This document shows, piece by piece, positions 1 to 64,000 of a stretch of 64,000 nt of DNA (its first letter is position 1; each line of letters opens with the position of its first letter). The stretch is from Ferruginibacter sp. Lineage in GTDB: Bacteria > Bacteroidota > Bacteroidia > Chitinophagales > Chitinophagaceae. The DNA lies in assembly GCA_035485735.1 (NCBI GenBank), contig DATHNS010000015.1, positions 38,881-102,880 on the forward strand. Direction: 5' to 3'. The notes below the pieces were generated by a model, which ran no database searches, was not told where the DNA came from, and worked only from the letters and a program-made list of their open reading frames with translations. The translations under genes and the position numbers were made by a program.

Positions 1-19
1 CATCTTTCAATTTCAAAAA

Positions 20-76
20 TAAGCAAAAGCCCATAAGTTTTTCACTTATGGGTTTTAACTTTTAACTTTTGACTTA
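20..76. repeat. Heptamer array (AAAGTYA/AAACCCA family) merged with a hairpin downstream of dapD
   Basis: TAAGCAA AAGCCCA TAAGTTT / TCACTTA TGGGTTT TAACTTT TAACTTT TGACTTA. Confidence 0.75.
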
Positions 77-81
77 TTATT

Positions 82-894
82 TTATACCGCGACATTGAAG
101 TCTCTAAGTGCATCGTTCAAGCTCGTCTTAAGATCTGTGGATGGTTTTCTTTGTCCGATTATCAATGCGCAGCTTACACCGTATTCACCTGCGGCAAATT
201 TCTTATTATATGTTCCCGGTATTACTACGCTTCTTGAAGGAACGATACCTCTGTATTCAATCGGCTCCGCACCACTTACATCAATTATCTTTGTTGATTG
301 TGTTAGTACAACATTAGCTCCCAGCACAGCTTCTTTTTCTACTCTAACACCTTCCACTACAATGCAGCGGCTACCAATAAAACATCCGTCTTCAATAATA
401 ACCGGACTGGCTTGTAATGGCTCCAATACACCGCCGATACCTACGCCACCACTTAAATGTACATGTTTTCCTATTTGCGCGCAACTACCTACCGTTGCCC
501 ATGTATCAACCATTGTTCCTTCATCTACAAATGCGCCGATATTTACGAAGCTGGGCATCAGCACTACATTCTTAGCTACATAAGCTCCATATCTTGCAAC
601 AGCGCCCGGCACTGCTCTTACACCCAGTGCTGCGTAACCACTTTTTAATTTCATCTTATCATAAAACTCAAATGGAGGCATTGCTAATGTTTCCATAGTT
701 TGAATACCAAAGTACATTAATATGGCTTGCTTTACCCATTCATTTATCTGCCAGCCATTTGCGATTGGTTCGGCAGTACGTAATCTTCCTTTGTCCACTT
801 CTTCAATTACATCTTTTACAGCCTGTGTGTATTTGGCGTCTTTTAGCAATTCTCTGTTAGCAAATGCTGCCTGTATCAATTGTTGTAAATCCAT
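82..894 (-). CDS. dapD: 2,3,4,5-tetrahydropyridine-2,6-dicarboxylate N-succinyltransferase
   Basis: W..NEWVKQAILMYF, FYDK, VLMPSFVNIGAFVDEGTMVDTWATVGSCAQIGKHVHLSGGVGIGGVLEPLQA hexapeptide-repeat signature. Confidence 0.97.
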   Translation of the reverse strand: MDLQQLIQAAFANRELLKDAKYTQAVKDVIEEVDKGRLRTAEPIANGWQINEWVKQAILMYFGIQTMETLAMPPFEFYDKMKLKSGYAALGVRAVPGAVARYGAYVAKNVVLMPSFVNIGAFVDEGTMVDTWATVGSCAQIGKHVHLSGGVGIGGVLEPLQASPVIIEDGCFIGSRCIVVEGVRVEKEAVLGANVVLTQSTKIIDVSGAEPIEYRGIVPSRSVVIPGTYNKKFAAGEYGVSCALIIGQRKPSTDLKTSLNDALRDFNVAV

Positions 895-948
895 TATACT
901 TTTATTTTGCGCGAAAATAATTAATAGTAAGTGTAAAAAATAATTTGA

Positions 949-1731
949 TTATTTATCCTTTGCAGATTGTTTTTGTTCCAGGTAAATCATTTTAAGCTTG
1001 GCATATTTTTGCAAAGTAGTATTGGCGTGGGCAACAGCCAGCAGCCAGCCTCTCCAGCCATCCAAAAAACCTCCCCTCAAAATAAAGGCTTTAATGAAAG
1101 TAAATATCGGACTGATCGTCAATTTTATAAAGCCTGGATCTCTTTTACCTGCTTTAAAATATTCCGCTGCCGATAAGCTGCTATATCTATCCATTTTTAT
1201 GCTATGTTCCGAAACGTTCCTGTAAGTGTAATGAAGCAAATATCCTTTTAACAATGAGGTGGCAAGCGTTGAATCAAATACAAGATCCTCATGCACCAGC
1301 TTGTCGTTCCATTTGGCAAAAGACTTATGGTATAATCTTACTTTGATATCAGGATTTTCCATGCCATGCCTGATAAATTTCCCATAGTAAAAATTCAATC
1401 TTCTACATTGATATATTGATTGTTTGAAACCTTCTTTTTTTACCTGTTGTATGCTTTCGATCAACCGGTCATCCAATACCTCATCCGCATCTAATACTAA
1501 AATATAATCATTGGCTGTTTTACTTACGGCAAAATTGCGTTGGTTACCAAAGCCCAGCCAATCCTGCGTAATGAATGTTACACCCTTTTTAATACAAATA
1601 TTTTCTGTTTGATCAGTGCTGCCGCTATCCACCACAATGATCTCATCCGATACTTTCCATGCAGCATCGAGCGTAGCAGCAATATTTTGCTCCTCGTTGT
1701 TGGTTATAATAATGGTAGATAATTTATCCAT
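949..1731 (-). CDS. Glycosyltransferase family 2 (WaaE/KdtX-like, probably LPS core)
   Basis: LSTIIITNNEE, VVDSGSTD, GFGNQRNFA, LVLDADE, LVHE, LLHYTY, GFLDGWRG. Confidence 0.9.
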   Translation of the reverse strand: MDKLSTIIITNNEEQNIAATLDAAWKVSDEIIVVDSGSTDQTENICIKKGVTFITQDWLGFGNQRNFAVSKTANDYILVLDADEVLDDRLIESIQQVKKEGFKQSIYQCRRLNFYYGKFIRHGMENPDIKVRLYHKSFAKWNDKLVHEDLVFDSTLATSLLKGYLLHYTYRNVSEHSIKMDRYSSLSAAEYFKAGKRDPGFIKLTISPIFTFIKAFILRGGFLDGWRGWLLAVAHANTTLQKYAKLKMIYLEQKQSAKDK

Positions 1732-1763
1732 TTGAGGGCTGCAATATACAATTAATATAGCGC

Positions 1764-1794
1764 TTTGTGCTTCTCAAAAGCAACTGTACCTTTG
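1764..1794 (+). promoter_or_regulatory. Bacteroidota housekeeping promoter for the GT4-tsaC operon
   Basis: TTTG (1764) then 19 nt then TACCTTTG (1787), matching the -33/-7 consensus. Confidence 0.75.
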
Positions 1795-1813
1795 CCATTA
1801 ATAGTTACTTATT

Positions 1814-2965
1814 ATGAATATAGGATATGACGGCAAAAGGGCTTTTCAAAACAAAACAGGTTTGGGTAATTATATCCGATCGCTGATCGCTATCCTTACC
1901 CATCATTATCCGCAGCATGACTATACTTTATTTGCGCCAAAAATAACCGGCCTGTTTGATGTCACTGCTTTTCAAAACGTAAAAGTAATTGCCCCGCAAA
2001 CTTCATTAGGCAAACGTTTCCCCGGCTTATGGCGCAGGAAGGGCATGTTAAAAGAGATCGTCAATAATAAGACAGATATATTTCACGGCGTGAGCAATGA
2101 AATTCCGAACGGCATAGAACATACTACTGTAAAGACTGTGGTAACGGTGCATGATCTTATTTATGAGCGTTATCCTGAAACCTATACGCTCGATGTTCGT
2201 TATGTAAGCCGATGGAAAATAAAACATGCCTGCAAACACGCGAATGCCGTTATTGCCATTAGTCAGCAGACAAAAAATGACCTGATGCATTTTTATGGTG
2301 TTGATGAAAATAAAATTTCAATCTGTTATCAAAGTTGCAATCCTATTTTTCAAAGAGTAGTGGGTGAAGCAGAAAAAAATGCTATAAAAAAAAGATACAA
2401 CCTGCCTGATACTTATTTTCTTTTTGTAAGTTCCATTACCGGGAGAAAAAATTTAATTGCTGTTTGTAAAGCATTGGTATTATTGAAAGATGCAACAACC
2501 GTTCCGCTGGTAATTATTGGCAACGGCAAAAAAGAAAAAGAAGAGGCCAAAAAATTTATGTCTACAAATGGTATCTCCGACAGATTGATATTTCTAAATG
2601 AATTGCCGCAATCAAAAGAAAGCAATTTCACTACAGCAGCCGATTTTCCTGCTATATATCAGCAAGCACTTGCATTAGTTTATCCATCTATATTCGAAGG
2701 TTTTGGCGCGCCATTGTTAGAAGCATTGTGCAGCGGCCTACCGGTTATCAGTAGCAATACATCTTCCCTGCCTGAAGTTGGCGGTGATGCGGCCCTGTAT
2801 TTCTCTCCGCATGATCATGCAACGTTGGCTGCGCACATGCTGCAAATTTCAACTGACAGCGAGCTTGTTACTGCAATGCGTAAAAAAGGATTTGCACAGG
2901 CACAAAAATTCACCACACAAAAACATGCTGATAGCATCATGCAGGTCTATCAAAAAATACTATGA
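1814..2965 (+). CDS. Glycosyltransferase family 4 (GT-B)
   Basis: IGYDGKRAFQNKTGLGNY, VVTVHDLI, VYPSIFEGFGAPLLEA, SSLPEVGGDA. Confidence 0.92.
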   Translation: MNIGYDGKRAFQNKTGLGNYIRSLIAILTHHYPQHDYTLFAPKITGLFDVTAFQNVKVIAPQTSLGKRFPGLWRRKGMLKEIVNNKTDIFHGVSNEIPNGIEHTTVKTVVTVHDLIYERYPETYTLDVRYVSRWKIKHACKHANAVIAISQQTKNDLMHFYGVDENKISICYQSCNPIFQRVVGEAEKNAIKKRYNLPDTYFLFVSSITGRKNLIAVCKALVLLKDATTVPLVIIGNGKKEKEEAKKFMSTNGISDRLIFLNELPQSKESNFTTAADFPAIYQQALALVYPSIFEGFGAPLLEALCSGLPVISSNTSSLPEVGGDAALYFSPHDHATLAAHMLQISTDSELVTAMRKKGFAQAQKFTTQKHADSIMQVYQKIL

Positions 2966-3534
2966 TCGATTTTACAAAAGATATCGAAACTTGCCTCCAG
3001 GTATTAAAAACCGGCGGACTTATTTTATATCCTACGGATACGATCTGGGGTATAGGCTGTGATGCAACGAACGAAGAAGCCGTAGCAAAGATCTATCAAT
3101 TAAAAAAACGGTCTGATGAAAAAAGTATGATCGTTTTGCTGGCAGAACAAAGAGATATTCTCCATTATGTAGCGCAGCCCGACCTGGGCGTATTTGAATT
3201 TTTAAGCGAAGTGGAGAAACCTACTACGGTTATTTATAACGGTGCGATCGGATTAGCGGAAAATCTGATCAACAAAAATGGAACAATCGCTATTAGAATC
3301 GTTGAGGAAACATTTTGCAACCATCTGATCAAACGTTTTAAAAAACCTATCGTATCTACTTCTGCTAACGTTTCCGGTTATCCGCCACCACAAATATTTT
3401 CCGATATCGATATCCTGATAAAAGACGGGGTTGATTATGTCGTAAACTATCGCCAGGATGATTCGGTGATCGCCACGCCATCTGCTATCATCCAATGGAA
3501 CCCGGATGGCAGTTATGATATTATTCGTCCTTAA
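2962..3534 (+). CDS. tsaC: L-threonylcarbamoyladenylate synthase (Sua5/YrdC)
   Basis: GGLILYPTDTIWGIGCDA, KIYQLKKR, PIVSTSANVSG; ATGA overlap with upstream gene. Confidence 0.93.
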   Translation: MIDFTKDIETCLQVLKTGGLILYPTDTIWGIGCDATNEEAVAKIYQLKKRSDEKSMIVLLAEQRDILHYVAQPDLGVFEFLSEVEKPTTVIYNGAIGLAENLINKNGTIAIRIVEETFCNHLIKRFKKPIVSTSANVSGYPPPQIFSDIDILIKDGVDYVVNYRQDDSVIATPSAIIQWNPDGSYDIIRP

Positions 3535-3535
3535 A

Positions 3536-4123
3536 TTAAAATAAGCTAAGTCCTAATCCTACCTGGATACTCTGACTCTTCCATTGATCTTCGTTTGCTA
3601 TATCATGTATATTACTTAAGCCAACGGCATAGCGGCCGTATACATGAACGCTACGAATCTTTATTTCCAGGCCGCCTAACAAACTAAAATCTCCCATCTT
3701 AAAAGCATTTTGTCCGTTTTGTTGATAGCTGTCGCCAGGGTTTAATAAGATACTGTATTGCGGGCCAGCCTGTAATGCAATTCCTTTTGACAATTTATAC
3801 TCCAATAACAACGGAATGCTCAGGTAACTTAAATTGATATGCGATATTTTATTAAGATCGGGATTATAAATAGCATCAGTACTGGTAGCCGTATCCACAT
3901 TCACCTGGCTGAATAATACTTCCGGTTGAAGGGCCCAATGTTTCCCTAAGCTAATATTTGCAAAAGCACCTGCATGATAACCAAAGCTAAATTCATTACT
4001 AAAAGCTTCGCCTGATATCTTGTTAATATTGGCGCCCGCTTTTATGCCAAAATCAAATGATTGAGAATAGGCCGCAGAAAATGCAAATACTACGATGATC
4101 GTTGAACAAAGAATCTTTTTCAT
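3536..4123 (-). CDS. Outer-membrane beta-barrel protein (porin/PorT-like family)
   Basis: Signal peptide, FGIKAGAN, LQPEVLFSQ, YLSIPLL, GRYAVGLSNI, C-terminal Phe. Confidence 0.8.
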   Translation of the reverse strand: MKKILCSTIIVVFAFSAAYSQSFDFGIKAGANINKISGEAFSNEFSFGYHAGAFANISLGKHWALQPEVLFSQVNVDTATSTDAIYNPDLNKISHINLSYLSIPLLLEYKLSKGIALQAGPQYSILLNPGDSYQQNGQNAFKMGDFSLLGGLEIKIRSVHVYGRYAVGLSNIHDIANEDQWKSQSIQVGLGLSLF

Positions 4124-4354
4124 AAGTTTATTTTATTGGTCTAAAGATAATATAACAAACCGTACCAGTATAAATTTAGATTGTTACAGCCATGTTATTA
4201 TACATAGACCAAATAAAAAGAACAAAGTTTATGCCACTACAATAAAGATAGAATTATCTTTTTCACATTTCTTTATACTTCTGTAACAGTTACCTATTAA
4301 CGTTTCGGGAATAAATGCATAACCAACCAATTTTCACAATTTAAATTCCTGTTT

Positions 4355-5302
4355 ATGAAACTTACGATTACGGCTTTTATAGCCGCTGCTATTCTTATGT
4401 CTTCCTGCGGAAGGGGCTCGAGCCCTTATACAGCAACTACCGAATCTGTGGAAGACTCAACCAATATTAGTTCCTCCCCGGATTCTCAAACTATTGTTGA
4501 CCCAAACACTATTGATACACGAGTGCCCAATATGCTATATGGCAATAGTATTCAGCGAAAATTAACCAAAACTGTCAATTACGATTTTAAAGTAAGCGCT
4601 GTTGAAAAAACAGCGTATGAAATTGATAAGATCGTTAAACAAATGAACGGCTATACAACAAATGCCGTTTTAAAAAATGAGATCACCAACACCCAACAGT
4701 TTCCTTATTCAAAAGATTCATTGTGTGAAGTATCGACTTACAATACAACAAACGTGATTACAATTTTTGTACCTGCCGAAGAACTGGATAGTATGATGCA
4801 ATTGATACAACAAAAAATCGGCTTTCTACATACACGCGATATCGCGGTAGAAGATGTGAGCTTAAAAATATTGGGCAATGAAATGGATATAAACGCGCAA
4901 AATAAGTATACAGAAAAAATGCAGGCGCATACCGACAATGAACCCCATAAATTAAACCAGGTAGATGCGGTTCAAAAAAATATTTTAGAAAATGACATTC
5001 AGGGAAACGCGACAGTGATCGATAATATTAAATTGAACGATCAGGTAAAATACAGCCAGGTAAATATTACTTTAAGTCAGGATCCTTCGATTGTAAAATC
5101 TATTGTACCCAACACCAATATTGCTTCAATGCATACGCCGTCTTTTATTAGCCGCATGTCTGCCGCATTTGAAAACGGATGGGATTTTTGTATCGATGCA
5201 ATTGTTGCCGTTACGAATATCTGGTTTGTTTTTGTCTTAATATTTATTGTCTGGATGATGATCAAAAAGAGAAAAATATTGTTTGGCTTTTTGATAAAAT
5301 AA
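4355..5302 (+). CDS. DUF4349-like lipoprotein with C-terminal transmembrane helix
   Basis: Lipobox MSSC, V..V..T..EI...V.QMNGY, EDVSL, coiled coil, C-terminal hydrophobic helix. Confidence 0.7.
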   Translation: MKLTITAFIAAAILMSSCGRGSSPYTATTESVEDSTNISSSPDSQTIVDPNTIDTRVPNMLYGNSIQRKLTKTVNYDFKVSAVEKTAYEIDKIVKQMNGYTTNAVLKNEITNTQQFPYSKDSLCEVSTYNTTNVITIFVPAEELDSMMQLIQQKIGFLHTRDIAVEDVSLKILGNEMDINAQNKYTEKMQAHTDNEPHKLNQVDAVQKNILENDIQGNATVIDNIKLNDQVKYSQVNITLSQDPSIVKSIVPNTNIASMHTPSFISRMSAAFENGWDFCIDAIVAVTNIWFVFVLIFIVWMMIKKRKILFGFLIK

Positions 5303-5367
5303 AAAATCCGTACCCTATTAAATCTACGTTACTTTTAAGCTTATTGGGTTTTACCACAAAAAAAGCT

Positions 5368-5375
5368 TACCTTTG
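5368..5375 (+). promoter_or_regulatory. -7 promoter element for deaD
   Basis: TACCTTTG = TAnnTTTG, about 150 nt upstream of the ATG. Confidence 0.65.
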
Positions 5376-5523
5376 CGGGAATTATTTATTTACGAGTATT
5401 GCATGAAGAGCCTTAATGGCTGTTGGAATTAGTTTTGATTTTGATACTTTAATTCAGTTTAAAGGTGTTTTCCCAAATTAACAACAGGTAAGTGGCTATC
5501 ATGTAAACATTAAAACATTTTAC

Positions 5524-7287
5524 ATGAACGCATTTCAAGCCTTAGGCTTAAACGAACAATTAGTACAAGCGATAACCGATCTAGGTTTCGAAAACCCCAC
5601 CCCCATTCAGGAACAAGCTATCCCGGTTTTATTATCAGGAACAACAGATTTCGTTGGATTAGCACAAACCGGTACAGGTAAGACTGCCGCATTTGGTTTA
5701 CCGTTATTACATTTAATAGATCCTGCACAAAGACATCCGCAAGCGTTGATCGTTTGTCCGACAAGAGAATTGTGTTTGCAAATAACCAATGACCTGATGA
5801 TCTTTATGAAACACACTAAAGGTGTTTATACAGAAGCGGTTTATGGTGGTACATCGATCATGATGCAGATCAAGAATCTTAGAAAAGGGGTGCATATTGT
5901 TATTGCAACACCGGGTAGATTAATTGATCTGATCGAACGTAAAGCGATCGATCTTCAAAAAGTAAAATATGTAGTATTAGATGAAGCCGATGAAATGTTG
6001 AACATGGGCTTTAGAGATGATATTGATTTTGTATTGAAGAACACGATCAACAGAGAAAGCATTTGGTTGTTCAGCGCAACAATGCCACCTGAAGTTAGAG
6101 CGATCGCTAAGAACTTCATGGAAAATCCTAAAGAAATCACAGTTGGTAAAAAGAACAGCGGTAACGCAAATATCGATCATCAATTCATGACCGTTGCAGC
6201 ACACCAGCGTTACGAAGCATTAAAAAGAGTGATCGATTTTAATCCGGGCATGTATGGTATCATTTTTACCCGTACCAAATTAGATGCACAGGATATAGCA
6301 GAAAAATTAACAAGAGAAGGATACGAGATCGAAGCATTGCATGGTGATCTAACCCAGCAACAACGTGATAAAGTAATGGGCCGCTTTCGTCAAAAACATT
6401 TACAGCTATTGATCGCAACGGATGTTGCGGCTCGTGGTATTGATGTTGATGGAATTTCGCACGTTATCAATTACGAATTACCTGATGATATTGAAGTCTA
6501 CACACACAGAAGTGGCCGTACGGCTCGTGCCGGTAAAACAGGTATCTGTTTATCAATTTGTCATTCAAGAGAAACATTCAAGATCAAGCAATTGGAAAGA
6601 ATGGTTAACTCTCAGTTCCATAAAATAGACGTACCAAGCGGTAAAGAAGTTTGTCGCAAACAATTTTTCCATTTCATGGATAAATTAATGTCGGCCGATG
6701 TATCTAACGGCGATTACGAAACTTATATGCCTGATCTTCAGGAAAAATTCAAGGACATCACTAAAGAAGAAATTTTACAAAGAGTTGCTTCATTAGAGTT
6801 CGATCATTTCTTGAAATATTACGAAAATGCGCAGGACCTGAATACAAATATGCGTGCTCCGGCCAGAGATAGCAGGGATGGCAATTTTGCTCCGAGAGAT
6901 AATGATAGCAGAAAAGAAAGAAGCAATTTCAACCAACGCGATAACGGTTATACAAGATTGTTCATCAACCTTGGAACGAAAGACGGTTTTTACAAAGCGA
7001 ATTTCTTACAATTCATTTTGGATGAAAGCAATCTAAAAAAAGAAGTGCTTGGCCGTGTTGACATGAAAGAAATGAATAGTTGGGTAGAAGTTGATAAAGG
7101 CTCTGCAGCAAAAATGATCAGTGCATTGGATGGCAAAAAACATAGTGGCCGCTCAATCAGAATGAATGAAGCTGACGGTGGGTTTAAACCAGGCGGAGAT
7201 CGTGGTGGTGAAAACCGAGGAGGCGGAGAACATCGTGGTGGTAGCGGCGAAGGAAGAAAAAGAACCTATAGCAGAGATAGGAACTAA
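5524..7287 (+). CDS. deaD: DEAD-box RNA helicase with DbpA-type RNA-binding domain (DeaD/CsdA-like)
   Basis: PTPIQ, AQTGTGKT, PTREL, TPGR, DEAD, SAT, LHGD, ARGID, HRSGRTARAG; RLFINLG domain and RGG tail. Confidence 0.93.
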   Translation: MNAFQALGLNEQLVQAITDLGFENPTPIQEQAIPVLLSGTTDFVGLAQTGTGKTAAFGLPLLHLIDPAQRHPQALIVCPTRELCLQITNDLMIFMKHTKGVYTEAVYGGTSIMMQIKNLRKGVHIVIATPGRLIDLIERKAIDLQKVKYVVLDEADEMLNMGFRDDIDFVLKNTINRESIWLFSATMPPEVRAIAKNFMENPKEITVGKKNSGNANIDHQFMTVAAHQRYEALKRVIDFNPGMYGIIFTRTKLDAQDIAEKLTREGYEIEALHGDLTQQQRDKVMGRFRQKHLQLLIATDVAARGIDVDGISHVINYELPDDIEVYTHRSGRTARAGKTGICLSICHSRETFKIKQLERMVNSQFHKIDVPSGKEVCRKQFFHFMDKLMSADVSNGDYETYMPDLQEKFKDITKEEILQRVASLEFDHFLKYYENAQDLNTNMRAPARDSRDGNFAPRDNDSRKERSNFNQRDNGYTRLFINLGTKDGFYKANFLQFILDESNLKKEVLGRVDMKEMNSWVEVDKGSAAKMISALDGKKHSGRSIRMNEADGGFKPGGDRGGENRGGGEHRGGSGEGRKRTYSRDRN

Positions 7288-7320
7288 TTGTAAATGGTAA
7301 ATTATAAATGGTAAATATTA
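7286..7320. repeat. Heptamer tandem array (AATGGTA family)
   Basis: AATTGTA AATGGTA AATTATA AATGGTA AATATTA, starting in the helicase stop codon. Confidence 0.85.
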
Positions 7321-7332
7321 CCAGATATTATT

Positions 7333-7370
7333 AAAAAAATAACCCGCGAAATTTCGTGGGTTATTTTTTT
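7333..7370. terminator. Bidirectional intrinsic terminator between deaD and mutS
   Basis: AAAAAAATAACCCGCGAA-AT-TTCGTGGGTTATTTTTTT. Confidence 0.88.
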
Positions 7371-7477
7371 AATGTTCAATTATCAACGCTCAATATTCAA
7401 TGTTCAACTGATGAACTTCAAATAGTAAGGAGTTTTATAATTGAGAATTGAACATTGAATATTGAGCATTGAACATT
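7371..7477. repeat. Heptamer-arm palindrome (TTGARHA family), copy 1
   Basis: Left AATGTTC AATTATC AACGCTC AATATTC AATGTTC; right TTGAGAA TTGAACA TTGAATA TTGAGCA TTGAACA. Confidence 0.9.
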
Positions 7478-7483
7478 TCCTTA

Positions 7484-10078
7484 TTACTTCAAAAATCCTT
7501 TGATTTCCTGCAATTTCAGCAGCGCCTCAACCGGCGTTAACCGATTAATATCTGTGCTTTCTAATAATTTTCTTATCTCATCAAAAGTAGCTGAATGGGC
7601 ATCAAAAATGCTAAGCTGCATTTTCGGCGCGGCGATTTGTTTCACGGTATCTTCGATCGGACTGCCTACATGCGTTTCTTCCAATTGAACTAAAATTTCA
7701 TTGGCCCTATCGATCAATGATGGTGGCATACCGGCCATACGGGCAACATGAATACCAAAGCTATGTGTGCTGCCGCCCGGAGCCAGCTTACGTAAGAAGA
7801 TAATTTTATTACCTACTTCTTTATTAGTAACATGATAATTTTTTACGCCTTCAAATTTGTTTTCGAGTTCATTCAACTCGTGGTAATGCGTGGCGAATAA
7901 TGTTTTGGGTGAGTATTGGCTTTTGTGTAAATATTCAACAATACTCCAGGCGATAGAGATACCATCATAAGTCGATGTTCCTCTTCCTATTTCATCTAAT
8001 AATATCAAACTTCGGGAAGTAATGTTATTGATAATACTAGCAGTTTCATTCATCTCTACCATGAATGTACTTTCGCCACCACTTAAATTATCTGATGCTC
8101 CTACCCTTGTAAATATTTTATCTGTCAGCGGAATTTTTGCATCCGATGCCGGCACAAAGCTACCCATATGCGCCATCAACGTGATTAGGGCAGTCTGGCG
8201 AAGGATCGCACTCTTACCGCTCATATTCGGACCGGTCAAAATAATGATCTGCTGCGTTTCAGGATCGAGAAAAATATCGTTGGAAATATATGATTCGCCT
8301 ACCAGCAGATTTCTTTCGATCACAGGGTGCCTGCTATCTCTCAGGTCTAATATATTACCATCACTGATCGATGGTTTTTTATAATTGAAATGAAGCGCGT
8401 TGTTGGCAAAGCAAGTCAGGCAATCTAATGTTGCTAAAACATTCCCATTGATCTGCATGGGCGCGATATAATCCTGCAATTCATTCAACAGCTTTTCAAA
8501 CAGCTGCAATTCAATCTGCAATATTTTATCTTCTGCGCCGAGTATTTTTTCTTCGTAGACTTTTAATTCCGGTGTGATATAGCGTTCTGCATTTGCCAGT
8601 GTTTGTTTACGTATCCATGTTTCAGGAACTTTAGGCTTGTGCATATTGGTCACTTCCAAATAATAACCAAACACATTGTTGAAGCTTATTTTCAAAGAAG
8701 AAATACCTGTTGCCTGTGCTTCCTTTTGTTGCAGCTCTAACAAATAATCTTTACCGCCGCTTGATATTTTTCTTAGCTCATCTAATTCTTCATTGATGCC
8801 CATTGCGATCACGCCGCCTTTATTGGCTAAAGCCGGAGGGTTTTCATTGATCTCCTTACTAATCCTTTCTAAAATTAATTTGCAGGGGTTTAAAGAATCA
8901 CCCAAACGTTTTAAATAATCATTGCCAATAGATGCGCAAATGGTTTTGATCGCATCTACCTGTTGTAAGCCTTTGGCAATTTGTAATACTTCGCGCGGGT
9001 TCACTTTTTTCAGTGGCACTTTACTCACCAGTCTTTCAATATCACCGGCCTGTTTAACATGTGCCGCTATCTGCGTTCTAACGTCTACTTCTTTTATCAA
9101 AAATTCAACCGTGTTTAAACGTTCGTTGATCTTGATGATATTATTCAACGGTAATACCATCCAGCGTTTCAACATACGTGCGCCCATTGGTGAGACCGTA
9201 TTATCTATCACTTTCAATAAAGTGTTGCTCCCTTCGGCTCCGCCAAATAATTCAAGGTTGCGGATAGTGAAGCGATCCATCCATAAATGTTCTTCCCTAT
9301 CGATCCTTTGAATAGAAGTGATATGTCCTAGATTAGGATGTTCTGTATCTTTTAAATAATGCAATATTGCACCGGCAGCAACAATGCCTGCAAACATCCC
9401 TTCTACGCCAAAACCTTTTAAGCTATGTGTGCCAAAATGTTTTAATAAGCTTTCAGTTGCATATGCATCTGCAAAGATCCATTCATCTAAAGTGTAGGTA
9501 AAAAATTTAGAGCCGAAGGTTTCTTTGAAATTTTTCTGCTGGTTACGCTGAAAAATAACTTCTGCCGGCTGTAAGCTTTGTAATAATTTATCAGCGTATT
9601 CTTTATCGCCTTCGGCCAGAAAAAATTCTCCGGTACTGATATCTAAAAAAGCAATACCTATTTTATTTTCATTAAAATGTAAACCCGCTAAAAAATTATT
9701 TTTATTATGCTCTAATAATTTATCGCTGGTAGCAACACCTGGCGTCACCAATTCGGTTACGCCGCGTTTTACAATTCCTTTTACATCTTTAGGATTTTCT
9801 AATTGATCGCAGATGGCTACGCGATAACCAGCCTTCACTAATTTATGTAAATAAGTATCTAAAGAATGATGAGGGAATCCTGCCAGCTGAGAAGAATCTG
9901 CATTGCCATTATTTCTTTTGGTTAATGTGATGCCCAATACTGCCGATGCGTTAACAGCATCCTGACCAAAAGTTTCATAAAAATCGCCTACCCTAAATAG
10001 TAAAATAGCATCTGGATAGCGTGCCTTGATAGCACTATGTTGTTGCATTAATGGAGTTTCCCCGGTTGCCTTGGCCAT
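7484..10078 (-). CDS. mutS: DNA mismatch repair protein MutS
   Basis: TPLMQQ, FRVGDFYETF, ITGPNMSGKS-type P-loop, FMVEM, DEIGRGTST, ATHYHEL. Confidence 0.98.
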   Translation of the reverse strand: MAKATGETPLMQQHSAIKARYPDAILLFRVGDFYETFGQDAVNASAVLGITLTKRNNGNADSSQLAGFPHHSLDTYLHKLVKAGYRVAICDQLENPKDVKGIVKRGVTELVTPGVATSDKLLEHNKNNFLAGLHFNENKIGIAFLDISTGEFFLAEGDKEYADKLLQSLQPAEVIFQRNQQKNFKETFGSKFFTYTLDEWIFADAYATESLLKHFGTHSLKGFGVEGMFAGIVAAGAILHYLKDTEHPNLGHITSIQRIDREEHLWMDRFTIRNLELFGGAEGSNTLLKVIDNTVSPMGARMLKRWMVLPLNNIIKINERLNTVEFLIKEVDVRTQIAAHVKQAGDIERLVSKVPLKKVNPREVLQIAKGLQQVDAIKTICASIGNDYLKRLGDSLNPCKLILERISKEINENPPALANKGGVIAMGINEELDELRKISSGGKDYLLELQQKEAQATGISSLKISFNNVFGYYLEVTNMHKPKVPETWIRKQTLANAERYITPELKVYEEKILGAEDKILQIELQLFEKLLNELQDYIAPMQINGNVLATLDCLTCFANNALHFNYKKPSISDGNILDLRDSRHPVIERNLLVGESYISNDIFLDPETQQIIILTGPNMSGKSAILRQTALITLMAHMGSFVPASDAKIPLTDKIFTRVGASDNLSGGESTFMVEMNETASIINNITSRSLILLDEIGRGTSTYDGISIAWSIVEYLHKSQYSPKTLFATHYHELNELENKFEGVKNYHVTNKEVGNKIIFLRKLAPGGSTHSFGIHVARMAGMPPSLIDRANEILVQLEETHVGSPIEDTVKQIAAPKMQLSIFDAHSATFDEIRKLLESTDINRLTPVEALLKLQEIKGFLK

Positions 10079-10084
10079 AAGCTA

Positions 10085-10145
10085 CAAAAATATGGTTTTA
10101 TCAACTTTAATAAACCCCATTTCTCCCCAATGTGAATTACTTTTG
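10085..10145. promoter_or_regulatory. Divergent -7 elements for mutS (-) and the trmH-like gene (+)
   Basis: TATTTTTG on - at 10085..10092; TACTTTTG on + at 10138..10145. Confidence 0.7.
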
Positions 10146-10161
10146 CCTATAATTTTGGGAG

Positions 10162-19895: not shown

Positions 19896-20966
19896 ATGCA
19901 GCGCCTTTCCAAAATAATAACCACACAATTCAAAAATTACTCACTCACATCTTTCAATTTTACTGAAAGAGTAGTAGGCATTTGCGGACCTAACGGGAAA
20001 GGCAAGACAAATCTTTTGGATGCTATTTATTACCTGAGTTTTACCAAAAGCTATTTCTCCAAATCTGATTCGATGAATATTTTATTTGGAGCAGATGGAT
20101 TTCGACTGGAAGGTGATTTTGGAGAACAAAAAGTTATTTGCATTCATCGCGGTATTGGAAAAAAAGAATTGTTTTTGAATGATGTTCCTTATGAAAAATT
20201 CTCGCAACATATCGGCAGGTTTCCTTGTGTGATGATCGCTCCGGATGATATTGAATTAATAACAGGCGCCAGCGAAGAACGCAGAAAATTCATTGATACG
20301 GTCTTAAGCCAGATGGATGCCGATTACCTGCAACAATTGATACAATACACCAAAGTGCTGCAACAAAGAAACAGTTTATTAAAACGCTTTGCTGAACAAG
20401 GAAAAACAGATTGGCATTTATTAGAAGTGTTAGATGAACAGTTAATAAAACCGGGAGAATATATTTACGCGAAAAGAAAAGATTTTACGGCAGCTTTGAT
20501 ACCATTGGTACAAAAATTTTACAAACAAATTGCAGATAACCATGAAAGCGTAACACTCCAGTATGAAAGCCAGCTGAACGCAAATAATTTTCAGGCATTG
20601 ATCAATCAATTCAGAGAAAAAGATTTCCTGTTACAACGTAGTAATGGTGGCGTACACAAAGACGATATCACTATACAACTAGACGGGCAAATATTTAAAA
20701 ACATTGCATCACAGGGACAACGAAAGAGTTTGTTATTTGCGCTTAAGCTGGCAGAATTCGAATTATTAAAAACAAAAAAGGGCTTTGCTCCATTGCTATT
20801 GTTAGATGATGTTTTTGAAAAGCTGGACAATGAGCGCATGCAAAATCTATTACACTGGGTTTGTAATGAAAATAAAGGGCAGGTCTTTATTACCGATACG
20901 CACCAGGAAAGGCTGGAGTTGGCGCTGACAGCATTAGATACGACTTACCAGATCATATCAATTTAA
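19896..20966 (+). CDS. recF: DNA replication/repair protein RecF
   Basis: FKNY, GPNGKGKTNLLDAIYYLS, ERRKFID, SQGQRK, LLLDDVF; start moved to ATG 19896. Confidence 0.95.
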   Translation: MQRLSKIITTQFKNYSLTSFNFTERVVGICGPNGKGKTNLLDAIYYLSFTKSYFSKSDSMNILFGADGFRLEGDFGEQKVICIHRGIGKKELFLNDVPYEKFSQHIGRFPCVMIAPDDIELITGASEERRKFIDTVLSQMDADYLQQLIQYTKVLQQRNSLLKRFAEQGKTDWHLLEVLDEQLIKPGEYIYAKRKDFTAALIPLVQKFYKQIADNHESVTLQYESQLNANNFQALINQFREKDFLLQRSNGGVHKDDITIQLDGQIFKNIASQGQRKSLLFALKLAEFELLKTKKGFAPLLLLDDVFEKLDNERMQNLLHWVCNENKGQVFITDTHQERLELALTALDTTYQIISI

Positions 20967-21037
20967 TGGTAAATTGTAAATGGTAAATGGTAAATTGCAG
21001 TAGCAATGATCCCTTATATCATTTACAATTTACAATT
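20965..21037. repeat. Heptamer-arm palindrome (AATGGTA family)
   Basis: AATGGTA AATTGTA AATGGTA AATGGTA AATTGCA ... TATCATTTACAATTTACAATT. Confidence 0.88.
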
Positions 21038-21043
21038 ACTACC

Positions 21044-21325
21044 GTGGGTGAATTTTCAATGCAAGATGCTATTAAACAATTTCTGCAGCAAAGCCGCTTA
21101 AAGAGTGGTATGCAGGCGATGCGCATTGAAGAAATATGGGAACAGATAATGGGTAAGACAATTGCGAAGTACACTGATAAAATTCAAATCATTAATCAAA
21201 CTTTATTTATCAATACAGCCGTTGGGCCACTAAAGAACGAGCTATTATATCAAAAGGATAAAATAATAGAAAGAGTAAATGAAGCCTTGGGAGAAAAAGT
21301 AATTACGGAAGTGGTGATTAAGTAA
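21044..21325 (+). CDS. DUF721/DciA-like protein
   Basis: W.QIMG..IAKYT..I.I....LFI......LKNEL pattern directly after recF; start moved to GTG 21044. Confidence 0.8.
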   Translation: MGEFSMQDAIKQFLQQSRLKSGMQAMRIEEIWEQIMGKTIAKYTDKIQIINQTLFINTAVGPLKNELLYQKDKIIERVNEALGEKVITEVVIK

Positions 21326-21404
21326 GAAGTGAAAAGTCAAAACCAAAAAGTAGAGAGACTTTATAACTTATGGGTTTTCACTTTTGCCTTTTGACTTTGG
21401 CTTA
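21325..21404. repeat. Heptamer-arm palindrome (AAAGTYA family) filling a convergent intergenic gap
   Basis: AGAAGTG AAAAGTC AAAACCA AAAAGTA ... TAACTTA TGGGTTT TCACTTT TGCCTTT TGACTTT. Confidence 0.85.
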
Positions 21405-22430
21405 CATTCGCACCCTCGGATCCACCATCCCATACAATACGTCTGCTAAAAGATTGATCACAATAAAGATGCAGGCGCTTACCAACACAGCGCCCATAAC
21501 TACAGGATAATCTAATTTCTCTAACGCGTCTACCGTTATTTTTCCGATACCTTTCCAACCAAAAATATATTCAACAAAAAATGCACCTGCTAATAATTCT
21601 GCAAACCAGCTGGTGATGGCAGTGATAACAGGGTTCAATGCATTGCGTAAAGCATGCTTAAAAATCACTGTGTTTTTGCTAAGCCCTTTTGCATAAGCAG
21701 TGCGTATATAATCCTGATTCAACACATCCAGCATACTACTGCGCGTTAGTTGTGTTATGATCGCCAGCGGACGAATGCCCAGTGTAAATGTCGGCAGAAT
21801 TAAATTTTTTAAAGTCAGGTATTTTTCTCCGGTTACTTCATCAATATCAAACCAGCTGCCCGTTAAATTCAATCCTGTAATAGGATGTAGCACCACCCCA
21901 AATAAAAAAGCAATGATGATCGCCATAAAAAAAGAAGGTGCCGATATACCCGCAATACTTGCAAATACGGCAGAAGTATCCAACCATGTTCCTTTTTTTA
22001 CTGCTGCAATTACCCCCAACAGTATGCCTATTATTGTCGCGAATAACATGGCGGCAATTGCTAACAATAAAGTGCCGGGCAATGCTTCCATTAAAATGGC
22101 CCCTACATTTTTTTTGGTTTGATAACTTTTACCCAGGTAAGGGATCTTAAAGCCGATTTTTGTATCCCCTCCAATAAATAGACCATGTAAATTTTTTCGG
22201 GCGATATCATTTTGCGTGTGGATACAAATTGGCGAAACATCATTTACATATAAAACAAATTGTTTCCATTTCGGTTGATCGAGATACAGGTCTTTACGGA
22301 TATTATCCATCGTTCTTTTATCGCCTGTTTGTCCGACGATCAGGCGTGCAGGATCGCCAAATCCCTGAAACATAATAAAGACAAGGATCACAACGCCTAG
22401 TAAAACTAATATTGAATAGATGACTTTCAA
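21402..22430 (-). CDS. ABC transporter permease, DppB/OppB family
   Basis: GDPAR, YLGKSY, ALPGTLLL, TRSSMLDVLNQDYIRTAYAKGL (EAA-type loop), LDYPVVMG; start codon uncertain (TTG). Confidence 0.92.
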   Translation of the reverse strand: MKVIYSILVLLGVVILVFIMFQGFGDPARLIVGQTGDKRTMDNIRKDLYLDQPKWKQFVLYVNDVSPICIHTQNDIARKNLHGLFIGGDTKIGFKIPYLGKSYQTKKNVGAILMEALPGTLLLAIAAMLFATIIGILLGVIAAVKKGTWLDTSAVFASIAGISAPSFFMAIIIAFLFGVVLHPITGLNLTGSWFDIDEVTGEKYLTLKNLILPTFTLGIRPLAIITQLTRSSMLDVLNQDYIRTAYAKGLSKNTVIFKHALRNALNPVITAITSWFAELLAGAFFVEYIFGWKGIGKITVDALEKLDYPVVMGAVLVSACIFIVINLLADVLYGMVDPRVRM

Positions 22431-22442
22431 ATAAATCTTGTT

Positions 22443-22943
22443 TTAATGACAAGTTTGTAATTGCTCACCTGTAGGAAGATCAAACCCATTATTGTCTATT
22501 TGATCTTCAAATTTAAAACTATCGATTAGCATATTTGCAGGTAAACACGGCAACTCATACAACTTGCCACAAATACCAATTTTTCTATTGCCTGTTGTTA
22601 CTGCCTGTATCCTATAATAAAATTTTACGGGCGTACTGCTTATGGTCGTAGGCTTCCAACTCTCAAATAATGATGTAGTAGTAAAAACAACATCATTATT
22701 TGTATTGTACAACGTGAAAGAAATGGAATCTATATTTTTTAGAGATGGCCTGCAAATATCATTTAGTCCATCGCCATTAGGTGTAAAAGCTGTAGGCATA
22801 TATATCCTTGCACTATCGTTCGTACCTAATGTATCTGTTATTAGTCCGTCGCAACTAGCAACAGTTCCGTTATCACCGGCAGTCTTCCTACAACTAAACA
22901 ATGAAATAACTGCAATTAAGATTATGGAAATATTTTTTTTCAT
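22443..22943 (-). CDS. Lipoprotein with an internal T9SS type-B CTD-like domain
   Basis: MKKNISIILIAVISLFSC lipobox (start moved to 22943); IYMPTAFTPNGDGLND motif. Confidence 0.75.
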   Translation of the reverse strand: MKKNISIILIAVISLFSCRKTAGDNGTVASCDGLITDTLGTNDSARIYMPTAFTPNGDGLNDICRPSLKNIDSISFTLYNTNNDVVFTTTSLFESWKPTTISSTPVKFYYRIQAVTTGNRKIGICGKLYELPCLPANMLIDSFKFEDQIDNNGFDLPTGEQLQTCH

Positions 22944-22965
22944 AGGATAGTTTAAAAGATATAAT

Positions 22966-24099
22966 TCATTTCGAAGCACTTTCAATATCTGCAGCGCCCC
23001 ATTTATCTTCAATCACCGGGCCATCCATTAAAAACAAGGTAGGTGTTGCACGTGCTGCCGTTTTAATGGCCGTTACATCAGCAGTATATATCGGCACATT
23101 GTACTTTTGCTTTACATTCATAAAGCTATCCACCTTCTCTCTGTCTGATGTAATGACATAAATATTTTCACCGTTGTCCTTTGCCTTTTTCTTTATATCG
23201 ACGAAACTTTTTATCCAATAAAAAACATTTCTTCTGTCTAATTTATTTAAAAAGAATAAATAATATTTTCCATGTTGAGATAAAATGGCTTCGGTAGAAT
23301 CATTACCGTTAACATCGGTCAGAGAAAAATCATTGATAAGAGGTTGATTATTTTTCCCTTTTTCAACAATTACATCTTTTCTTGTTTCTGGCTCAATTTG
23401 CCAGGTTGAATCTGGATATTGAGGAGAAGTAAACACTTTTTCTTCCTGCCCTTTTTTATATGTAAAAGAAATTTCTACTTTATCTGGTATAGCATCAGCA
23501 GGCATTTGACGCAATGCTAATATATTATTGCCTTTTTTAAATGGCAGGCAATCGATCACTGGCAAATGCTCCAGTACATGTGATTGTAAAAAAACAACGC
23601 CCATTACTGTTAGTGCCACGATACCGAAATTTGACATTGCCTGAAAAAGCGGATGGATATGTTTTCTTCCTGTTACAAGAATAATGATCAATGCAAGCAA
23701 GACGAGATTCTTAATGAATGTTTGCATATCCGTTAACGGAATACAATTGCCAAAACAACCGCACTCTCTTATATTTCCGGTAAACAAAGAATAGGCTGTC
23801 AAAAAAGTATAAAACAATGTCATCCAAAACAACACCCACACTACGATATTTTTTCTCCACCCGATCAATAGGGCAACACCCGCAAGCACTTCAACCGTGA
23901 TCATTACTACTGAAAAGGCAAGCGCAAAATCATGCAGACTGTTCATTACAGACCCCATCGCACCACCGCCTGCACCCCATGCTTCAAAAAATTCCTGTGT
24001 TTTATACGCCAGTCCTAATGGATCCATCGCTTTTACAATACCCGAAAAAATGAACAGCAGCCCTACAATAACTCTCGCAATATTTACAATTGTTTTCAT
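22966..24099 (-). CDS. BT_3928-like DoxX/MauE membrane protein with soluble C-terminal domain
   Basis: RVIVGLLFIFSGIVKAMDP, EVLAG, ECGCFG, DCLPFKKG. Confidence 0.8.
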   Translation of the reverse strand: MKTIVNIARVIVGLLFIFSGIVKAMDPLGLAYKTQEFFEAWGAGGGAMGSVMNSLHDFALAFSVVMITVEVLAGVALLIGWRKNIVVWVLFWMTLFYTFLTAYSLFTGNIRECGCFGNCIPLTDMQTFIKNLVLLALIIILVTGRKHIHPLFQAMSNFGIVALTVMGVVFLQSHVLEHLPVIDCLPFKKGNNILALRQMPADAIPDKVEISFTYKKGQEEKVFTSPQYPDSTWQIEPETRKDVIVEKGKNNQPLINDFSLTDVNGNDSTEAILSQHGKYYLFFLNKLDRRNVFYWIKSFVDIKKKAKDNGENIYVITSDREKVDSFMNVKQKYNVPIYTADVTAIKTAARATPTLFLMDGPVIEDKWGAADIESASK

Positions 24100-24179
24100 G
24101 ATTCGTATTTATTCCCATTCCCTGAAGGGGTGTTATGAGAAGATTAATAATTTATTTTACCCTTTATTTTTATTGCATA

Positions 24180-24725
24180 CTATTTATGCTTCCCTTCTTC
24201 GATCAATATTAAAGCAAATGCAGCATAATTGATGATATCATAAAAATTTGCATCAATCCCTTCACTGATCAAAGTTTCGCCTTTATTGGCAATGATCTGT
24301 TTAATGCGTAATAATTTTGCTAAAGTTAGATCTGCAAAACTTTCCTGGCTCATTTCTCTCCATGCTTCGCCATAATCATGGTTTTTATCGAGCATTAATT
24401 TTTTAGCGATGCCGGCCTGTTCATTGTATAATTTTTCCACTTCGGTAACCGGTAATTCTTCTATCTCATCTTTATCAATACCCAGTTGTATCAGGCCAAT
24501 GATCGCATAGTTTAAAATTCCCTTGAACTCACTACGGATATCATCCCCGATCTTTTGCGCTCCTTTTTCCTGGATGGTACGAATGCGCTTGGCTTTAATG
24601 TATATTTGATCGGCAACAGAAATGATCCTGTAAACACGCCAGGAAGTGCCATAATCTTTTGTTTTCTTTAAAAAAATCTCCTTGCAGGATTGTACCGCTG
24701 AATCGTATTGCTGAATTGTGTTCAT
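24180..24725 (-). CDS. DUF1599 domain protein
   Basis: Two F/M..K..DYG.(S/A)WR half-repeats, DQIYIKAKRIR, DIINYA. Confidence 0.85.
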   Translation of the reverse strand: MNTIQQYDSAVQSCKEIFLKKTKDYGTSWRVYRIISVADQIYIKAKRIRTIQEKGAQKIGDDIRSEFKGILNYAIIGLIQLGIDKDEIEELPVTEVEKLYNEQAGIAKKLMLDKNHDYGEAWREMSQESFADLTLAKLLRIKQIIANKGETLISEGIDANFYDIINYAAFALILIEEGKHK

Positions 24726-24743
24726 CGTTTGATAAATGTCTTA

Positions 24744-24751
24744 TACTTTTG
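24744..24751 (+). promoter_or_regulatory. -7 element for folP
   Basis: TACTTTTG. Confidence 0.7.
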
Positions 24752-24779
24752 TCGAACTCAAAATTAATCGTTTACACTG

Positions 24780-25604
24780 ATGTATACACTTAACTGCAAA
24801 GGAAAATTGTTAATAATAGATAAACCGCTATTAATGGGTATCATTAATGTTACGCCCGATTCATTTTATGATGGTGGTATGAATGACAGCCTTAGCAGCG
24901 TTATCACTTTAGCAGAAAAAATGGTTACTGATGGAGCAGATATACTGGATGTAGGCGGACAAAGCACCAGGCCAAATAGCGAACGTATTGGCATAGACGA
25001 AGAATTAAAACGGGTATTACCTGTTATTGAAGCTCTTCATCATCACTTTCCCCAGCTTGTTATTTCTGTTGATACCTACCATAGCAAGGTAGCTGCACTT
25101 GCCATTGCTGCTGGAGCTTCTATCGTAAATGACGTAAGTGCGGGCAATATGGATGTGGCTATGATCTCAACTGTTGCTGCATTAAAAGTACCGTACGTCT
25201 GCATGCACATGAAAGGAACACCCGATACGATGCAAAAAGATCCTGTATACGATGATGTTGTAAAAGATGTGTTGGATTTTTTTATCCATAAAACGGATGA
25301 ATGCAAAAAAGCCGGCATTGCCGATGTGATCATTGATCCGGGATTTGGGTTTGGCAAGACCACTCAACATAACTTTCATTTGCTTAAAAACTTAAATATT
25401 TTTTCGATGCTGCAAAAACCCATTTTAGCGGGTCTTTCCAGAAAAGCCAGTATTTATAAAACATTAGGCGTAACGGCTGCGGAAGCCTTGAACGGAACAA
25501 CGGTAGTAAATACTATGGCATTGATGAATGGTGCTTCCATTCTCAGGGTTCACGATATAAAGGAAGCCAAACAGGCGATAAAATTGTTCACGGAATATCG
25601 TTAA
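24780..25604 (+). CDS. folP: Dihydropteroate synthase
   Basis: MGIINVTPDSFYDGG, DVGGQSTRP, SVDTY, DPGFGFGKT, SRK, LRVHD. Confidence 0.98.
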   Translation: MYTLNCKGKLLIIDKPLLMGIINVTPDSFYDGGMNDSLSSVITLAEKMVTDGADILDVGGQSTRPNSERIGIDEELKRVLPVIEALHHHFPQLVISVDTYHSKVAALAIAAGASIVNDVSAGNMDVAMISTVAALKVPYVCMHMKGTPDTMQKDPVYDDVVKDVLDFFIHKTDECKKAGIADVIIDPGFGFGKTTQHNFHLLKNLNIFSMLQKPILAGLSRKASIYKTLGVTAAEALNGTTVVNTMALMNGASILRVHDIKEAKQAIKLFTEYR

Positions 25605-25685
25605 TATCTTCCTGATAATGATTAATTTTATAGCATAATAATCTAATTAACGATCTCGCATTTTAATGACCTAATTGCACTGCTT

Positions 25686-28600
25686 ATGACTCTTTTTACT
25701 TTTTCTGTTAGAAAAGCATTACTGTTTCTTTTCTTTTTTTTACTAAGCATTTTTCAGGTTGCCTACGCTACTAATATTCAATCTACAGGTGCAGGCGGAG
25801 CCTGGAATAGCACAGCTTCCTGGTCACCGGCACAAGTGCCTACTGCGGGCGATGTTGTTACGATCAATAGCGGTTCGCCCGTTAGTATAACGATCCCTGC
25901 TGCCTGTGCTACTATTACAGTTAACACCGGCGCTACTTTAACGATGCTGAGTAGCATTACCGTTACCGGTTCGGTTACTGTAAACGGTACGCTTAACTGT
26001 ACAACAAATTTTATTTTTGGTGCCTGTAGCTTTACATTGGCTAACAGCAATAGCGCTTTTTTGATGATCGGTGATCCTGGTGGTATAACAACCAACCCTA
26101 CTCTTTCGGGAAACATTGAAAACACCGGTGGCCGTAGTTTTCCTTCTTCAGCTAATTACATGTATGATGGTGTTGCGAATCAAAATACCGGTAGTGGATT
26201 ACCTACAACAATAAATGGAGGAGGATCGCTTACAATAGATAATACGGGTACGTCCCCAACAAATGTAGTTACGTTAACTGCTGCAACCTCATCCATTCAA
26301 AATATAAATTTACAGGCAGGGAGCCTATCATTAAATGGCAAAACGGTCACAGTAAACGGCACTATTTTAAACACTGGAGGAAACCTGGCTACAACAAGCG
26401 CCGGCGCTGATGGAGGAAATTTTATTATTAACGGAGCCTCCCTTACCGGGCCTACAACATTTTACAATCTTAACTGCGTTTCAACTAATTCAACGATCAC
26501 TACTTCAGGATTAAATTCGCCACTAATTGATGGCACATTGCTTATTAATTCTTCTATCAGGTTTGGAGGAACTAATTCACCAAGATATGCGAGTGGCTCA
26601 ACATTAAGTTATGCAGGGAACCCTAATAACAGAGGTTTGGAATGGAACGCGGATCTTACTACTACACCCACCATTGGTGTTACACAAGGTTATCCTTACA
26701 ATGTATTTATAAATAGTGGTTCTGATTTCGATATATGTAATTATAAGGATAATGGAAATGATGGTGCAATACCTCGCGGTTTGGCAGGCAATCTTACTAC
26801 TTCAGCGTTAACAATGTTAGACTGGATAAATTATTCAGATAATACGCAACCTGCTTATTATCTAAACCCGCTACTAAATCAAACAGGTTCCTTCACTGTT
26901 GGAGGCAATATGATCGTAAATGCGGGGGGTAACATTAATATGTCGAAAATTGGTGGCAGCGGCGCTTTTACAATAACAGGTAGTTTAACGATCAATGGAG
27001 CTGGAGCTAATGTGGATTTAGATAGCATGACCAATATATTTAGTGTTGGTAATGGCATAACATTAAATAATGGTTCATTAAATGTTGGCTATACAGGTGT
27101 TGCAACGAAGCTACAGGTCACGGGTGATATCGTTCAAAATGGAGGCACTATCACTGATTCATCCGGCGTAATGAGTTTAACAGGAAATTTCACCAAAACA
27201 GGCGGCACATTTAGTACGGGAAAAGGAACGGTAGATTTTGATGGCTCAACAACACAAACCTTTACTACGAATTTAGCGAGTGAAACTTTCAATAGTTTAA
27301 TTATCGCTAATACTTCGGCCAATGTAGTATTGGCAAAAAATCTCACGGTCAATGATTCACTTTTATTTACAAAGGGATTACTTGTTACTGGTGCAAACAC
27401 CCTGACAATGGCTACTGGAGGGATAGTTTCAAATGCATCACAAAGCACAGGTTGGGTAGATGGTAATTTACAAAGAAACATAACGGGCACAAGTCCTTAT
27501 GTTTTTGATGTCGGGGATGCTACCAAATACACACCCGCAACAATAACATTCAATTCTGTTACCACACCCGGTGAAATAACCGTAAGTAGTGCCGGGCCTT
27601 TCACCAGTATGCCGGGACTAGGCTCTTTTGCATTGTCAACAACCAGTTATGCAGACAGGTTTTGGACCATCACAAAAAACAGTGGTACCTATGGTAATTA
27701 CACTGGCGCTTTTACTTACGGCACTGCAAGTTTAACCGGTATTGCTACGCCCGCGGCATTGGAGGCCGGTGTATATAATGGGACTTCCTGGACCTATCCA
27801 TCTTCGAGCTATACGGGAGGTACAACTATTACGGCAACAGGCATTACAGCATTAGGAGGTGCAGCAACTACAGTAGCTTTAGCTATATGTGTAACTCCAA
27901 CAACCTATGCTGTAACAGGCGGAGGAGCTTATTGCGCAGGCGGCGCTGGAGAACCAGTAGGACTTAATAATTCACAAAATGGAATAAACTATCAATTACA
28001 AATAGGTGGCACTAATACAGGCGCCCCTGTTGCAGGCACTGGAGCTGTTATTAGTTTTGGTAATCAAACAGCTGCAGGTACCTATACTGTAGTGGCAACT
28101 AATACTGCAACAGCTTGCACTAATCCTATGACAGGATCTGCAGTTGTTTCAATCAATGCCTTGCCGACACCAACATTTACAGCTCAACCGGGAGCGAGCA
28201 TTTGTAATAATACATCGGCTACTTATACGACACAAGCCGGACAAACAAATTATATATGGACAATACCGGGTACAGCCGGCACTGCTTACACTATAACTTC
28301 GGGTGGAACTGCTACCGATAACACGGTTACACTAACATGGTTAACAGCAGGCAGCAAAACAGTGAAAGTAAATTATAGCAGTGCTGTTGGTTCTTGTCTG
28401 GGTGCTGCGCCTGCTTCTTCTACTACAACGGTAAATGCATCGCCTGTACCAACATATACAGGAATTCCGCCGGCAGAAATATGTGTAGGTAATAGCGTCA
28501 CCTATGCTACACAGGTAGGAAATTCGAATTATCTATGGAGCGTTCCAGGTACTAACGGAGTTGATTATACGATCATATCGGGAGGAACAGGAACAACAAA

Positions 28601-30695
28601 TGCTTTCGTATCTCTTACCTGGCTAACACAGGGTACAAAAACCGTAACCGTCAATTACACAGGTGGCGGATGCCCCGGCGCTCTCGCTGCAACAAATACT
28701 ACTGTTGTAGATCCTGTGCCTGTGCCTACTTTCACAACTGCTCCTTCCAGCCCTGCGTGTATAAATAGCAGCGCGACCTACACTACACAAACCGGACAGG
28801 TAGGTTATACATGGGCCGTTCCTGGTGTATCAGGAACAGACTATACGATTACATCAGGTGGCATTGGCACTACCGATAGTACAGTTACAGTAACCTGGTT
28901 AACCAGTGGCTCAAAAACAGTGACTGTAAACTATTACAACGCCACTACTTTTTGCACCGGTGCTACACCAGCCTCTTCAACAATAACAGTCAATTCTATA
29001 CTAGTGCCTACTTTTACGGTTATGCCGGCAGCTGGTATATGTTTAGGCAGCAGTGCTACATACACCACTCAGGCTGCACAAACAAATTATGTATGGAGTG
29101 TGCCAGGTGTTGCAGGAACAGATTATAGCATTACATCGGGCGGTATCGGTACAACAAATAATACGGTTACAATAACATGGCTGAGCGCAGGTAGTAAAAC
29201 AGTAACAGTTAATTACGGCACTGGCAGTTGTGCTTCTTCTGTACCTGCTTCTTCCACAACAACAGTTAATACTCCTTTGACTGCAAGCTTTACAGCACCG
29301 GTTGGCACCATTGCTTGCCAGAATACTACAGTAACGTATGTAACACAAGCCGGCCAAACAAATTATATATGGACAATACCGGGTATTGCAGGAACAGATT
29401 ATACTGTTGCGTCGGGAGGTACTTCATCTGACAATACAATAGCATTGACCTGGTTAACAAGCTCGAGTAAAATAGTAACGGTTAGTTATACAAGTGGTGA
29501 TGGTTGTCCAAGTACTACGGCAAGCTCTACTACTACAGTAAATGCATTACCGGCACCAACATTTACGACTTCACCAACAGCTACTACCTGTATCAATTCC
29601 GATGCAACCTATACAACGCAATCAGGCGAAACAAATTATATTTGGGCAATACCAGGCACTGCAGGAGTAGATTACACTATAACATCCGGCGGAGCCAATA
29701 CAGATAATACCGTAACACTAAAATGGTTAACAGCTGGTAGTAAAACTGTTGCGGTTAATTATTCTAATTCGGCTAATTGCACTGCGGCAACCGCAACAAC
29801 ATCTACGCCAACTACTGTAAGTATCGGGCCTGATGCAAGTAATCTTACCATACCTTCAGCAACACCTGCCTGTATGGGTATAAGCGGTTCTACTGTAACG
29901 GTCAACTCTAATACATTGGCTGCTACTACTTACACGGTGACCTATAATCTCGGTGCACCAAATACCGCAACTAATTTAACGGCAACGATGGTCTTTTCTG
30001 CTGACGCAGGAACTTTTACCGTACCATCCGGTAATTTAAGTACAGCAGGTGCAACAACCATAACAATTACGGGCTTGCAAAACAGCAGTTGCAATACAAG
30101 CGGATTATCAACGTTGGGAACAATTACTGTTAATAGTATGGCGATACCAAGTTTTACAACAGAACCACCAGGAGCAAGTGCCTGTGCAAGCGACAATGTT
30201 ATTTATACAACCCAATCAGGACAATCAGATTATGTATGGAGTTATTCAGGTACTTTAAATTCTGATTATTCAATTGTAACGGGCGGTAGTTCATCAGATA
30301 ATACTGTAACAATAGAATGGCTGAATACGATAGGCAGTAAAACTGTTTCGGTTAATTATACCAGTACAACAGGTTGTTCGGCAACAGGCCCCACTTCATC
30401 TACACCAATTGCAATTAATATCTGCAATATTCTTCCTTTATACATACCATCCGGATTTGCAGCTAACGGTAAAAATCCTATATGGCATATTGCTAACAGT
30501 GAAGACTACCCGAATATGCAGGTACAGGTATATAACCGTTGGGGAAAGAAAGTATTCGAGTGCAAAGGATTTACGGCCTGGGATGGAACTTTAAATGGGC
30601 AGAATTTACCAATGGGCGTTTATACCTATGAGATCAAAGTGAATGACCCGAGTTATAAAAAGGTACTGAGTGGTACGATCACATTGATCCGATAA
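25686..30695 (+). CDS. Large T9SS type-B CTD adhesin-like protein (beta-helix-like N-terminus, seven ~92-aa Ig/PKD-like repeats)
   Basis: Signal peptide; Thr/Gly/Asn-rich; TYTTQ.GQ.NY.W repeats; C-terminus VYNRWGKKVF...WDG...G.Y.Y...G.ITLIR. Confidence 0.88.
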   Translation: MTLFTFSVRKALLFLFFFLLSIFQVAYATNIQSTGAGGAWNSTASWSPAQVPTAGDVVTINSGSPVSITIPAACATITVNTGATLTMLSSITVTGSVTVNGTLNCTTNFIFGACSFTLANSNSAFLMIGDPGGITTNPTLSGNIENTGGRSFPSSANYMYDGVANQNTGSGLPTTINGGGSLTIDNTGTSPTNVVTLTAATSSIQNINLQAGSLSLNGKTVTVNGTILNTGGNLATTSAGADGGNFIINGASLTGPTTFYNLNCVSTNSTITTSGLNSPLIDGTLLINSSIRFGGTNSPRYASGSTLSYAGNPNNRGLEWNADLTTTPTIGVTQGYPYNVFINSGSDFDICNYKDNGNDGAIPRGLAGNLTTSALTMLDWINYSDNTQPAYYLNPLLNQTGSFTVGGNMIVNAGGNINMSKIGGSGAFTITGSLTINGAGANVDLDSMTNIFSVGNGITLNNGSLNVGYTGVATKLQVTGDIVQNGGTITDSSGVMSLTGNFTKTGGTFSTGKGTVDFDGSTTQTFTTNLASETFNSLIIANTSANVVLAKNLTVNDSLLFTKGLLVTGANTLTMATGGIVSNASQSTGWVDGNLQRNITGTSPYVFDVGDATKYTPATITFNSVTTPGEITVSSAGPFTSMPGLGSFALSTTSYADRFWTITKNSGTYGNYTGAFTYGTASLTGIATPAALEAGVYNGTSWTYPSSSYTGGTTITATGITALGGAATTVALAICVTPTTYAVTGGGAYCAGGAGEPVGLNNSQNGINYQLQIGGTNTGAPVAGTGAVISFGNQTAAGTYTVVATNTATACTNPMTGSAVVSINALPTPTFTAQPGASICNNTSATYTTQAGQTNYIWTIPGTAGTAYTITSGGTATDNTVTLTWLTAGSKTVKVNYSSAVGSCLGAAPASSTTTVNASPVPTYTGIPPAEICVGNSVTYATQVGNSNYLWSVPGTNGVDYTIISGGTGTTNAFVSLTWLTQGTKTVTVNYTGGGCPGALAATNTTVVDPVPVPTFTTAPSSPACINSSATYTTQTGQVGYTWAVPGVSGTDYTITSGGIGTTDSTVTVTWLTSGSKTVTVNYYNATTFCTGATPASSTITVNSILVPTFTVMPAAGICLGSSATYTTQAAQTNYVWSVPGVAGTDYSITSGGIGTTNNTVTITWLSAGSKTVTVNYGTGSCASSVPASSTTTVNTPLTASFTAPVGTIACQNTTVTYVTQAGQTNYIWTIPGIAGTDYTVASGGTSSDNTIALTWLTSSSKIVTVSYTSGDGCPSTTASSTTTVNALPAPTFTTSPTATTCINSDATYTTQSGETNYIWAIPGTAGVDYTITSGGANTDNTVTLKWLTAGSKTVAVNYSNSANCTAATATTSTPTTVSIGPDASNLTIPSATPACMGISGSTVTVNSNTLAATTYTVTYNLGAPNTATNLTATMVFSADAGTFTVPSGNLSTAGATTITITGLQNSSCNTSGLSTLGTITVNSMAIPSFTTEPPGASACASDNVIYTTQSGQSDYVWSYSGTLNSDYSIVTGGSSSDNTVTIEWLNTIGSKTVSVNYTSTTGCSATGPTSSTPIAINICNILPLYIPSGFAANGKNPIWHIANSEDYPNMQVQVYNRWGKKVFECKGFTAWDGTLNGQNLPMGVYTYEIKVNDPSYKKVLSGTITLIR
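28161..30420 (+). repeat. Seven intragenic ~92-aa repeats, each with two Cys
   Basis: P.FT..P....C....TYTTQ.GQ.NY.W..PG..G.DY.I.SGG...N.V..TWL..GSKTV.VNY; six contiguous, the seventh after one unrelated domain. Confidence 0.9.
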
Positions 30696-30713
30696 AATAA
30701 ACACATCAAAAAG

Positions 30714-30749
30714 AAAATGCCAGAATCCGACAATGGATCCTGGCATTTT
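30714..30749. terminator. Bidirectional terminator
   Basis: AAAATGCCAG..ATCC / GGAT..CTGGCATTTT between convergent genes. Confidence 0.75.
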
Positions 30750-30774
30750 ACTTTATTATATTATTCTATAACTA

Positions 30775-31830
30775 TTATTGATTTGGAGCGCCGCCCTGAA
30801 GCTGGCCTTGTGGCCTTGGATGCGCTTTTCTTACAGAATCCATTATTTGTTGATGACGTTCTCTTTCTAATTGTTGTTTCTGCATTTGCTGGTCTTTGTA
30901 TTGATCAACAGTAAGGATATCAACTACCTCAACATTAAAAATAAGATTTTCATCAGGGCCAATTTTTGGACCAGACCCTTTTTTACCATAAGCCAAAGAT
31001 GAAGGGATCAGGAATATTCCTTTACTTCCTTTTTTCATTTGTCTTAAACCATCTACCCATCCCGGAATTACATTTATCTGGCCCATGTTAACTGCAAATG
31101 GACCTACATGGCCAAATTCAGCACTAACATTTGAATCAAATACAGTATCAACTAAGGTTTTACCTGTGTAATTAACCATAACAACACTGTTGCTATCGAT
31201 CAGATCACCCGCTCCAGGATCAGTAATAGAAACATAAGTGCCCCATTGCCCTTTTGTAGCAACGATATGTTTTGCAGTCATGTAATCTGTTAATTTTTTA
31301 TCATCCACTTTTAATTGATCTGCATTGTCAACTAATAATTTATTAACTGTTGCTATAGTCTTTTGATAAGCTATCGCCCTAGACGCCGCCAAGTGAGATT
31401 TTTGAGCACTGTCTTTTTGATCTTCAGTTTTAAATATGTTCATTATCGTGAAATATTGATAAATGTATTGTCCTTTTTTCATAAAAGGAGCCGCCTGGCC
31501 TTTTTTGATAAGTGTATCCGTAGATATTCTTACTACAAAACTATCGCCAACATATACTTTATCAAATATCAATTTAAACGCAGGCGGAAACTCTTCCGGA
31601 TTATATGACGCGTATTGCGGCATCCCATTATCGCGGCTGCTGTAAAGAAGGCTGTCGATATATACAACACGATTATTCAATTCAAGAAAATCTCCTGTAG
31701 TTGCTCTTACACCCGTTTCTTTACTGATGATCTTATATTCCAATCCATCCGGCGCATGCTTGTATTTGCCTTTACATGCTGCAAACAATACTGTAACAGC
31801 AAGTAATAAATAAGTGATTCTTTTGTTCAT
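30775..31830 (-). CDS. FKBP-type peptidyl-prolyl isomerase, lipoprotein
   Basis: Lipobox FAAC; VNYTGK...FDSN, VIPGW.DGL, IPSSLAYG, LIFNVEV. Confidence 0.93.
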   Translation of the reverse strand: MNKRITYLLLAVTVLFAACKGKYKHAPDGLEYKIISKETGVRATTGDFLELNNRVVYIDSLLYSSRDNGMPQYASYNPEEFPPAFKLIFDKVYVGDSFVVRISTDTLIKKGQAAPFMKKGQYIYQYFTIMNIFKTEDQKDSAQKSHLAASRAIAYQKTIATVNKLLVDNADQLKVDDKKLTDYMTAKHIVATKGQWGTYVSITDPGAGDLIDSNSVVMVNYTGKTLVDTVFDSNVSAEFGHVGPFAVNMGQINVIPGWVDGLRQMKKGSKGIFLIPSSLAYGKKGSGPKIGPDENLIFNVEVVDILTVDQYKDQQMQKQQLERERHQQIMDSVRKAHPRPQGQLQGGAPNQ

Positions 31831-31840
31831 TTGATTTGAT

Positions 31841-32860
31841 TTAAAATTTATAAGTACTTAATTGATCTTTATTCTCTTTCATGGCGGCAACAAATTTTGC
31901 TGCAACTTCTTCCAGCGGTTCTTTGCTGTTTCCGCCTGCTGCATTGTAATGTCCGCCGCCGTTAAAATATTTTCTGGCAAAAGTGTTCACGTCAAAATCG
32001 CCTTTACTTCTAAAAGAGCTTTTACGTTCTTCACCCCTGTCTATAATGATCGCCGCCAATTTTATTCCCTGTATGCCCAGCGGATAATTTACCAATCCTT
32101 CGGTGTCTCCTGTTTTTGCATTGAACTTGATAAGGTCGCTTTGCGGTATTACTATTAATGCTGTATTGTATTCGTAAAATAATTCCAGTCTGTTGCTAAG
32201 TATGTTTCCTAAAAAACGGTAACGGCTCTCTGAATTGTTATCAAATATTGATTCATGCACATCACTATGCTGCAAACCTTTGTCTTTAAGCGCTGCCACC
32301 ATTCTATGTACACTTGCAGAAGTAGAGGGAAAACGAAAAGATCCCGTATCCGTCATTACACCTGCATATAAACATTCTGCTATTGCAATATTTATTTTAT
32401 CGGCATTGCCAGAATTAACGATAAAATCATAGACCATTTCTGCCGTAGAGCTTTTACCGGTATCACTAACACCGTATGCAAATTTTTCAACCTGCGGTTC
32501 CTGGTGATGATCAATTAAGATACGAACGGCTTTAGAAGCATCTAACTTAGGTTCCATTCTTTTGGTGCGACTAAGCGTATTAAAATCAAGACAAAATATC
32601 CATTCTGCCTCATCAATAATAGCGTCTGCCTTTTGCGTTTGCGCCTCATAATCAACTACCGATTTCGATTCCGGCATCCAGTTTAAAAAACTTGGCCAGT
32701 TGGTAGGTGAGATAACGGTAACGTTATGCCCTAACTGTTTTAAAAAATGATACAACCCCAAAGTTGACCCCATGGCATCACCATCAGGTTTTTGATGCAT
32801 TGTAATGACTACCTTTTTTGGTTGAGATAGCAGCGGATATAATTGTTCGATTGATAGCAT
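31841..32860 (-). CDS. nrnA: DHH-family phosphoesterase (NrnA-like)
   Basis: HQKPDGDAMGS, LIDHH, TDTGSF, SFRS, GGGHYNAAG; start moved to 32860. Confidence 0.88.
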   Translation of the reverse strand: MLSIEQLYPLLSQPKKVVITMHQKPDGDAMGSTLGLYHFLKQLGHNVTVISPTNWPSFLNWMPESKSVVDYEAQTQKADAIIDEAEWIFCLDFNTLSRTKRMEPKLDASKAVRILIDHHQEPQVEKFAYGVSDTGKSSTAEMVYDFIVNSGNADKINIAIAECLYAGVMTDTGSFRFPSTSASVHRMVAALKDKGLQHSDVHESIFDNNSESRYRFLGNILSNRLELFYEYNTALIVIPQSDLIKFNAKTGDTEGLVNYPLGIQGIKLAAIIIDRGEERKSSFRSKGDFDVNTFARKYFNGGGHYNAAGGNSKEPLEEVAAKFVAAMKENKDQLSTYKF

Positions 32861-32868
32861 AAAGCGGG

Positions 32869-32959
32869 CAAAAGTACTTTTAATTAGCCAATTGACAAAT
32901 ACCGGCATCATGGAATTAACAAAATGGTTACCGCCTAATTAAATTCCACCTTATCTTTG
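32869..32959. promoter_or_regulatory. Divergent -7 elements for the DHH gene (-) and ndk (+)
   Basis: TACTTTTG on - at 32869..32876; TATCTTTG on + at 32952..32959. Confidence 0.7.
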
Positions 32960-32979
32960 CTGCTCAAAAATACAAACTG

Positions 32980-33396
32980 ATGAGTAAGAGAACGTTCACG
33001 ATGATCAAGCCAGATGCGACCGCCAAGGGCAATACTGGCGCTATTTTAAGTATGATAAACGCTGCAGGTTTCAGGATCGTGGCCATGAAAATGCTGCACC
33101 TGAGCACAGAAAAAGCCGGTGAATTCTATGCCGTGCATAAAGAAAGGCCTTTCTACGGTGAATTAGTAGATTTTATGGCTCAGGGGCCAATAACAGCTGC
33201 CATTCTGGAAAAAGACAATGCAGTAGAAGATTTTCGCAAATTGATCGGCGCTACCAATCCTGCACAAGCTGCAGAAGGTACGATCCGTAAATTATACGCT
33301 GCATCCATCGGTGAAAATGCTGTTCACGGAAGTGACAGTGATGAGAACGCTGCTATCGAAGGCGATTTCTTTTTCAGTAAGCTGGAACAGTTTTAA
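32980..33396 (+). CDS. ndk: Nucleoside diphosphate kinase
   Basis: [33 protein letters not shown]. Confidence 0.98.
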
Positions 33397-33479
33397 TAAA
33401 TAAATTCAAAGAAAGAATCCCAAATTCCAGCGATGGAGTTTGGGATCTTTTCTTTCCTTTCACGAGACATTTTTTGAAA

Positions 33480-35261
33480 TTATTTTCCGCACCCTTTTAA
33501 TAATTCAGGATCCACAGGATAATTAAGATCTTTTGCAATTTGGATGTCGTTACAATAGTCGCTTAGCAACAGTTTTTTTATTTGTCCGCGGATATAATAT
33601 CCATAACCGGATTTCGGATCAATAACGATCGCCTTATTACAATCTGCCAAAGCCGATGCCATATTTGCATCTGATTTTTTTATGGATGATTTAACGGGTA
33701 GAGTCCAGTTCGCATTAAAGGATTGATCATTCGTTCCACCACTGACAAAATAAGATCTCACAGTAATGTTATTAGCAATATCGACTTTTGCAACTGCTCT
33801 GTTCACGTATGCCTGATAAAATGAAAAATTGATCTCAATCGCTTTATTATAATCATCTAAAGCCTGCTGGTATTTCCCTAACGCCATTAATATATCTCCC
33901 CTTACATTGTAAAAATCTTCTGTCGTAAAATCCTTAAGGTCAGGTGCTAACGTTAGCGCTGTATTGATAGCCACTAATGCTGAATCGTAATCGCCCAATG
34001 CAAACTTAGATTGCGCAATAGAAAGCTGCGCGGTTGCAAAAAACAAAGCTATCTGCTTGTCTAGTGTTGTTGGGTCCCACCCTGTATGCTTTTGATTTAA
34101 CTTATAGTCATCAACAACATTTTCTTTATTATTAAAAGAAGCAGTATAATCTGATAGTGCCTGTGTATAATCCTTTGCCGTAAAATAGGCATTACCCCGA
34201 AAACATAACATCATTGAATTTTTTGGAAACTTTTTCAATCCTGCCGTGTATATCCTAATCGCTTTATCATATTGCTGCAAATTATAAAATGCAACTCCTC
34301 TCTGATAATAATAACTTGCTTTGCCTGAATCGCAATAAATATCAATTGAATATTCCAGGTTATTTTTTAATGAATCTGTTGGGCCATATTTTTTAAGCGT
34401 ATCATAAGCAGTATATAAATCAACACAGTAACCGTCCATATCTTCAAGTGTGTAGTCGACGAATGACCGGTTATAATAAGCACCATAATCTTTAGGATTT
34501 AATTTTACTGCTTTTGCATAATCTGCCATTGCCAGATCACGTTCTGTAAGGCTCGCATAAATTGCGGCTCTGCCCAGGTATAATTTTTCCTGATTACTAT
34601 CAAGAGAAATGGCCATATTTATATCCTGCAAGGCTTCCTGCGTCATTTGTTTATTGAAATAGTGATCCGCACGTTCAAAATAAGCATCGTAATTATCAGG
34701 GGCCAGCTCTACAGCTTTATTAAAATCAAAAATAGCAAGAGAAGAATATCCCATTGATTCATTGAACTTTCCTCTTTGAATATAGTATTCAGCAGCTTTT
34801 GGAGCCAGTTCTATCGCTTCATCCATATCGGCTGAAGCGTTCGATCTATCGCCCAAAAATGCTTTTAGTTGTCCTCTTTGGGCATATAACATTGCATTGC
34901 CCGGATCCATGGCCAAACCTTTATTATAGCATTCAAGCGCCTTATTATAATCACTTTTCATAGAATAGGCCATACCAATATTTGCATAGCAATTACCACA
35001 CGCAGGATCAATGGCTAGCGCATCTGTATAATACTTTTTTCCAAGGTCCAATTGTTTGTTTTGAATATAGAGATACCCGAGCCAACGCAAAACATTTTCA
35101 TTGTTTGGGGCAGCTTTTAGTTCCTTCTGAAAGAATGGTATTAGCTTTTCAGTTTTTCCCGCTCTTTGAAAAGAGTCGACAATTTTATCGTATTTATTGG
35201 GTTTTTGTGCAACTGCAAAAAAAGCGCAAAGCGTTAACAGGATTGTTATAAAATGTTTCAT
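33480..35261 (-). CDS. Exported multi-TPR protein
   Basis: Signal peptide; many Y..RG...A..D...AI.L.P repeats. Confidence 0.88.
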   Translation of the reverse strand: MKHFITILLTLCAFFAVAQKPNKYDKIVDSFQRAGKTEKLIPFFQKELKAAPNNENVLRWLGYLYIQNKQLDLGKKYYTDALAIDPACGNCYANIGMAYSMKSDYNKALECYNKGLAMDPGNAMLYAQRGQLKAFLGDRSNASADMDEAIELAPKAAEYYIQRGKFNESMGYSSLAIFDFNKAVELAPDNYDAYFERADHYFNKQMTQEALQDINMAISLDSNQEKLYLGRAAIYASLTERDLAMADYAKAVKLNPKDYGAYYNRSFVDYTLEDMDGYCVDLYTAYDTLKKYGPTDSLKNNLEYSIDIYCDSGKASYYYQRGVAFYNLQQYDKAIRIYTAGLKKFPKNSMMLCFRGNAYFTAKDYTQALSDYTASFNNKENVVDDYKLNQKHTGWDPTTLDKQIALFFATAQLSIAQSKFALGDYDSALVAINTALTLAPDLKDFTTEDFYNVRGDILMALGKYQQALDDYNKAIEINFSFYQAYVNRAVAKVDIANNITVRSYFVSGGTNDQSFNANWTLPVKSSIKKSDANMASALADCNKAIVIDPKSGYGYYIRGQIKKLLLSDYCNDIQIAKDLNYPVDPELLKGCGK

Positions 35262-35373
35262 AAAGATTTACGTCTGATCCTAAAAATAAACCAAGCATTT
35301 ATCCTTAGCAAATATTTTATTGTATGAATAAAAAAACAAATCCCAAGACTGGAGTTGAAGATGTTGTTGTAAT

Positions 35374-35410
35374 AAAAAAGACAAATTCATTTCTGAATTT
35401 GTCTTTTTTT
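35374..35410. terminator. Terminator of the orphan gene 35458..35913
   Basis: AAAAAAGACAAATTCA-TTTC-TGAATTTGTCTTTTTT. Confidence 0.85.
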
Positions 35411-35457
35411 ATTTTCTTGTTATTATATATGATATTACCTTAAAGAAGGAAATATCT

Positions 35458-35913
35458 CTATTGATTTATATTGCCAATAATAACTTGTATCCCCAATACG
35501 CCTGCGCTATATACTGATACGCCATTAAAAGGTTCTCCTAAAGATTGTCCATGGCTACCTACACGAAATCCGTTCGAATTCAAATAATTCTCTACTTGTA
35601 TAGCTGCTGATCCTCCATTGCTACCTTGCATAAGCATGATACCAACAATTGTATCCTTAGGGGAACTCTGTTTGCTGACAACCATTTGTAATAATTTTTT
35701 TAGATCTGTATTTGTCAACAAAATCTTAGTGTCAACATCACCCATACCTACGGTGCTGTTATTACCGTCGATTATATGAATGCCTCCCGATGGCGATGGC
35801 AAGGTGGTGTCAGCAGATACTGCAGATAAATTTGTTGAATTTGTTTTACTAAAACCAGCTGTTGCTGTTAGCGTAAATATTGCGGGAACCGCAATCAATA
35901 ATAATTTGTTCAT
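35458..35913 (-). CDS. Hypothetical exported protein
   Basis: 151-aa ORF with signal peptide filling a gene-sized gap; no recognisable family. Confidence 0.6.
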   Translation of the reverse strand: MNKLLLIAVPAIFTLTATAGFSKTNSTNLSAVSADTTLPSPSGGIHIIDGNNSTVGMGDVDTKILLTNTDLKKLLQMVVSKQSSPKDTIVGIMLMQGSNGGSAAIQVENYLNSNGFRVGSHGQSLGEPFNGVSVYSAGVLGIQVIIGNINQ

Positions 35914-35989
35914 ATAGTTAGTTTTTATACGCCGAAACTAAGTTCTTTTTGGATACATGCAATAATTATTTATTAACGTGCCATGTAAT

Positions 35990-36023
35990 AAAAAAGACGA
36001 ATTTGTATTGAATTCGTCTTTTT
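35990..36023. terminator. lepA terminator
   Basis: AAAAAGACGAATT..AATTCGTCTTTTT. Confidence 0.85.
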
Positions 36024-36072
36024 ATTTATTATTGGTAATTTGACTGATCGTTTTTTGATCATTTCAATGGCA

Positions 36073-37863
36073 TCAATCATTCAACTTCAAAACCGCTAAA
36101 AACGCTTCCTGCGGCACTTCCACATTACCGATCTGCTTCATTCTTTTTTTACCTTCTTTTTGTTTTTCGAGGAGCTTACGTTTACGGCTGATATCACCGC
36201 CGTAACATTTAGCGGTTACATCTTTACGTATGGCGCTGATATTTTCTCTTGCAACAACCTTTGCACCGATAGAAGCCTGTATCGCAATTTGAAATTGCTG
36301 CCGCGGCAAAAGATCTTTTAATTTTTCACATAATTTTCTTCCGAATTCATGTGCCCTGGCTCTGTGTATCAAAGCACTTAAGGCGTCCAATTTATCTCCG
36401 TTCAATAAAATATCCATTTTTACAATATCACTCGGGCGATATTCTATCGGATGATAATCGAAAGAAGCGTAGCCTCTTGTAATGCTTTTTAATTTATCAT
36501 AAAAATCAAAAACGATCTCTGTTAACGGCATATCAAACGCGAGCTCAACCCTTGTTGGTGTTAAATATTGCTGACTGGTCAATACGCCTCGTTTACCGAT
36601 GCACAACGTCATGATATTACCTATATAATCCGGCTTGGTAATGATCTGCGCCCTAATAAAAGGTTCTTCTATTTTTTCGATCCTTGTTGGATCAGGCATT
36701 TCTGTTGGATTGTTGATAATGATCACTTCGCCTTTAGAAGTGGTAGCAGTAAAACTTACATTGGGTACTGTTGTTATAACCGTTTGATTGAATTCTCTTT
36801 CCAAACGTTCCTGGATAATTTCCATGTGGAGCATCCCCAAAAAACCGCAACGAAAACCAAAACCTAATGCCTGGGATGTTTCCAATTCAAAAGTTAAAGA
36901 CGCATCGTTCAATTGAAGTTTGTCCATACAATCTCTCAACTCTTCAAAAGCATCTGTTTCTACAGGAAATATCCCTGCAAATACCATTGGCTTAACATCC
37001 TGAAAACCTTTAATGGATTCTGTGGAACCATTCACCATTGTTGTAATGGTGTCACCTACTTTTACTTCTTTGGCATTTTTTATACCGGTAATGATATAGC
37101 CCACATCTCCTGCCCTTACTTCACTTTTTGCTTCCATTCCTAATTTCAAAATACCTACTTCATCCGCACCATATTCCAAACCGGTATTAGAGAATTTAAT
37201 TTTATCATTCTTCTTTAGTGTGCCATTAAATATGCGATAGTAAACAATGATACCTCTGAAAGAATTATATACGCTATCAAATATCAATGCCTGCAATGGT
37301 GCATTGATATCACCCTTTGGTGCAGGTATACGTTTGATGATTGCTGCTAAGATCTCTTCGATACCGATACCACTTTTTCCACTGGCCAATAAAATATCGT
37401 CAACTTTGCAACCGATCAATTCTACTATCTGATCCTGCACTTCCGGGATCATGGCGCCATCCATATCGATCTTATTGATCACCGGAATAATTTCCAGGTT
37501 ATTCTCTATAGCTAAATATAGATTTGAAATTGTTTGTGCCTGTATTCCCTGCGAAGCATCTACCAGTAATAAAGCGCCTTCGCAAGCCGCCAAAGCACGA
37601 CTCACTTCATAACTAAAATCTACATGCCCGGGTGTATCAATAAGATTTAAAACGTATTCTTCTCCGTTCAATTTATAATTGATCTGAATAGCATGGCTTT
37701 TAATCGTGATGCCTTTTTCTCTTTCCAGATCCATATCATCCAATACCTGCGATTGCATGTCCCTTTCACCAATGGTATGGGTAAATTCCAATAGACGGTC
37801 TGCCAGTGTGCTCTTACCGTGATCAATATGTGCAATAATGCAAAAATTCCTGATATTCTTCAT
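36073..37863 (-). CDS. lepA: Elongation factor 4
   Basis: [56 protein letters not shown]; start moved to 37863. Confidence 0.99.
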
Positions 37864-37889
37864 CCTTACTTGTCCTCTTTTGAGAGCAG

Positions 37890-37897
37890 CAAAAGTA
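37890..37897 (-). promoter_or_regulatory. -7 element for lepA
   Basis: TACTTTTG; supports the 37863 start. Confidence 0.7.
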
Positions 37898-37927
37898 ACT
37901 GATTTTTGGGGATTAACAGTGTCACAT

Positions 37928-37958
37928 AAAAACGCCACACTTTTAAAAGCATGGCGTT
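37928..37958 (-). terminator. Terminator of DoxX paralog 1
   Basis: AAAAACGCCAC...ATGGCGTT. Confidence 0.75.
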
Positions 37959-37983
37959 ACATAGGCTATAATATTTATAAAAC

Positions 37984-38427
37984 TTATTTATGTTCAGTAT
38001 CTATCTCTGTTTTATAATAATTCATGAAAGATACCGGGCCGTCGCCTTCTATAACAAATACTATCAATAACAACAGTACCAGTAAAGAAAAGATCAGTCC
38101 GCTTTCAAAAGCAAAAATCCCCTCGTGTGCGTGCACAAAAATAATAGCCCCCAATACAATGGGTATCTGTACTGCCGAAGCCACTCTTGTAAAGATCCCG
38201 ATGACTATTAAAAATCCCGCAATTATATTTATCCATATAACAGCGTAATCCAACCAGGGTTGATCCATATGGAAACTACTGACCATCAGATCATGAAACT
38301 GTAATGAGTGATTAAAAAAAGAAAAACCTTTTAGTAGCAGGCTAAGGCCAAGTGCTACTCTAAAGAAAGCAAGCCATTTTGGATTATGGGCTGCGGTCCA
38401 ATCTGCAATTTTGTGTGATGAAAGCAT
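37984..38427 (-). CDS. DoxX-family membrane protein (paralog 1)
   Basis: RVALG..LLLKG, GFLIVIGIFTRVAS..QIP, EGDGP.S. Confidence 0.85.
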   Translation of the reverse strand: MLSSHKIADWTAAHNPKWLAFFRVALGLSLLLKGFSFFNHSLQFHDLMVSSFHMDQPWLDYAVIWINIIAGFLIVIGIFTRVASAVQIPIVLGAIIFVHAHEGIFAFESGLIFSLLVLLLLIVFVIEGDGPVSFMNYYKTEIDTEHK

Positions 38428-38532
38428 ATAGCATAGGTATTAATGGTGATGAAATAAAGCAATCTCTATCTACGTAACGAGGTAATTATAAAAATATTAT
38501 AAATTATTACAATATTTTATATACTAGAGCAT

Positions 38533-38563
38533 AAAAAACGCCACACTCTGAAAATGTGGCGTT
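38533..38563 (-). terminator. Terminator of DoxX paralog 2
   Basis: AAAAAACGCCACAC..ATGTGGCGTT, homologous to 37928..37958. Confidence 0.8.
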
Positions 38564-38599
38564 AAGGATGGCATACAGCAAAATTCTTAAAAAAATTAT

Positions 38600-39037
38600 T
38601 TAATACGCGGGATCTTCCGATTTAACATAATTTGAAAGAGATATTGGGCCATCCCCTTCAATTAGAAATACCATTAGTAATAATAGTATTATCAAAGATA
38701 AAACCAACGCATTCTGAAATGCGAAATACCCGCCCGTTGTATTAACAAAAAATATAGCTCCCAATATCAACGGTATTTGAACCAAAGAAGCTACACGGGT
38801 AAATAGTCCGATAACAATTAAAAAGCCCCCGATTATATTTGCCCAGATAATGGTATAATCTACCCACGGCTGGTTTATATTCAACGAACTTGTTACCAGG
38901 TCATGAAAAAGATTTTGGTGGTATAAAAATGAGAGCCCCTTCATTAAAAGGCCAATACCTAATGCCACCCTAAGAAAGGCCAATCCTTTTGGATTGTGCG
39001 CCATACTCCAATTTGAGATTTTGTTAAGTAAAATCAT
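38600..39037 (-). CDS. DoxX-family membrane protein (paralog 2)
   Basis: Same motifs; aligns end to end with 37984..38427. Confidence 0.85.
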   Translation of the reverse strand: MILLNKISNWSMAHNPKGLAFLRVALGIGLLMKGLSFLYHQNLFHDLVTSSLNINQPWVDYTIIWANIIGGFLIVIGLFTRVASLVQIPLILGAIFFVNTTGGYFAFQNALVLSLIILLLLMVFLIEGDGPISLSNYVKSEDPAY

Positions 39038-39151
39038 AGGTTGTAGTTTTAAATGTGATGAAATACTACTGTATATATAACAGCAATTATTGTACCATTT
39101 CCTATTGAATTTTAAACAGTTTTATACTACATCCATTCAATATTATCTACG

Positions 39152-39182
39152 AAAAAACCGCAGCTGTAGACTGCGGTTTTTT
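39152..39182. terminator. Aminotransferase terminator
   Basis: AAAAAACCGCAG-CTGTAGA-CTGCGGTTTTTT. Confidence 0.88.
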
Positions 39183-39201
39183 ACTCATTTATTCAGGTGT
39201 T

Positions 39202-40404
39202 TTACTTCAATTTTGCAAGGGCTGTTTTAATTCTTTCGATAGCTTCTACCAGTTTTTCATCGCTTGCAGCTGTACTTAAACGGATACAGTTTGGCGCACC
39301 AAAAGCATTACCGGTAACCATGGCTACATAGGCTGTTTCCAATAGCCAAAGACATAGTTCATCTGCGTTATGGATGGTTACTTTTCCATCAGATTTGCCA
39401 AAGTAATAGCTAACGTCAGGAAAAGCATAAAAAGCCCCATCCGGTACGCGGACTTTAAAGCCTGGCACTTCCTTTAATTTACTAATTACCAGGTCCCTGC
39501 GGCGCCTGTAAGCTTCCAACATCATTTTAGGAGCTTCCATATTAGTGAATGCAACTGCCGCAGCTTTTTGCGCAATGCTATTGGTTCCGCTGGTAACTTG
39601 TCCTTGTAATTTATCCAGTGCATCTACGATCCATTTAGCAGCAGCCGTCCAGCCTACTCTCCATCCTGTCATTGCAAATCCTTTACTGAAACCATTTACA
39701 GTAATTACCCTGTCTTTAATTTCAGGAATGCTTCCCATGCTAAAATTGCCTTCTGCAGTAAAGTTGATGTATTCATATATCTCATCAGCCAGTACAAAAA
39801 TATTGGGATGTTTGGCAACGATCGCTGCAAAAGCCCTCAATTCTTTTTCACTGTAAACAGACCCGGTCGGGTTGTTTGGCGATGCATACATAATGATCTT
39901 TGTTTTTGGCGTAATCGCCGCTTCCAGTTGAGCAGGTGTCACTTTAAAATCATTTTCAAAACTGCCTTCTACAATTACACTTTTACCTTCGGCGATCTTT
40001 ACCATTTCAGCATAACTCACCCAATATGGCGCAAGGATGATGACCTCTTGTCCAGGATTGATCAATGTTTCGATCACATTGGCCAAAGAATGTTTGGCAC
40101 CTGTTGATACAATAATATTTTCAGCCTTCCAATCAAGGTTATTTTCTTTTTTCAACTTTTCGGCAATAGCTGTACGCAATTCAGGAATACCTGATACTGG
40201 TGTGTATGCATGAAACCCGTCATCGACGGCTTTTTTTGCCGCATCACAAATGTGCTTGGGGGTTTTAAAATCAGGTTCTCCTACACTTAAATTAATTACA
40301 TCGTGGCCCTGAGCTGCTATTTCACGGCTCTTTTTGCTCATGGCAAGGGTGGCACTTTCTTCCAGTGCGTTTATTCTGTCGGCTAATAGAGGATTGTAAG
40401 ACAC
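39202..40404 (-). CDS. PLP-dependent class I aminotransferase (aspartate aminotransferase-like)
   Basis: LSVGEPDF, GAKHSL, SPNNPTG, DEIYE, NGFSKGFAMTGWRVG; GTG start. Confidence 0.93.
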   Translation of the reverse strand: MSYNPLLADRINALEESATLAMSKKSREIAAQGHDVINLSVGEPDFKTPKHICDAAKKAVDDGFHAYTPVSGIPELRTAIAEKLKKENNLDWKAENIIVSTGAKHSLANVIETLINPGQEVIILAPYWVSYAEMVKIAEGKSVIVEGSFENDFKVTPAQLEAAITPKTKIIMYASPNNPTGSVYSEKELRAFAAIVAKHPNIFVLADEIYEYINFTAEGNFSMGSIPEIKDRVITVNGFSKGFAMTGWRVGWTAAAKWIVDALDKLQGQVTSGTNSIAQKAAAVAFTNMEAPKMMLEAYRRRRDLVISKLKEVPGFKVRVPDGAFYAFPDVSYYFGKSDGKVTIHNADELCLWLLETAYVAMVTGNAFGAPNCIRLSTAASDEKLVEAIERIKTALAKLK

Positions 40405-40439
40405 TTATTTGTTTTTTTGTAAAAAATGTTTTTAGCGTG

Positions 40440-40447
40440 CAAATTTA
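40440..40447 (-). promoter_or_regulatory. -7 element for the aminotransferase
   Basis: TAAATTTG. Confidence 0.65.
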
Positions 40448-40602
40448 GGAATTAATATTTTCTGAATTGGGATTTTGATTTGGAGATTTGGTGATTTGTT
40501 AATCCGTAGATGTTTAAAGCAAATAAATGATGAAACGCCCCCGAAAGTTTTCGGGGAATGAAGCCAAATAGATGTACTAAGGCCGGACTCTTAATTTACC
40601 TA

Positions 40603-40710
40603 AATGTTCAATTCTCAATGCTCAATTCTCAATGTTCAACCGATTTTACATCAAAACCCTTTACTGTATTGGATTGGATATCGAGCATTGAGAATTGAAC
40701 ATTGAGCATT
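40603..40710. repeat. Heptamer-arm palindrome (TTGARHA family), copy 2
   Basis: AATGTTC AATTCTC AATGCTC AATTCTC AATGTTC ... TCGAGCA TTGAGAA TTGAACA TTGAGCA. Confidence 0.9.
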
Positions 40711-40762
40711 TTATTAAAGAAATTCGATTTTCAGGAACTTTACACTAAAATGCTTTTTCCCC

Positions 40763-40770
40763 TATCTTTG
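40763..40770 (+). promoter_or_regulatory. -7 element for secDF
   Basis: TATCTTTG followed by CAGCCC. Confidence 0.7.
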
Positions 40771-40814
40771 CAGCCCTTGAAAAATAACATAATACCTACT
40801 AAAAGAATATATAT

Positions 40815-43790
40815 ATGAAACTGAAAGGTTTGGTTTGGTTTTTCGCGATTGCACTTACTCTTATTTCTGTTTGGGAATTGTCGTACACCTGGGTGGTACG
40901 CAGTTACGAAAGCAAAGTAAAAATACAGGCAGAAAAAATGGTTAGGTCTCAGTATCCGCAAGCGACCGGAGAAGATAAAGACGCATTAGTAAAAACCAGG
41001 ATGCAACACATTTTAGATAGTACAAGAGATAAAGAAATTTATCCGGTAATTGGTACTTCTTACCAAAAGTGTAAAGAGAATGAGCTTAACCTCGGGTTGG
41101 ATCTGCAAGGCGGTATTAATGTTACAATGGATGTTAGTTTGGAAGGACTGATAAAATCTTTAAGCAATAATCCAAGAGACCCTGCTTTATTAAGAGCTAT
41201 TCAGGAAGCTACTGCAGAAAAAGCGGGTAGTGATGTTGATTATATTACATTGTTCCATAACGCCTATGCAAAAGAAAATCCAGGAATAAACCTGGCTCCT
41301 CTATTTGCCGGTCCGGGTAAAGATGTTAAGATTGGTGATAATGATGACCAGGTAATTGATAAGATCCGTGCCGCATCAAAAATTGCTATAGATCAGACTT
41401 ACAAAATATTATTAAAACGTATCGATAAGTTCGGGGTAGCTCAACCTAATATCAATAAGGATGACAATAAAGGCATTATCAATATTGAATTAGCAGGTGT
41501 TACCGATAAAGAAAGAGTTAGAAGAAATTTACAATCAGCCGCCAACCTCCAGTTTTGGGAAGTGTATAATGTAGATCAGCTAAATACTTCTCTTCAGAAT
41601 GCGGATAAAAGCTTATCGGCTTACCTGAGCGGTGTTACACAGGATACAGCAAAAAAAGGTATCGCAGATTCTCTTAAAGAACAGGCTTATAAAAACGCCC
41701 TGTTAAAAATACTTAACGTAAATCCTCCACAACAAGATCCTCAGACAGGTAGACCGGTTTATTCTCCTGCTATCGGTAGTATTGCATTAAAAGATACCGG
41801 CACATATAACTATTACATGAGCCTGGATGCTGTTAAAAACAACTTTCCTGGTAACTGTAAATTTTTATTGGGTGTAGAAGAAAAGGTTGAAAAAACAGGT
41901 CAGCGTTATTATCCTCTATATGCGATCAGAACTATACCAGGAAGCGATAAAGCAAAACTGGAAGGTGATGGTGTAGAAGACGCAACACAAGGAAACGATG
42001 ATAAGGGCAACCCTTCCATCGAAATGGAAATGACCAATGCAGGTGCTAAGACCTGGGCTAAAATGACAGCTGATAATAAGGGAAGAGCCATTGCTGTAGT
42101 GTTGGATGATATTGTTTATTCAGCTCCAAATGTTAATGATGAAATTGATGGTGGCCGTTCAGAAATAACAGGAAATTTCACCATTGAACAAGCACAGGAT
42201 CTTGCCAATACTTTAAAGTCCGGTAAACTGGATGCACCTGCTAAAATTGTTGCAGAACAAGTTATCGGGCCAACACTTGGTAAAGAATCTGTCAAGGGTG
42301 GTGCCAAAGCATTTCTGATCGCGTTTCTTGTGATCTTTGCACTAATGCTTTTGTATTACAATACAGGCGGCTGGGTAGCAAACATTTCATTAATATTAAA
42401 CATTTTATTTACAGTAGGTGTACTAACCGCGTTGGGCTTTACGCTGACAGCGGCTGGTATAGCAGGTTTGGTATTAACCATCGGTATGGCCGTAGATACC
42501 AACGTAATTATTTTTGAAAGAATAAAAGAAGAACTTACCAAAGGTAAAAATTATCCTCAGGCTGTTAATGATGGTTACAAACGTTCATTGGCACCGGTTA
42601 TTGATGCGCACGTTACAACATTCTTAACTGCCGCCATGTTGTTCATATTTGGACTAGGCCCGGTATTAGGATTTGCCACCACACAGATGCTTGGTATCAC
42701 TTTATCTTTATTCTGCGGAATTTTAGTATCAAGATTGATCACTGATTTCTGGACCAATAAAAACCGTCACTTTAATTATTTTACCGGTGTATCTAAAAAG
42801 ATCTTTAAGCACGCAAGCTTCAAATTTATTGAATATAGAAAAGTAGCTTATGGTATCTCGGTGATCGTATTAGGATTAGGGATCGCTTCTTACTTTAATG
42901 GTTTTCACCAGGGAGTAGAATTTAAGGGTGGCCGTAGTTATACAGTTCAATTCGCGGCACCGGTAAACAATGATGATATTCGAGATGACCTGAAAAATTC
43001 ACTGGGTGGAGATTATCCTGTAATTAAGACAGTAGGTGACAGTAAACATTTGAATATCACCACATCATTCATGATCGGGGATAACGCAGAAAGCAGTAAC
43101 ACCGATAGCATTGTACAAACAAGATTATTCCTAGGATTAAGCAAAGCTTTACCTGGCGTTAGTTATACCGATTTTGCCAAAAATAATATCCAAAGCTCAC
43201 AAACGGTACAACCAACGATTTCAAAGGATCTGAAAAATGGCGCCATCAAGGCTACCATCTTTGCTATCCTGATAATTTTCGTGTACATCTTTATTCGCTT
43301 CCGCGACTGGAGATATTCGCTGGGTACTATCGTTGCATTACTGCATGATGTATTAGTAACACTGGCTGTATTTTCCTTCTTCAAAAATATTGTTCCTTTC
43401 CCGCTGGAAATCGATCAGCATTTTATCGCTGCGATATTAACGGTAATAGGTTTCAGTATGAATGATACTGTAATTGTATTTGACCGTATCCGCGAATACA
43501 GTAAAGGTTCCAAAGCAAGCGATAAAGGCAGTATCATTAACCGCGCGATCAATGATACATTAAGTCGCACGATCATGACGTCTTTAACAGTGTTCTTAAC
43601 TTTATTGATCCTGTTTATATATGGTGGTGAAGTAACAAGAGGTTTTGCCTTTGCTATGTTAATAGGTGTTGTAACAGGAACGTACTCTTCTATTTTTGTA
43701 GCAGCGCCAATATTGGTAGACTTTGCAAAAGACAAACCATTAGGTGAAGCAGAGATATTAAGTTCAGATAAAAAAACAGCCGATCACTAA
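40815..43790 (+). CDS. secDF: Fused protein translocase subunit SecDF
   Basis: LGLDLQGG, AVVLDDIVYSAP, IGPTLG, GMAVDTNVIIFERI, GVEFKGG, GFSMNDTVIVFDRIRE, TLSRT. Confidence 0.98.
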   Translation: MKLKGLVWFFAIALTLISVWELSYTWVVRSYESKVKIQAEKMVRSQYPQATGEDKDALVKTRMQHILDSTRDKEIYPVIGTSYQKCKENELNLGLDLQGGINVTMDVSLEGLIKSLSNNPRDPALLRAIQEATAEKAGSDVDYITLFHNAYAKENPGINLAPLFAGPGKDVKIGDNDDQVIDKIRAASKIAIDQTYKILLKRIDKFGVAQPNINKDDNKGIINIELAGVTDKERVRRNLQSAANLQFWEVYNVDQLNTSLQNADKSLSAYLSGVTQDTAKKGIADSLKEQAYKNALLKILNVNPPQQDPQTGRPVYSPAIGSIALKDTGTYNYYMSLDAVKNNFPGNCKFLLGVEEKVEKTGQRYYPLYAIRTIPGSDKAKLEGDGVEDATQGNDDKGNPSIEMEMTNAGAKTWAKMTADNKGRAIAVVLDDIVYSAPNVNDEIDGGRSEITGNFTIEQAQDLANTLKSGKLDAPAKIVAEQVIGPTLGKESVKGGAKAFLIAFLVIFALMLLYYNTGGWVANISLILNILFTVGVLTALGFTLTAAGIAGLVLTIGMAVDTNVIIFERIKEELTKGKNYPQAVNDGYKRSLAPVIDAHVTTFLTAAMLFIFGLGPVLGFATTQMLGITLSLFCGILVSRLITDFWTNKNRHFNYFTGVSKKIFKHASFKFIEYRKVAYGISVIVLGLGIASYFNGFHQGVEFKGGRSYTVQFAAPVNNDDIRDDLKNSLGGDYPVIKTVGDSKHLNITTSFMIGDNAESSNTDSIVQTRLFLGLSKALPGVSYTDFAKNNIQSSQTVQPTISKDLKNGAIKATIFAILIIFVYIFIRFRDWRYSLGTIVALLHDVLVTLAVFSFFKNIVPFPLEIDQHFIAAILTVIGFSMNDTVIVFDRIREYSKGSKASDKGSIINRAINDTLSRTIMTSLTVFLTLLILFIYGGEVTRGFAFAMLIGVVTGTYSSIFVAAPILVDFAKDKPLGEAEILSSDKKTADH

Positions 43791-43813
43791 AATACTAAGC
43801 TATATTGAAAAAG

Positions 43814-43845
43814 AAAAGCCCCGATCTATTAAGACGGGGCTTTTT
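43814..43845. terminator. secDF/iscA bidirectional terminator
   Basis: AAAAGCCCCG...CGGGGCTTTTT. Confidence 0.85.
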
Positions 43846-43889
43846 AATTAACCAAAAACTAAATCGATAGAAAAATAATATAGATCATT

Positions 43890-44234
43890 TTACACAGCGA
43901 AGCTGGTTCCGCAACCGCAAGTCTTGCTGGCATTAGGATTATTGAAAGTAAATCCTCTTGAGTTTAAACCACCCTGCCAATCCACTTCCATTCCCATTAA
44001 ATAAATCCCGTGCGATCTTTCCATAATACAAGGCACGCCTTCTATTACAAAAACATCGTCTTTATCCGTTTTCGCATCAAAGCCCAAAACATATGTCATG
44101 CCGCTACAGCCACCACCCTTCACACCTACTCTTAATAAGTTTGTTTTATCAAAGCCTTCTTCGCCCATCAGCCTGTTTATTTCCGCCACGGCACTTGGTG
44201 TAAAACTTACCGGTGTTTTTACTATAGTTTCCAT
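43890..44234 (-). CDS. iscA: HesB/IscA Fe-S cluster assembly accessory protein
   Basis: LRVGVKGGGCSGM, FNNPNASKTCGCGTSF. Confidence 0.93.
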   Translation of the reverse strand: METIVKTPVSFTPSAVAEINRLMGEEGFDKTNLLRVGVKGGGCSGMTYVLGFDAKTDKDDVFVIEGVPCIMERSHGIYLMGMEVDWQGGLNSRGFTFNNPNASKTCGCGTSFAV

Positions 44235-44251
44235 AATTTATCATTTGATAA

Positions 44252-44335
44252 CAAAGGTACAAATATTAAAAATTCTATAATTACCCACTCTTTTCGAAAG
44301 CAGGAAATAATTGGTTAAAGATTGCTGTATTTTTG
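44252..44335. promoter_or_regulatory. Divergent -7 elements for iscA (-) and the 44353 gene (+)
   Basis: TACCTTTG on - at 44252..44259; TATTTTTG on + at 44328..44335. Confidence 0.65.
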
Positions 44336-44352
44336 CCACACAAACATACATC

Positions 44353-44874
44353 ATGAATTTACTGCTAATTACTTATGAAGATCTTGCTGTTCCCGTAACC
44401 ATTCTTTTATTAGGCGCCATTGCCTGGTTATTATTCGAATTCAAAGGCATGAAAACCGAATTCAAAGAACGCCTGGGCATCAATAATGAAACAATAAAAT
44501 TACGTTTACAAGCCTATGAGCGACTTACATTATTTGCAGAAAGGGCTTCATTCAAAAACCTTGTCAGCCGTACGCCATACAGTGATATGAGTGTACTGGA
44601 ATTACAATTGACATTGATACAAACACTACGTACTGAATATGAATATAATAGTAGCCAGCAAATATATGTGAGCCCTGATATGTGGAGAGCCATCGGTAAT
44701 TTACGTGATCAGAATATCTACATCATTAATCAAATTGCGGCCACATTGCCCTCTCAGGAGTCGGGAATAGAATTGAGTAAACGCTTGCTGGAATATACTT
44801 CCATTAACCCTAAAGCCGAATTGAGCACTATTGTTCTTGATGCTTTACAGTTTGAGGCTAAAAAAATATTGTAA
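44353..44874 (+). CDS. Conserved hypothetical protein with N-terminal TM helix
   Basis: LRLQAYERLTLFAER, EYEYN.SQQIYVS motifs typical of a Bacteroidota family; start moved to 44353. Confidence 0.75.
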   Translation: MNLLLITYEDLAVPVTILLLGAIAWLLFEFKGMKTEFKERLGINNETIKLRLQAYERLTLFAERASFKNLVSRTPYSDMSVLELQLTLIQTLRTEYEYNSSQQIYVSPDMWRAIGNLRDQNIYIINQIAATLPSQESGIELSKRLLEYTSINPKAELSTIVLDALQFEAKKIL

Positions 44875-44952
44875 TTATCGCGACCAACGTATTCATAAAA
44901 AAAGCTGCTAAAAGAACTAGCTGCTTTTTTTATTACGATGAGTAAAATAAAT

Positions 44953-45474
44953 TTACTGGCTAATATAAAATTTTCCGTTAGAAACTACTTTTGATGCAAG
45001 TGTTGAATCTGATTGCAGATAGATATTTCCCTGAAATGTACCCTGTACTGTTGAATCTGAAACGGCAGTAACAGTAATAACAAAAGAATGTGCAGAATCT
45101 GCATTGGGTAAACTCTGGAATTGCTGTAAACTCATGGCAGGTTGAAAAATCATATACGTATCACTATTATCATTGGGTATCCCGTAAGTTTGGGGTTCAA
45201 TATTGTAGCCCACCTTCGATATAAAATTTAATTCGATATAACTTGAATCTGAAACAAATACAGATTCGGCAGAGAACGTAGTCGTATTTTGTAAGCCAAT
45301 AAAAAAGGTAGAAGCATTGATCACATTGAATGCATAATGAGTCCCATCAATATCTGCTGTTATAGAATCTGATACATTATTCATGATTACCTGCTTATTA
45401 GGTTTCACCGAATTTGTCTTTTTACAAGAGAATAAAACTAACCCCAATACCGGGAGAAGAAGAAACTTTTTCAT
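44953..45474 (-). CDS. Hypothetical lipoprotein
   Basis: MKKFLLLPVLGLVLFSC lipobox; ITADIDG, GTFQG, VVSNGKF. Confidence 0.75.
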   Translation of the reverse strand: MKKFLLLPVLGLVLFSCKKTNSVKPNKQVIMNNVSDSITADIDGTHYAFNVINASTFFIGLQNTTTFSAESVFVSDSSYIELNFISKVGYNIEPQTYGIPNDNSDTYMIFQPAMSLQQFQSLPNADSAHSFVITVTAVSDSTVQGTFQGNIYLQSDSTLASKVVSNGKFYISQ

Positions 45475-45615
45475 ATTCAAATCTAACAATAAAGAATCAA
45501 AATTCAGAAAAAGACAGTAGACATTAACGAAACAGCCGAATAATATATTTTCTTAGCCTAACTTTATCAAATGTGGTCCGAATCATGATCAGTTCAGGCA
45601 ACATACCCACTTGAC

Positions 45616-47166
45616 ATGAAAAAAATATTTACAGATTCGGGAATAGAAATAAAGCCGCTTTACACAGAAACGGTTTCCCAAAATGAATTGCCCGGTGAAT
45701 ATCCTTTTACCAGGGGCATACAAACGGATATGTACCGCGGTAAACTTTGGACCATGCGACAATACGCGGGTTTTAGCACAGCAGAAGAAAGCAATAAACG
45801 ATATCATTATTTATTAGCACAAGGTGTAAACGGATTAAGCGTAGCATTCGATCTTCCTACACAAATTGGTTACGACAGTGATCATGAATTAGCAGAAGGT
45901 GAAGTAGGCAAAGTGGGTGTCGCTATTGATTCATTAGAAGATATGGAAAGATTATTTGCAGGAATTACCCTGCAGGATATTTCAATATCTATGACCATCA
46001 ATGCAACAGGATATATTTTATTGGCATTGTATGTAGCATTGGCAAAAAAGCAAGGTGCAGACCTTACTAAAATTGCAGGCACCATACAAAATGACATCTT
46101 AAAGGAATACGAAGCAAGAGGTACCTATATTTATCCGCCTCACGCTTCTATGCGTATCATCACCGATATTTTTGAGTGGTGCAGCAAGGAGTTGCCAAAA
46201 TGGAACACCATTTCTATCTCCGGTTATCATATTCGCGAAGCGGGAAGTACAGCGGTTCAAGAAATTGCTTTTACGCTGAGTAACGGTAAGGCCTATGTGA
46301 AAGCTGCTTTAGATAAAGGGCTTGATATTAATACATTCGGGCAACGGCTTTCATTTTTCTTCAATGCACAAAATAATTTATTTGAAGAGATAGCCAAATT
46401 CAGGGCCGCCAGGAGAATGTGGGCAAAAATAATGAAGGAACTCGGCGCAACAGACCCTAAAGCAATGATGCTTCGCTTTCATACGCAAACAGGAGGTGTA
46501 ACATTAACAGCACAACAACCATTAAATAATATAGCAAGAGTTACGATACAAACATTGGCTGCCGTATTAGGTGGAACACAAAGCTTACACACCGATGGTT
46601 ATGATGAAGCGTTAAGTCTGCCCAGTGAAGAAGCTGCTACAACAGCATTACGCATTCAACAAATAGTAGCTTTTGAAAGTGGTACTCCTGACACGGTAGA
46701 CCCATTGGCCGGAAGTTATTTTATAGAAACACTTACCAATGAAGTAGAAGCTGCTGCGTGGAAAATAATAGAAAAAGTAGATGCTTTAGGCGGCAGTGTA
46801 AAGGCTATTGAAAAAGGTTTCATCCAGAATGAAATTAGCAATAGCGCTTACCTCTATCAGCAGCAGGTCGAAAATTCCGAAAAAATAATTGTTGGCGTAA
46901 ACAAATTTCATGTTGATGAAAAAAATAATATTCCGGAATTTAAAATAGATGATAATATCAGGCAGATGCAAATAGATAAATTAAAAACCCTAAAAGCAAA
47001 AAGGGATAATAATAAAGTAGCAAACTGTTTGCAACAATTAAATAATGCAGTCGTCAATAATATAAATATTATACCGTTGGTAATTACGGCAGTCGAAAAC
47101 CAATGTACACTGGGTGAAATAGCCGACGAATTAAGAAAAGTATTTGGCGAGTATAAAAATGTATGA
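45616..47166 (+). CDS. Methylmalonyl-CoA mutase, N-terminal (substrate-binding) subunit
   Basis: [50 protein letters not shown]; no DxHxxG B12-binding domain. Confidence 0.92.
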
Positions 47167-47230
47167 TGCTAGAACATATCAAAACGTTTACCGTTTATCA
47201 ATTATTCAGTAATTAATTATCTTTAAGTAT

Positions 47231-49126
47231 ATGCTATTCAAAAAAACAACCTTCATTGTAATCTCCATATTATTAACCACTTTTTCATTTGCACAAAACA
47301 AGATGACACCAGAATTACTTTGGCAGCTCGGCCGTGTTACGGGCCTGGGCATATCAAAAGATGGCCAGCACATTTTATATAATGTTAGCACGCCGGATGT
47401 AGCAGAAAATAAATCAAACATAAAAAGTTATTCTATTCCGTTAACTGGCGGAGATCCTGTATTGGTGGATAAACCGGAAGATCTTTTAAAAAATAACAAA
47501 TTATCTCCTGACGGGAAACATATCCTCTCGGCTGGTGACGTAAAAGTAAAAAAAGTTTCGGGTGAAGATTATTATCCTGAACTTACTAAATCTAATGTGT
47601 ACATTATTGATAGCCTATACTATCGCCATTGGGATAAATGGATGGATGGAAAATTTAGTCACCTGCAGTTAGCCAGCTATGCAAATGGAAAAGCGGGAGA
47701 CACAACAGATCTGATGCCCGATGAACCATACAATGTTGATGATTTTATCTGGAGCAACGATGGAAAACAAATCATCTATTCCTGCAAAAAAAAATACGGC
47801 ACAGCCAATACGATCAGCACAAATACGGATATATATGCCTATGATCTAGCAAGCGGTAAAACAAGCAATCTTACCGAAGGCATGATGGGTTATGATGTTG
47901 CGCCATCCTTCAATAAACAAGGACAGCTGGCCTGGTTGAGCATGAAAAGAGATGGCTATGAATCTGATAAGAATGATATTGTGGTAGCGAATGGTTCATC
48001 TAAAATAAATCTTACCGCAGCAAGAGATGATATACATGTTGATAGTTATAAATGGGATGCAGACGGAAAGAAAATTTATTTTTTAGCTCCTGTCAATGGC
48101 ACATCGCAATTGTTTGAAGTGACTTATCCCGGCCTCACAAAAATGCTTCCGGTTGTAACACAAATTACAAAAGGTGATTTTGATATTGATGACATTATCG
48201 GCCAAAGCGGGAATACACTGATTGTTGGAAGGGAAGATATAAATCATGCAAAAGAATTATACAGTGTTCACCTTACAGATGGCTCCATGCAACAACTAAC
48301 GCATGTGAACACTGCTACTTATGCCACTATCGGATTATGCAAGACCGAAAGACGTTTTGTAAAAACGACCGATGGAAAAGATATGTTGGTCTGGATGATC
48401 TATCCACCCAATTTTGATTCAACAAAAAAATATCCTACCCTGCTTTATTGCCAGGGTGGCCCGCAGGTAGCATTGACACAATTTTATTCTTACCGCTGGA
48501 ATTTTCAATTGATGGCATCACAGGGATATATTGTAGTTGCCCCAAACCGCCGGGGAATGCCGGGACATGGTACGCAATGGAACGAACAGATCAGTAAAGA
48601 CTGGGGTGGACAAGTAATGCAGGATTACCTCAGCGCTATTGATGATGCAAGCAAAAAACCGTATGTAGATAAAAATCGTTTAGGATGTGTTGGTGCAAGC
48701 TATGGAGGTTTCTCTGTATTTTATTTGGCAGGCATCCATAACAATCGTTTTAAAACTTTTATTGCACACGACGGCGTTTTTGATTTCAGAAGTATGTATG
48801 GTACTACGGATGAAATGTTTTTTGAAAATTGGGAAAAAGGCGGCGCTTACTGGGAAAAGGACAATGCAGTTGCGCAACGCTCTTTCAGCCAGTCACCCAG
48901 CAATATGGTAGAAAAATGGAACACCCCGATCCTGATATTTCAGGGGGGCAAAGATTACCGTGTATCGATTGGCCAAGGACAGCAGGCATTTCAGGCTGCT
49001 CAGTTAAGAGGTATCAAAAGCAGGTTCATTTATTTCCCTGAAGAGAATCATTGGGTTTTAAGTCCGCAAAATGCATTGGTGTGGCAACATGAATTTTTTA
49101 AATGGCTCGATGAAACGCTGAAATAA
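47231..49126 (+). CDS. S9-family peptidase (DPP5-like)
   Basis: Signal peptide, propeller region, GGPQ, GASYGG, DYRV, FPEENHWVL. Confidence 0.93.
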   Translation: MLFKKTTFIVISILLTTFSFAQNKMTPELLWQLGRVTGLGISKDGQHILYNVSTPDVAENKSNIKSYSIPLTGGDPVLVDKPEDLLKNNKLSPDGKHILSAGDVKVKKVSGEDYYPELTKSNVYIIDSLYYRHWDKWMDGKFSHLQLASYANGKAGDTTDLMPDEPYNVDDFIWSNDGKQIIYSCKKKYGTANTISTNTDIYAYDLASGKTSNLTEGMMGYDVAPSFNKQGQLAWLSMKRDGYESDKNDIVVANGSSKINLTAARDDIHVDSYKWDADGKKIYFLAPVNGTSQLFEVTYPGLTKMLPVVTQITKGDFDIDDIIGQSGNTLIVGREDINHAKELYSVHLTDGSMQQLTHVNTATYATIGLCKTERRFVKTTDGKDMLVWMIYPPNFDSTKKYPTLLYCQGGPQVALTQFYSYRWNFQLMASQGYIVVAPNRRGMPGHGTQWNEQISKDWGGQVMQDYLSAIDDASKKPYVDKNRLGCVGASYGGFSVFYLAGIHNNRFKTFIAHDGVFDFRSMYGTTDEMFFENWEKGGAYWEKDNAVAQRSFSQSPSNMVEKWNTPILIFQGGKDYRVSIGQGQQAFQAAQLRGIKSRFIYFPEENHWVLSPQNALVWQHEFFKWLDETLK

Positions 49127-49127
49127 T

Positions 49128-49847
49128 ATGATGACCTTTACTAACAAAATTTTCAGGATGAAAAAAAGATCCATTATAGTTCTGTTACTGCTTTTTGCTA
49201 TCGTTAGCAATAGTTATTCGCAAAAGAAAATATATAAACCGAATTATAAAAAAATAGAAAAGGCCATAAAGAAAAAAAGATCTAATACATTTTATCCAAA
49301 GTTGCTGGACAGGTATCAAAATAATGATACCTCTTTAACTGATGAAGACTACACTTTATTAGTTTATGGCGCCATATCTCAACCTGGGTACTCGCCATAC
49401 GGCGGATCTTATTATTCAGATTCCACCGCAAAAATATTTCAGCAGACCTCGCTTACATTGGCAGATTATTACCAGGCCATTTATTACGAGAATATAGGCT
49501 TACAACAAAATCCATTTAGTTTACGCGACCTGAACATACTAGCCTACTCTTACAGCAAAACAGGTAGCGATAGCCTGGCAAATCTGATCAATTACAAAAA
49601 AGAAAAAGTAATTAAAACGATATTATCAACAGGCGACGGCAAGACGGAAGAAACGGGTTTTTATATAATTACAGTCAGCCAGGAATATGACATATTGCAA
49701 ATTTTAGGCTTTGATTTTTCAGGGGAACAAACATTAACAAAAACAGGCTGTGATTACCTGGCCGTTAAAGAAAACAAATATGGCATCAAGGGCCTCTTTT
49801 TCGACGTAAATAAAATACTGGAAGCTGAAAGTAAATTGCTGCATTAA
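49128..49847 (+). CDS. DUF4919-like exported protein
   Basis: YPKLLDRY...DTSL...DY..L.YG, ILSTGDG...ETGFY.I.VSQEY; alternative start 49158. Confidence 0.7.
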   Translation: MMTFTNKIFRMKKRSIIVLLLLFAIVSNSYSQKKIYKPNYKKIEKAIKKKRSNTFYPKLLDRYQNNDTSLTDEDYTLLVYGAISQPGYSPYGGSYYSDSTAKIFQQTSLTLADYYQAIYYENIGLQQNPFSLRDLNILAYSYSKTGSDSLANLINYKKEKVIKTILSTGDGKTEETGFYIITVSQEYDILQILGFDFSGEQTLTKTGCDYLAVKENKYGIKGLFFDVNKILEAESKLLH

Positions 49848-49965
49848 TGATCCAGGTCAGAATCGGAACTCTTTTAAACTTGGTAACATTAAAATAATGC
49901 AACTCAATCGCTCCCTCATTTCCGTCATACTATCTTTGATCGAACGTTTACATTAAAAATAGAGT

Positions 49966-50379
49966 ATGAAATGGCCATTAATTTTTCTGTTATCGCTGTT
50001 TGGTTTAGTAATGGCTTTTGGAACCGTTTATTTTATTCCGTTCGAGATTGAACCTTTTTGCTGGATAGCGATCTTTATTGTATCTGCTTTTATTATTGCC
50101 AAGTATTGCACGGAAAAATATTTTTTAAACGGGTTCGCGGTAAGCATTGTAAATGCAGTATGGATGACAGTACTACACCTTTCTTTTTTTACCACTTATA
50201 CAACCAGCCACGGAAAAGAAATGGAGATAATGCAATATTTTCCCATGCCTGATGATCCGCAATTAATGATGTTTTTTATGGGAATAATCTCGGGAGCAAC
50301 ATCGGGCTTATTGTTAGGACTGCTTTCGTTGGCTATTGCAACATTTATCAAAAAGAAAAGAGTGGTTATCACCCTTTAA
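49966..50379 (+). CDS. Hypothetical 4-TM membrane protein
   Basis: Four hydrophobic segments; TATCTTTG upstream. Confidence 0.7.
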   Translation: MKWPLIFLLSLFGLVMAFGTVYFIPFEIEPFCWIAIFIVSAFIIAKYCTEKYFLNGFAVSIVNAVWMTVLHLSFFTTYTTSHGKEMEIMQYFPMPDDPQLMMFFMGIISGATSGLLLGLLSLAIATFIKKKRVVITL

Positions 50380-50473
50380 CTATTACAGCAGGCACACAAC
50401 TGTGCGCGGTATAGGGATGATGGATCATTTTAGCTATTATTTAGTACGATATATACACTATAAAGATGGATAA

Positions 50474-50812
50474 CTAGAACCGGTTACGATCATTGCGATC
50501 GCGATTATTATTGTAACCACCTCCACCTGAATTACCTCCGCGAAAACCACCCTGTCCGCCGGTAGGTTTAGCACGTTCTTCAGCTTCTTTAACAACCATC
50601 GGTTTTTTACCCAATGAAATATCATTTAAATTTTCAATAGCATCTTTAGCTTCGGCGCTATTAGGCATATCTACAAATGCAAACCCTTTACTTTTACCCG
50701 TTTCTTTATCCATGGCAACCTTGGCTGAATTCACTACGCCAAATTTTTCAAAAATCTCTTCCAATTCAGCGTCATCTAAATCATAAGGTAAACCGGCAAC
50801 AAAAATAATCAT
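50474..50812 (-). CDS. RRM RNA-binding protein with Gly-rich tail
   Basis: IFVAGL (RNP2), KGFAFVDM (RNP1), DKETGKS. Confidence 0.95.
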   Translation of the reverse strand: MIIFVAGLPYDLDDAELEEIFEKFGVVNSAKVAMDKETGKSKGFAFVDMPNSAEAKDAIENLNDISLGKKPMVVKEAEERAKPTGGQGGFRGGNSGGGGYNNNRDRNDRNRF

Positions 50813-51069
50813 ACACCTATTTTTTTGTAAATGTAAGCAACTTCCCGTGTATTCTTTCCATAGAAATTATACATTTTAAATGAAATTTATAGCATTAAAA
50901 AAGGGAGTTGCCCTTGCATAAAAACCAAATTAAGGCTAGCGGTACAATTCATCCTATAATGAATACCGCTCATAATATTCTGCTCGTAAAAGCGATAATT
51001 TATAAAAGTAATTATTAGCTTTAAATATAAACACAGCACGGAATTTGTTACATAACCCCAAAAAGCAAT

Positions 51070-51981
51070 ATGAAAAATAATTTTTCTCATCTAAAAAGAG
51101 CATGGATATTAATTTCTATGTCTTTATTATTGATATGTGCAAGCAATGAATTTGCAACAGCCCAAAGAGGCGGAGGCCGTGGTGGCGGTGGCGGCGGTGG
51201 AAGTCGTGGTGGTGGTGGCCAGATGAGGTCTTCAGGTGGCGGAGGACAAATGAGATCTGGCGGAGGAAGGCCCGCAAGTGTGGCGCCAAGGCCATCTGGC
51301 GGACAAATGAGATCAAGCGGTGCAAGGCCGGGTGGATACAGGCCAGTGGGCGGAGGAGCCAGACCAGGCATCAGACCGGGCGGTGGTTACCATAGAGCTC
51401 CGGGTGGTTATAGGCCAGGCAGGCCGCCGGCTTTTCACAGGCCTTTTGTTTCTTATCATCGCCCTGCATATGGCCGTGCTCCATACATTTGGGGAGGCAG
51501 GCGCTTCTATAGCTACAATCCATATTTTTACCACCCATACCATCCCTATTTTTACGGATCATTCTTTCATCCTATAGGATTTTTTATGGGCTCGCTAGCA
51601 GCTACTGCGATCATTCTTAGTGTTGATGGTCAGGATTATAATTATGACCAGGGAGTCTATTATCAACGCAATGATAATGGTTATGTAGCTGTGGCACCGC
51701 CTGTGGGTGCCCATATTCCGAATCTCCCTGATGGTTACGCCACTGTTGCACTATCAGGCAGTACATTTTATTATTATGCCGGTACTTTTTATATTGATAA
51801 TGGTACCGATTATGAAGTGGTAGATGCTCCAGCGGGCGCAGTTGTATACGACCTGCCCGATGGATGTACCACTGTAAATGCAGGTAGTATTACTTATTTC
51901 CAATATAATAATACCTTGTTTCAACCCATCGTTATCAATGGCACCAATGCTTACGAAGTAGTGGAAGCACAACAACAATAA
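51070..51981 (+). CDS. Secreted Gly/Arg/Pro-rich protein with DUF6515-like C-terminal domain
   Basis: Signal peptide, RGG/RPGG low-complexity region, YV.VAPPVGA...LPDGY..V, V.APAGA.V..LPDG. Confidence 0.75.
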   Translation: MKNNFSHLKRAWILISMSLLLICASNEFATAQRGGGRGGGGGGGSRGGGGQMRSSGGGGQMRSGGGRPASVAPRPSGGQMRSSGARPGGYRPVGGGARPGIRPGGGYHRAPGGYRPGRPPAFHRPFVSYHRPAYGRAPYIWGGRRFYSYNPYFYHPYHPYFYGSFFHPIGFFMGSLAATAIILSVDGQDYNYDQGVYYQRNDNGYVAVAPPVGAHIPNLPDGYATVALSGSTFYYYAGTFYIDNGTDYEVVDAPAGAVVYDLPDGCTTVNAGSITYFQYNNTLFQPIVINGTNAYEVVEAQQQ

Positions 51982-52005
51982 TATTTATATTTCTTATTCA
52001 GAATT

Positions 52006-52043
52006 AAAAACAGAGCCTTCCTTTTTGGAAGGTTTTGTTTTTT
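52006..52043 (+). terminator. Terminator after the RGG-rich gene
   Basis: AAAAACAGAGCCTTCC-TTTTT-GGAAGGTTTTGTTTTT. Confidence 0.8.
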
Positions 52044-52098
52044 AAAATAAGCAGGGCATGTTTACTGACTATTCAAAAAATAGTTGCACTAATATCTT

Positions 52099-52106
52099 TA
52101 CATTTG
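52099..52106 (+). promoter_or_regulatory. -7 element for the hddC-gmhB genes
   Basis: TACATTTG 16 nt before the ATG. Confidence 0.65.
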
Positions 52107-52122
52107 TCGCAATTATTACTGG

Positions 52123-52821
52123 ATGATAAAAGAAGCCGTTATACTAGCAGGAGGATTGGGCACAAGGTTACGATCGGTAGTAGCTGAATTGCCAAAATGC
52201 ATGGCAAATGTTGCAGGAAAACCATTCATTTATTATGTGGTGAAACAACTTCAAAATCAAGGTATTGAAAAATTCATTTTTTCTCTTGGGTATAAACATG
52301 AAGTAATTGAAGCATACATCAACACCGAATTTGCAGCGATCCATGCACAGTTTGTAATTGAAAATGAACCGCTAGGCACTGGCGGGGCTATACAATTAGC
52401 CTGCAGAAAAACTACGACAAAAGATGTATTGGTACTGAATGGCGATACCATGTTTTCAATCGACGTACAAAAACTGGCGGCAGCGCATACTTCATTCGTT
52501 GCTGATTGTACACTGAGCCTGAAACCCATGGAGCATTTCGACCGATATGGTGTTGTAGAATTAAATAAGGACCATACCATTGCTTCTTTCAAAGAAAAAC
52601 AGTTTTACGAAAAAGGGTTGATAAACGGAGGTGTCTATGCATTGCAAACAGAAAATTTTCTTCAAAAACAATTACCAGAAAAGTTTTCTTTTGAAAAAGA
52701 TTATCTCGAAAAATATTTTATCGACCACAAGATGTATGGGGACATACAAGATGAATATTTCATTGATATAGGAATTCCTGAAGATTATCAAAGAGCGCAA
52801 ATAGAATTTGAAAAATGGTAA
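52123..52821 (+). CDS. Sugar-phosphate nucleotidyltransferase, HddC-like
   Basis: LAGGLGTRL, PKCMA, EPLGTGGA, LNGDT, FSFEKD, FIDIG.PEDY. Confidence 0.85.
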   Translation: MIKEAVILAGGLGTRLRSVVAELPKCMANVAGKPFIYYVVKQLQNQGIEKFIFSLGYKHEVIEAYINTEFAAIHAQFVIENEPLGTGGAIQLACRKTTTKDVLVLNGDTMFSIDVQKLAAAHTSFVADCTLSLKPMEHFDRYGVVELNKDHTIASFKEKQFYEKGLINGGVYALQTENFLQKQLPEKFSFEKDYLEKYFIDHKMYGDIQDEYFIDIGIPEDYQRAQIEFEKW

Positions 52822-52834
52822 ATGGTAAATTATA
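52814..52834. repeat. Short AATGGTA-family array supplying the stop codon of the HddC-like gene
   Basis: AATGGTA AATGGTA AATTATA; AAA TGG TAA = K-W-stop. Confidence 0.7.
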
Positions 52835-52837
52835 CAA

Positions 52838-53386
52838 ATGTTTGATTTAAAGAAAATTGACAAAACCTGGACATTATTTTTAGACCGTGACGGTGTGATC
52901 AATCACGAGAAACATCAGGATTATGTTCATACCTGGGATGAATTTATTTTTTACGATGGCGTAAAAGAAGCGATCAAAATATTTGCTGCGAAATTTAAAT
53001 ACATCATCATTATTACCAATCAAAAAGGTGTTGGTAAAGGGCTGACCAAGCTAGAGAACCTGCATATCATTCACGATAATATGCGGAACGAAATAGCTGC
53101 GGCAGGAGGTAAAATAGATAAAATTTATTTTTGTCCTGATCTTAATGAAACAAGTCCTAACCGAAAACCCAATCCCGGCATGGGTTTGCAGGCTGTAAAA
53201 GATTTCAAGGACATTGATCTTTCCAAAGCCATCATGGTAGGCAACACGATCAGCGATATGGAGTTTGGCCGTAACCTTGGTGTAAATACTATCTTCCTTC
53301 CTACTACAAGACCTGAAGTTAGTCTGACCGATAAACGTATTGACGCTAGTTATACCTCGTTGTTTGCTTTTGCAGAAGCATTATAA
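52838..53386 (+). CDS. gmhB: D,D-heptose-1,7-bisphosphate phosphatase-like HAD-IIIA
   Basis: FLDRDGVIN, ITNQKGVG, IYFCP, RKPNPGM, MVGN..SD.EFG. Confidence 0.8.
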   Translation: MFDLKKIDKTWTLFLDRDGVINHEKHQDYVHTWDEFIFYDGVKEAIKIFAAKFKYIIIITNQKGVGKGLTKLENLHIIHDNMRNEIAAAGGKIDKIYFCPDLNETSPNRKPNPGMGLQAVKDFKDIDLSKAIMVGNTISDMEFGRNLGVNTIFLPTTRPEVSLTDKRIDASYTSLFAFAEAL

Positions 53387-53458
53387 TCATTCGTTAAAAT
53401 TTGGCCTGCCAAAACAATTATTCTACCTATTTATAAAAGTATTAGTTACATTTAATGT

Positions 53459-54382
53459 ATGAAGAAACTGCTTTTACTAACGCTACTTTCGATCGGCTGC
53501 TCAATAGGATTCTCACAAACGTTCACTAAAAGTGACCTTGAATTTTTGCAAAAAAAAGAAGATTCACTAAAACTATATTCGATAAAACTATTGCAAGGCA
53601 TTAATGATATAGATCGTTTTACCGCTGACAGTATTTTCACCAGGGTATTTGTAAGAGCCTTGAAAACAACCAATTCATTTTACTATCCTTTTGATTCCAT
53701 ACAAACTGTTTCGAAACTATACGCGCCGGATAGTAGTTTCAGGATATATACCTGGCAGATGGTGGTGAATGATAATATCGTTCGTCAGCATGGGGCAATA
53801 CAAATGAGAACGGAAGATGGCTCTCTTAAGCTGTTTCCATTAATAGATAAATCAGACATCATGCAAAATATGAGCGACAGCATTGGTGATAACAAAGGCT
53901 GGGCAGGTGCCGTATATTATAAGATAATTGAAAAAGAAAATAACGGACAAAACATTTACACCTTACTTGGCTATGATGAAAACAATATCAGAAGTACAAA
54001 AAAAATAATTGAAATATTACAATTTGTATATGGGCAACCCGTATTTGGTGCTCCCGAATTTAGTTTTGAAAAAGATTCTGTTGCACGAGCTCCTATTAAC
54101 CGCTATATAATGGAATTCAAAAAAGATGCGGGCGCAAGACTTACCTATGACGATGACATGCAAATGATCATCTTTGAGCATCTTGTATCAGAAACCAATG
54201 AACCCAGAAAAAAATGGACGCTGATTGGTGATGGAGATTATGAAGGTTTTAAATGGGTAGATGGGAAATGGTTACATATAGAAAAAGTATTTACACAAGT
54301 AACGCCGGATGGACAAGCTCCTCTTCCTAAGCCGGTAAATGGTGGTGGCAACCTCTTGGAAGATAAGCTGCCAAAACAATAG
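53459..54382 (+). CDS. Conserved hypothetical exported protein
   Basis: Signal peptide; FYYPFDS, RIYTWQ, W.GAVYY.II, TLLGYD, IFEHL. Confidence 0.75.
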   Translation: MKKLLLLTLLSIGCSIGFSQTFTKSDLEFLQKKEDSLKLYSIKLLQGINDIDRFTADSIFTRVFVRALKTTNSFYYPFDSIQTVSKLYAPDSSFRIYTWQMVVNDNIVRQHGAIQMRTEDGSLKLFPLIDKSDIMQNMSDSIGDNKGWAGAVYYKIIEKENNGQNIYTLLGYDENNIRSTKKIIEILQFVYGQPVFGAPEFSFEKDSVARAPINRYIMEFKKDAGARLTYDDDMQMIIFEHLVSETNEPRKKWTLIGDGDYEGFKWVDGKWLHIEKVFTQVTPDGQAPLPKPVNGGGNLLEDKLPKQ

Positions 54383-54393
54383 AAAATTTTATC

Positions 54394-55452
54394 CTATTTT
54401 TTAAATGATCTGATAAAATCGATTGCAGCCAAATCAAATTGCGGCCCTTCGTTAAATAAAAACGAGTGCTGCACAGGAATAACATAGATCGGAAAATATT
54501 CCAGCTCGGTCTTAAATTTTTGCAGGCGAACTGCATCCTTCTCTGTAGTCAAAATAATTTTATTATCAGGAGCTATCTTTTTGAAATGTGCTTTTATATC
54601 TTCCAGATCGTCAATTTGAAAGATATGATGATCGGCATACCGTAACATATCATAAGTGCTTACTGATCTTGTCAACAATTCTTTTAACGGCTGAGGATTG
54701 GCTATACCCGTGATCAGCAATACACTTGTATTGGCACTGATCATTTTTTCTTCTTTAGAAAAAAGATGATACGGTTTCCCGTATACGGTTGTTGTAAAAA
54801 AAACCTGCTGCGCTGCGATTGCTTTTACTTCATGGCTGATCTTATTTTTTTCTTCTATAGTAACAGTATCGGGGCATTTTGTAATGACAATGATATCCGC
54901 CCGTTTGATACTCACTTTTACATCTCGCAGATCGCCGGCAGGAAACATAAAATCTCTTGTATACAAATTCCCATATTCTGTTAACACAATATTTAATCCC
55001 GCTCTAACATGCCGGTGTTGAAAAGCATCATCCAAAATAATAACCTGTGTGCCGGGTTTGCTATGTAATAATTGAGGAATGGCCACTAATCTTTCTTCGC
55101 CAACTGTAACTGTTACATCGGGAAATTTTTGATGGAACTGCATTGGCTCATCCCCTATCTCCAGCGCAGTTGTATTTTCATCCGCAATAGCAAATCCTTT
55201 CGTCTTTCTTTTATAACCCCGACTAAGTGTAGCAGTCGCATATTCTTTTTTTAATAAACGGATCAGGTATTCAACCATGGGTGTTTTCCCCGTTCCGCCA
55301 ACAGCAAGGTTACCGATGCATATAATAGGAAAATTGAAGGAACTTGATCGTAGTATATTTTTATCAAACAGCCAGTTTCTTAGCCAAACTATACCTCCGT
55401 AAATAAGAGAAAAAGGAAGCAATAAATAACGAAAGCTTTTAAGCATCAGCAA
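54394..55452 (-). CDS. lpxK: Tetraacyldisaccharide 4'-kinase
   Basis: IGNLAVGGTGKTP, LSRGY, GDEP, LDDAFQHR, PAGDLR, TTEKDAVR. Confidence 0.97.
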   Translation of the reverse strand: MLMLKSFRYLLLPFSLIYGGIVWLRNWLFDKNILRSSSFNFPIICIGNLAVGGTGKTPMVEYLIRLLKKEYATATLSRGYKRKTKGFAIADENTTALEIGDEPMQFHQKFPDVTVTVGEERLVAIPQLLHSKPGTQVIILDDAFQHRHVRAGLNIVLTEYGNLYTRDFMFPAGDLRDVKVSIKRADIIVITKCPDTVTIEEKNKISHEVKAIAAQQVFFTTTVYGKPYHLFSKEEKMISANTSVLLITGIANPQPLKELLTRSVSTYDMLRYADHHIFQIDDLEDIKAHFKKIAPDNKIILTTEKDAVRLQKFKTELEYFPIYVIPVQHSFLFNEGPQFDLAAIDFIRSFKK

Positions 55453-55461
55453 ATTAATTTA

Positions 55462-56037
55462 TCAATTGGTGAAATCGTATATTTTATCAGGCGTAACGCA
55501 ATGGTCCAACTTAATATCATAACCATCTGCATCTTCAATTACATCGACCGGTCCAAAATAACTTAATCCAACCTTTACTACATTCTTATTACAGTCGGCT
55601 AAAAACCTATCGTAGAAGCCTTTGCCATAACCTACCCTGTATCCTCTGGCATCAAATGCGACCAACGGTACCAGTACCATATCAATATCTGCAGAAGGAA
55701 TTGCTGCTGCTGCAACAGGCTCTGTTATTCCATAAGCATTTTCACTAAACTCAGTATCATCATCCGTAAGCATTGCGGTCATTTTATTGGTAATAAAATT
55801 ACTTACCGGATAAGCAATTCGTATCCCCGGATTTCGAAAGGCAATAAAATCAGTAATGGTATGCGTGTTGATCTCCTTCATTGCCGCCATGGGCCAGTAG
55901 CTCAACAGCACCTGTAAATAAGGCAATGATAATTTTTGAAATTGTATCAACAGCAGATCATCCAGCTTTTCTTTTTCTGAATGAGAAAGCTGAAGGCGTT
56001 TTTCTTTATAAATTTTACGAATCTCCTGTTTTAGCAT
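55462..56037 (-). CDS. 5-formyltetrahydrofolate cyclo-ligase
   Basis: EIRK..K.KR, YGI.EP, LVPLVAFDARGYRVGYGKGFYDRFL. Confidence 0.95.
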   Translation of the reverse strand: MLKQEIRKIYKEKRLQLSHSEKEKLDDLLLIQFQKLSLPYLQVLLSYWPMAAMKEINTHTITDFIAFRNPGIRIAYPVSNFITNKMTAMLTDDDTEFSENAYGITEPVAAAAIPSADIDMVLVPLVAFDARGYRVGYGKGFYDRFLADCNKNVVKVGLSYFGPVDVIEDADGYDIKLDHCVTPDKIYDFTN

Positions 56038-56092
56038 TCTTTTTTAAAAATGGATAATTGATAATGGTATAAAAAACGAACGGCTTGTTTGA

Positions 56093-56638
56093 TTATCCAA
56101 TATTATTAATAAAGATAGAAAAGATTGTGGTACCGTAGTTACGTTCCGTTTTGTAATGGGGGAATTTTTTATAATCGTTTCTTGGCGTGTGTTCCAATAT
56201 GAACCAGCCTTTGGGTTGTAACAGCCCCTTTTCAAAAATAAGCTTAGGCAATTCATCTATTGTACCTAAAGCATATGGCGGCCCTGCAAAAATAAAATCA
56301 TATTGTTCTTTACAAGTTTCTATATATTTAAACACATCTGATTTTATTAATTTAAAATTTTCGAAGCCTAACTCTGCTGCTGTTTTCTTAATAAAATCAT
56401 ACATCTGGCTATCTTTCTCAATAATCGTTAGGTCTTCAACGCCCCTGCTCGCTAATTCATAACTGATACAGCCAGTACCACCAAAAAGATCAAGCGTTTT
56501 TAATGTATCTATTTCCAGGTTATTTTGTATAACATTGAAGAGGCCTTCTTTGGCGATATCTGTAGTGGGCCTTGTATACGGCATTTTTGCAGGCGGATTT
56601 ATCTTTCTGCCACCATGTATACCACTTATTATACGCAT
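56093..56638 (-). CDS. rsmD: 16S rRNA m2G966 methyltransferase-like
   Basis: MRIISG, RPTTD..KEGLFN, LDLFGGTG, GPPY. Confidence 0.9.
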   Translation of the reverse strand: MRIISGIHGGRKINPPAKMPYTRPTTDIAKEGLFNVIQNNLEIDTLKTLDLFGGTGCISYELASRGVEDLTIIEKDSQMYDFIKKTAAELGFENFKLIKSDVFKYIETCKEQYDFIFAGPPYALGTIDELPKLIFEKGLLQPKGWFILEHTPRNDYKKFPHYKTERNYGTTIFSIFINNIG

Positions 56639-57456
56639 GAAACCGTAGCAAATAAATGACTGAAAAAATGAGCGGGGTATTCTTTTATCGCAGTTGAATA
56701 GTCAAACGTTTCGGGTAATCCAGCAAATTCGATTTGCGGAAAGTAGCCATCTATTTCTTTAAAAAGATTAGACTCTTTTTCCAGGATACCATTCACATGC
56801 AAAACAACATCATTAACGGTGATCGTAAAACTCTGGCAGATACCTAATAAATAATAGGCAACATCTTCCGGTGTTTTATATTTAAAATTCTGAACGATCT
56901 GTAGTTTCCCTTCTTTCAACAGCATGGCTGTTATATCATGATCGCCGAAAATAGTATATAAATGATTTCCTCCGGCCTTAATAATATCAGGCAATACAGA
57001 ATATTGATGTGTAATTGTAGCCAGCGGAAATTTCATACTCAAAATAGAGTTGACCAATCGTGGCACTTCATAGATATTACACAGATCGTGATTGAACTTC
57101 AGATCGTTCTTTAAAACATTATCCTGGCGATCGCCATACACCAATTCAAACATCGCTTTATTGGCAGTATTATTATGATAGTGATAGGGAATCAGAAGAG
57201 ACATAGCAAAAGCTACGACAACATCTACTTTTTTAAAATCATTTTGCAATAAAGTATCCTTAGCAAAAATATCTTTAAGAAAAGAAACCAATGTAAGCTC
57301 ATTTATGCCCGGTGGAAAATCATAGCTTACCAAAGCATTAATTTTATTACCCTCGCCTATGGCTATAAATGAAACAGCAGCATAACTCAGTTGCACAAAC
57401 AAGGAATTACCGCTTGTATCTGTACCCGATAATTGTATATTGAACTTTGGATCCAC
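56629..57456 (-). CDS. DUF3822-like protein
   Basis: Directly upstream of rsmD with a 10-nt overlap; QIVQNF.Y.TPED..YY. Confidence 0.7.
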   Translation of the reverse strand: MDPKFNIQLSGTDTSGNSLFVQLSYAAVSFIAIGEGNKINALVSYDFPPGINELTLVSFLKDIFAKDTLLQNDFKKVDVVVAFAMSLLIPYHYHNNTANKAMFELVYGDRQDNVLKNDLKFNHDLCNIYEVPRLVNSILSMKFPLATITHQYSVLPDIIKAGGNHLYTIFGDHDITAMLLKEGKLQIVQNFKYKTPEDVAYYLLGICQSFTITVNDVVLHVNGILEKESNLFKEIDGYFPQIEFAGLPETFDYSTAIKEYPAHFFSHLFATVSCV

Positions 57457-57538
57457 AAGTAATGATTTCGACTGGCAAAATAAACTAATTTACCCGACTT
57501 TATGGTGGCTGAGATATAAATAAAAATTTAATTATCCC

Positions 57539-58432
57539 TTAAAAGCGATAACCAAATTTGGCATTAAACTGCACAATTGGTGTGCCAGCGTGGTTTTTGT
57601 TATTGCTGACATTATAATCAAAACTATGATCCTCATTGTAATCATTGTTATAGAAAGTAACACCCAGACCTAATTCAGCTCCCAGGTACAGATGTTTCCC
57701 AAGCATGAAATTAAGTCCGTTGTTGATCATTAAACCAAGCTTTAAAACGGGTTTGCTGGCGGTTGCATAGGAATATACATCTGTCGAATCAGTAAATGAA
57801 TACTGGCCCTCCGCAAAATATCTTCTGCCAAAGCCTATGGCTAAAGACGGGCCAACGCTATAACTGATCCGGCGTTTACTTCCTAAAGGATAAAATTTTA
57901 CGCCGGGATACATATAAAAGAAAGCATGCGTGCTATAGTCGTAGTAATCGTCGCCATTACTAATATTGTAAAAAGACAAGGTTGCGGGTAGATAAAAACT
58001 CCATGTTCCGGCATCATTTAGCATGTGCTCGTAATGTATTCCAATTCCCGGAAAAGCATTATCGGTAGAACCAGTATTCATACCGGTTATTTCACTCACC
58101 TGAATAAAGGCAAAAGAAAGAATGTTTTTTCCAAACCGGGTATTTCTATTTATAGTAAACCTTGAAGAAATAAAATGATGAACTCTTCCATTGTTTCCCA
58201 TTTCTTCTACTGTTCCATTTGCAAAAGTGATATTTTCTACCTCTTTGCGATATATCACGTACTCAGGGCCATCGGGATTGTCAGTTTTTTTGTATATGAT
58301 CTCTTTAGGGGTTATTTTTTCTACTTTAGCTTTGATTGCAAGACTATCTCTCGTAAGGATAATATCCTGCGCATGTACATGAAGAGCGCAAGCGCTTAAC
58401 AAAAAAACAAATAACAATCGAGCTATTTTCAT
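57539..58432 (-). CDS. Hypothetical outer-membrane protein
   Basis: Signal peptide, D.I.......I.AKV..I....I.YK domain, alternating beta-strands ending FGYRF. Confidence 0.7.
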   Translation of the reverse strand: MKIARLLFVFLLSACALHVHAQDIILTRDSLAIKAKVEKITPKEIIYKKTDNPDGPEYVIYRKEVENITFANGTVEEMGNNGRVHHFISSRFTINRNTRFGKNILSFAFIQVSEITGMNTGSTDNAFPGIGIHYEHMLNDAGTWSFYLPATLSFYNISNGDDYYDYSTHAFFYMYPGVKFYPLGSKRRISYSVGPSLAIGFGRRYFAEGQYSFTDSTDVYSYATASKPVLKLGLMINNGLNFMLGKHLYLGAELGLGVTFYNNDYNEDHSFDYNVSNNKNHAGTPIVQFNAKFGYRF

Positions 58433-58518
58433 ACAGCTGGTGTGGGTTTAATAAACTGAAAAGGCTATTTAGTATATATACTATGTAGTAAACGAAAAGG
58501 TTGGGTAAGAAATTGTAA

Positions 58519-59160
58519 TTATAGTAAAACTCGCAACATTAATGCAAACCCGGTATCTTTTTTAGGATTATCTTTTACAGTCACAACGTGCAAACCCATA
58601 TTTGTCCATACTTTAAATACATCGCCTTTTTTATGGCTTTGGATGGCTACATCCAGTTGAGGCAACATTACACCCCTGCAAAACCATCCCAGGTCGCCAC
58701 CCTTGCTTCCGCTCGTATTATCTGAGCTATAGGTAATAGCCATCTCTTCAAATGTGGCACGCCCCGATTCTATTTTACTAATGATCGTATCTGCCAGCGC
58801 ATTTACAAACTTCTTCTGAAATGTAGTTGTATCCAATAAAATATGTGCCACATGATAAAATGTGTTAGAAGCTTTTCCTAATATTTCCAATAAATAACTT
58901 TTGCCGTTCTTTGATTTAAAAGGACCGTATACATTGCCCACTTGCCCATAATATGCAATGCTATCTCCAAAATTTACAAAAGAGCTCGTACTTACAATGC
59001 TTACTGTATCTACCTTGTACGTCTTTTTTATTTTAAATTTTACATAGCCCAACGGATCTTTTGAAGCAGCTAATTCCGTTTTTATCTGCACAACGGTCTG
59101 CGCTTTTGAAACGGCAACTACAAATAACAGTAAACAACAAAGAAAAAACAAAGTGCGCAT
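58519..59160 (-). CDS. Parvulin/PpiC-type peptidyl-prolyl isomerase
   Basis: HILL, FEEMA..YSSD, GGDLGWF, GLHVV. Confidence 0.85.
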   Translation of the reverse strand: MRTLFFLCCLLLFVVAVSKAQTVVQIKTELAASKDPLGYVKFKIKKTYKVDTVSIVSTSSFVNFGDSIAYYGQVGNVYGPFKSKNGKSYLLEILGKASNTFYHVAHILLDTTTFQKKFVNALADTIISKIESGRATFEEMAITYSSDNTSGSKGGDLGWFCRGVMLPQLDVAIQSHKKGDVFKVWTNMGLHVVTVKDNPKKDTGFALMLRVLL

Positions 59161-59165
59161 TGTTG

Positions 59166-61283
59166 TTACAATTTTAATTTTTTGATTATCTCATTTACTT
59201 GTTTCTTAAAAATATCAAGGTTTTTCATTTCCTGCTGAATGAAACTATTTTCTTCCAAGGAGCCTATTACCTTGTTCATTTCCTGGTTATTATCATACAC
59301 CATTTTACGAAACTCATTGGAATAATCTTTAGCTCTTGAATTATAGATCCCGTCACACATCCATGTTTTTGTTTGTACTGCCTGTTGTACCAATTGCTTG
59401 AAAAATTCAGCCGTAAATTGTTTGGGTGTAATATTCAACACCTCTAATAAACTGGTGTAAGCATGTGTTATTTTATCTACCCCATACGCTTCTCCCTGCT
59501 GATGATAAAAATTATGCAATTCATCCCAACCTTTTATTTTGCCAGATTTTACTTGTCGCTTTGCCTTTTCAACTTCCGTCTTTTGAATTAATTGTCCGCC
59601 GATATTCAACCATTCGCTTCGCTGTACTTTAGCTGAAAGCGTCTTTTTAAAACTATCAAAATCCTTAAAACTATTTCCTTGAATATGCAATAACAGTTCA
59701 ATCGTACCATAATAACGGATCAGTTCTTTAAAAAGATTGATCGATTGCGGTACTTTAATTATATCTGTTTCGCGATGCGTATTTTCCCAACCTGTCACAG
59801 TTGCAATTCCTTTTTCATTCGGCTGTAACTTTTCAAGCAATTGTAATGAATCAAACAACTCGTTGATGGTATCCGGTGCTAAATAATCATATTCCAGCAA
59901 TTGCGTTTTTTCTGTACGAAGATCGCGGGCCTCGTATTTCCAGGTATTACGCGCCAGTGCATACATATTATACATGAACCAATAACCGGGCATTACGATC
60001 AGTTTATCGTGCGTTACATCATTACTCACCAAACTAAAAGGTATAGGTATATTTAATTCTGCAGGATAATCCCCTTTTGTAAGAATAGTAAACGAAGCGA
60101 ACTTTGAATTGTGTTTTAAACTCACGCATAAGCCTGGCCAAAAACCACGGCCAGCAATGATCTCGCCATCCGGACTTCTACTGTTATGATTGCTTCCTAT
60201 AGTGGCGCCTGCGGCAACATTACTTTGTCCCATTAATAGTGACGCACATAAAAAAGAATTATTATGATGCTGTTCATGCCCCGGAAATATCAATGAATTT
60301 AAAACTTCACAGCAGGAAATAGTAGAATTATTCCCTAAGTATGAGTTGATCAAACGCGCACCATATTTTAATTGCGAATGTGATGCCATCACAAAACGAA
60401 CCGCTTTAACACCATAGAATATCCGACAGCCGAAACCCACTATCCCATTTACCATTTCGCAACCTTCTCCAATTTGTGACCTGCGTTCTTTATCACTATT
60501 GATGGTGAGGTTCTTTAGTTTATTAGCTCCTTTTAGATACGCATCGCTGCCTATCCAAACATCCTTAACTATTTTACAATTTTTGATAACGGTTCTATCA
60601 CCCACTTTACCATAATAACCTCTTTGTTTATCAAATTTATTTTCTGTAAACTCTTTGAACTTATCCAACAATGCTTCATCATCCCTGTACTTGCTCCATA
60701 AATAAGCATCGCCCGGCAACATGCCATTAAATGGAATTACCTGCCGGCCGCCATTTTCATTACATATCTCCATCCAGGTGCGTAGGTTTTCATCTTCACC
60801 TTCTTTTAAAATACCATTACCAAATTTGGAAATATCTGTAGTCGCCAGTTCATTTACATTTACGATCATCACATCATTGCCAATAATATAATGGCTTACA
60901 TAACTCACATTATCTATACAAACATTGTCTCCAAAATCGCAACTGATGATTGTGCTGTTATATAAACCAACAGGCAAACGCAGGTTATGAAATTCGATAT
61001 AATAAGGCTCTAATTTACCGATGCGAATTAGTCCGTAAAATTTGCAATTTTTTACCAGTTCAGGATTAAAGGAATGGGAGACAAATATTTTATTCCAATC
61101 GTCAGATGTATTGCGATTGTGTACCAACACTTCGATCTCCTGCGATGTAAGCTTACGGTACTCAATACCACTGCGGTTTTGCATATCACGCAGGTGATAT
61201 TCATCCTTGCCTTTAGGTATATATTTTGGATCTATAAAACTGTAACCAAGCGAAGCAACCGGATATTTTTTTATAATATTCAT
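59166..61283 (-). CDS. DUF4954-family protein (left-handed beta-helix region)
   Basis: YR.LT..EI.VL..N.N, SNVAAGATIGSNHNSR..DGEI.AGRGFWPGL, DYLAPDT. Confidence 0.85.
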   Translation of the reverse strand: MNIIKKYPVASLGYSFIDPKYIPKGKDEYHLRDMQNRSGIEYRKLTSQEIEVLVHNRNTSDDWNKIFVSHSFNPELVKNCKFYGLIRIGKLEPYYIEFHNLRLPVGLYNSTIISCDFGDNVCIDNVSYVSHYIIGNDVMIVNVNELATTDISKFGNGILKEGEDENLRTWMEICNENGGRQVIPFNGMLPGDAYLWSKYRDDEALLDKFKEFTENKFDKQRGYYGKVGDRTVIKNCKIVKDVWIGSDAYLKGANKLKNLTINSDKERRSQIGEGCEMVNGIVGFGCRIFYGVKAVRFVMASHSQLKYGARLINSYLGNNSTISCCEVLNSLIFPGHEQHHNNSFLCASLLMGQSNVAAGATIGSNHNSRSPDGEIIAGRGFWPGLCVSLKHNSKFASFTILTKGDYPAELNIPIPFSLVSNDVTHDKLIVMPGYWFMYNMYALARNTWKYEARDLRTEKTQLLEYDYLAPDTINELFDSLQLLEKLQPNEKGIATVTGWENTHRETDIIKVPQSINLFKELIRYYGTIELLLHIQGNSFKDFDSFKKTLSAKVQRSEWLNIGGQLIQKTEVEKAKRQVKSGKIKGWDELHNFYHQQGEAYGVDKITHAYTSLLEVLNITPKQFTAEFFKQLVQQAVQTKTWMCDGIYNSRAKDYSNEFRKMVYDNNQEMNKVIGSLEENSFIQQEMKNLDIFKKQVNEIIKKLKL

Positions 61284-61290
61284 TCTTTAT

Positions 61291-61369
61291 AATGGTTAAT
61301 GGTAAATGATAAATGGTAAATGATTTATAAACGCTTGCACGCTACATTTACCATTAACCATTAATAATT
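61291..61369. repeat. Heptamer-arm palindrome (AATGGTA family) between glmS and DUF4954
   Basis: AATGGTT AATGGTA AATGATA AATGGTA AATGATT ... ATTTACC ATTAACC ATTAATA. Confidence 0.88.
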
Positions 61370-63204
61370 TATTCTACCGTTACACTCTTAGCAAGGTTTC
61401 TCGGTTTATCAACATCCACCCCTTTAGCAACACCTACATAATAAGATAATAATTGCAAAGGAATAACGCTTAGCATCGGCGCCATTATTTCATCTGCATG
61501 CGGTACATAATACACATCATCTGCGAGTCCGGGTATTACCTCATCACCTTCTGTAACGATCGCGATTACTTTTCCTTTACGTGCTTTTATTTCCTGGATA
61601 TTGCTAACAATTTTTTCATGGTACATATCTTTTGTTGCCACAAAAACAACCGGTAGCTGATCATCTACCAGTGCAATAGGGCCATGTTTCATTTCTGCTG
61701 CAGGATAACCTTCAGCATGTATGTAAGATATTTCTTTCAATTTTAGTGCCCCCTCCAAAGCAATAGGGAAATTATATCCTCTGCCAAGAAATAGTGCGCT
61801 CGGTGCGGTCTTGTATTTTTCCGCGATCAGTTTGATCTGATCGGCACTTTTTAATAACAACTCAACTTTTTCAGGAATAGCATCCAGCTCCGCTAATAAA
61901 TTAGTGTATCGTTCGTGAGAAATGGTATTTTTTTCTTTGGCAATTTTTAGGGCCATCATGGTCAGTACCACTAGCTGCCCGGTAAATGCTTTTGTAGAGG
62001 CCACGCCTATTTCAGGGCCAGCATGTGTATACGCCCCGCCATCACTTATCCTGGCGATAGAAGATCCAACCACATTTACTACACCAAAAATGATCGCGCC
62101 TTGCTCTTTGGCTTTTTCGATCGCCACTAAAGTATCTGCCGTTTCACCACTTTGAGATACGGCTATAATGATATCGCCTTTATTAATAACCGGATTACGG
62201 TAACGGAACTCTGACGCATATTCCACCTCAACAGGAATACGGCAAAGTTCTTCGATAATATATTCGGCTACCAAACCCGCGTGCCAGCTGGTTCCACAGG
62301 CAACAATAATAATGCGGCCCGCATTTTTAAATGCATCGATATTTTTTTCAACGCCACTCATTGTGATCGTTCCGGCAGTCGCGTCTAACCGGCCACGTAA
62401 GCAATCATAGATCGTGCTGGGTTGTTCAAATATTTCTTTCAGCATGAAATGGTCGTAACCGCCTTTTTCGATAGCCGCCAGTTCCATATCAAGCTTAGTA
62501 ACAAAAGGGGTGATCTTTTCGTTACCTAAATTTTTCAATATCAATTGGTCCGGTGTGATGATCGCTAATTCATAATCATTCACATACACCACTTCTTTTG
62601 TGTATTCCAACATCGGCGATGCATCCGAACCCAAAAAATGTTCGCCTTTACCTATGCCAATTACCAGCGGGCTCCCTTTTCTTGCTGCGATAATTGTATC
62701 AGGCTTGCTTTCATCCAATAACAGGATAACATATGCTCCCGTAACTCTTTTCAAAGCGATCCTCACCGCCTCTTCCAGGTCGCAATGATTATTTTCTTTA
62801 ATGTCCTCAATAAAATTTAATAAAACTTCTGTATCAGTATCACTTTTAAACGTGTACCCTTTTTTGGTAAGCTCTTGTTTTAACTGCGCATAATTTTCAA
62901 TGATACCATTGTGTATCATGGCCAGCTTGCCACTTGCAGAAGAATGCGGATGCGCATTTCTATCACTTGGTTCGCCATGTGTGGCCCAACGCGTGTGTCC
63001 GATGCCGGTATGAGAATGAAGATCTTTACCCACCAATGTTTCTTCTAATTCAGCAACGCGGCCCTTTTTTTTGTAGACTTTCAAACCGCCATTCAATAAG
63101 GCAACACCTGTGCTATCGTAGCCCCTGTATTCTAACCTTTTTAATCCTTTGATCACGATCGGGTAAGCTTCTCTATAGCCCGTGTATCCTACAATTCCAC
63201 ACAT
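61369..63204 (-). CDS. glmS: Glutamine--fructose-6-phosphate aminotransferase
   Basis: MCGIVGY, LEYRGYDS, GHTRWATHG, SQSGETADT, KPRNLAKSVTVE. Confidence 0.99.
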   Translation of the reverse strand: MCGIVGYTGYREAYPIVIKGLKRLEYRGYDSTGVALLNGGLKVYKKKGRVAELEETLVGKDLHSHTGIGHTRWATHGEPSDRNAHPHSSASGKLAMIHNGIIENYAQLKQELTKKGYTFKSDTDTEVLLNFIEDIKENNHCDLEEAVRIALKRVTGAYVILLLDESKPDTIIAARKGSPLVIGIGKGEHFLGSDASPMLEYTKEVVYVNDYELAIITPDQLILKNLGNEKITPFVTKLDMELAAIEKGGYDHFMLKEIFEQPSTIYDCLRGRLDATAGTITMSGVEKNIDAFKNAGRIIIVACGTSWHAGLVAEYIIEELCRIPVEVEYASEFRYRNPVINKGDIIIAVSQSGETADTLVAIEKAKEQGAIIFGVVNVVGSSIARISDGGAYTHAGPEIGVASTKAFTGQLVVLTMMALKIAKEKNTISHERYTNLLAELDAIPEKVELLLKSADQIKLIAEKYKTAPSALFLGRGYNFPIALEGALKLKEISYIHAEGYPAAEMKHGPIALVDDQLPVVFVATKDMYHEKIVSNIQEIKARKGKVIAIVTEGDEVIPGLADDVYYVPHADEIMAPMLSVIPLQLLSYYVGVAKGVDVDKPRNLAKSVTVE

Positions 63205-63309
63205 ATTTTATGTCCTTTTTTTGATAAGAAATTATTAACCCGGCAACCGCAATACTATTGAGCTTTGTCAGACTCAGCAACAAACCCGTAACCGGTTGTG
63301 CAATTTAGC

Positions 63310-63360
63310 AAAAATGCTTTACTTTATAGCCCGTCCAGCACGATAAAGTAAAGCATTTTT
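63310..63360. terminator. Perfect 18-bp inverted repeat after mgtE (terminator or operator)
   Basis: AAAAATGCTTTACTTTAT / ATAAAGTAAAGCATTTTT with a 15-nt GC-rich loop. Confidence 0.65.
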
Positions 63361-63380
63361 TATTGTACGTTTTAATCCTT

Positions 63381-64000
63381 CTAGTGGATCAAAAGCCCTT
63401 GTAAAAAAACATAAGCAACCGAGAAATATATTACGATCCCTGTTACATCCACCAGAGTAGCTACAAATGGCGCCGATGACGTGGCAGGATCCAGTTTCAG
63501 GCTTTTCAAAATTATCGGTAACATGGAGCCCATCAGGCTTCCCCATAATACAATGCCAATCAGTGAAAAGAAAATAACCAGTGCTACCCTTTCAGAATAC
63601 ATACCGTAATCATACAAATGCAAGTGTTGCCAAAGCATAATGCGGAAGAAACCGATCGTTCCCAATATTAATCCAAGCATAACGCCGGACATCAATTCTC
63701 TTCTCATCACTTTCCACCAGTCAAATAATTTTATTTCACCCAGCGCCATTGCCTGTATGATCAGAGTAGATGCCTGCGAGCCACTATTTCCGCCACTACT
63801 CATGATCAAAGGAATGAACAGTGCCAGTACCGTTGCAGCTTCTATTTCTTTGCTAAAATGCTGCATGGCTGTGGCCGTCAACATTTCACTTAAAAATAGA
63901 ATGATCAGCCAGCTGGCTCTTTTTCTTACCAGCTTGAAAATATTCATGTTCAGGTAAGGTTCATCCAATGCTTCCGTTCCCCCGATCTTTTGAATATCCT
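63381..64000 (-). CDS. mgtE: Magnesium transporter MgtE, C-terminal part (runs off the window edge)
   Basis: [49 protein letters not shown]; frame stays open to 63998. Confidence 0.95.

Follow-up and report, generated by a model that had tools for sequence, protein, structure and literature searches.

Heptamer-array hairpins beside stop codons in a Ferruginibacter genome: a conserved feature of a documented kind

Does the intergenic DNA of a soil Ferruginibacter hold a repeat system defined by a period, and is that system a new one? The window, i.e. the whole stretch analysed, comprises 64,000 nt of Ferruginibacter sp. (Chitinophagaceae, Bacteroidota; GCA_035485735.1, contig DATHNS010000015.1, 38,881-102,880). 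An earlier note on this DNA had described several unrelated 7-nt repeat families, mostly arranged as inverted arms at gene 3' ends, and rated them the best candidate for an undescribed system. We compared the window with 33 related loci (~495 kb; relatives are labelled L0xx, e.g. L001, L004, L019). The heptamer hairpins are a real, conserved feature, but their kind is already documented in cyanobacteria and Xanthomonas.

A period of seven in intergenic DNA

Autocorrelation was computed on 6751 nt of window intergenic DNA (spacers +/-12 nt), with 200 dinucleotide shuffles as controls. The fraction of identical bases at lag 7 was 0.326 compared to 0.295 in the shuffles (z 5.8), and multiples of 7 were enriched as well (lag 14, z 4.7; lag 21, z 3.5), whereas lags 6, 8 and 9 showed no enrichment over the shuffles in this DNA (z 1.7, 1.6 and -1.1). 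The shared period that the earlier note had described is thus real and far beyond chance. When array-like stretches were defined by the same base at at least 12 of 14 positions for a given lag, 43 were found at lag 7 (0.3 expected), whereas lag 8 gave four and lags 6 and 9 none. Window-wide there are 19 lag-7 segments, 15 of them intergenic or at a gene edge, though about 90% of the window is coding (21015-41, counted among the 15, looks coding only because the dciA gene was called too long); TRF recovers the same arrays. Across the 33 loci, intergenic DNA contained 54 lag-7 segments, compared to none of period 6, nine of period 8 and six of period 9, and 431 kb of coding DNA contained five. 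A few exceptions in the window have period 8 (10699-10770 and 40471-98).

The related genomes contain 52 different unit sequences. The alphabets are not unrelated, as the earlier note had it, but grade into one another. The common denominator of the arrays is the period, not the motif. That 52 units share one period favours a common generating process, namely slippage in 7-nt steps; the alternative of templated 7-mer synthesis, also raised by the earlier note, is unsupported.

Inverted arms and neighbouring genes

The longest inverted repeats of the window are heptamer arrays, namely 7371-7407/7441-7477, 40603-39/40683-710, 20964-90/21012-38, 61290-308/61345-63, 12763-85/12833-55, 17964-94/18000-30 and 21320-42/21368-90. 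In a typical element two arrays, each of 3-6 diverged 7-nt units, are inverted around a spacer of about 14-59 nt (window) or 11-65 nt (all loci), and the single strand folds to an AT-rich stem of 20-35 bp. Six of ten folds in the window reached z -4.2 to -8.1 and three were weak; among 36 hairpins with periodic arms and a loop no shorter than 10 nt, the best lag was 7 in 31. This geometry is far beyond chance, but not universal, since the arrays at 7286, 52808, 56047 and 47185 (all given on the + strand, the other elements without strand) lack a partner.

About 16 elements occur in the 64 kb, and nine have a stop codon no more than 6 nt away, compared to 1.6 expected under random intergenic placement (none of 5000 simulations reached nine), whereas closeness of the 16 to start codons was not significant (4 vs 1.9 expected). 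Starting from the stop codon upstream, an element occupies the transcribed spacer up to a convergent stop or to within a few nucleotides of the next start codon, and many elements lie within operons. In an independent-species set, co-directional, convergent and divergent spacers held 19, 7 and 5 elements (15.7, 3.3 and 11.9 expected, p 0.013), i.e. elements are rarer than expected in divergent regions; together with the tight stop-codon adjacency, this fits transcribed spacers. The proposed position beside stop codons was therefore borne out, and so were the genes named (DEAD/DbpA helicase, RecF, DciA (DUF721), ABC permease, NTP-transferase and GlmS), except that divergent promoter regions also hold some elements (19770-19873 and 40603-40710).

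Stop-codon contacts take several forms. An AAAAGTN-family element (18-79, fold z -4.4), 2 nt from the stop of a THDP-succinyltransferase-like gene (82-894, - strand), contains a terminator hairpin (30-52, CCCATAAGT/ACTTATGGG) flanked on one side by TTTTAAC x3 (53-73) and on the other by a weak, A-rich complementary arm (18-29). The direct array AATTGTA AATGGTA AATTATA AATGGTA with the mini-hairpin GGTAAATATTACC (7286-7322) overlaps the DEAD/DbpA helicase gene (5524-7287) at its stop codon; a canonical bidirectional terminator (7330-7373) lies immediately upstream of an AATGTTC-type hairpin (7371-7477) with five units per arm (7371-7407, 7441-7477), a 33-40 nt spacer, arms 90% complementary over 30 nt, and folds at z -8.1 and -6.7. 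Between the end of this hairpin and the mutS stop (7484) are 6 nt. Between recF and dciA, the left arm (20963-21000) of an AATGGTA hairpin (20963-21041, fold z -5.0) begins in the recF stop codon, and 3 nt separate its right arm (21015-21041) from the dciA start, a conserved GTG (21045). An AAAAGTN-family hairpin (21320-21401, fold z -2.1), present in eight of nine relatives and absent from L023, spans the gap between the convergent stops of dciA (21325) and the ABC permease gene (21402). The right arm of an AATGGTA/AATGGTT hairpin (61288-61372; arms 61288-325 and 61343-372, 19-nt perfect core, fold z -6.3) overlaps the glmS stop codon (61369-71). Among the partnerless arrays, AAATGGT AAATGGT AAATTAT (52808-52836) runs through the stop codon of the NTP-transferase gene (52819-21) to 1 nt short of the following start (52838), AATGGAT AATTGAT AATGGTA (56047-56067) lies in a 55-nt spacer between two co-directional (-) genes, and the weak, short CGTTTAC CGTTTAT CAATTAT (47185-47205) follows the methylmalonyl-CoA mutase stop by 19 nt.

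Other elements fill spacers or lie in divergent regions. An AAAAGTN-family hairpin (12763-12855; weak fold, z -1.9) fills the spacer after the peptide deformylase gene and recurs in five relatives with unrelated loops, being absent from L023. Between ribH and a CCG-domain gene (17399-17467), a TAAGTTN array (17399-17426) and its degenerate partner (17445-17467) fold poorly in the window (z -0.4); L019, L022 and L024 have a good hairpin there, and L004, L020 and L023 a short GC hairpin instead. The TPR gene-ribH spacer is filled by a TTTTAAAT-type hairpin of period 7/14 (17960-18030, fold z -4.2), and in relatives this site holds another alphabet (GATGAATTAAGAAT), 29 nt, or merely 5 nt. The period-8 (GCAAAG) hairpin at 10699-10770, 3' of a spoU-like gene, belongs to a ~120-nt segment that is present in the window and L022, absent from L019, L004 and L023, and flanked by a 9-nt duplication, ATTAATTA[AG]. 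In the divergent region upstream of recF (19770-19873), weak periodic arms (A-rich, 19770-99; T-rich, 19838-73) are clearer in L001, L004 and L023, and an AATGTTC/AATTCTC hairpin (40603-40710; arms 40603-39 and 40683-710, 21-nt perfect core, fold z -7.6) shares the 473-nt divergent region upstream of secDF with the period-8 direct array at 40471-98.

Like Rho-independent terminators, the hairpins lie downstream of genes, and two are canonical terminators made of or embedded in heptamer units: 30-52, and 33417-33446 within the element between ndk and a TPR gene (33408-33455; stem AATCCCA AATTCCA, 4-nt loop, A and T tracts). Unlike efficient terminators, however, most elements lack a U-tract and combine large loops (~14-59 nt) with 20-35 bp AT-rich stems, and many are intra-operon.

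Turnover and constraint among relatives

At the same site a hairpin is present in some relatives and absent in others of similar divergence (~45-60% difference at 4-fold sites), with clean presence/absence polymorphisms of 60-120 nt, and intergenic length differences cluster at array sites. Alphabet turnover is high, array load varies between sister lineages (L023 lacks hairpins at six sites), and the hairpins were dispensable at each site examined. In the cleanest cases arrays gain or lose whole units, and the two arms vary together unit for unit. Two indels are clean: the recF-dciA right arm of the window is 14 nt (two units) shorter than in L024, L019, L034 and L033, and at the dciA 3' end the window is one 7-nt unit longer than L021; in automatic alignments indel lengths were not cleanly multiples of 7.

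In the recF-dciA spacer, the window and L019 differ at 2 of 55 arm positions and 12 of 25 loop positions, compared to 50 of 98 4-fold sites in recF and 11 of 26 in dciA, so that the arms are about 10x better conserved than synonymous sites and loop. The left-arm change GTAAAT->GTTAAT is matched by ATTTAC->ATTAAC in the right arm of L033 and L001; of the 26 pairs, two carry a change in each arm, pairing holds in 98% of cells, and both mismatches at this best-sampled site are G.T on the sense strand. These comparisons indicate that purifying selection acts to keep the arms paired, shown at this one well-sampled site and suggested at a second.

Kinship, origin and competing explanations

The architecture is not undescribed, having been published for Xanthomonas and Nostoc (PMC4692102), as cyanobacterial STRR (PMC2670836) and, as heptamers, in some Bacteroidetes (PMC4679880). 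The Xanthomonas GGGAATC and Nostoc PCC 7120 GGGGA(C/T)T SSRs mostly have ~4 units per array, are 89-93% intergenic, and form about three quarters convergent inverted pairs capable of stem-loops; they lie near or over the upstream stop (mean 28 nt, vs 160 nt to the next ORF), with 7-8% between divergent ORFs, and their length and sequence differ between sister species (Rehm et al. 2015, PMC4692102). The Ferruginibacter arrays share the 7-nt units, intergenic location, inverted pairs, upstream-stop adjacency and scarcity between divergent genes. However, the Xanthomonas and Nostoc repeats are G-rich, with essentially one alphabet per genome, and are read as G-quadruplex formers (PMC4692102), whereas ours are AT-rich, unable to form G4 and of many alphabets, which argues against G4 as the shared principle.

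STRRs are tandem 7-bp units, able to form hairpins, that occupy intergenic or intercistronic spacers, e.g. hupS-hupL, with proposed roles in transcript stability and translational coupling (PMC2670836). They resemble our elements in being hairpin-forming tandem units in spacers, but belong to another phylum. Mazel is said to have described, in 1990, three STRR families in Calothrix with ~100 copies each. Direct repeats of TAACTGA occur in Beggiatoaceae, Cyanobacteria and five Bacteroidetes, and Gramella and Aequorivita spacers hold other heptamer repeats missing from close relatives (MacGregor 2015, PMC4679880). These are likewise intergenic heptamer arrays, but the TAACTGA system consists mainly of direct repeats of one dominant unit just upstream of start codons (PMC4679880), whereas the Ferruginibacter arrays are mostly inverted pairs at stop codons and include no TAACTGA unit. 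Very probably the elements are STRR-type heptamer hairpins, kin to the Xanthomonas GGGAATC kind, in an AT-rich genome.

Proteobacterial REP/BIME/REPIN elements offer a further likeness, being extragenic yet transcribed, located at 3' ends and between co-directional genes, facultative per site, and arranged as inverted doublets with a less conserved spacer in dispersed families; mRNA stabilisation and termination are their proposed roles, and ribosome stalling has been proposed for REP elements near stop codons. The REP unit itself, however, is imperfectly palindromic, bears a GTAG/CGTC tag and has a RAYT partner, whereas here the arm is a tandem 7-nt array without the tag, and the window showed no RAYT.

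Our preferred reading, evenly poised as a whole, is that the hairpins grew by slippage, are kept by selection for pairing, and may act REP-like in transcripts. Replication slippage preferring 7-nt steps would enlarge arrays, often from a local seed motif, and complementarity might be kept up via arm-to-arm template switching or by selection. A slippage origin, which we hold with middling confidence, was already proposed for such repeats by Mrazek 2007, as summarised in PMC4679880 and PMC4692102. The model leaves the choice of step 7 over 6 or 8 without explanation. In the transcript, at 3' ends and between cistrons, the hairpins might tentatively be assigned a REP-like function, with exonuclease block, transcription pause or termination, processing site, and ribosome-release modulation at the adjoining stop codon as candidate roles. 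Reads from this genome were sparse in soil metatranscriptomes.

Alternatively, though this seems unlikely, each alphabet could be a REP/REPIN- or MITE-like family of small mobile modules with the arms as ends, copied into fresh intergenic positions by a trans-acting enzyme or recombination instead of growing in situ. Arm sequences do recur at unrelated sites. Over 38 nt the arms at 7371-7407 and 40603-39 share 89% identity, and AAGTCAAAAGTTAAAACCCATAAGT occurs both in the window element (40-79) and, in L004 and L034, in the hairpin 3' of dciA. A match of 96% over 27 nt links one arm to the distant genome L013, the alphabets recur even in a genome of just 67% RecF identity, and many metagenome contigs match arrays alone, with unrelated flanks. 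Recurring alphabets are explained as well by a dispersing element as by convergent slippage, although similarity between arrays of like units is partly trivial. Conserved arms with variable spacers are the REPIN pattern, and the clean 60-120 nt polymorphisms, one insert with its ATTAATTA[AG] duplication, also suggest dispersal; yet the remaining polymorphic sites show neither target-site duplications nor defined termini, the loops are unrelated from copy to copy, single arms are neither palindromic nor tagged, and no transposase or RAYT is found among the annotated window genes. The 52 alphabets would require many families or a sequence-blind enzyme, and at three sites the alphabet resembles the ancestral local flank (TTTACACC upstream of dciA vs ATTTACC; ACTTATT vs ACTTTTN; ATTTTGG vs GTTTATTG).

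A function at the DNA level, i.e. cruciform extrusion or duplex binding, of the sort that REP/BIME elements undergo, by a nucleoid protein, an SMC-type factor or gyrase with a 7-bp step, appears improbable. The arms are near-perfectly complementary and both strands fold alike (7365-7485, -38.1 vs -39.2 kcal/mol), some elements lie in divergent, possibly untranscribed regions, and G.U/A.C mismatches across all hairpins showed no strand asymmetry (10 sense, 9 antisense), so that they do not tell an RNA-level role from one at the DNA level. However, the depletion in divergent regions with stop-codon adjacency and the two sense-strand G.T mismatches at recF-dciA argue against it, and the many alphabets disfavour a sequence-specific binder.

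Still less probable is a dedicated trans-acting system, either a single-strand binder with a 7-nt footprint (Csp-, S1- or RRM-type) forming a global post-transcriptional layer, or a 7-mer-writing enzyme. Such a system would agree with a period conserved without its sequence, with the uneven array load of sister lineages such as L023, and with the RRM protein gene in the window (50474-50812); heptamer repeats also recur in phyla sharing Csp-, S1- or RRM-type proteins. One B. subtilis CspB protein is bound per heptamer, as reviewed in PMC4679880, but the Bacteroides RbpB CLIP study found no heptamer motif (PMC11697453), pairing of the arms would conceal single-strand sites, and there is no evidence of templated synthesis. 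Slippage-prone junk without function, in unconstrained intergenic space, is equally improbable: dispensable hairpins of fast-changing alphabet that fill the room between coding constraints would suit it, but slippage alone would neither create nor retain inverted partners, and the recF-dciA arms are conserved well beyond 4-fold sites and loops, with compensatory changes.

Heptamer periodicity of the spacers

A simple ORF rule called 57 genes in the window and left an intergenic set of 6751 nt, including a margin of 12 nt on each side. In this set a fraction of 0.326 of the bases matched the base 7 nt further on, compared with 0.295 after dinucleotide-preserving shuffling (200 shuffles; z = 5.8), with z values of 4.7 and 3.5 at lags 14 and 21 and of 1.7, 1.6 and -1.1 at lags 6, 8 and 9, so that the 7-nt periodicity read from the sequence in the earlier note is borne out against shuffled controls. 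A criterion of 12 or more matches in 14 positions picked out 43 local windows at lag 7, where 0.3 were expected; the counts for lags 6, 8 and 9 were 0, 4 and 0. Tandem Repeats Finder recovered the same arrays. Over the whole window there were 19 lag-7 segments, 15 of them intergenic or at a gene edge though the window is about 90% coding (the 15 include 21015-41, which is apparently coding only through an over-long call of dciA). The same preference was found in 33 loci of about 495 kb (64.5 kb intergenic, 431 kb coding): intergenic tandem segments numbered 54 for period 7, compared with 5, 2, 0, 9 and 6 for periods 4, 5, 6, 8 and 9 and none for periods 10-12, whereas the coding DNA contained only 5 segments of period 7.

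At least five alphabets (the unit sequences of the arrays) occur in the window, and with a looser threshold the related loci yielded 116 arrays, whose consensus heptamers were of 52 different kinds (CGACCAC, AATTGGG, AATAGGC and GATGTAA among them). The common feature is therefore the period and not a motif. Different alphabets sharing one period had been proposed before; the shared period held, but the alphabets cannot be called unrelated, because many differ by just one or two substitutions. The same hairpin architecture also occurs with a period of 8 (units GCAAAG, GATTTGGN and GTTTATTG) at 10699-10770 and 40471-40498 and, in the related locus L019, directly upstream of the start codon of a spoU-like gene, which shows that the preference for period 7 is strong, not absolute.

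Hairpin geometry and gene position

No inverted repeats in the window are longer than those formed by these arrays. About 9-11 of the 16 elements are inverted pairs and the remaining ones are single direct arrays (7286, 52808, 56047, 47185); the inverted-arm geometry described earlier thus applies to the former but not to the latter. Hairpins fell into two cleanly separate classes: canonical terminators with loops of 3-9 nt and A and T tracts on their flanks, and hairpins with 7-periodic arms, whose loops measure 14-59 nt in the window and 11-65 nt over all loci. In the window together with 32 related loci, 36 hairpins have periodic arms of any kind and a loop of 10 nt or more; lag 7 was the best lag in 31 of them. 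As single strands, 6 of 10 regions folded far more stably than their shuffles (z -4.2 to -8.1) and three folded weakly (21315-405, 12755-865 and 17385-470). Only 30-52 and 33417-33446 combine a GC-rich stem, a loop of 3-8 nt and a U-tract; the other elements, with their large loops, lack the U-tract, and most of them are therefore not canonical Rho-independent terminators. A textbook bidirectional terminator (A7-stem-T7) lies at 7330-7373 between two heptamer elements in the convergent deaD/mutS spacer, so both types of hairpin coexist within one spacer.

The placement of the elements is tied to stop codons, as had been suspected from genes whose identities we could also confirm. For nine of the 16 elements a stop codon is no more than 6 nt away (1.6 expected by random intergenic placement; 0 of 5000 simulations reached 9), whereas adjacency to start codons was not significant (4 vs. 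1.9 expected). Counted from the coordinates, 8 of 9 elements in co-directional spacers lie closer to the stop than to the start, and the elements occupy the spacer from the stop codon to 5-25 nt short of the next start. Among 17 loci, each from a different species, co-directional, convergent and divergent spacers held 19, 7 and 5 elements where intergenic length predicts 15.7, 3.3 and 11.9 (chi-square p = 0.013), the divergent regions being depleted (p = 0.006).

Evolution and origin of the arrays

The spacer between recF and dciA contains an AATGGTA hairpin in the window (20963-21041) and in the related loci L019, L024, L033, L034 and L001/L022, but measures only 13-14 nt in L004, L020, L021 and L023. 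In all filled genomes dciA starts with GTG, whereas in the empty genomes and the outgroups the start is ATG, with TTTACACC before it; a single gain of the hairpin is the likely reading, although a neighbor-joining tree of recF intermixes filled and empty states. The right arm in the window is exactly 14 nt (two units) shorter than in the other filled genomes, and in L033 and L001 a left-arm change of GTAAAT to GTTAAT is matched by a right-arm change of ATTTAC to ATTAAC; altogether 2 of 26 pairs are altered on both sides and 98% of the cells are paired. Between the window and L019 the arms differ at 2 of 55 positions and the loop at 12 of 25, compared with 50 of 98 fourfold sites in recF and 11 of 26 in dciA, so that the arms are about 10 times better conserved than neutral sites. 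The public DciA call (112 aa) begins at an ATG within the left arm (20987-21044), whereas the start conserved in relatives is the GTG at 21045 (93 aa); about 19 annotated DciA codons are therefore really repeat hairpin, an example of gene callers running ORFs into these arrays. In L001 (2360-2678) and also in L022, the loop carries a GC-richer, non-coding, structured insert of about 320 nt between two intact arms; no Rfam family matched either the window or this L001 insert.

Other orthologous sites vary in the same manner, length and sequence differing at one site between close relatives. On the 3' side of def (12763-12855 in the window) five relatives have an AAAAGTN hairpin with unrelated loops, which is absent from L023; the spacer between ribH and the CCG gene holds a TAAGTTN hairpin in some relatives and a short GC hairpin in others; that between the TPR gene and ribH holds either of two different alphabets, or measures 29 or just 5 nt; and in the mutS/spoU spacer L004 and L019 have different hairpins at different points. 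The 3' end of dciA (21320-21401) has a hairpin in 8 of 9 relatives, the window and L021 differing by one unit. Intergenic length differences between relatives cluster at array sites. In automatic pairwise alignments of orthologous arrays gaps of 5, 6, 7 and 14 nt all occurred, and because this spectrum is noisy we restrict the claim of unit indels to two clean cases. The 21-kb locus L023 (Ga0302300_1000040; 91% RecF identity) is without hairpins at six orthologous sites that are filled in relatives, with spacers shrunk to -3 to 33 nt, which indicates that the array load varies by lineage.

By its RecF relatives, of which the closest (93-97%) are soil MAGs, the window belongs to Ferruginibacter (Chitinophagaceae). 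Its sequence is matched without differences by an ENA soil contig and by a Logan contig, and other assemblies with the same proteins showed no strain-level variation. According to the coordinate mapping, positions 1-5538 of the window project some 5.5 kb beyond the matching ENA contig k141_3572828 (119,878 nt), so that the window must derive from another assembly of greater length. Three consecutive AATGGTA units also occur in 16 viral contigs, for the most part from giant-virus bins, where the arrays are direct and have no inverted partner; the 101-kb viral contig IMGVR_UViG_3300037751_000382 (L045, 7020-7170) has at least 19 tandem AATGGTA/AATTGTA units, likewise unpartnered.

A common generating process is likely to lie behind the arrays. 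In three comparisons of filled and empty sites the unit resembles the ancestral flank (TTTACACC and ATTTACC units upstream of dciA; ACTTATT and ACTTTTN; ATTTTGG and GTTTATTG), as expected if the arrays grew by slippage out of a local seed, an origin to which we give about an even chance. Dispersal of ready-made array modules in the manner of REP sequences or MITEs ranks second and appears unlikely. The same arms do turn up again at sites unrelated to one another and in one distant genome, and metagenome contigs match arrays alone with unrelated flanks, but the loops are unrelated between copies, whereas copies of a MITE should share their internal sequence. The period-8 insert at 10693-10831 is bounded by a 9-nt duplication (ATTAATTA[AG]), although no target duplication is evident at the recF-dciA, ribH or dciA 3' sites; it is the unrelated loops and this lack of duplications that place dispersal behind slippage. 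Inverted doublets, extragenic transcribed spacers and arms better conserved than the spacer recall REPs and REPINs, yet the arms consist of tandem 7-mers and not of imperfect palindromes of 20-40 nt, the terminal GTAG/CGTC is lacking, and the annotated genes of the 64-kb window include no RAYT (Y1 transposase). Conservation of unit order among non-orthologous copies was discarded as a proof of mobility, since the variable positions are too few for a result beyond chance.

Known heptamer repeats and possible roles

The elements of the window are very probably heptamer hairpins of the STRR type. Cyanobacterial STRRs are long-known 7-bp spacer repeats that form hairpins (PMC2670836), and heptameric simple sequence repeats (SSRs) have been described in Xanthomonas and Nostoc by Rehm et al. 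(PMC4692102) and in five Bacteroidetes by MacGregor (PMC4679880). In Xanthomonas and Nostoc 89-93% are intergenic, at a mean distance of 28 nt from the upstream ORF and 160 nt from the next; they are strongly biased to the stop codon, at or over it, only 7-8% lie between divergent ORFs, and the arrays differ between species; Xcc carries 186 arrays, and 70-75 occur as convergent inverted pairs (PMC4692102). The elements described here share the 7-nt unit, intergenic location, inverted pairing, adjacency to the upstream stop, rarity in divergent spacers and site variation, and so belong to this described kind; the common generating process suggested in the earlier note is retained as likely, but not its view of an undescribed system. 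Unlike the G-quadruplex subtype of Xanthomonas and Nostoc, they are AT-rich (AATGGTA, AATGTTC, AAAAGTC) and lack a G3-4 tract in each unit. What is new is this AT-rich, multi-alphabet case, which G-quadruplexes cannot explain, and direct evidence for selection on the arms. Because AT-rich arrays of many alphabets share the geometry and stop-codon position of those in Xanthomonas and Nostoc, the common principle would be the period together with pairing, not the G-quadruplex or the unit sequence.

Heptanucleotides are the commonest long SSRs, and polymerase slippage was proposed as their source (Mrazek, via PMC4679880). In many bacterial genomes they are reported to exceed all other long simple repeats in over-representation; more than three decades on, they are without an established function or origin. 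The question becomes more testable through arm conservation far above synonymous sites, unit-level compensatory changes and the differences in site filling between close lineages; pairs of filled and empty alleles, and array-rich and array-poor sister genomes, offer natural material for reporters and phylogenetic profiling.

Selection on pairing, transcribed spacers abutting stop codons, depletion between divergent genes and the dispensability of single sites tentatively suggest a cis-acting hairpin in the transcript, comparable to REPs, though we would not put this function at even odds. Soil metatranscriptomes, with only a few short contigs of this genome, show no more than that somewhere arrays in these alphabets are transcribed. 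The asymmetry of G.U over A.C mismatches that RNA pairing predicts was not seen overall (10 vs. 9); sense-strand G.T mismatches were confined to the recF-dciA hairpin. A scan for sigma-70-type promoters gave fewer matches than shuffled controls, with a model that does not cover Bacteroidota promoters. The idea that every heptamer contains a stop codon, and a 7-nt period thereby provides a stop in every frame, was rejected, because the sense strand of the AATGTTC array after mutS has no stop in any frame, and Xanthomonas GGGAATC likewise has none.

It seems improbable that a trans-acting factor, either a single-strand nucleic-acid binder whose footprint is a heptamer or a polymerase or repair activity that works in steps of 7 nt, sets the period. 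If it did, the factor would be common to heterocystous cyanobacteria, Xanthomonas, Beggiatoaceae, Chitinophagaceae and other Bacteroidota and would write or read the hairpins as a genome-wide regulatory layer, and array-poor sisters such as L023 would be lineages that have lost it. A CLIP study of the RRM protein RbpB reported no heptamer motif (PMC11697453). The window encodes a 112-aa RRM_1 RNA-binding protein (50474-50812, minus strand; Pfam E 7e-22). Small RRM-type RNA binders are used by Bacteroidota in place of Hfq and CsrA, and this protein is therefore a conceivable candidate reader of the single-stranded repeats.

A repeat of a different period, a GTG trinucleotide run of 13 copies with 75% matches, is located at 51179-51218 inside the ORF 51070-51981.

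Follow-up and report, generated by a model that had tools for sequence, protein, structure and literature searches.

Two palindromes in a 64-kb stretch of Ferruginibacter sp. (Chitinophagaceae) DNA, here called the window, consist of inverted arrays of AATnnTC/GAnnATT heptamers with stems of 21 to 30 bp. As a whole explanation, we favor, with somewhat better than even confidence, that intergenic tandem arrays of heptamers form a genome-wide class and that both loci represent its inverted-pair version. This class goes by the names of period-7 long simple sequence repeats and STRR-like repeats. Heptamer repeats of unexplained mechanism are already on record for Xanthomonas, cyanobacteria, and other Bacteroidetes. 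The likeness to STRR-type repeats proposed in the original prediction is supported, and the Ferruginibacter sp. arrays belong to this known but mechanistically unexplained kind of repeat. The closest precedent for the palindromes comes from Xanthomonas, where GGGAATC heptamers occur as inverted pairs; its repeats have ~4 units, lie near or overlap stop codons, are mostly transcribed and rarely sit between divergent open reading frames (ORFs), and form 70 to 75 inverted pairs per genome (PMC4692102).

Heptamer arrays in the window

The units have the form AAT-N-N-T-(C/A/G), with variation within one array confined to positions 4 and 5, which agrees with the predicted arms of 7-nt modules with two variable positions. 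Periods of 6 to 11 were compared (at least 4 units, at least 5 invariant columns); period 7 yielded 8 arrays in the window, and periods 6, 8, 9, 10, and 11 yielded none. Order-3 Markov simulations (n = 20) produced no heptamer arrays, so randomized sequence does not give rise to them. The window contains at least six palindromes of heptamers plus five solo arrays, which represent at least three unit families (AATGTTC, AATGGTA, and AAAAGTC). Nearly all are intergenic, and they often abut stop codons. In 1.6 Mb of sequence (86% coding), 62 of 71 arrays (~87%) fell in the 14% non-coding fraction, 18 of these 62 within 10 nt of a stop codon. Units were lineage-specific among relatives and other Bacteroidota. 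In the source soil metagenome, additional contigs matched the arrays and then ran into dissimilar flanks, and read depth over the arrays climbed from ~12 to up to 44. Metatranscriptome contigs contained arrays of these families, which hints at transcription. Comparable arrays were found in viral contigs too.

The first palindrome (P1) lies between convergent genes for a DEAD-box helicase (deaD; 5524 to 7287, + strand) and MutS (7484 to 10078, − strand). Its left arm has five AATnnTC units (7371 to 7407; AATGTTC AATTATC AACGCTC AATATTC AATGTTC AA), its 33-nt loop (7408 to 7440) folds with a small internal helix (GAACUUC/GGAGUUU), and its right arm of five TTGAnnA units (7441 to 7477; TTGAGAA TTGAACA TTGAATA TTGAGCA TTGAACA TT) comes to within 7 nt of the stop codon of mutS (7484 to 7486). 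The arms are 78% complementary over 37 nt and 90% over 30 nt, and predicted RNA folding energies are −39.2 (+ strand) and −38.1 (− strand) kcal/mol. Upstream on the + strand, solo array A (7286 to 7320; AATTGTA AATGGTA AATTATA AATGGTA AATATTA) begins within the TAA that ends deaD. A canonical bidirectional intrinsic terminator (7330 to 7373; 22-nt perfect inverted repeat, GC core, A-run and T-run flanks) sits between this array and P1 and is retained in all relatives compared.

The second palindrome (P3) lies between divergent genes for a class I/II aminotransferase (39202 to 40404, − strand) and SecDF (40815 to 43790, + strand); Pfam confirmed the predicted contexts of both loci. Five left-arm units (40603 to 40639; AATGTTC AATTCTC AATGCTC AATTCTC AATGTTC AA) are followed by a 43-nt loop (40640 to 40682), unrelated in sequence to that of P1, and four right-arm units (40683 to 40710; GAGCATT GAGAATT GAACATT GAGCATT). 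Spacers of 33 and 41 nt had been proposed; the first is exact, and the second holds if the trailing AA is assigned to the arm. Right-arm units 1 to 3 mirror left-arm units 1 to 3, giving a perfect 21-bp stem in the minimum free energy structure (−39.6 kcal/mol on the + strand, −40.6 kcal/mol on the − strand). For both loci and both strands, z scores ranged from −6.1 to −8.1, and none of 200 shuffles folded equally well. Arms, folding, and shuffles thus bear out the two heptamer-built palindromes first recognized at 7371 to 7477 and 40603 to 40710.

The Bacteroidetes promoter −7 consensus is TAnnTTTG. A putative secDF −7 box (TATCTTTG; 40763 to 40770, + strand) matches it within a block invariant in the alignment with relatives, and P3 ends ~50 nt upstream of this box. 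On the other side, a putative aminotransferase −7 box (TAAATTTG; 40440 to 40447, − strand) is conserved as TAAnTTTG in the alignment. P3 lies between these two divergent putative promoters and is probably not part of an mRNA. The same spacer holds a short GC-rich hairpin (CCCCCGAAAGTTTTCGGGG; 40536 to 40556) 47 nt left of P3, missing in relatives L318 to L322, and an octamer array (GATTTGGN, ~3 copies; 40466 to 40500), missing in relatives.

Beyond the two copies originally noted, four further palindromes were identified alongside the five solo arrays. P2 (20965 to 21037, + strand; AATGGTA/TACAATT) fills the spacer from the recF stop to the dciA start, its first unit overlapping the recF stop codon TAA (−26.8 kcal/mol, z = −5.3). 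P4 (61290 to 61369, − strand; AATGGTN/NACCATT) likewise fills the spacer from the glmS stop to the DUF4954 start (19-bp perfect stem, z = −6.5), and P5 (21326 to 21401; AAAAGTC/GACTTTT family) takes up the whole space between the stop codons of the convergent dciA and ABC-permease genes. The last is a degenerate palindrome (17960 to 18030, − strand) in the spacer of two − strand genes (−17.3 kcal/mol, z = −5.0). Among the solo arrays, a TTTTAAC/TTTTGAC array (53 to 75) adjoins a terminator hairpin (CCCATAAGT..ACTTATGGG; 30 to 52) in a − strand feature (30 to 75) that reads stop codon, array, terminator on that strand. A short array (52814 to 52834, + strand; AATGGTA AATGGTA AATTATA) runs across the stop codon of the upstream gene to 3 nt short of the next ATG. 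Not all arrays of the class form hairpins: two solo arrays do not fold, one at 17397 to 17428 (− strand; TAAGTTC TGAGTTG TAAGTTT TAAGTTA; z = +0.6) and one at 56049 to 56069 (AATGGAT AATTGAT AATGGTA) in a 55-nt spacer of tandem genes.

Most copies lie in spacers of convergent or tandem genes, directly 3′ of a stop codon, and the predicted hairpins are very stable, as would suit non-canonical terminators or attenuators whose long A/U-rich stems stop or pause RNA polymerase; the AAAAGTC/GACTTTT family even resembles an extended A-tract/hairpin/U-tract. We nevertheless regard this role as quite unlikely. The AATGTTC and AATGGTA palindromes carry no U-tract, and the genome has ordinary GC-stem plus T-run terminators, one adjoining P1, which upholds the earlier view that the palindromes are not simply terminators. 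Bacteroidota terminators also deviate little from the canonical type (PMC13613805). The P2 and P4 spacers are too tight to accommodate another promoter, and full termination there would thus switch off the gene that follows; P3 is not downstream of any gene.

Turnover among relatives

Judged from alignments, the arrays evolve in place by exact gain and loss of 7-nt units, and arrays and arms appear, vanish, and swap between close relatives. In L326 and L327, the P1 left arm is one unit shorter (an exact 7-nt indel) and array A is missing (29-nt gap); in L323 and L324, array A is one unit shorter and the P1 loop and right arm are swapped for a TACCATT-type arm. In L323, this arm and array A together form a stem that encloses the terminator (−48.6 kcal/mol, z = −10.8). 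The P1 arms of L326 (GT, GC, AT, GT) are perfectly mirrored, with a stem of >30 bp (−44.9 kcal/mol, z = −11.7). This mirrored order of variable dinucleotides, also seen in P3, has a chance of 0.006 (L326 P1) and 0.06 (P3) under random unit sampling; each arm of a palindrome is a genuine mirror copy of the other, and the arms are not separate draws from the unit pool.

In the closest relative, L315, the recF-dciA site is a 13-nt spacer, the empty counterpart of P2 and the one clean empty site among the comparisons. The P2 insertion altered the last two RecF codons, and comparison with the empty site revealed no target duplication. Together with the absence of array A from L326 and L327, this site confirms presence/absence polymorphism; of the two signs sought in orthologous spacers, the empty site was found there and the duplication was not. 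L316 and L317 carry different heptamer arrays at the recF-dciA site, and in L318 and L320 the place of P3 is taken by a GC-rich heptamer palindrome, so that units at this site differ between sister species (AATGTTC versus GACCACC). The P5 core (~31 nt) matches L315 at 26/31 positions as reverse complement and 20/31 forward, so its loop was probably inverted between the relatives, judging from one sequence pair and a core that is itself partly palindromic.

The original prediction proposed a REP/MITE-like element or, alternatively, a protein-binding scaffold. Under the first reading, a defined REP/REPIN- or MITE-like palindrome would be spread through the genome by a RAYT, IS200-type, or other enzyme acting in trans and encoded elsewhere; this reading was not supported. 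Palindromic architecture, multiple copies in the genome and community, and presence/absence among relatives would all be expected of a mobile element. As anticipated, the window ORFs that were scanned or annotated by synteny included no candidate enzyme (transposase, RAYT, or reverse transcriptase); the search covered the window, so the gene could lie elsewhere in the genome. However, copies share only the unit type, with unit order, number, and loops differing and no two full-length copies alike, and comparison with the empty site shows no target-site duplication but a recF 3′ end rewritten where P2 is present. Orthologous copies also differ by one 7-nt unit at a time and by exchange of half the element, and sister species hold unrelated heptamers at the same sites. 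With unit indels, array loss, arm replacement, and unrelated heptamers sharing sites, in-place tandem dynamics therefore fit better than transposition, which we consider very unlikely and the least probable of the readings.

P1 is identical to its L326 counterpart at 96/100 aligned positions (loop, 30/33), compared with four-fold-site identities of 75% in deaD and 67% in mutS; the deaD/mutS palindrome is therefore probably functional. This conservation could in principle reflect instead a recent recombination of the deaD-mutS block, which is ~90% identical to L323 and L326, with regions either side at ~78%.

The P1 comparison bears on whether the arrays are functionless debris, selfish or mutational, left behind by replication slippage and template switching and tolerated only in spacers, where it is harmless. 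Fast turnover, empty sites, lineage-specific units, the similar arrays of viral contigs, and the location of P3 in a probably untranscribed inter-promoter region would fit such debris. So would the way in which arrays fill their spacers to the very edge of stop and start codons, as though only coding constraint limited them. We hold it to be rather unlikely, given that P1, loop included, is more conserved than four-fold sites, that the terminator plus heptamer stem layout is kept in three lineages despite changed pairing partners, and that perfect stems of 21 to 30 bp persist although the arrays are mutable.

Constraint on P1 and its loop would also suit a scaffold in which a protein reads the 7-nt register, one unit per monomer or domain. 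On RNA or single-stranded DNA, cold-shock-domain, S1, and RRM proteins are candidate readers, and the window encodes an RNA-binding protein of the RRM_1 type (50474 to 50812); Csp or S1 binding has been proposed for TAACTGA heptads (PMC4679880). On double-stranded DNA, the scaffold would resemble heptads of the ToxR/H-NS kind. Such heptads occur in the ctxAB promoter of Vibrio cholerae. The arrays would then tune translation, mRNA fate, or promoter activity, with the hairpin competing with binding. The restriction to period 7, hard to derive from slippage alone, the AAT..T. positions conserved across unit families and Ferruginibacter lineages, the non-folding solo arrays, and the position of P3 just upstream of the putative secDF promoter all point this way. 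Yet units of related species are wholly different at one site (AATGTTC versus GACCACC), so a conserved sequence-specific reader fits less readily, and the mirror-image arms suggest that base pairing matters and not just single-strand sequence. We regard the scaffold as doubtful, if the least improbable of the alternatives.

Possible origin and role

For the tandem arrays and inverted pairs that we favor, a seed heptamer would grow by slipped-strand mispairing, and fold-back or template switching would copy the array in inverted orientation. Recombination or conversion between arms would then keep them matched and could flip the loop. Ordinary slippage leaves the strictness of period 7 unexplained.

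Most copies lie in presumably transcribed 3′ untranslated regions (UTRs) or in spacers of co-oriented genes, where they would act at the RNA level. We infer a stem-loop role at these 3′ UTR and intercistronic positions: long A/U-rich stem-loops, adjoining canonical terminators or lying between cistrons and not terminators themselves, would define, protect, or process mRNA 3′ ends, a REP-like function. An mRNA role does not suit P3, which lies upstream of the putative promoters on both sides; it may instead act at the DNA level in the region upstream of secDF, or else be a product, without function, of the mutational process that gave rise to the other copies.

Period-7 arrays in the window and in other genomes

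Two heptamer palindromes, P1 between deaD and mutS (7371-7477) and P3 between an aminotransferase gene and secDF (40603-40710), had been flagged in the original prediction, and their inverted heptamer arrays, arms, folding, and gene context were all reproduced. The P1 left arm (7371-7407; AATGTTC AATTATC AACGCTC AATATTC AATGTTC AA) and right arm (7441-7477; TTGAGAA TTGAACA TTGAATA TTGAGCA TTGAACA TT) are separated by a 33-nt spacer; the P3 left arm of five units (40603-40639) and right arm of four units (40683-40710) are separated by 43 nt. Single strands of P1 and P3 folded at −38 to −41 kcal/mol on both strands (z, −6.1 to −8.1), and 0 of 200 dinucleotide shuffles folded as stably. Pfam domains at P1 identify a DEAD-box helicase gene convergent with the MutS gene and, at P3, an aminotransferase gene divergent from the SecDF gene.

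Arrays were called under one uniform criterion (four units, two or fewer variable columns). The window holds eight period-7 arrays by this criterion, and TRF, regular-expression, and column-conservation scans showed arms of four to five units. The same criterion gave no arrays in the window at periods 6, 8, 9, 10, and 11 and none in 20 order-3 Markov simulations, so the predicted excess over randomized sequence holds and, as in the known period-7 class of repeats, it is specific to period 7. An Rfam 15 scan of the whole window returned no matches at the gathering threshold.

P1 and P3 are not the only two copies, given the further palindromes and solo arrays within the 64 kb. Palindrome P2 (20965-21037; AATGGTA/TACAATT units) runs from the recF stop to the dciA start, palindrome P4 (61290-61369; AATGGTN/NACCATT units) lies between the glmS stop and the start of a DUF4954 gene, a third (21326-21401; AAAAGTC/GACTTTT units) lies between the convergent stop codons of dciA and a permease gene, and a degenerate palindrome occupies 17960-18030. 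Solo arrays lie at 7286-7320 (array A, after deaD), 53-75, 17397-17428, 52814-52834, and 56049-56069, and about ten of the ~43 nontrivial spacers in the window carry a lag-7 signal. The common unit is AAT-N-N-T-(C/A), in which positions 4 and 5 vary inside an array and the last base sets the family. The fit to gene ends is close: the first bases of array A and P2 fall inside the stop codons (TAA) of deaD and recF, respectively; 7 nt separate the end of P1 from the mutS stop; P4 spans from the glmS stop to 7 nt ahead of the next start; and the palindrome at 21326-21401 fills the entire gap between its two stop codons. Octamer array GATTTGGN was also found at 40466-40500 of the window, and Chitinophagaceae bacterium 26-R-25 carries octamer array ATTTGGGG / ATTTGAAN immediately past its mutS stop (12602-12660 of the fetched locus, L004); in some spacers, therefore, octamer arrays accompany the heptamer ones.

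The window belongs to a Chitinophagaceae genome close to Ferruginibacter. MutS was 84% identical to that of a Ferruginibacter metagenome-assembled genome, and the matches to RecF, DeaD, and the aminotransferase were likewise named Ferruginibacter. An exact-protein look-up with DeaD gave no match; close relatives came from homology searches. One soil metagenome contains 99% of the window sequence. Across the source metagenome and three related ones (Logan contigs), contig depth climbed over the arrays, from ~12 up to 44, and many contigs match an array alone before continuing into unlike sequence, which indicates additional copies with different flanks. Variants in array length could not be told apart in the Logan contigs, as unitigs end within the arrays, including within the palindrome. 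A related species (L322) carries a solo array (AATGTTC AATGCTC AATTTTC AATACTC AATGTTC) between groES and groEL.

For taxonomy and an array census, a scan with MutS supplied 80 Bacteroidota mutS loci; deaD-mutS adjacency was kept in none of the best 30 of the 80. Heptamer arrays in these loci are patchy, their units are lineage specific (both features of the period-7 class), and inverted pairs are frequent. Differing units were found in seven loci (L001, L004, L005, L020, L045, L052, and L079), among them AATGGTC (L001), GAATTAG/CTAATTC (L005), ten copies of AATAGTC (L052), AGTTGGC/GCCAACT (L020, Chitinophaga rupis), and several families together (L079); most other Bacteroidota loci lacked arrays. 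The arrays are largely confined to spacers. Over ~1.6 Mb of Bacteroidota loci, 86% coding and 14% noncoding by crude ORF calls, 62 of 71 arrays were intergenic, a strong noncoding preference that also marks the class, and 18 of those 62 lay 10 nt or less from a stop codon.

A pattern scan for (AATnnTC)x4 in metagenome and viral contigs draws on mixed organisms and says little about copy number in this genome. Among the matches listed, an inverted partner within 200 nt accompanied ~15% of metagenome arrays and ~10% of arrays overall, and the metagenome pairs occurred in either arm order with unrelated loops. Arrays of this family also occur in metatranscriptome contigs, from loci other than those of the window; at P1 and P3 themselves, two metatranscriptomes yielded too little matching sequence for 3′-end mapping. 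IMG/VR contigs (L201-L314) held arrays of four or more AATnnTC units, some in giant-virus bins, although some may be unrelated simple repeats; a few had an inverted partner (e.g., L220, L242, L256, and L271).

Turnover of arrays among relatives

Comparison with relatives demonstrates, at the level of sequence, that period-7 arrays evolve in place, by changes of whole units, by inverted duplication, and by exchange of sequence from one arm to the other. Presence/absence polymorphism, which the original prediction had proposed to look for, was borne out at two sites: an empty recF-dciA site in one relative (L315) and the loss of array A from two others (L326 and L327).

In L315, the closest relative found (RecF, 94% amino acid and ~84% nucleotide identity), the recF-dciA spacer is only 13 nt long, an empty site; in the window it measures 77 nt including P2. 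No target duplication distinguishes the two, so the duplication sought in orthologous spacers was absent from the empty site examined. The last two RecF codons differ (S-I versus D-L), and the stop codon is a new one that comes from the array. Alignment of the L315 spacer ATTTATAATTAACTTTACACC to the right arm of P2, ATTTACAATTTACAATTACTACC, suggests that P2 arose from an earlier TTTACA-like seed, first by expansion and afterwards by inverted copying. Other heptamers occupy this position in Ferruginibacter sp. SUN002 (ACTTATT ACTTAGA ACTTAAT) and in F. lapsinanis (CATAACT/CATAATT units). Farther along, a 189-aa ORF (22443-23012, minus strand) with a weak match to CHU_C, a type IX secretion signal, lies between an ABC permease gene and a MauE gene; L315 has in its place a 127-nt spacer with TTTTCAC/TTTTGAC heptamers of its own.

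The palindrome at 21326-21401 is conserved in L315 (1708-1783). Its core of ~31 nt matches at 26/31 positions as the reverse complement but at only 20/31 in forward orientation, with an exact swap of the two 9-nt ends; on these grounds the loop was probably inverted by exchange between the arms.

At deaD-mutS, where the flanking genes are ~90% identical in nucleotide sequence to those of L323 and L326, two kinds of change were seen. L326 and L327 keep P1 and its loop with a left arm one unit shorter, an exact 7-nt indel, and have a 29-nt gap in place of array A; P1 of L326 forms a perfect stem of >30 bp (−44.9 kcal/mol; z, −11.7). In L323 and L324, array A is one unit shorter, again by a 7-nt indel, and the P1 left arm is kept together with its extra AATTATC unit, which the window has as well. 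The P1 loop and right arm of these two loci are replaced by TTTACCA TTAACAA TTTACCA TTTACCA, abutting the mutS stop. In L323, the new arm pairs with array A to form a 20-bp outer stem around the canonical terminator (−48.6 kcal/mol; z, −10.8). The indels in P1 and array A constitute the whole-unit copy-number polymorphism typical of period-7 repeats.

The P3 site has been reoccupied. In a species whose aminotransferase is 96% identical (~81% at the nucleotide level), it holds a different, GC-rich heptamer palindrome (−40 kcal/mol) with the units GACCATA GACCGCC GACAACC GACCACC ... GGTTGTT GGTGGTT GGTCGTC. This GACCNCC/GGTNGTY palindrome (L318, 9840-9925; also in L319 and L320) lies between the same two conserved promoter blocks as P3, and two further relatives showed no clear array at the site. 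L318 additionally carries a ~4-kb insertion (2777-6657) between secDF and an Fe-S biogenesis gene, missing from the window (43790-43890), with HxlR, DinB_2, and DUF6526 genes and an Mrr_cat/NA-iREase1 restriction-like gene.

The two arms of a palindrome resemble each other beyond shared family. The variable dinucleotides of the L326 P1 left arm (GT, GC, AT, GT) are mirrored exactly in the right arm, and three consecutive units are mirrored in P3; random draws from the observed unit pool give such runs with a chance of ~0.006 (L326) and 0.06 (P3). It follows that the arms, rather than being independent arrays from one family, either are inverted duplicates or are maintained as matching copies.

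Transcript position and conservation of P1

P1 is situated between mutS and a bidirectional terminator (7330-7373). The mutS transcript thus runs through its stop codon, P1, and the terminator, and the deaD transcript through its stop codon, array A, and the terminator; the order of stop, array, and terminator recurs at 30-82. From the mutS order, P1 is read as a 3′UTR element.

P3 is placed differently. It is flanked by blocks conserved in an alignment of the aminotransferase-secDF spacer with relatives, TATCTTTG at 40763-40770 (secDF side) and TAAATTTG at 40440-40447 on the minus strand (aminotransferase side). The Bacteroidetes −7 promoter consensus is TAnnTTTG, and both blocks match it; we take them to be putative promoters. 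From its place between these −7-like blocks, P3 is probably upstream of both promoters and in neither mRNA, which agrees with the expectation that the element is not simply a terminator.

Ordinary terminators with a GC stem and T-run do occur in this genome: a terminator scan found them elsewhere, and the one beside P1 at 7330-7373 has this form. Published work describes Bacteroidota terminators as near-canonical (PMC13613805). The stems of the AATGTTC and AATGGTA families are A/U rich with no T-tract in place of a GC-rich stem and U-tract, and a canonical intrinsic terminator was rejected for both. Near-identical terminator hairpins (AACGCCAYR..TGTGGCGTT plus a T-run) were also noted at 37931-37958 and 38537-38563 (minus strand), near the stop codons of a neighboring pair of DoxX paralogues; the duplication that produced the pair probably carried the hairpins along.

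In the alignment of the window with L326, P1 matches at 96 of 100 positions (loop, 30/33), and the terminator beside it has one difference, which is wobble compatible. Identity at fourfold degenerate sites is lower, 75% for deaD (n = 199) and 67% for mutS (n = 309), so P1 is conserved far beyond neutral sites. This comparison argues strongly for selection on at least one array, P1, with the caveat of recent block recombination: the deaD-mutS block (window 5343-10926) is ~90% identical to L323 and L326 and the sequence around it only ~78% (~70 to 79% over the regions on both sides), which would reflect either unusually conserved genes or exchange of the block by recombination.

Relation to known repeats and possible roles

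Period-7 repeats have been a known excess in some bacterial genomes since the cyanobacterial STRRs (1990) and the genome surveys of 2007 and 2015. The cause of period seven and the origin and role of the arrays form an old puzzle, on which the window and its metagenomic relatives bear as a compact comparative series: gain and loss of 7-nt units, an empty site, exchange of one arm, a probable loop flip, sister-species spacers with unrelated heptamers, and one palindrome (P1) under apparent purifying selection. Heptamer overrepresentation and STRRs are documented (PMC4679880, PMC4692102), and by analogy the window arrays belong to this already described kind of heptamer repeat.

By the same analogy, the closest precedent is the inverted GGGAATC pairs of Xanthomonas. 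Arrays in X. campestris and X. axonopodis have ~4 units, often lie <50 bp from or overlap a stop codon, are in most cases transcribed, and seldom occur between divergent ORFs; each genome has 70 to 75 convergent opposite-strand pairs capable of forming stem-loops, and sister species differ in array length but mostly retain the singular or inverted type (Rehm et al. 2015, PMC4692102). The unit number, the close opposite-strand arrays of one unit, the proximity to stop codons, the scarcity between divergent ORFs, and the differences in length between species recur here; transcription was seen only for family arrays at other loci, in metatranscriptomes. Xanthomonas units, however, are G rich and are read via G-quadruplexes, whereas the window units AATGTTC, AATGGTA, and AAAAGTC have no G-runs and allow no G-quadruplex. 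The G-quadruplex explanation is thus not general, because the units here are A/T rich. Further differences are the several unit families per genome, the two degenerate positions per unit, and the phylum, Bacteroidota.

As summarized in two reports, STRRs of heterocystous cyanobacteria and the period-7 LSSRs of Mrazek et al. (2007) share the intergenic excess and lineage-specific units (PMC4692102, PMC4679880), but STRR unit sequences are unrelated to those here. Paired inverted arrays are reportedly few in Nostoc (PMC4692102), whereas most long arrays of the window are paired. TAACTGA repeats of Beggiatoaceae, Cyanobacteria, and five Bacteroidetes (MacGregor 2015, PMC4679880) are likewise intergenic heptamer arrays, patchy across phyla including Bacteroidetes, and that study found other heptamer repeats in the same Bacteroidetes spacers and relatives without arrays at the same sites. 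They are mostly direct and immediately upstream of start codons, with one inverted case; here, in contrast, inverted pairs near stops dominate, and the unit differs. A stop codon in each unit, giving stops in all three frames, is a further point of likeness with TAACTGA. An "all-frame stop-codon trap" was rejected for the window palindromes, in which stops are confined to one arm each, and the idea is weakened further by the large share of A/T-rich heptamers expected to contain a stop by chance (an estimate, not a computed value).

REPs are near-identical imperfect palindromes of 20 to 40 nt that have a conserved head and are linked to a RAYT gene; in enterobacteria they protect 3′ ends and set differential operon expression. 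The window palindromes resemble REP, BIME, and REPIN elements as extragenic palindromes in 3′UTRs and intercistronic spacers, with a likely similar consequence at the RNA level. They differ in being built from 7-nt units of varying number and order with unique loops; arms and loops are never alike, and no RAYT or target duplication was seen. For a MITE, a conserved core, a duplication, and a clean empty site would be expected; the loops are unrelated, the L315 site has no duplication, and the end of recF is rewritten. REP/REPIN and MITE identities were accordingly rejected, as the full-length copies compared are not near-identical, the core is not conserved, and target duplication is lacking; exchange of half an element between relatives (L323) disfavors such mobility further. 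P1 and P3 have no visible target-site duplication or flanks in common, and domain scans with synteny annotations found no transposase, RAYT, or reverse transcriptase among the window ORFs (64 kb), as the original prediction had it. Of the REP/MITE-like element first proposed, the modular, heptamer-built, multicopy, and polymorphic character stands and the mobile DNA does not.

A promoter-level parallel is the ctxAB promoter of Vibrio cholerae, which reportedly has a TTTTGAT heptad array of strain-variable copy number bound by dedicated regulators. It shares A/T-rich heptamers upstream of a promoter and a unit resembling the TTTTGAC/TTTTAAC arrays of the window, but it is one promoter-specific direct array, neither a genome-wide class nor palindromic. 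In a search covering papers from 2016 onward, none that explains heptamer arrays came up, and with respect to the part of the literature checked, the 7-nt indels, arm exchange, loop inversion, reoccupation of sites by unrelated heptamers, and constraint on P1 may be new.

Judged from sequence, these arrays are a real and abundant feature with active evolutionary turnover. We infer that in 3′UTR and intercistronic copies, the majority position, the long A/U-rich stems would act on RNA. They could block 3′-to-5′ exonucleases, serve as targets of a double-strand RNase, or decouple neighboring cistrons, a role that would parallel that of enterobacterial REP elements, of which family the arrays are not members. 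P3-like copies may be DNA-level elements upstream of promoters or by-products of the same process. A less likely rival explanation, in which a protein reads the heptad register, draws its weight from the strict period of 7. A 112-aa protein encoded at 50474-50812 (minus strand) has an RRM_1 RNA-recognition motif (E, 7e-22), and RRM proteins are typical of Bacteroidota and Cyanobacteria, both phyla with heptamer arrays; by its motif, it is a candidate reader of single-stranded heptads. Other candidates are cold-shock-domain or S1 proteins, which MacGregor proposed (PMC4679880).

A broader idea, which we consider quite improbable, is that the arrays are the substrate of a dedicated molecular system common to the scattered heptamer-rich lineages, namely Bacteroidota such as this Ferruginibacter, Cyanobacteria, Xanthomonas, and Beggiatoaceae. 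Such a system may comprise an enzyme that writes units in strict 7-nt register (e.g., by templated slippage or a reverse-transcriptase-like activity) or a protein that reads one heptad per module (e.g., an RRM or cold-shock-domain protein); in either version, the two variable positions may be an address code and the inverted pair a switchable hairpin.

Returning to stems that act on RNA, if the hairpins shape mRNA 3′ ends or operon stoichiometry, they would constitute a widespread and overlooked layer of posttranscriptional control in Bacteroidota, to our knowledge a phylum without Hfq, ProQ, and CsrA; neutral hairpins would instead be the trace of a peculiar mutational process. For annotation, the arrays account for assembly breaks at such sites and for stop codons embedded in repeats. 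AATGGTA arrays also generate spurious ATG starts in all three frames: the mechanical start of the dciA (DUF721) ORF, ATG at 20987, falls within the heptamer array, and the actual start is probably GTG at 21044, giving a 93-aa product that matches relatives.
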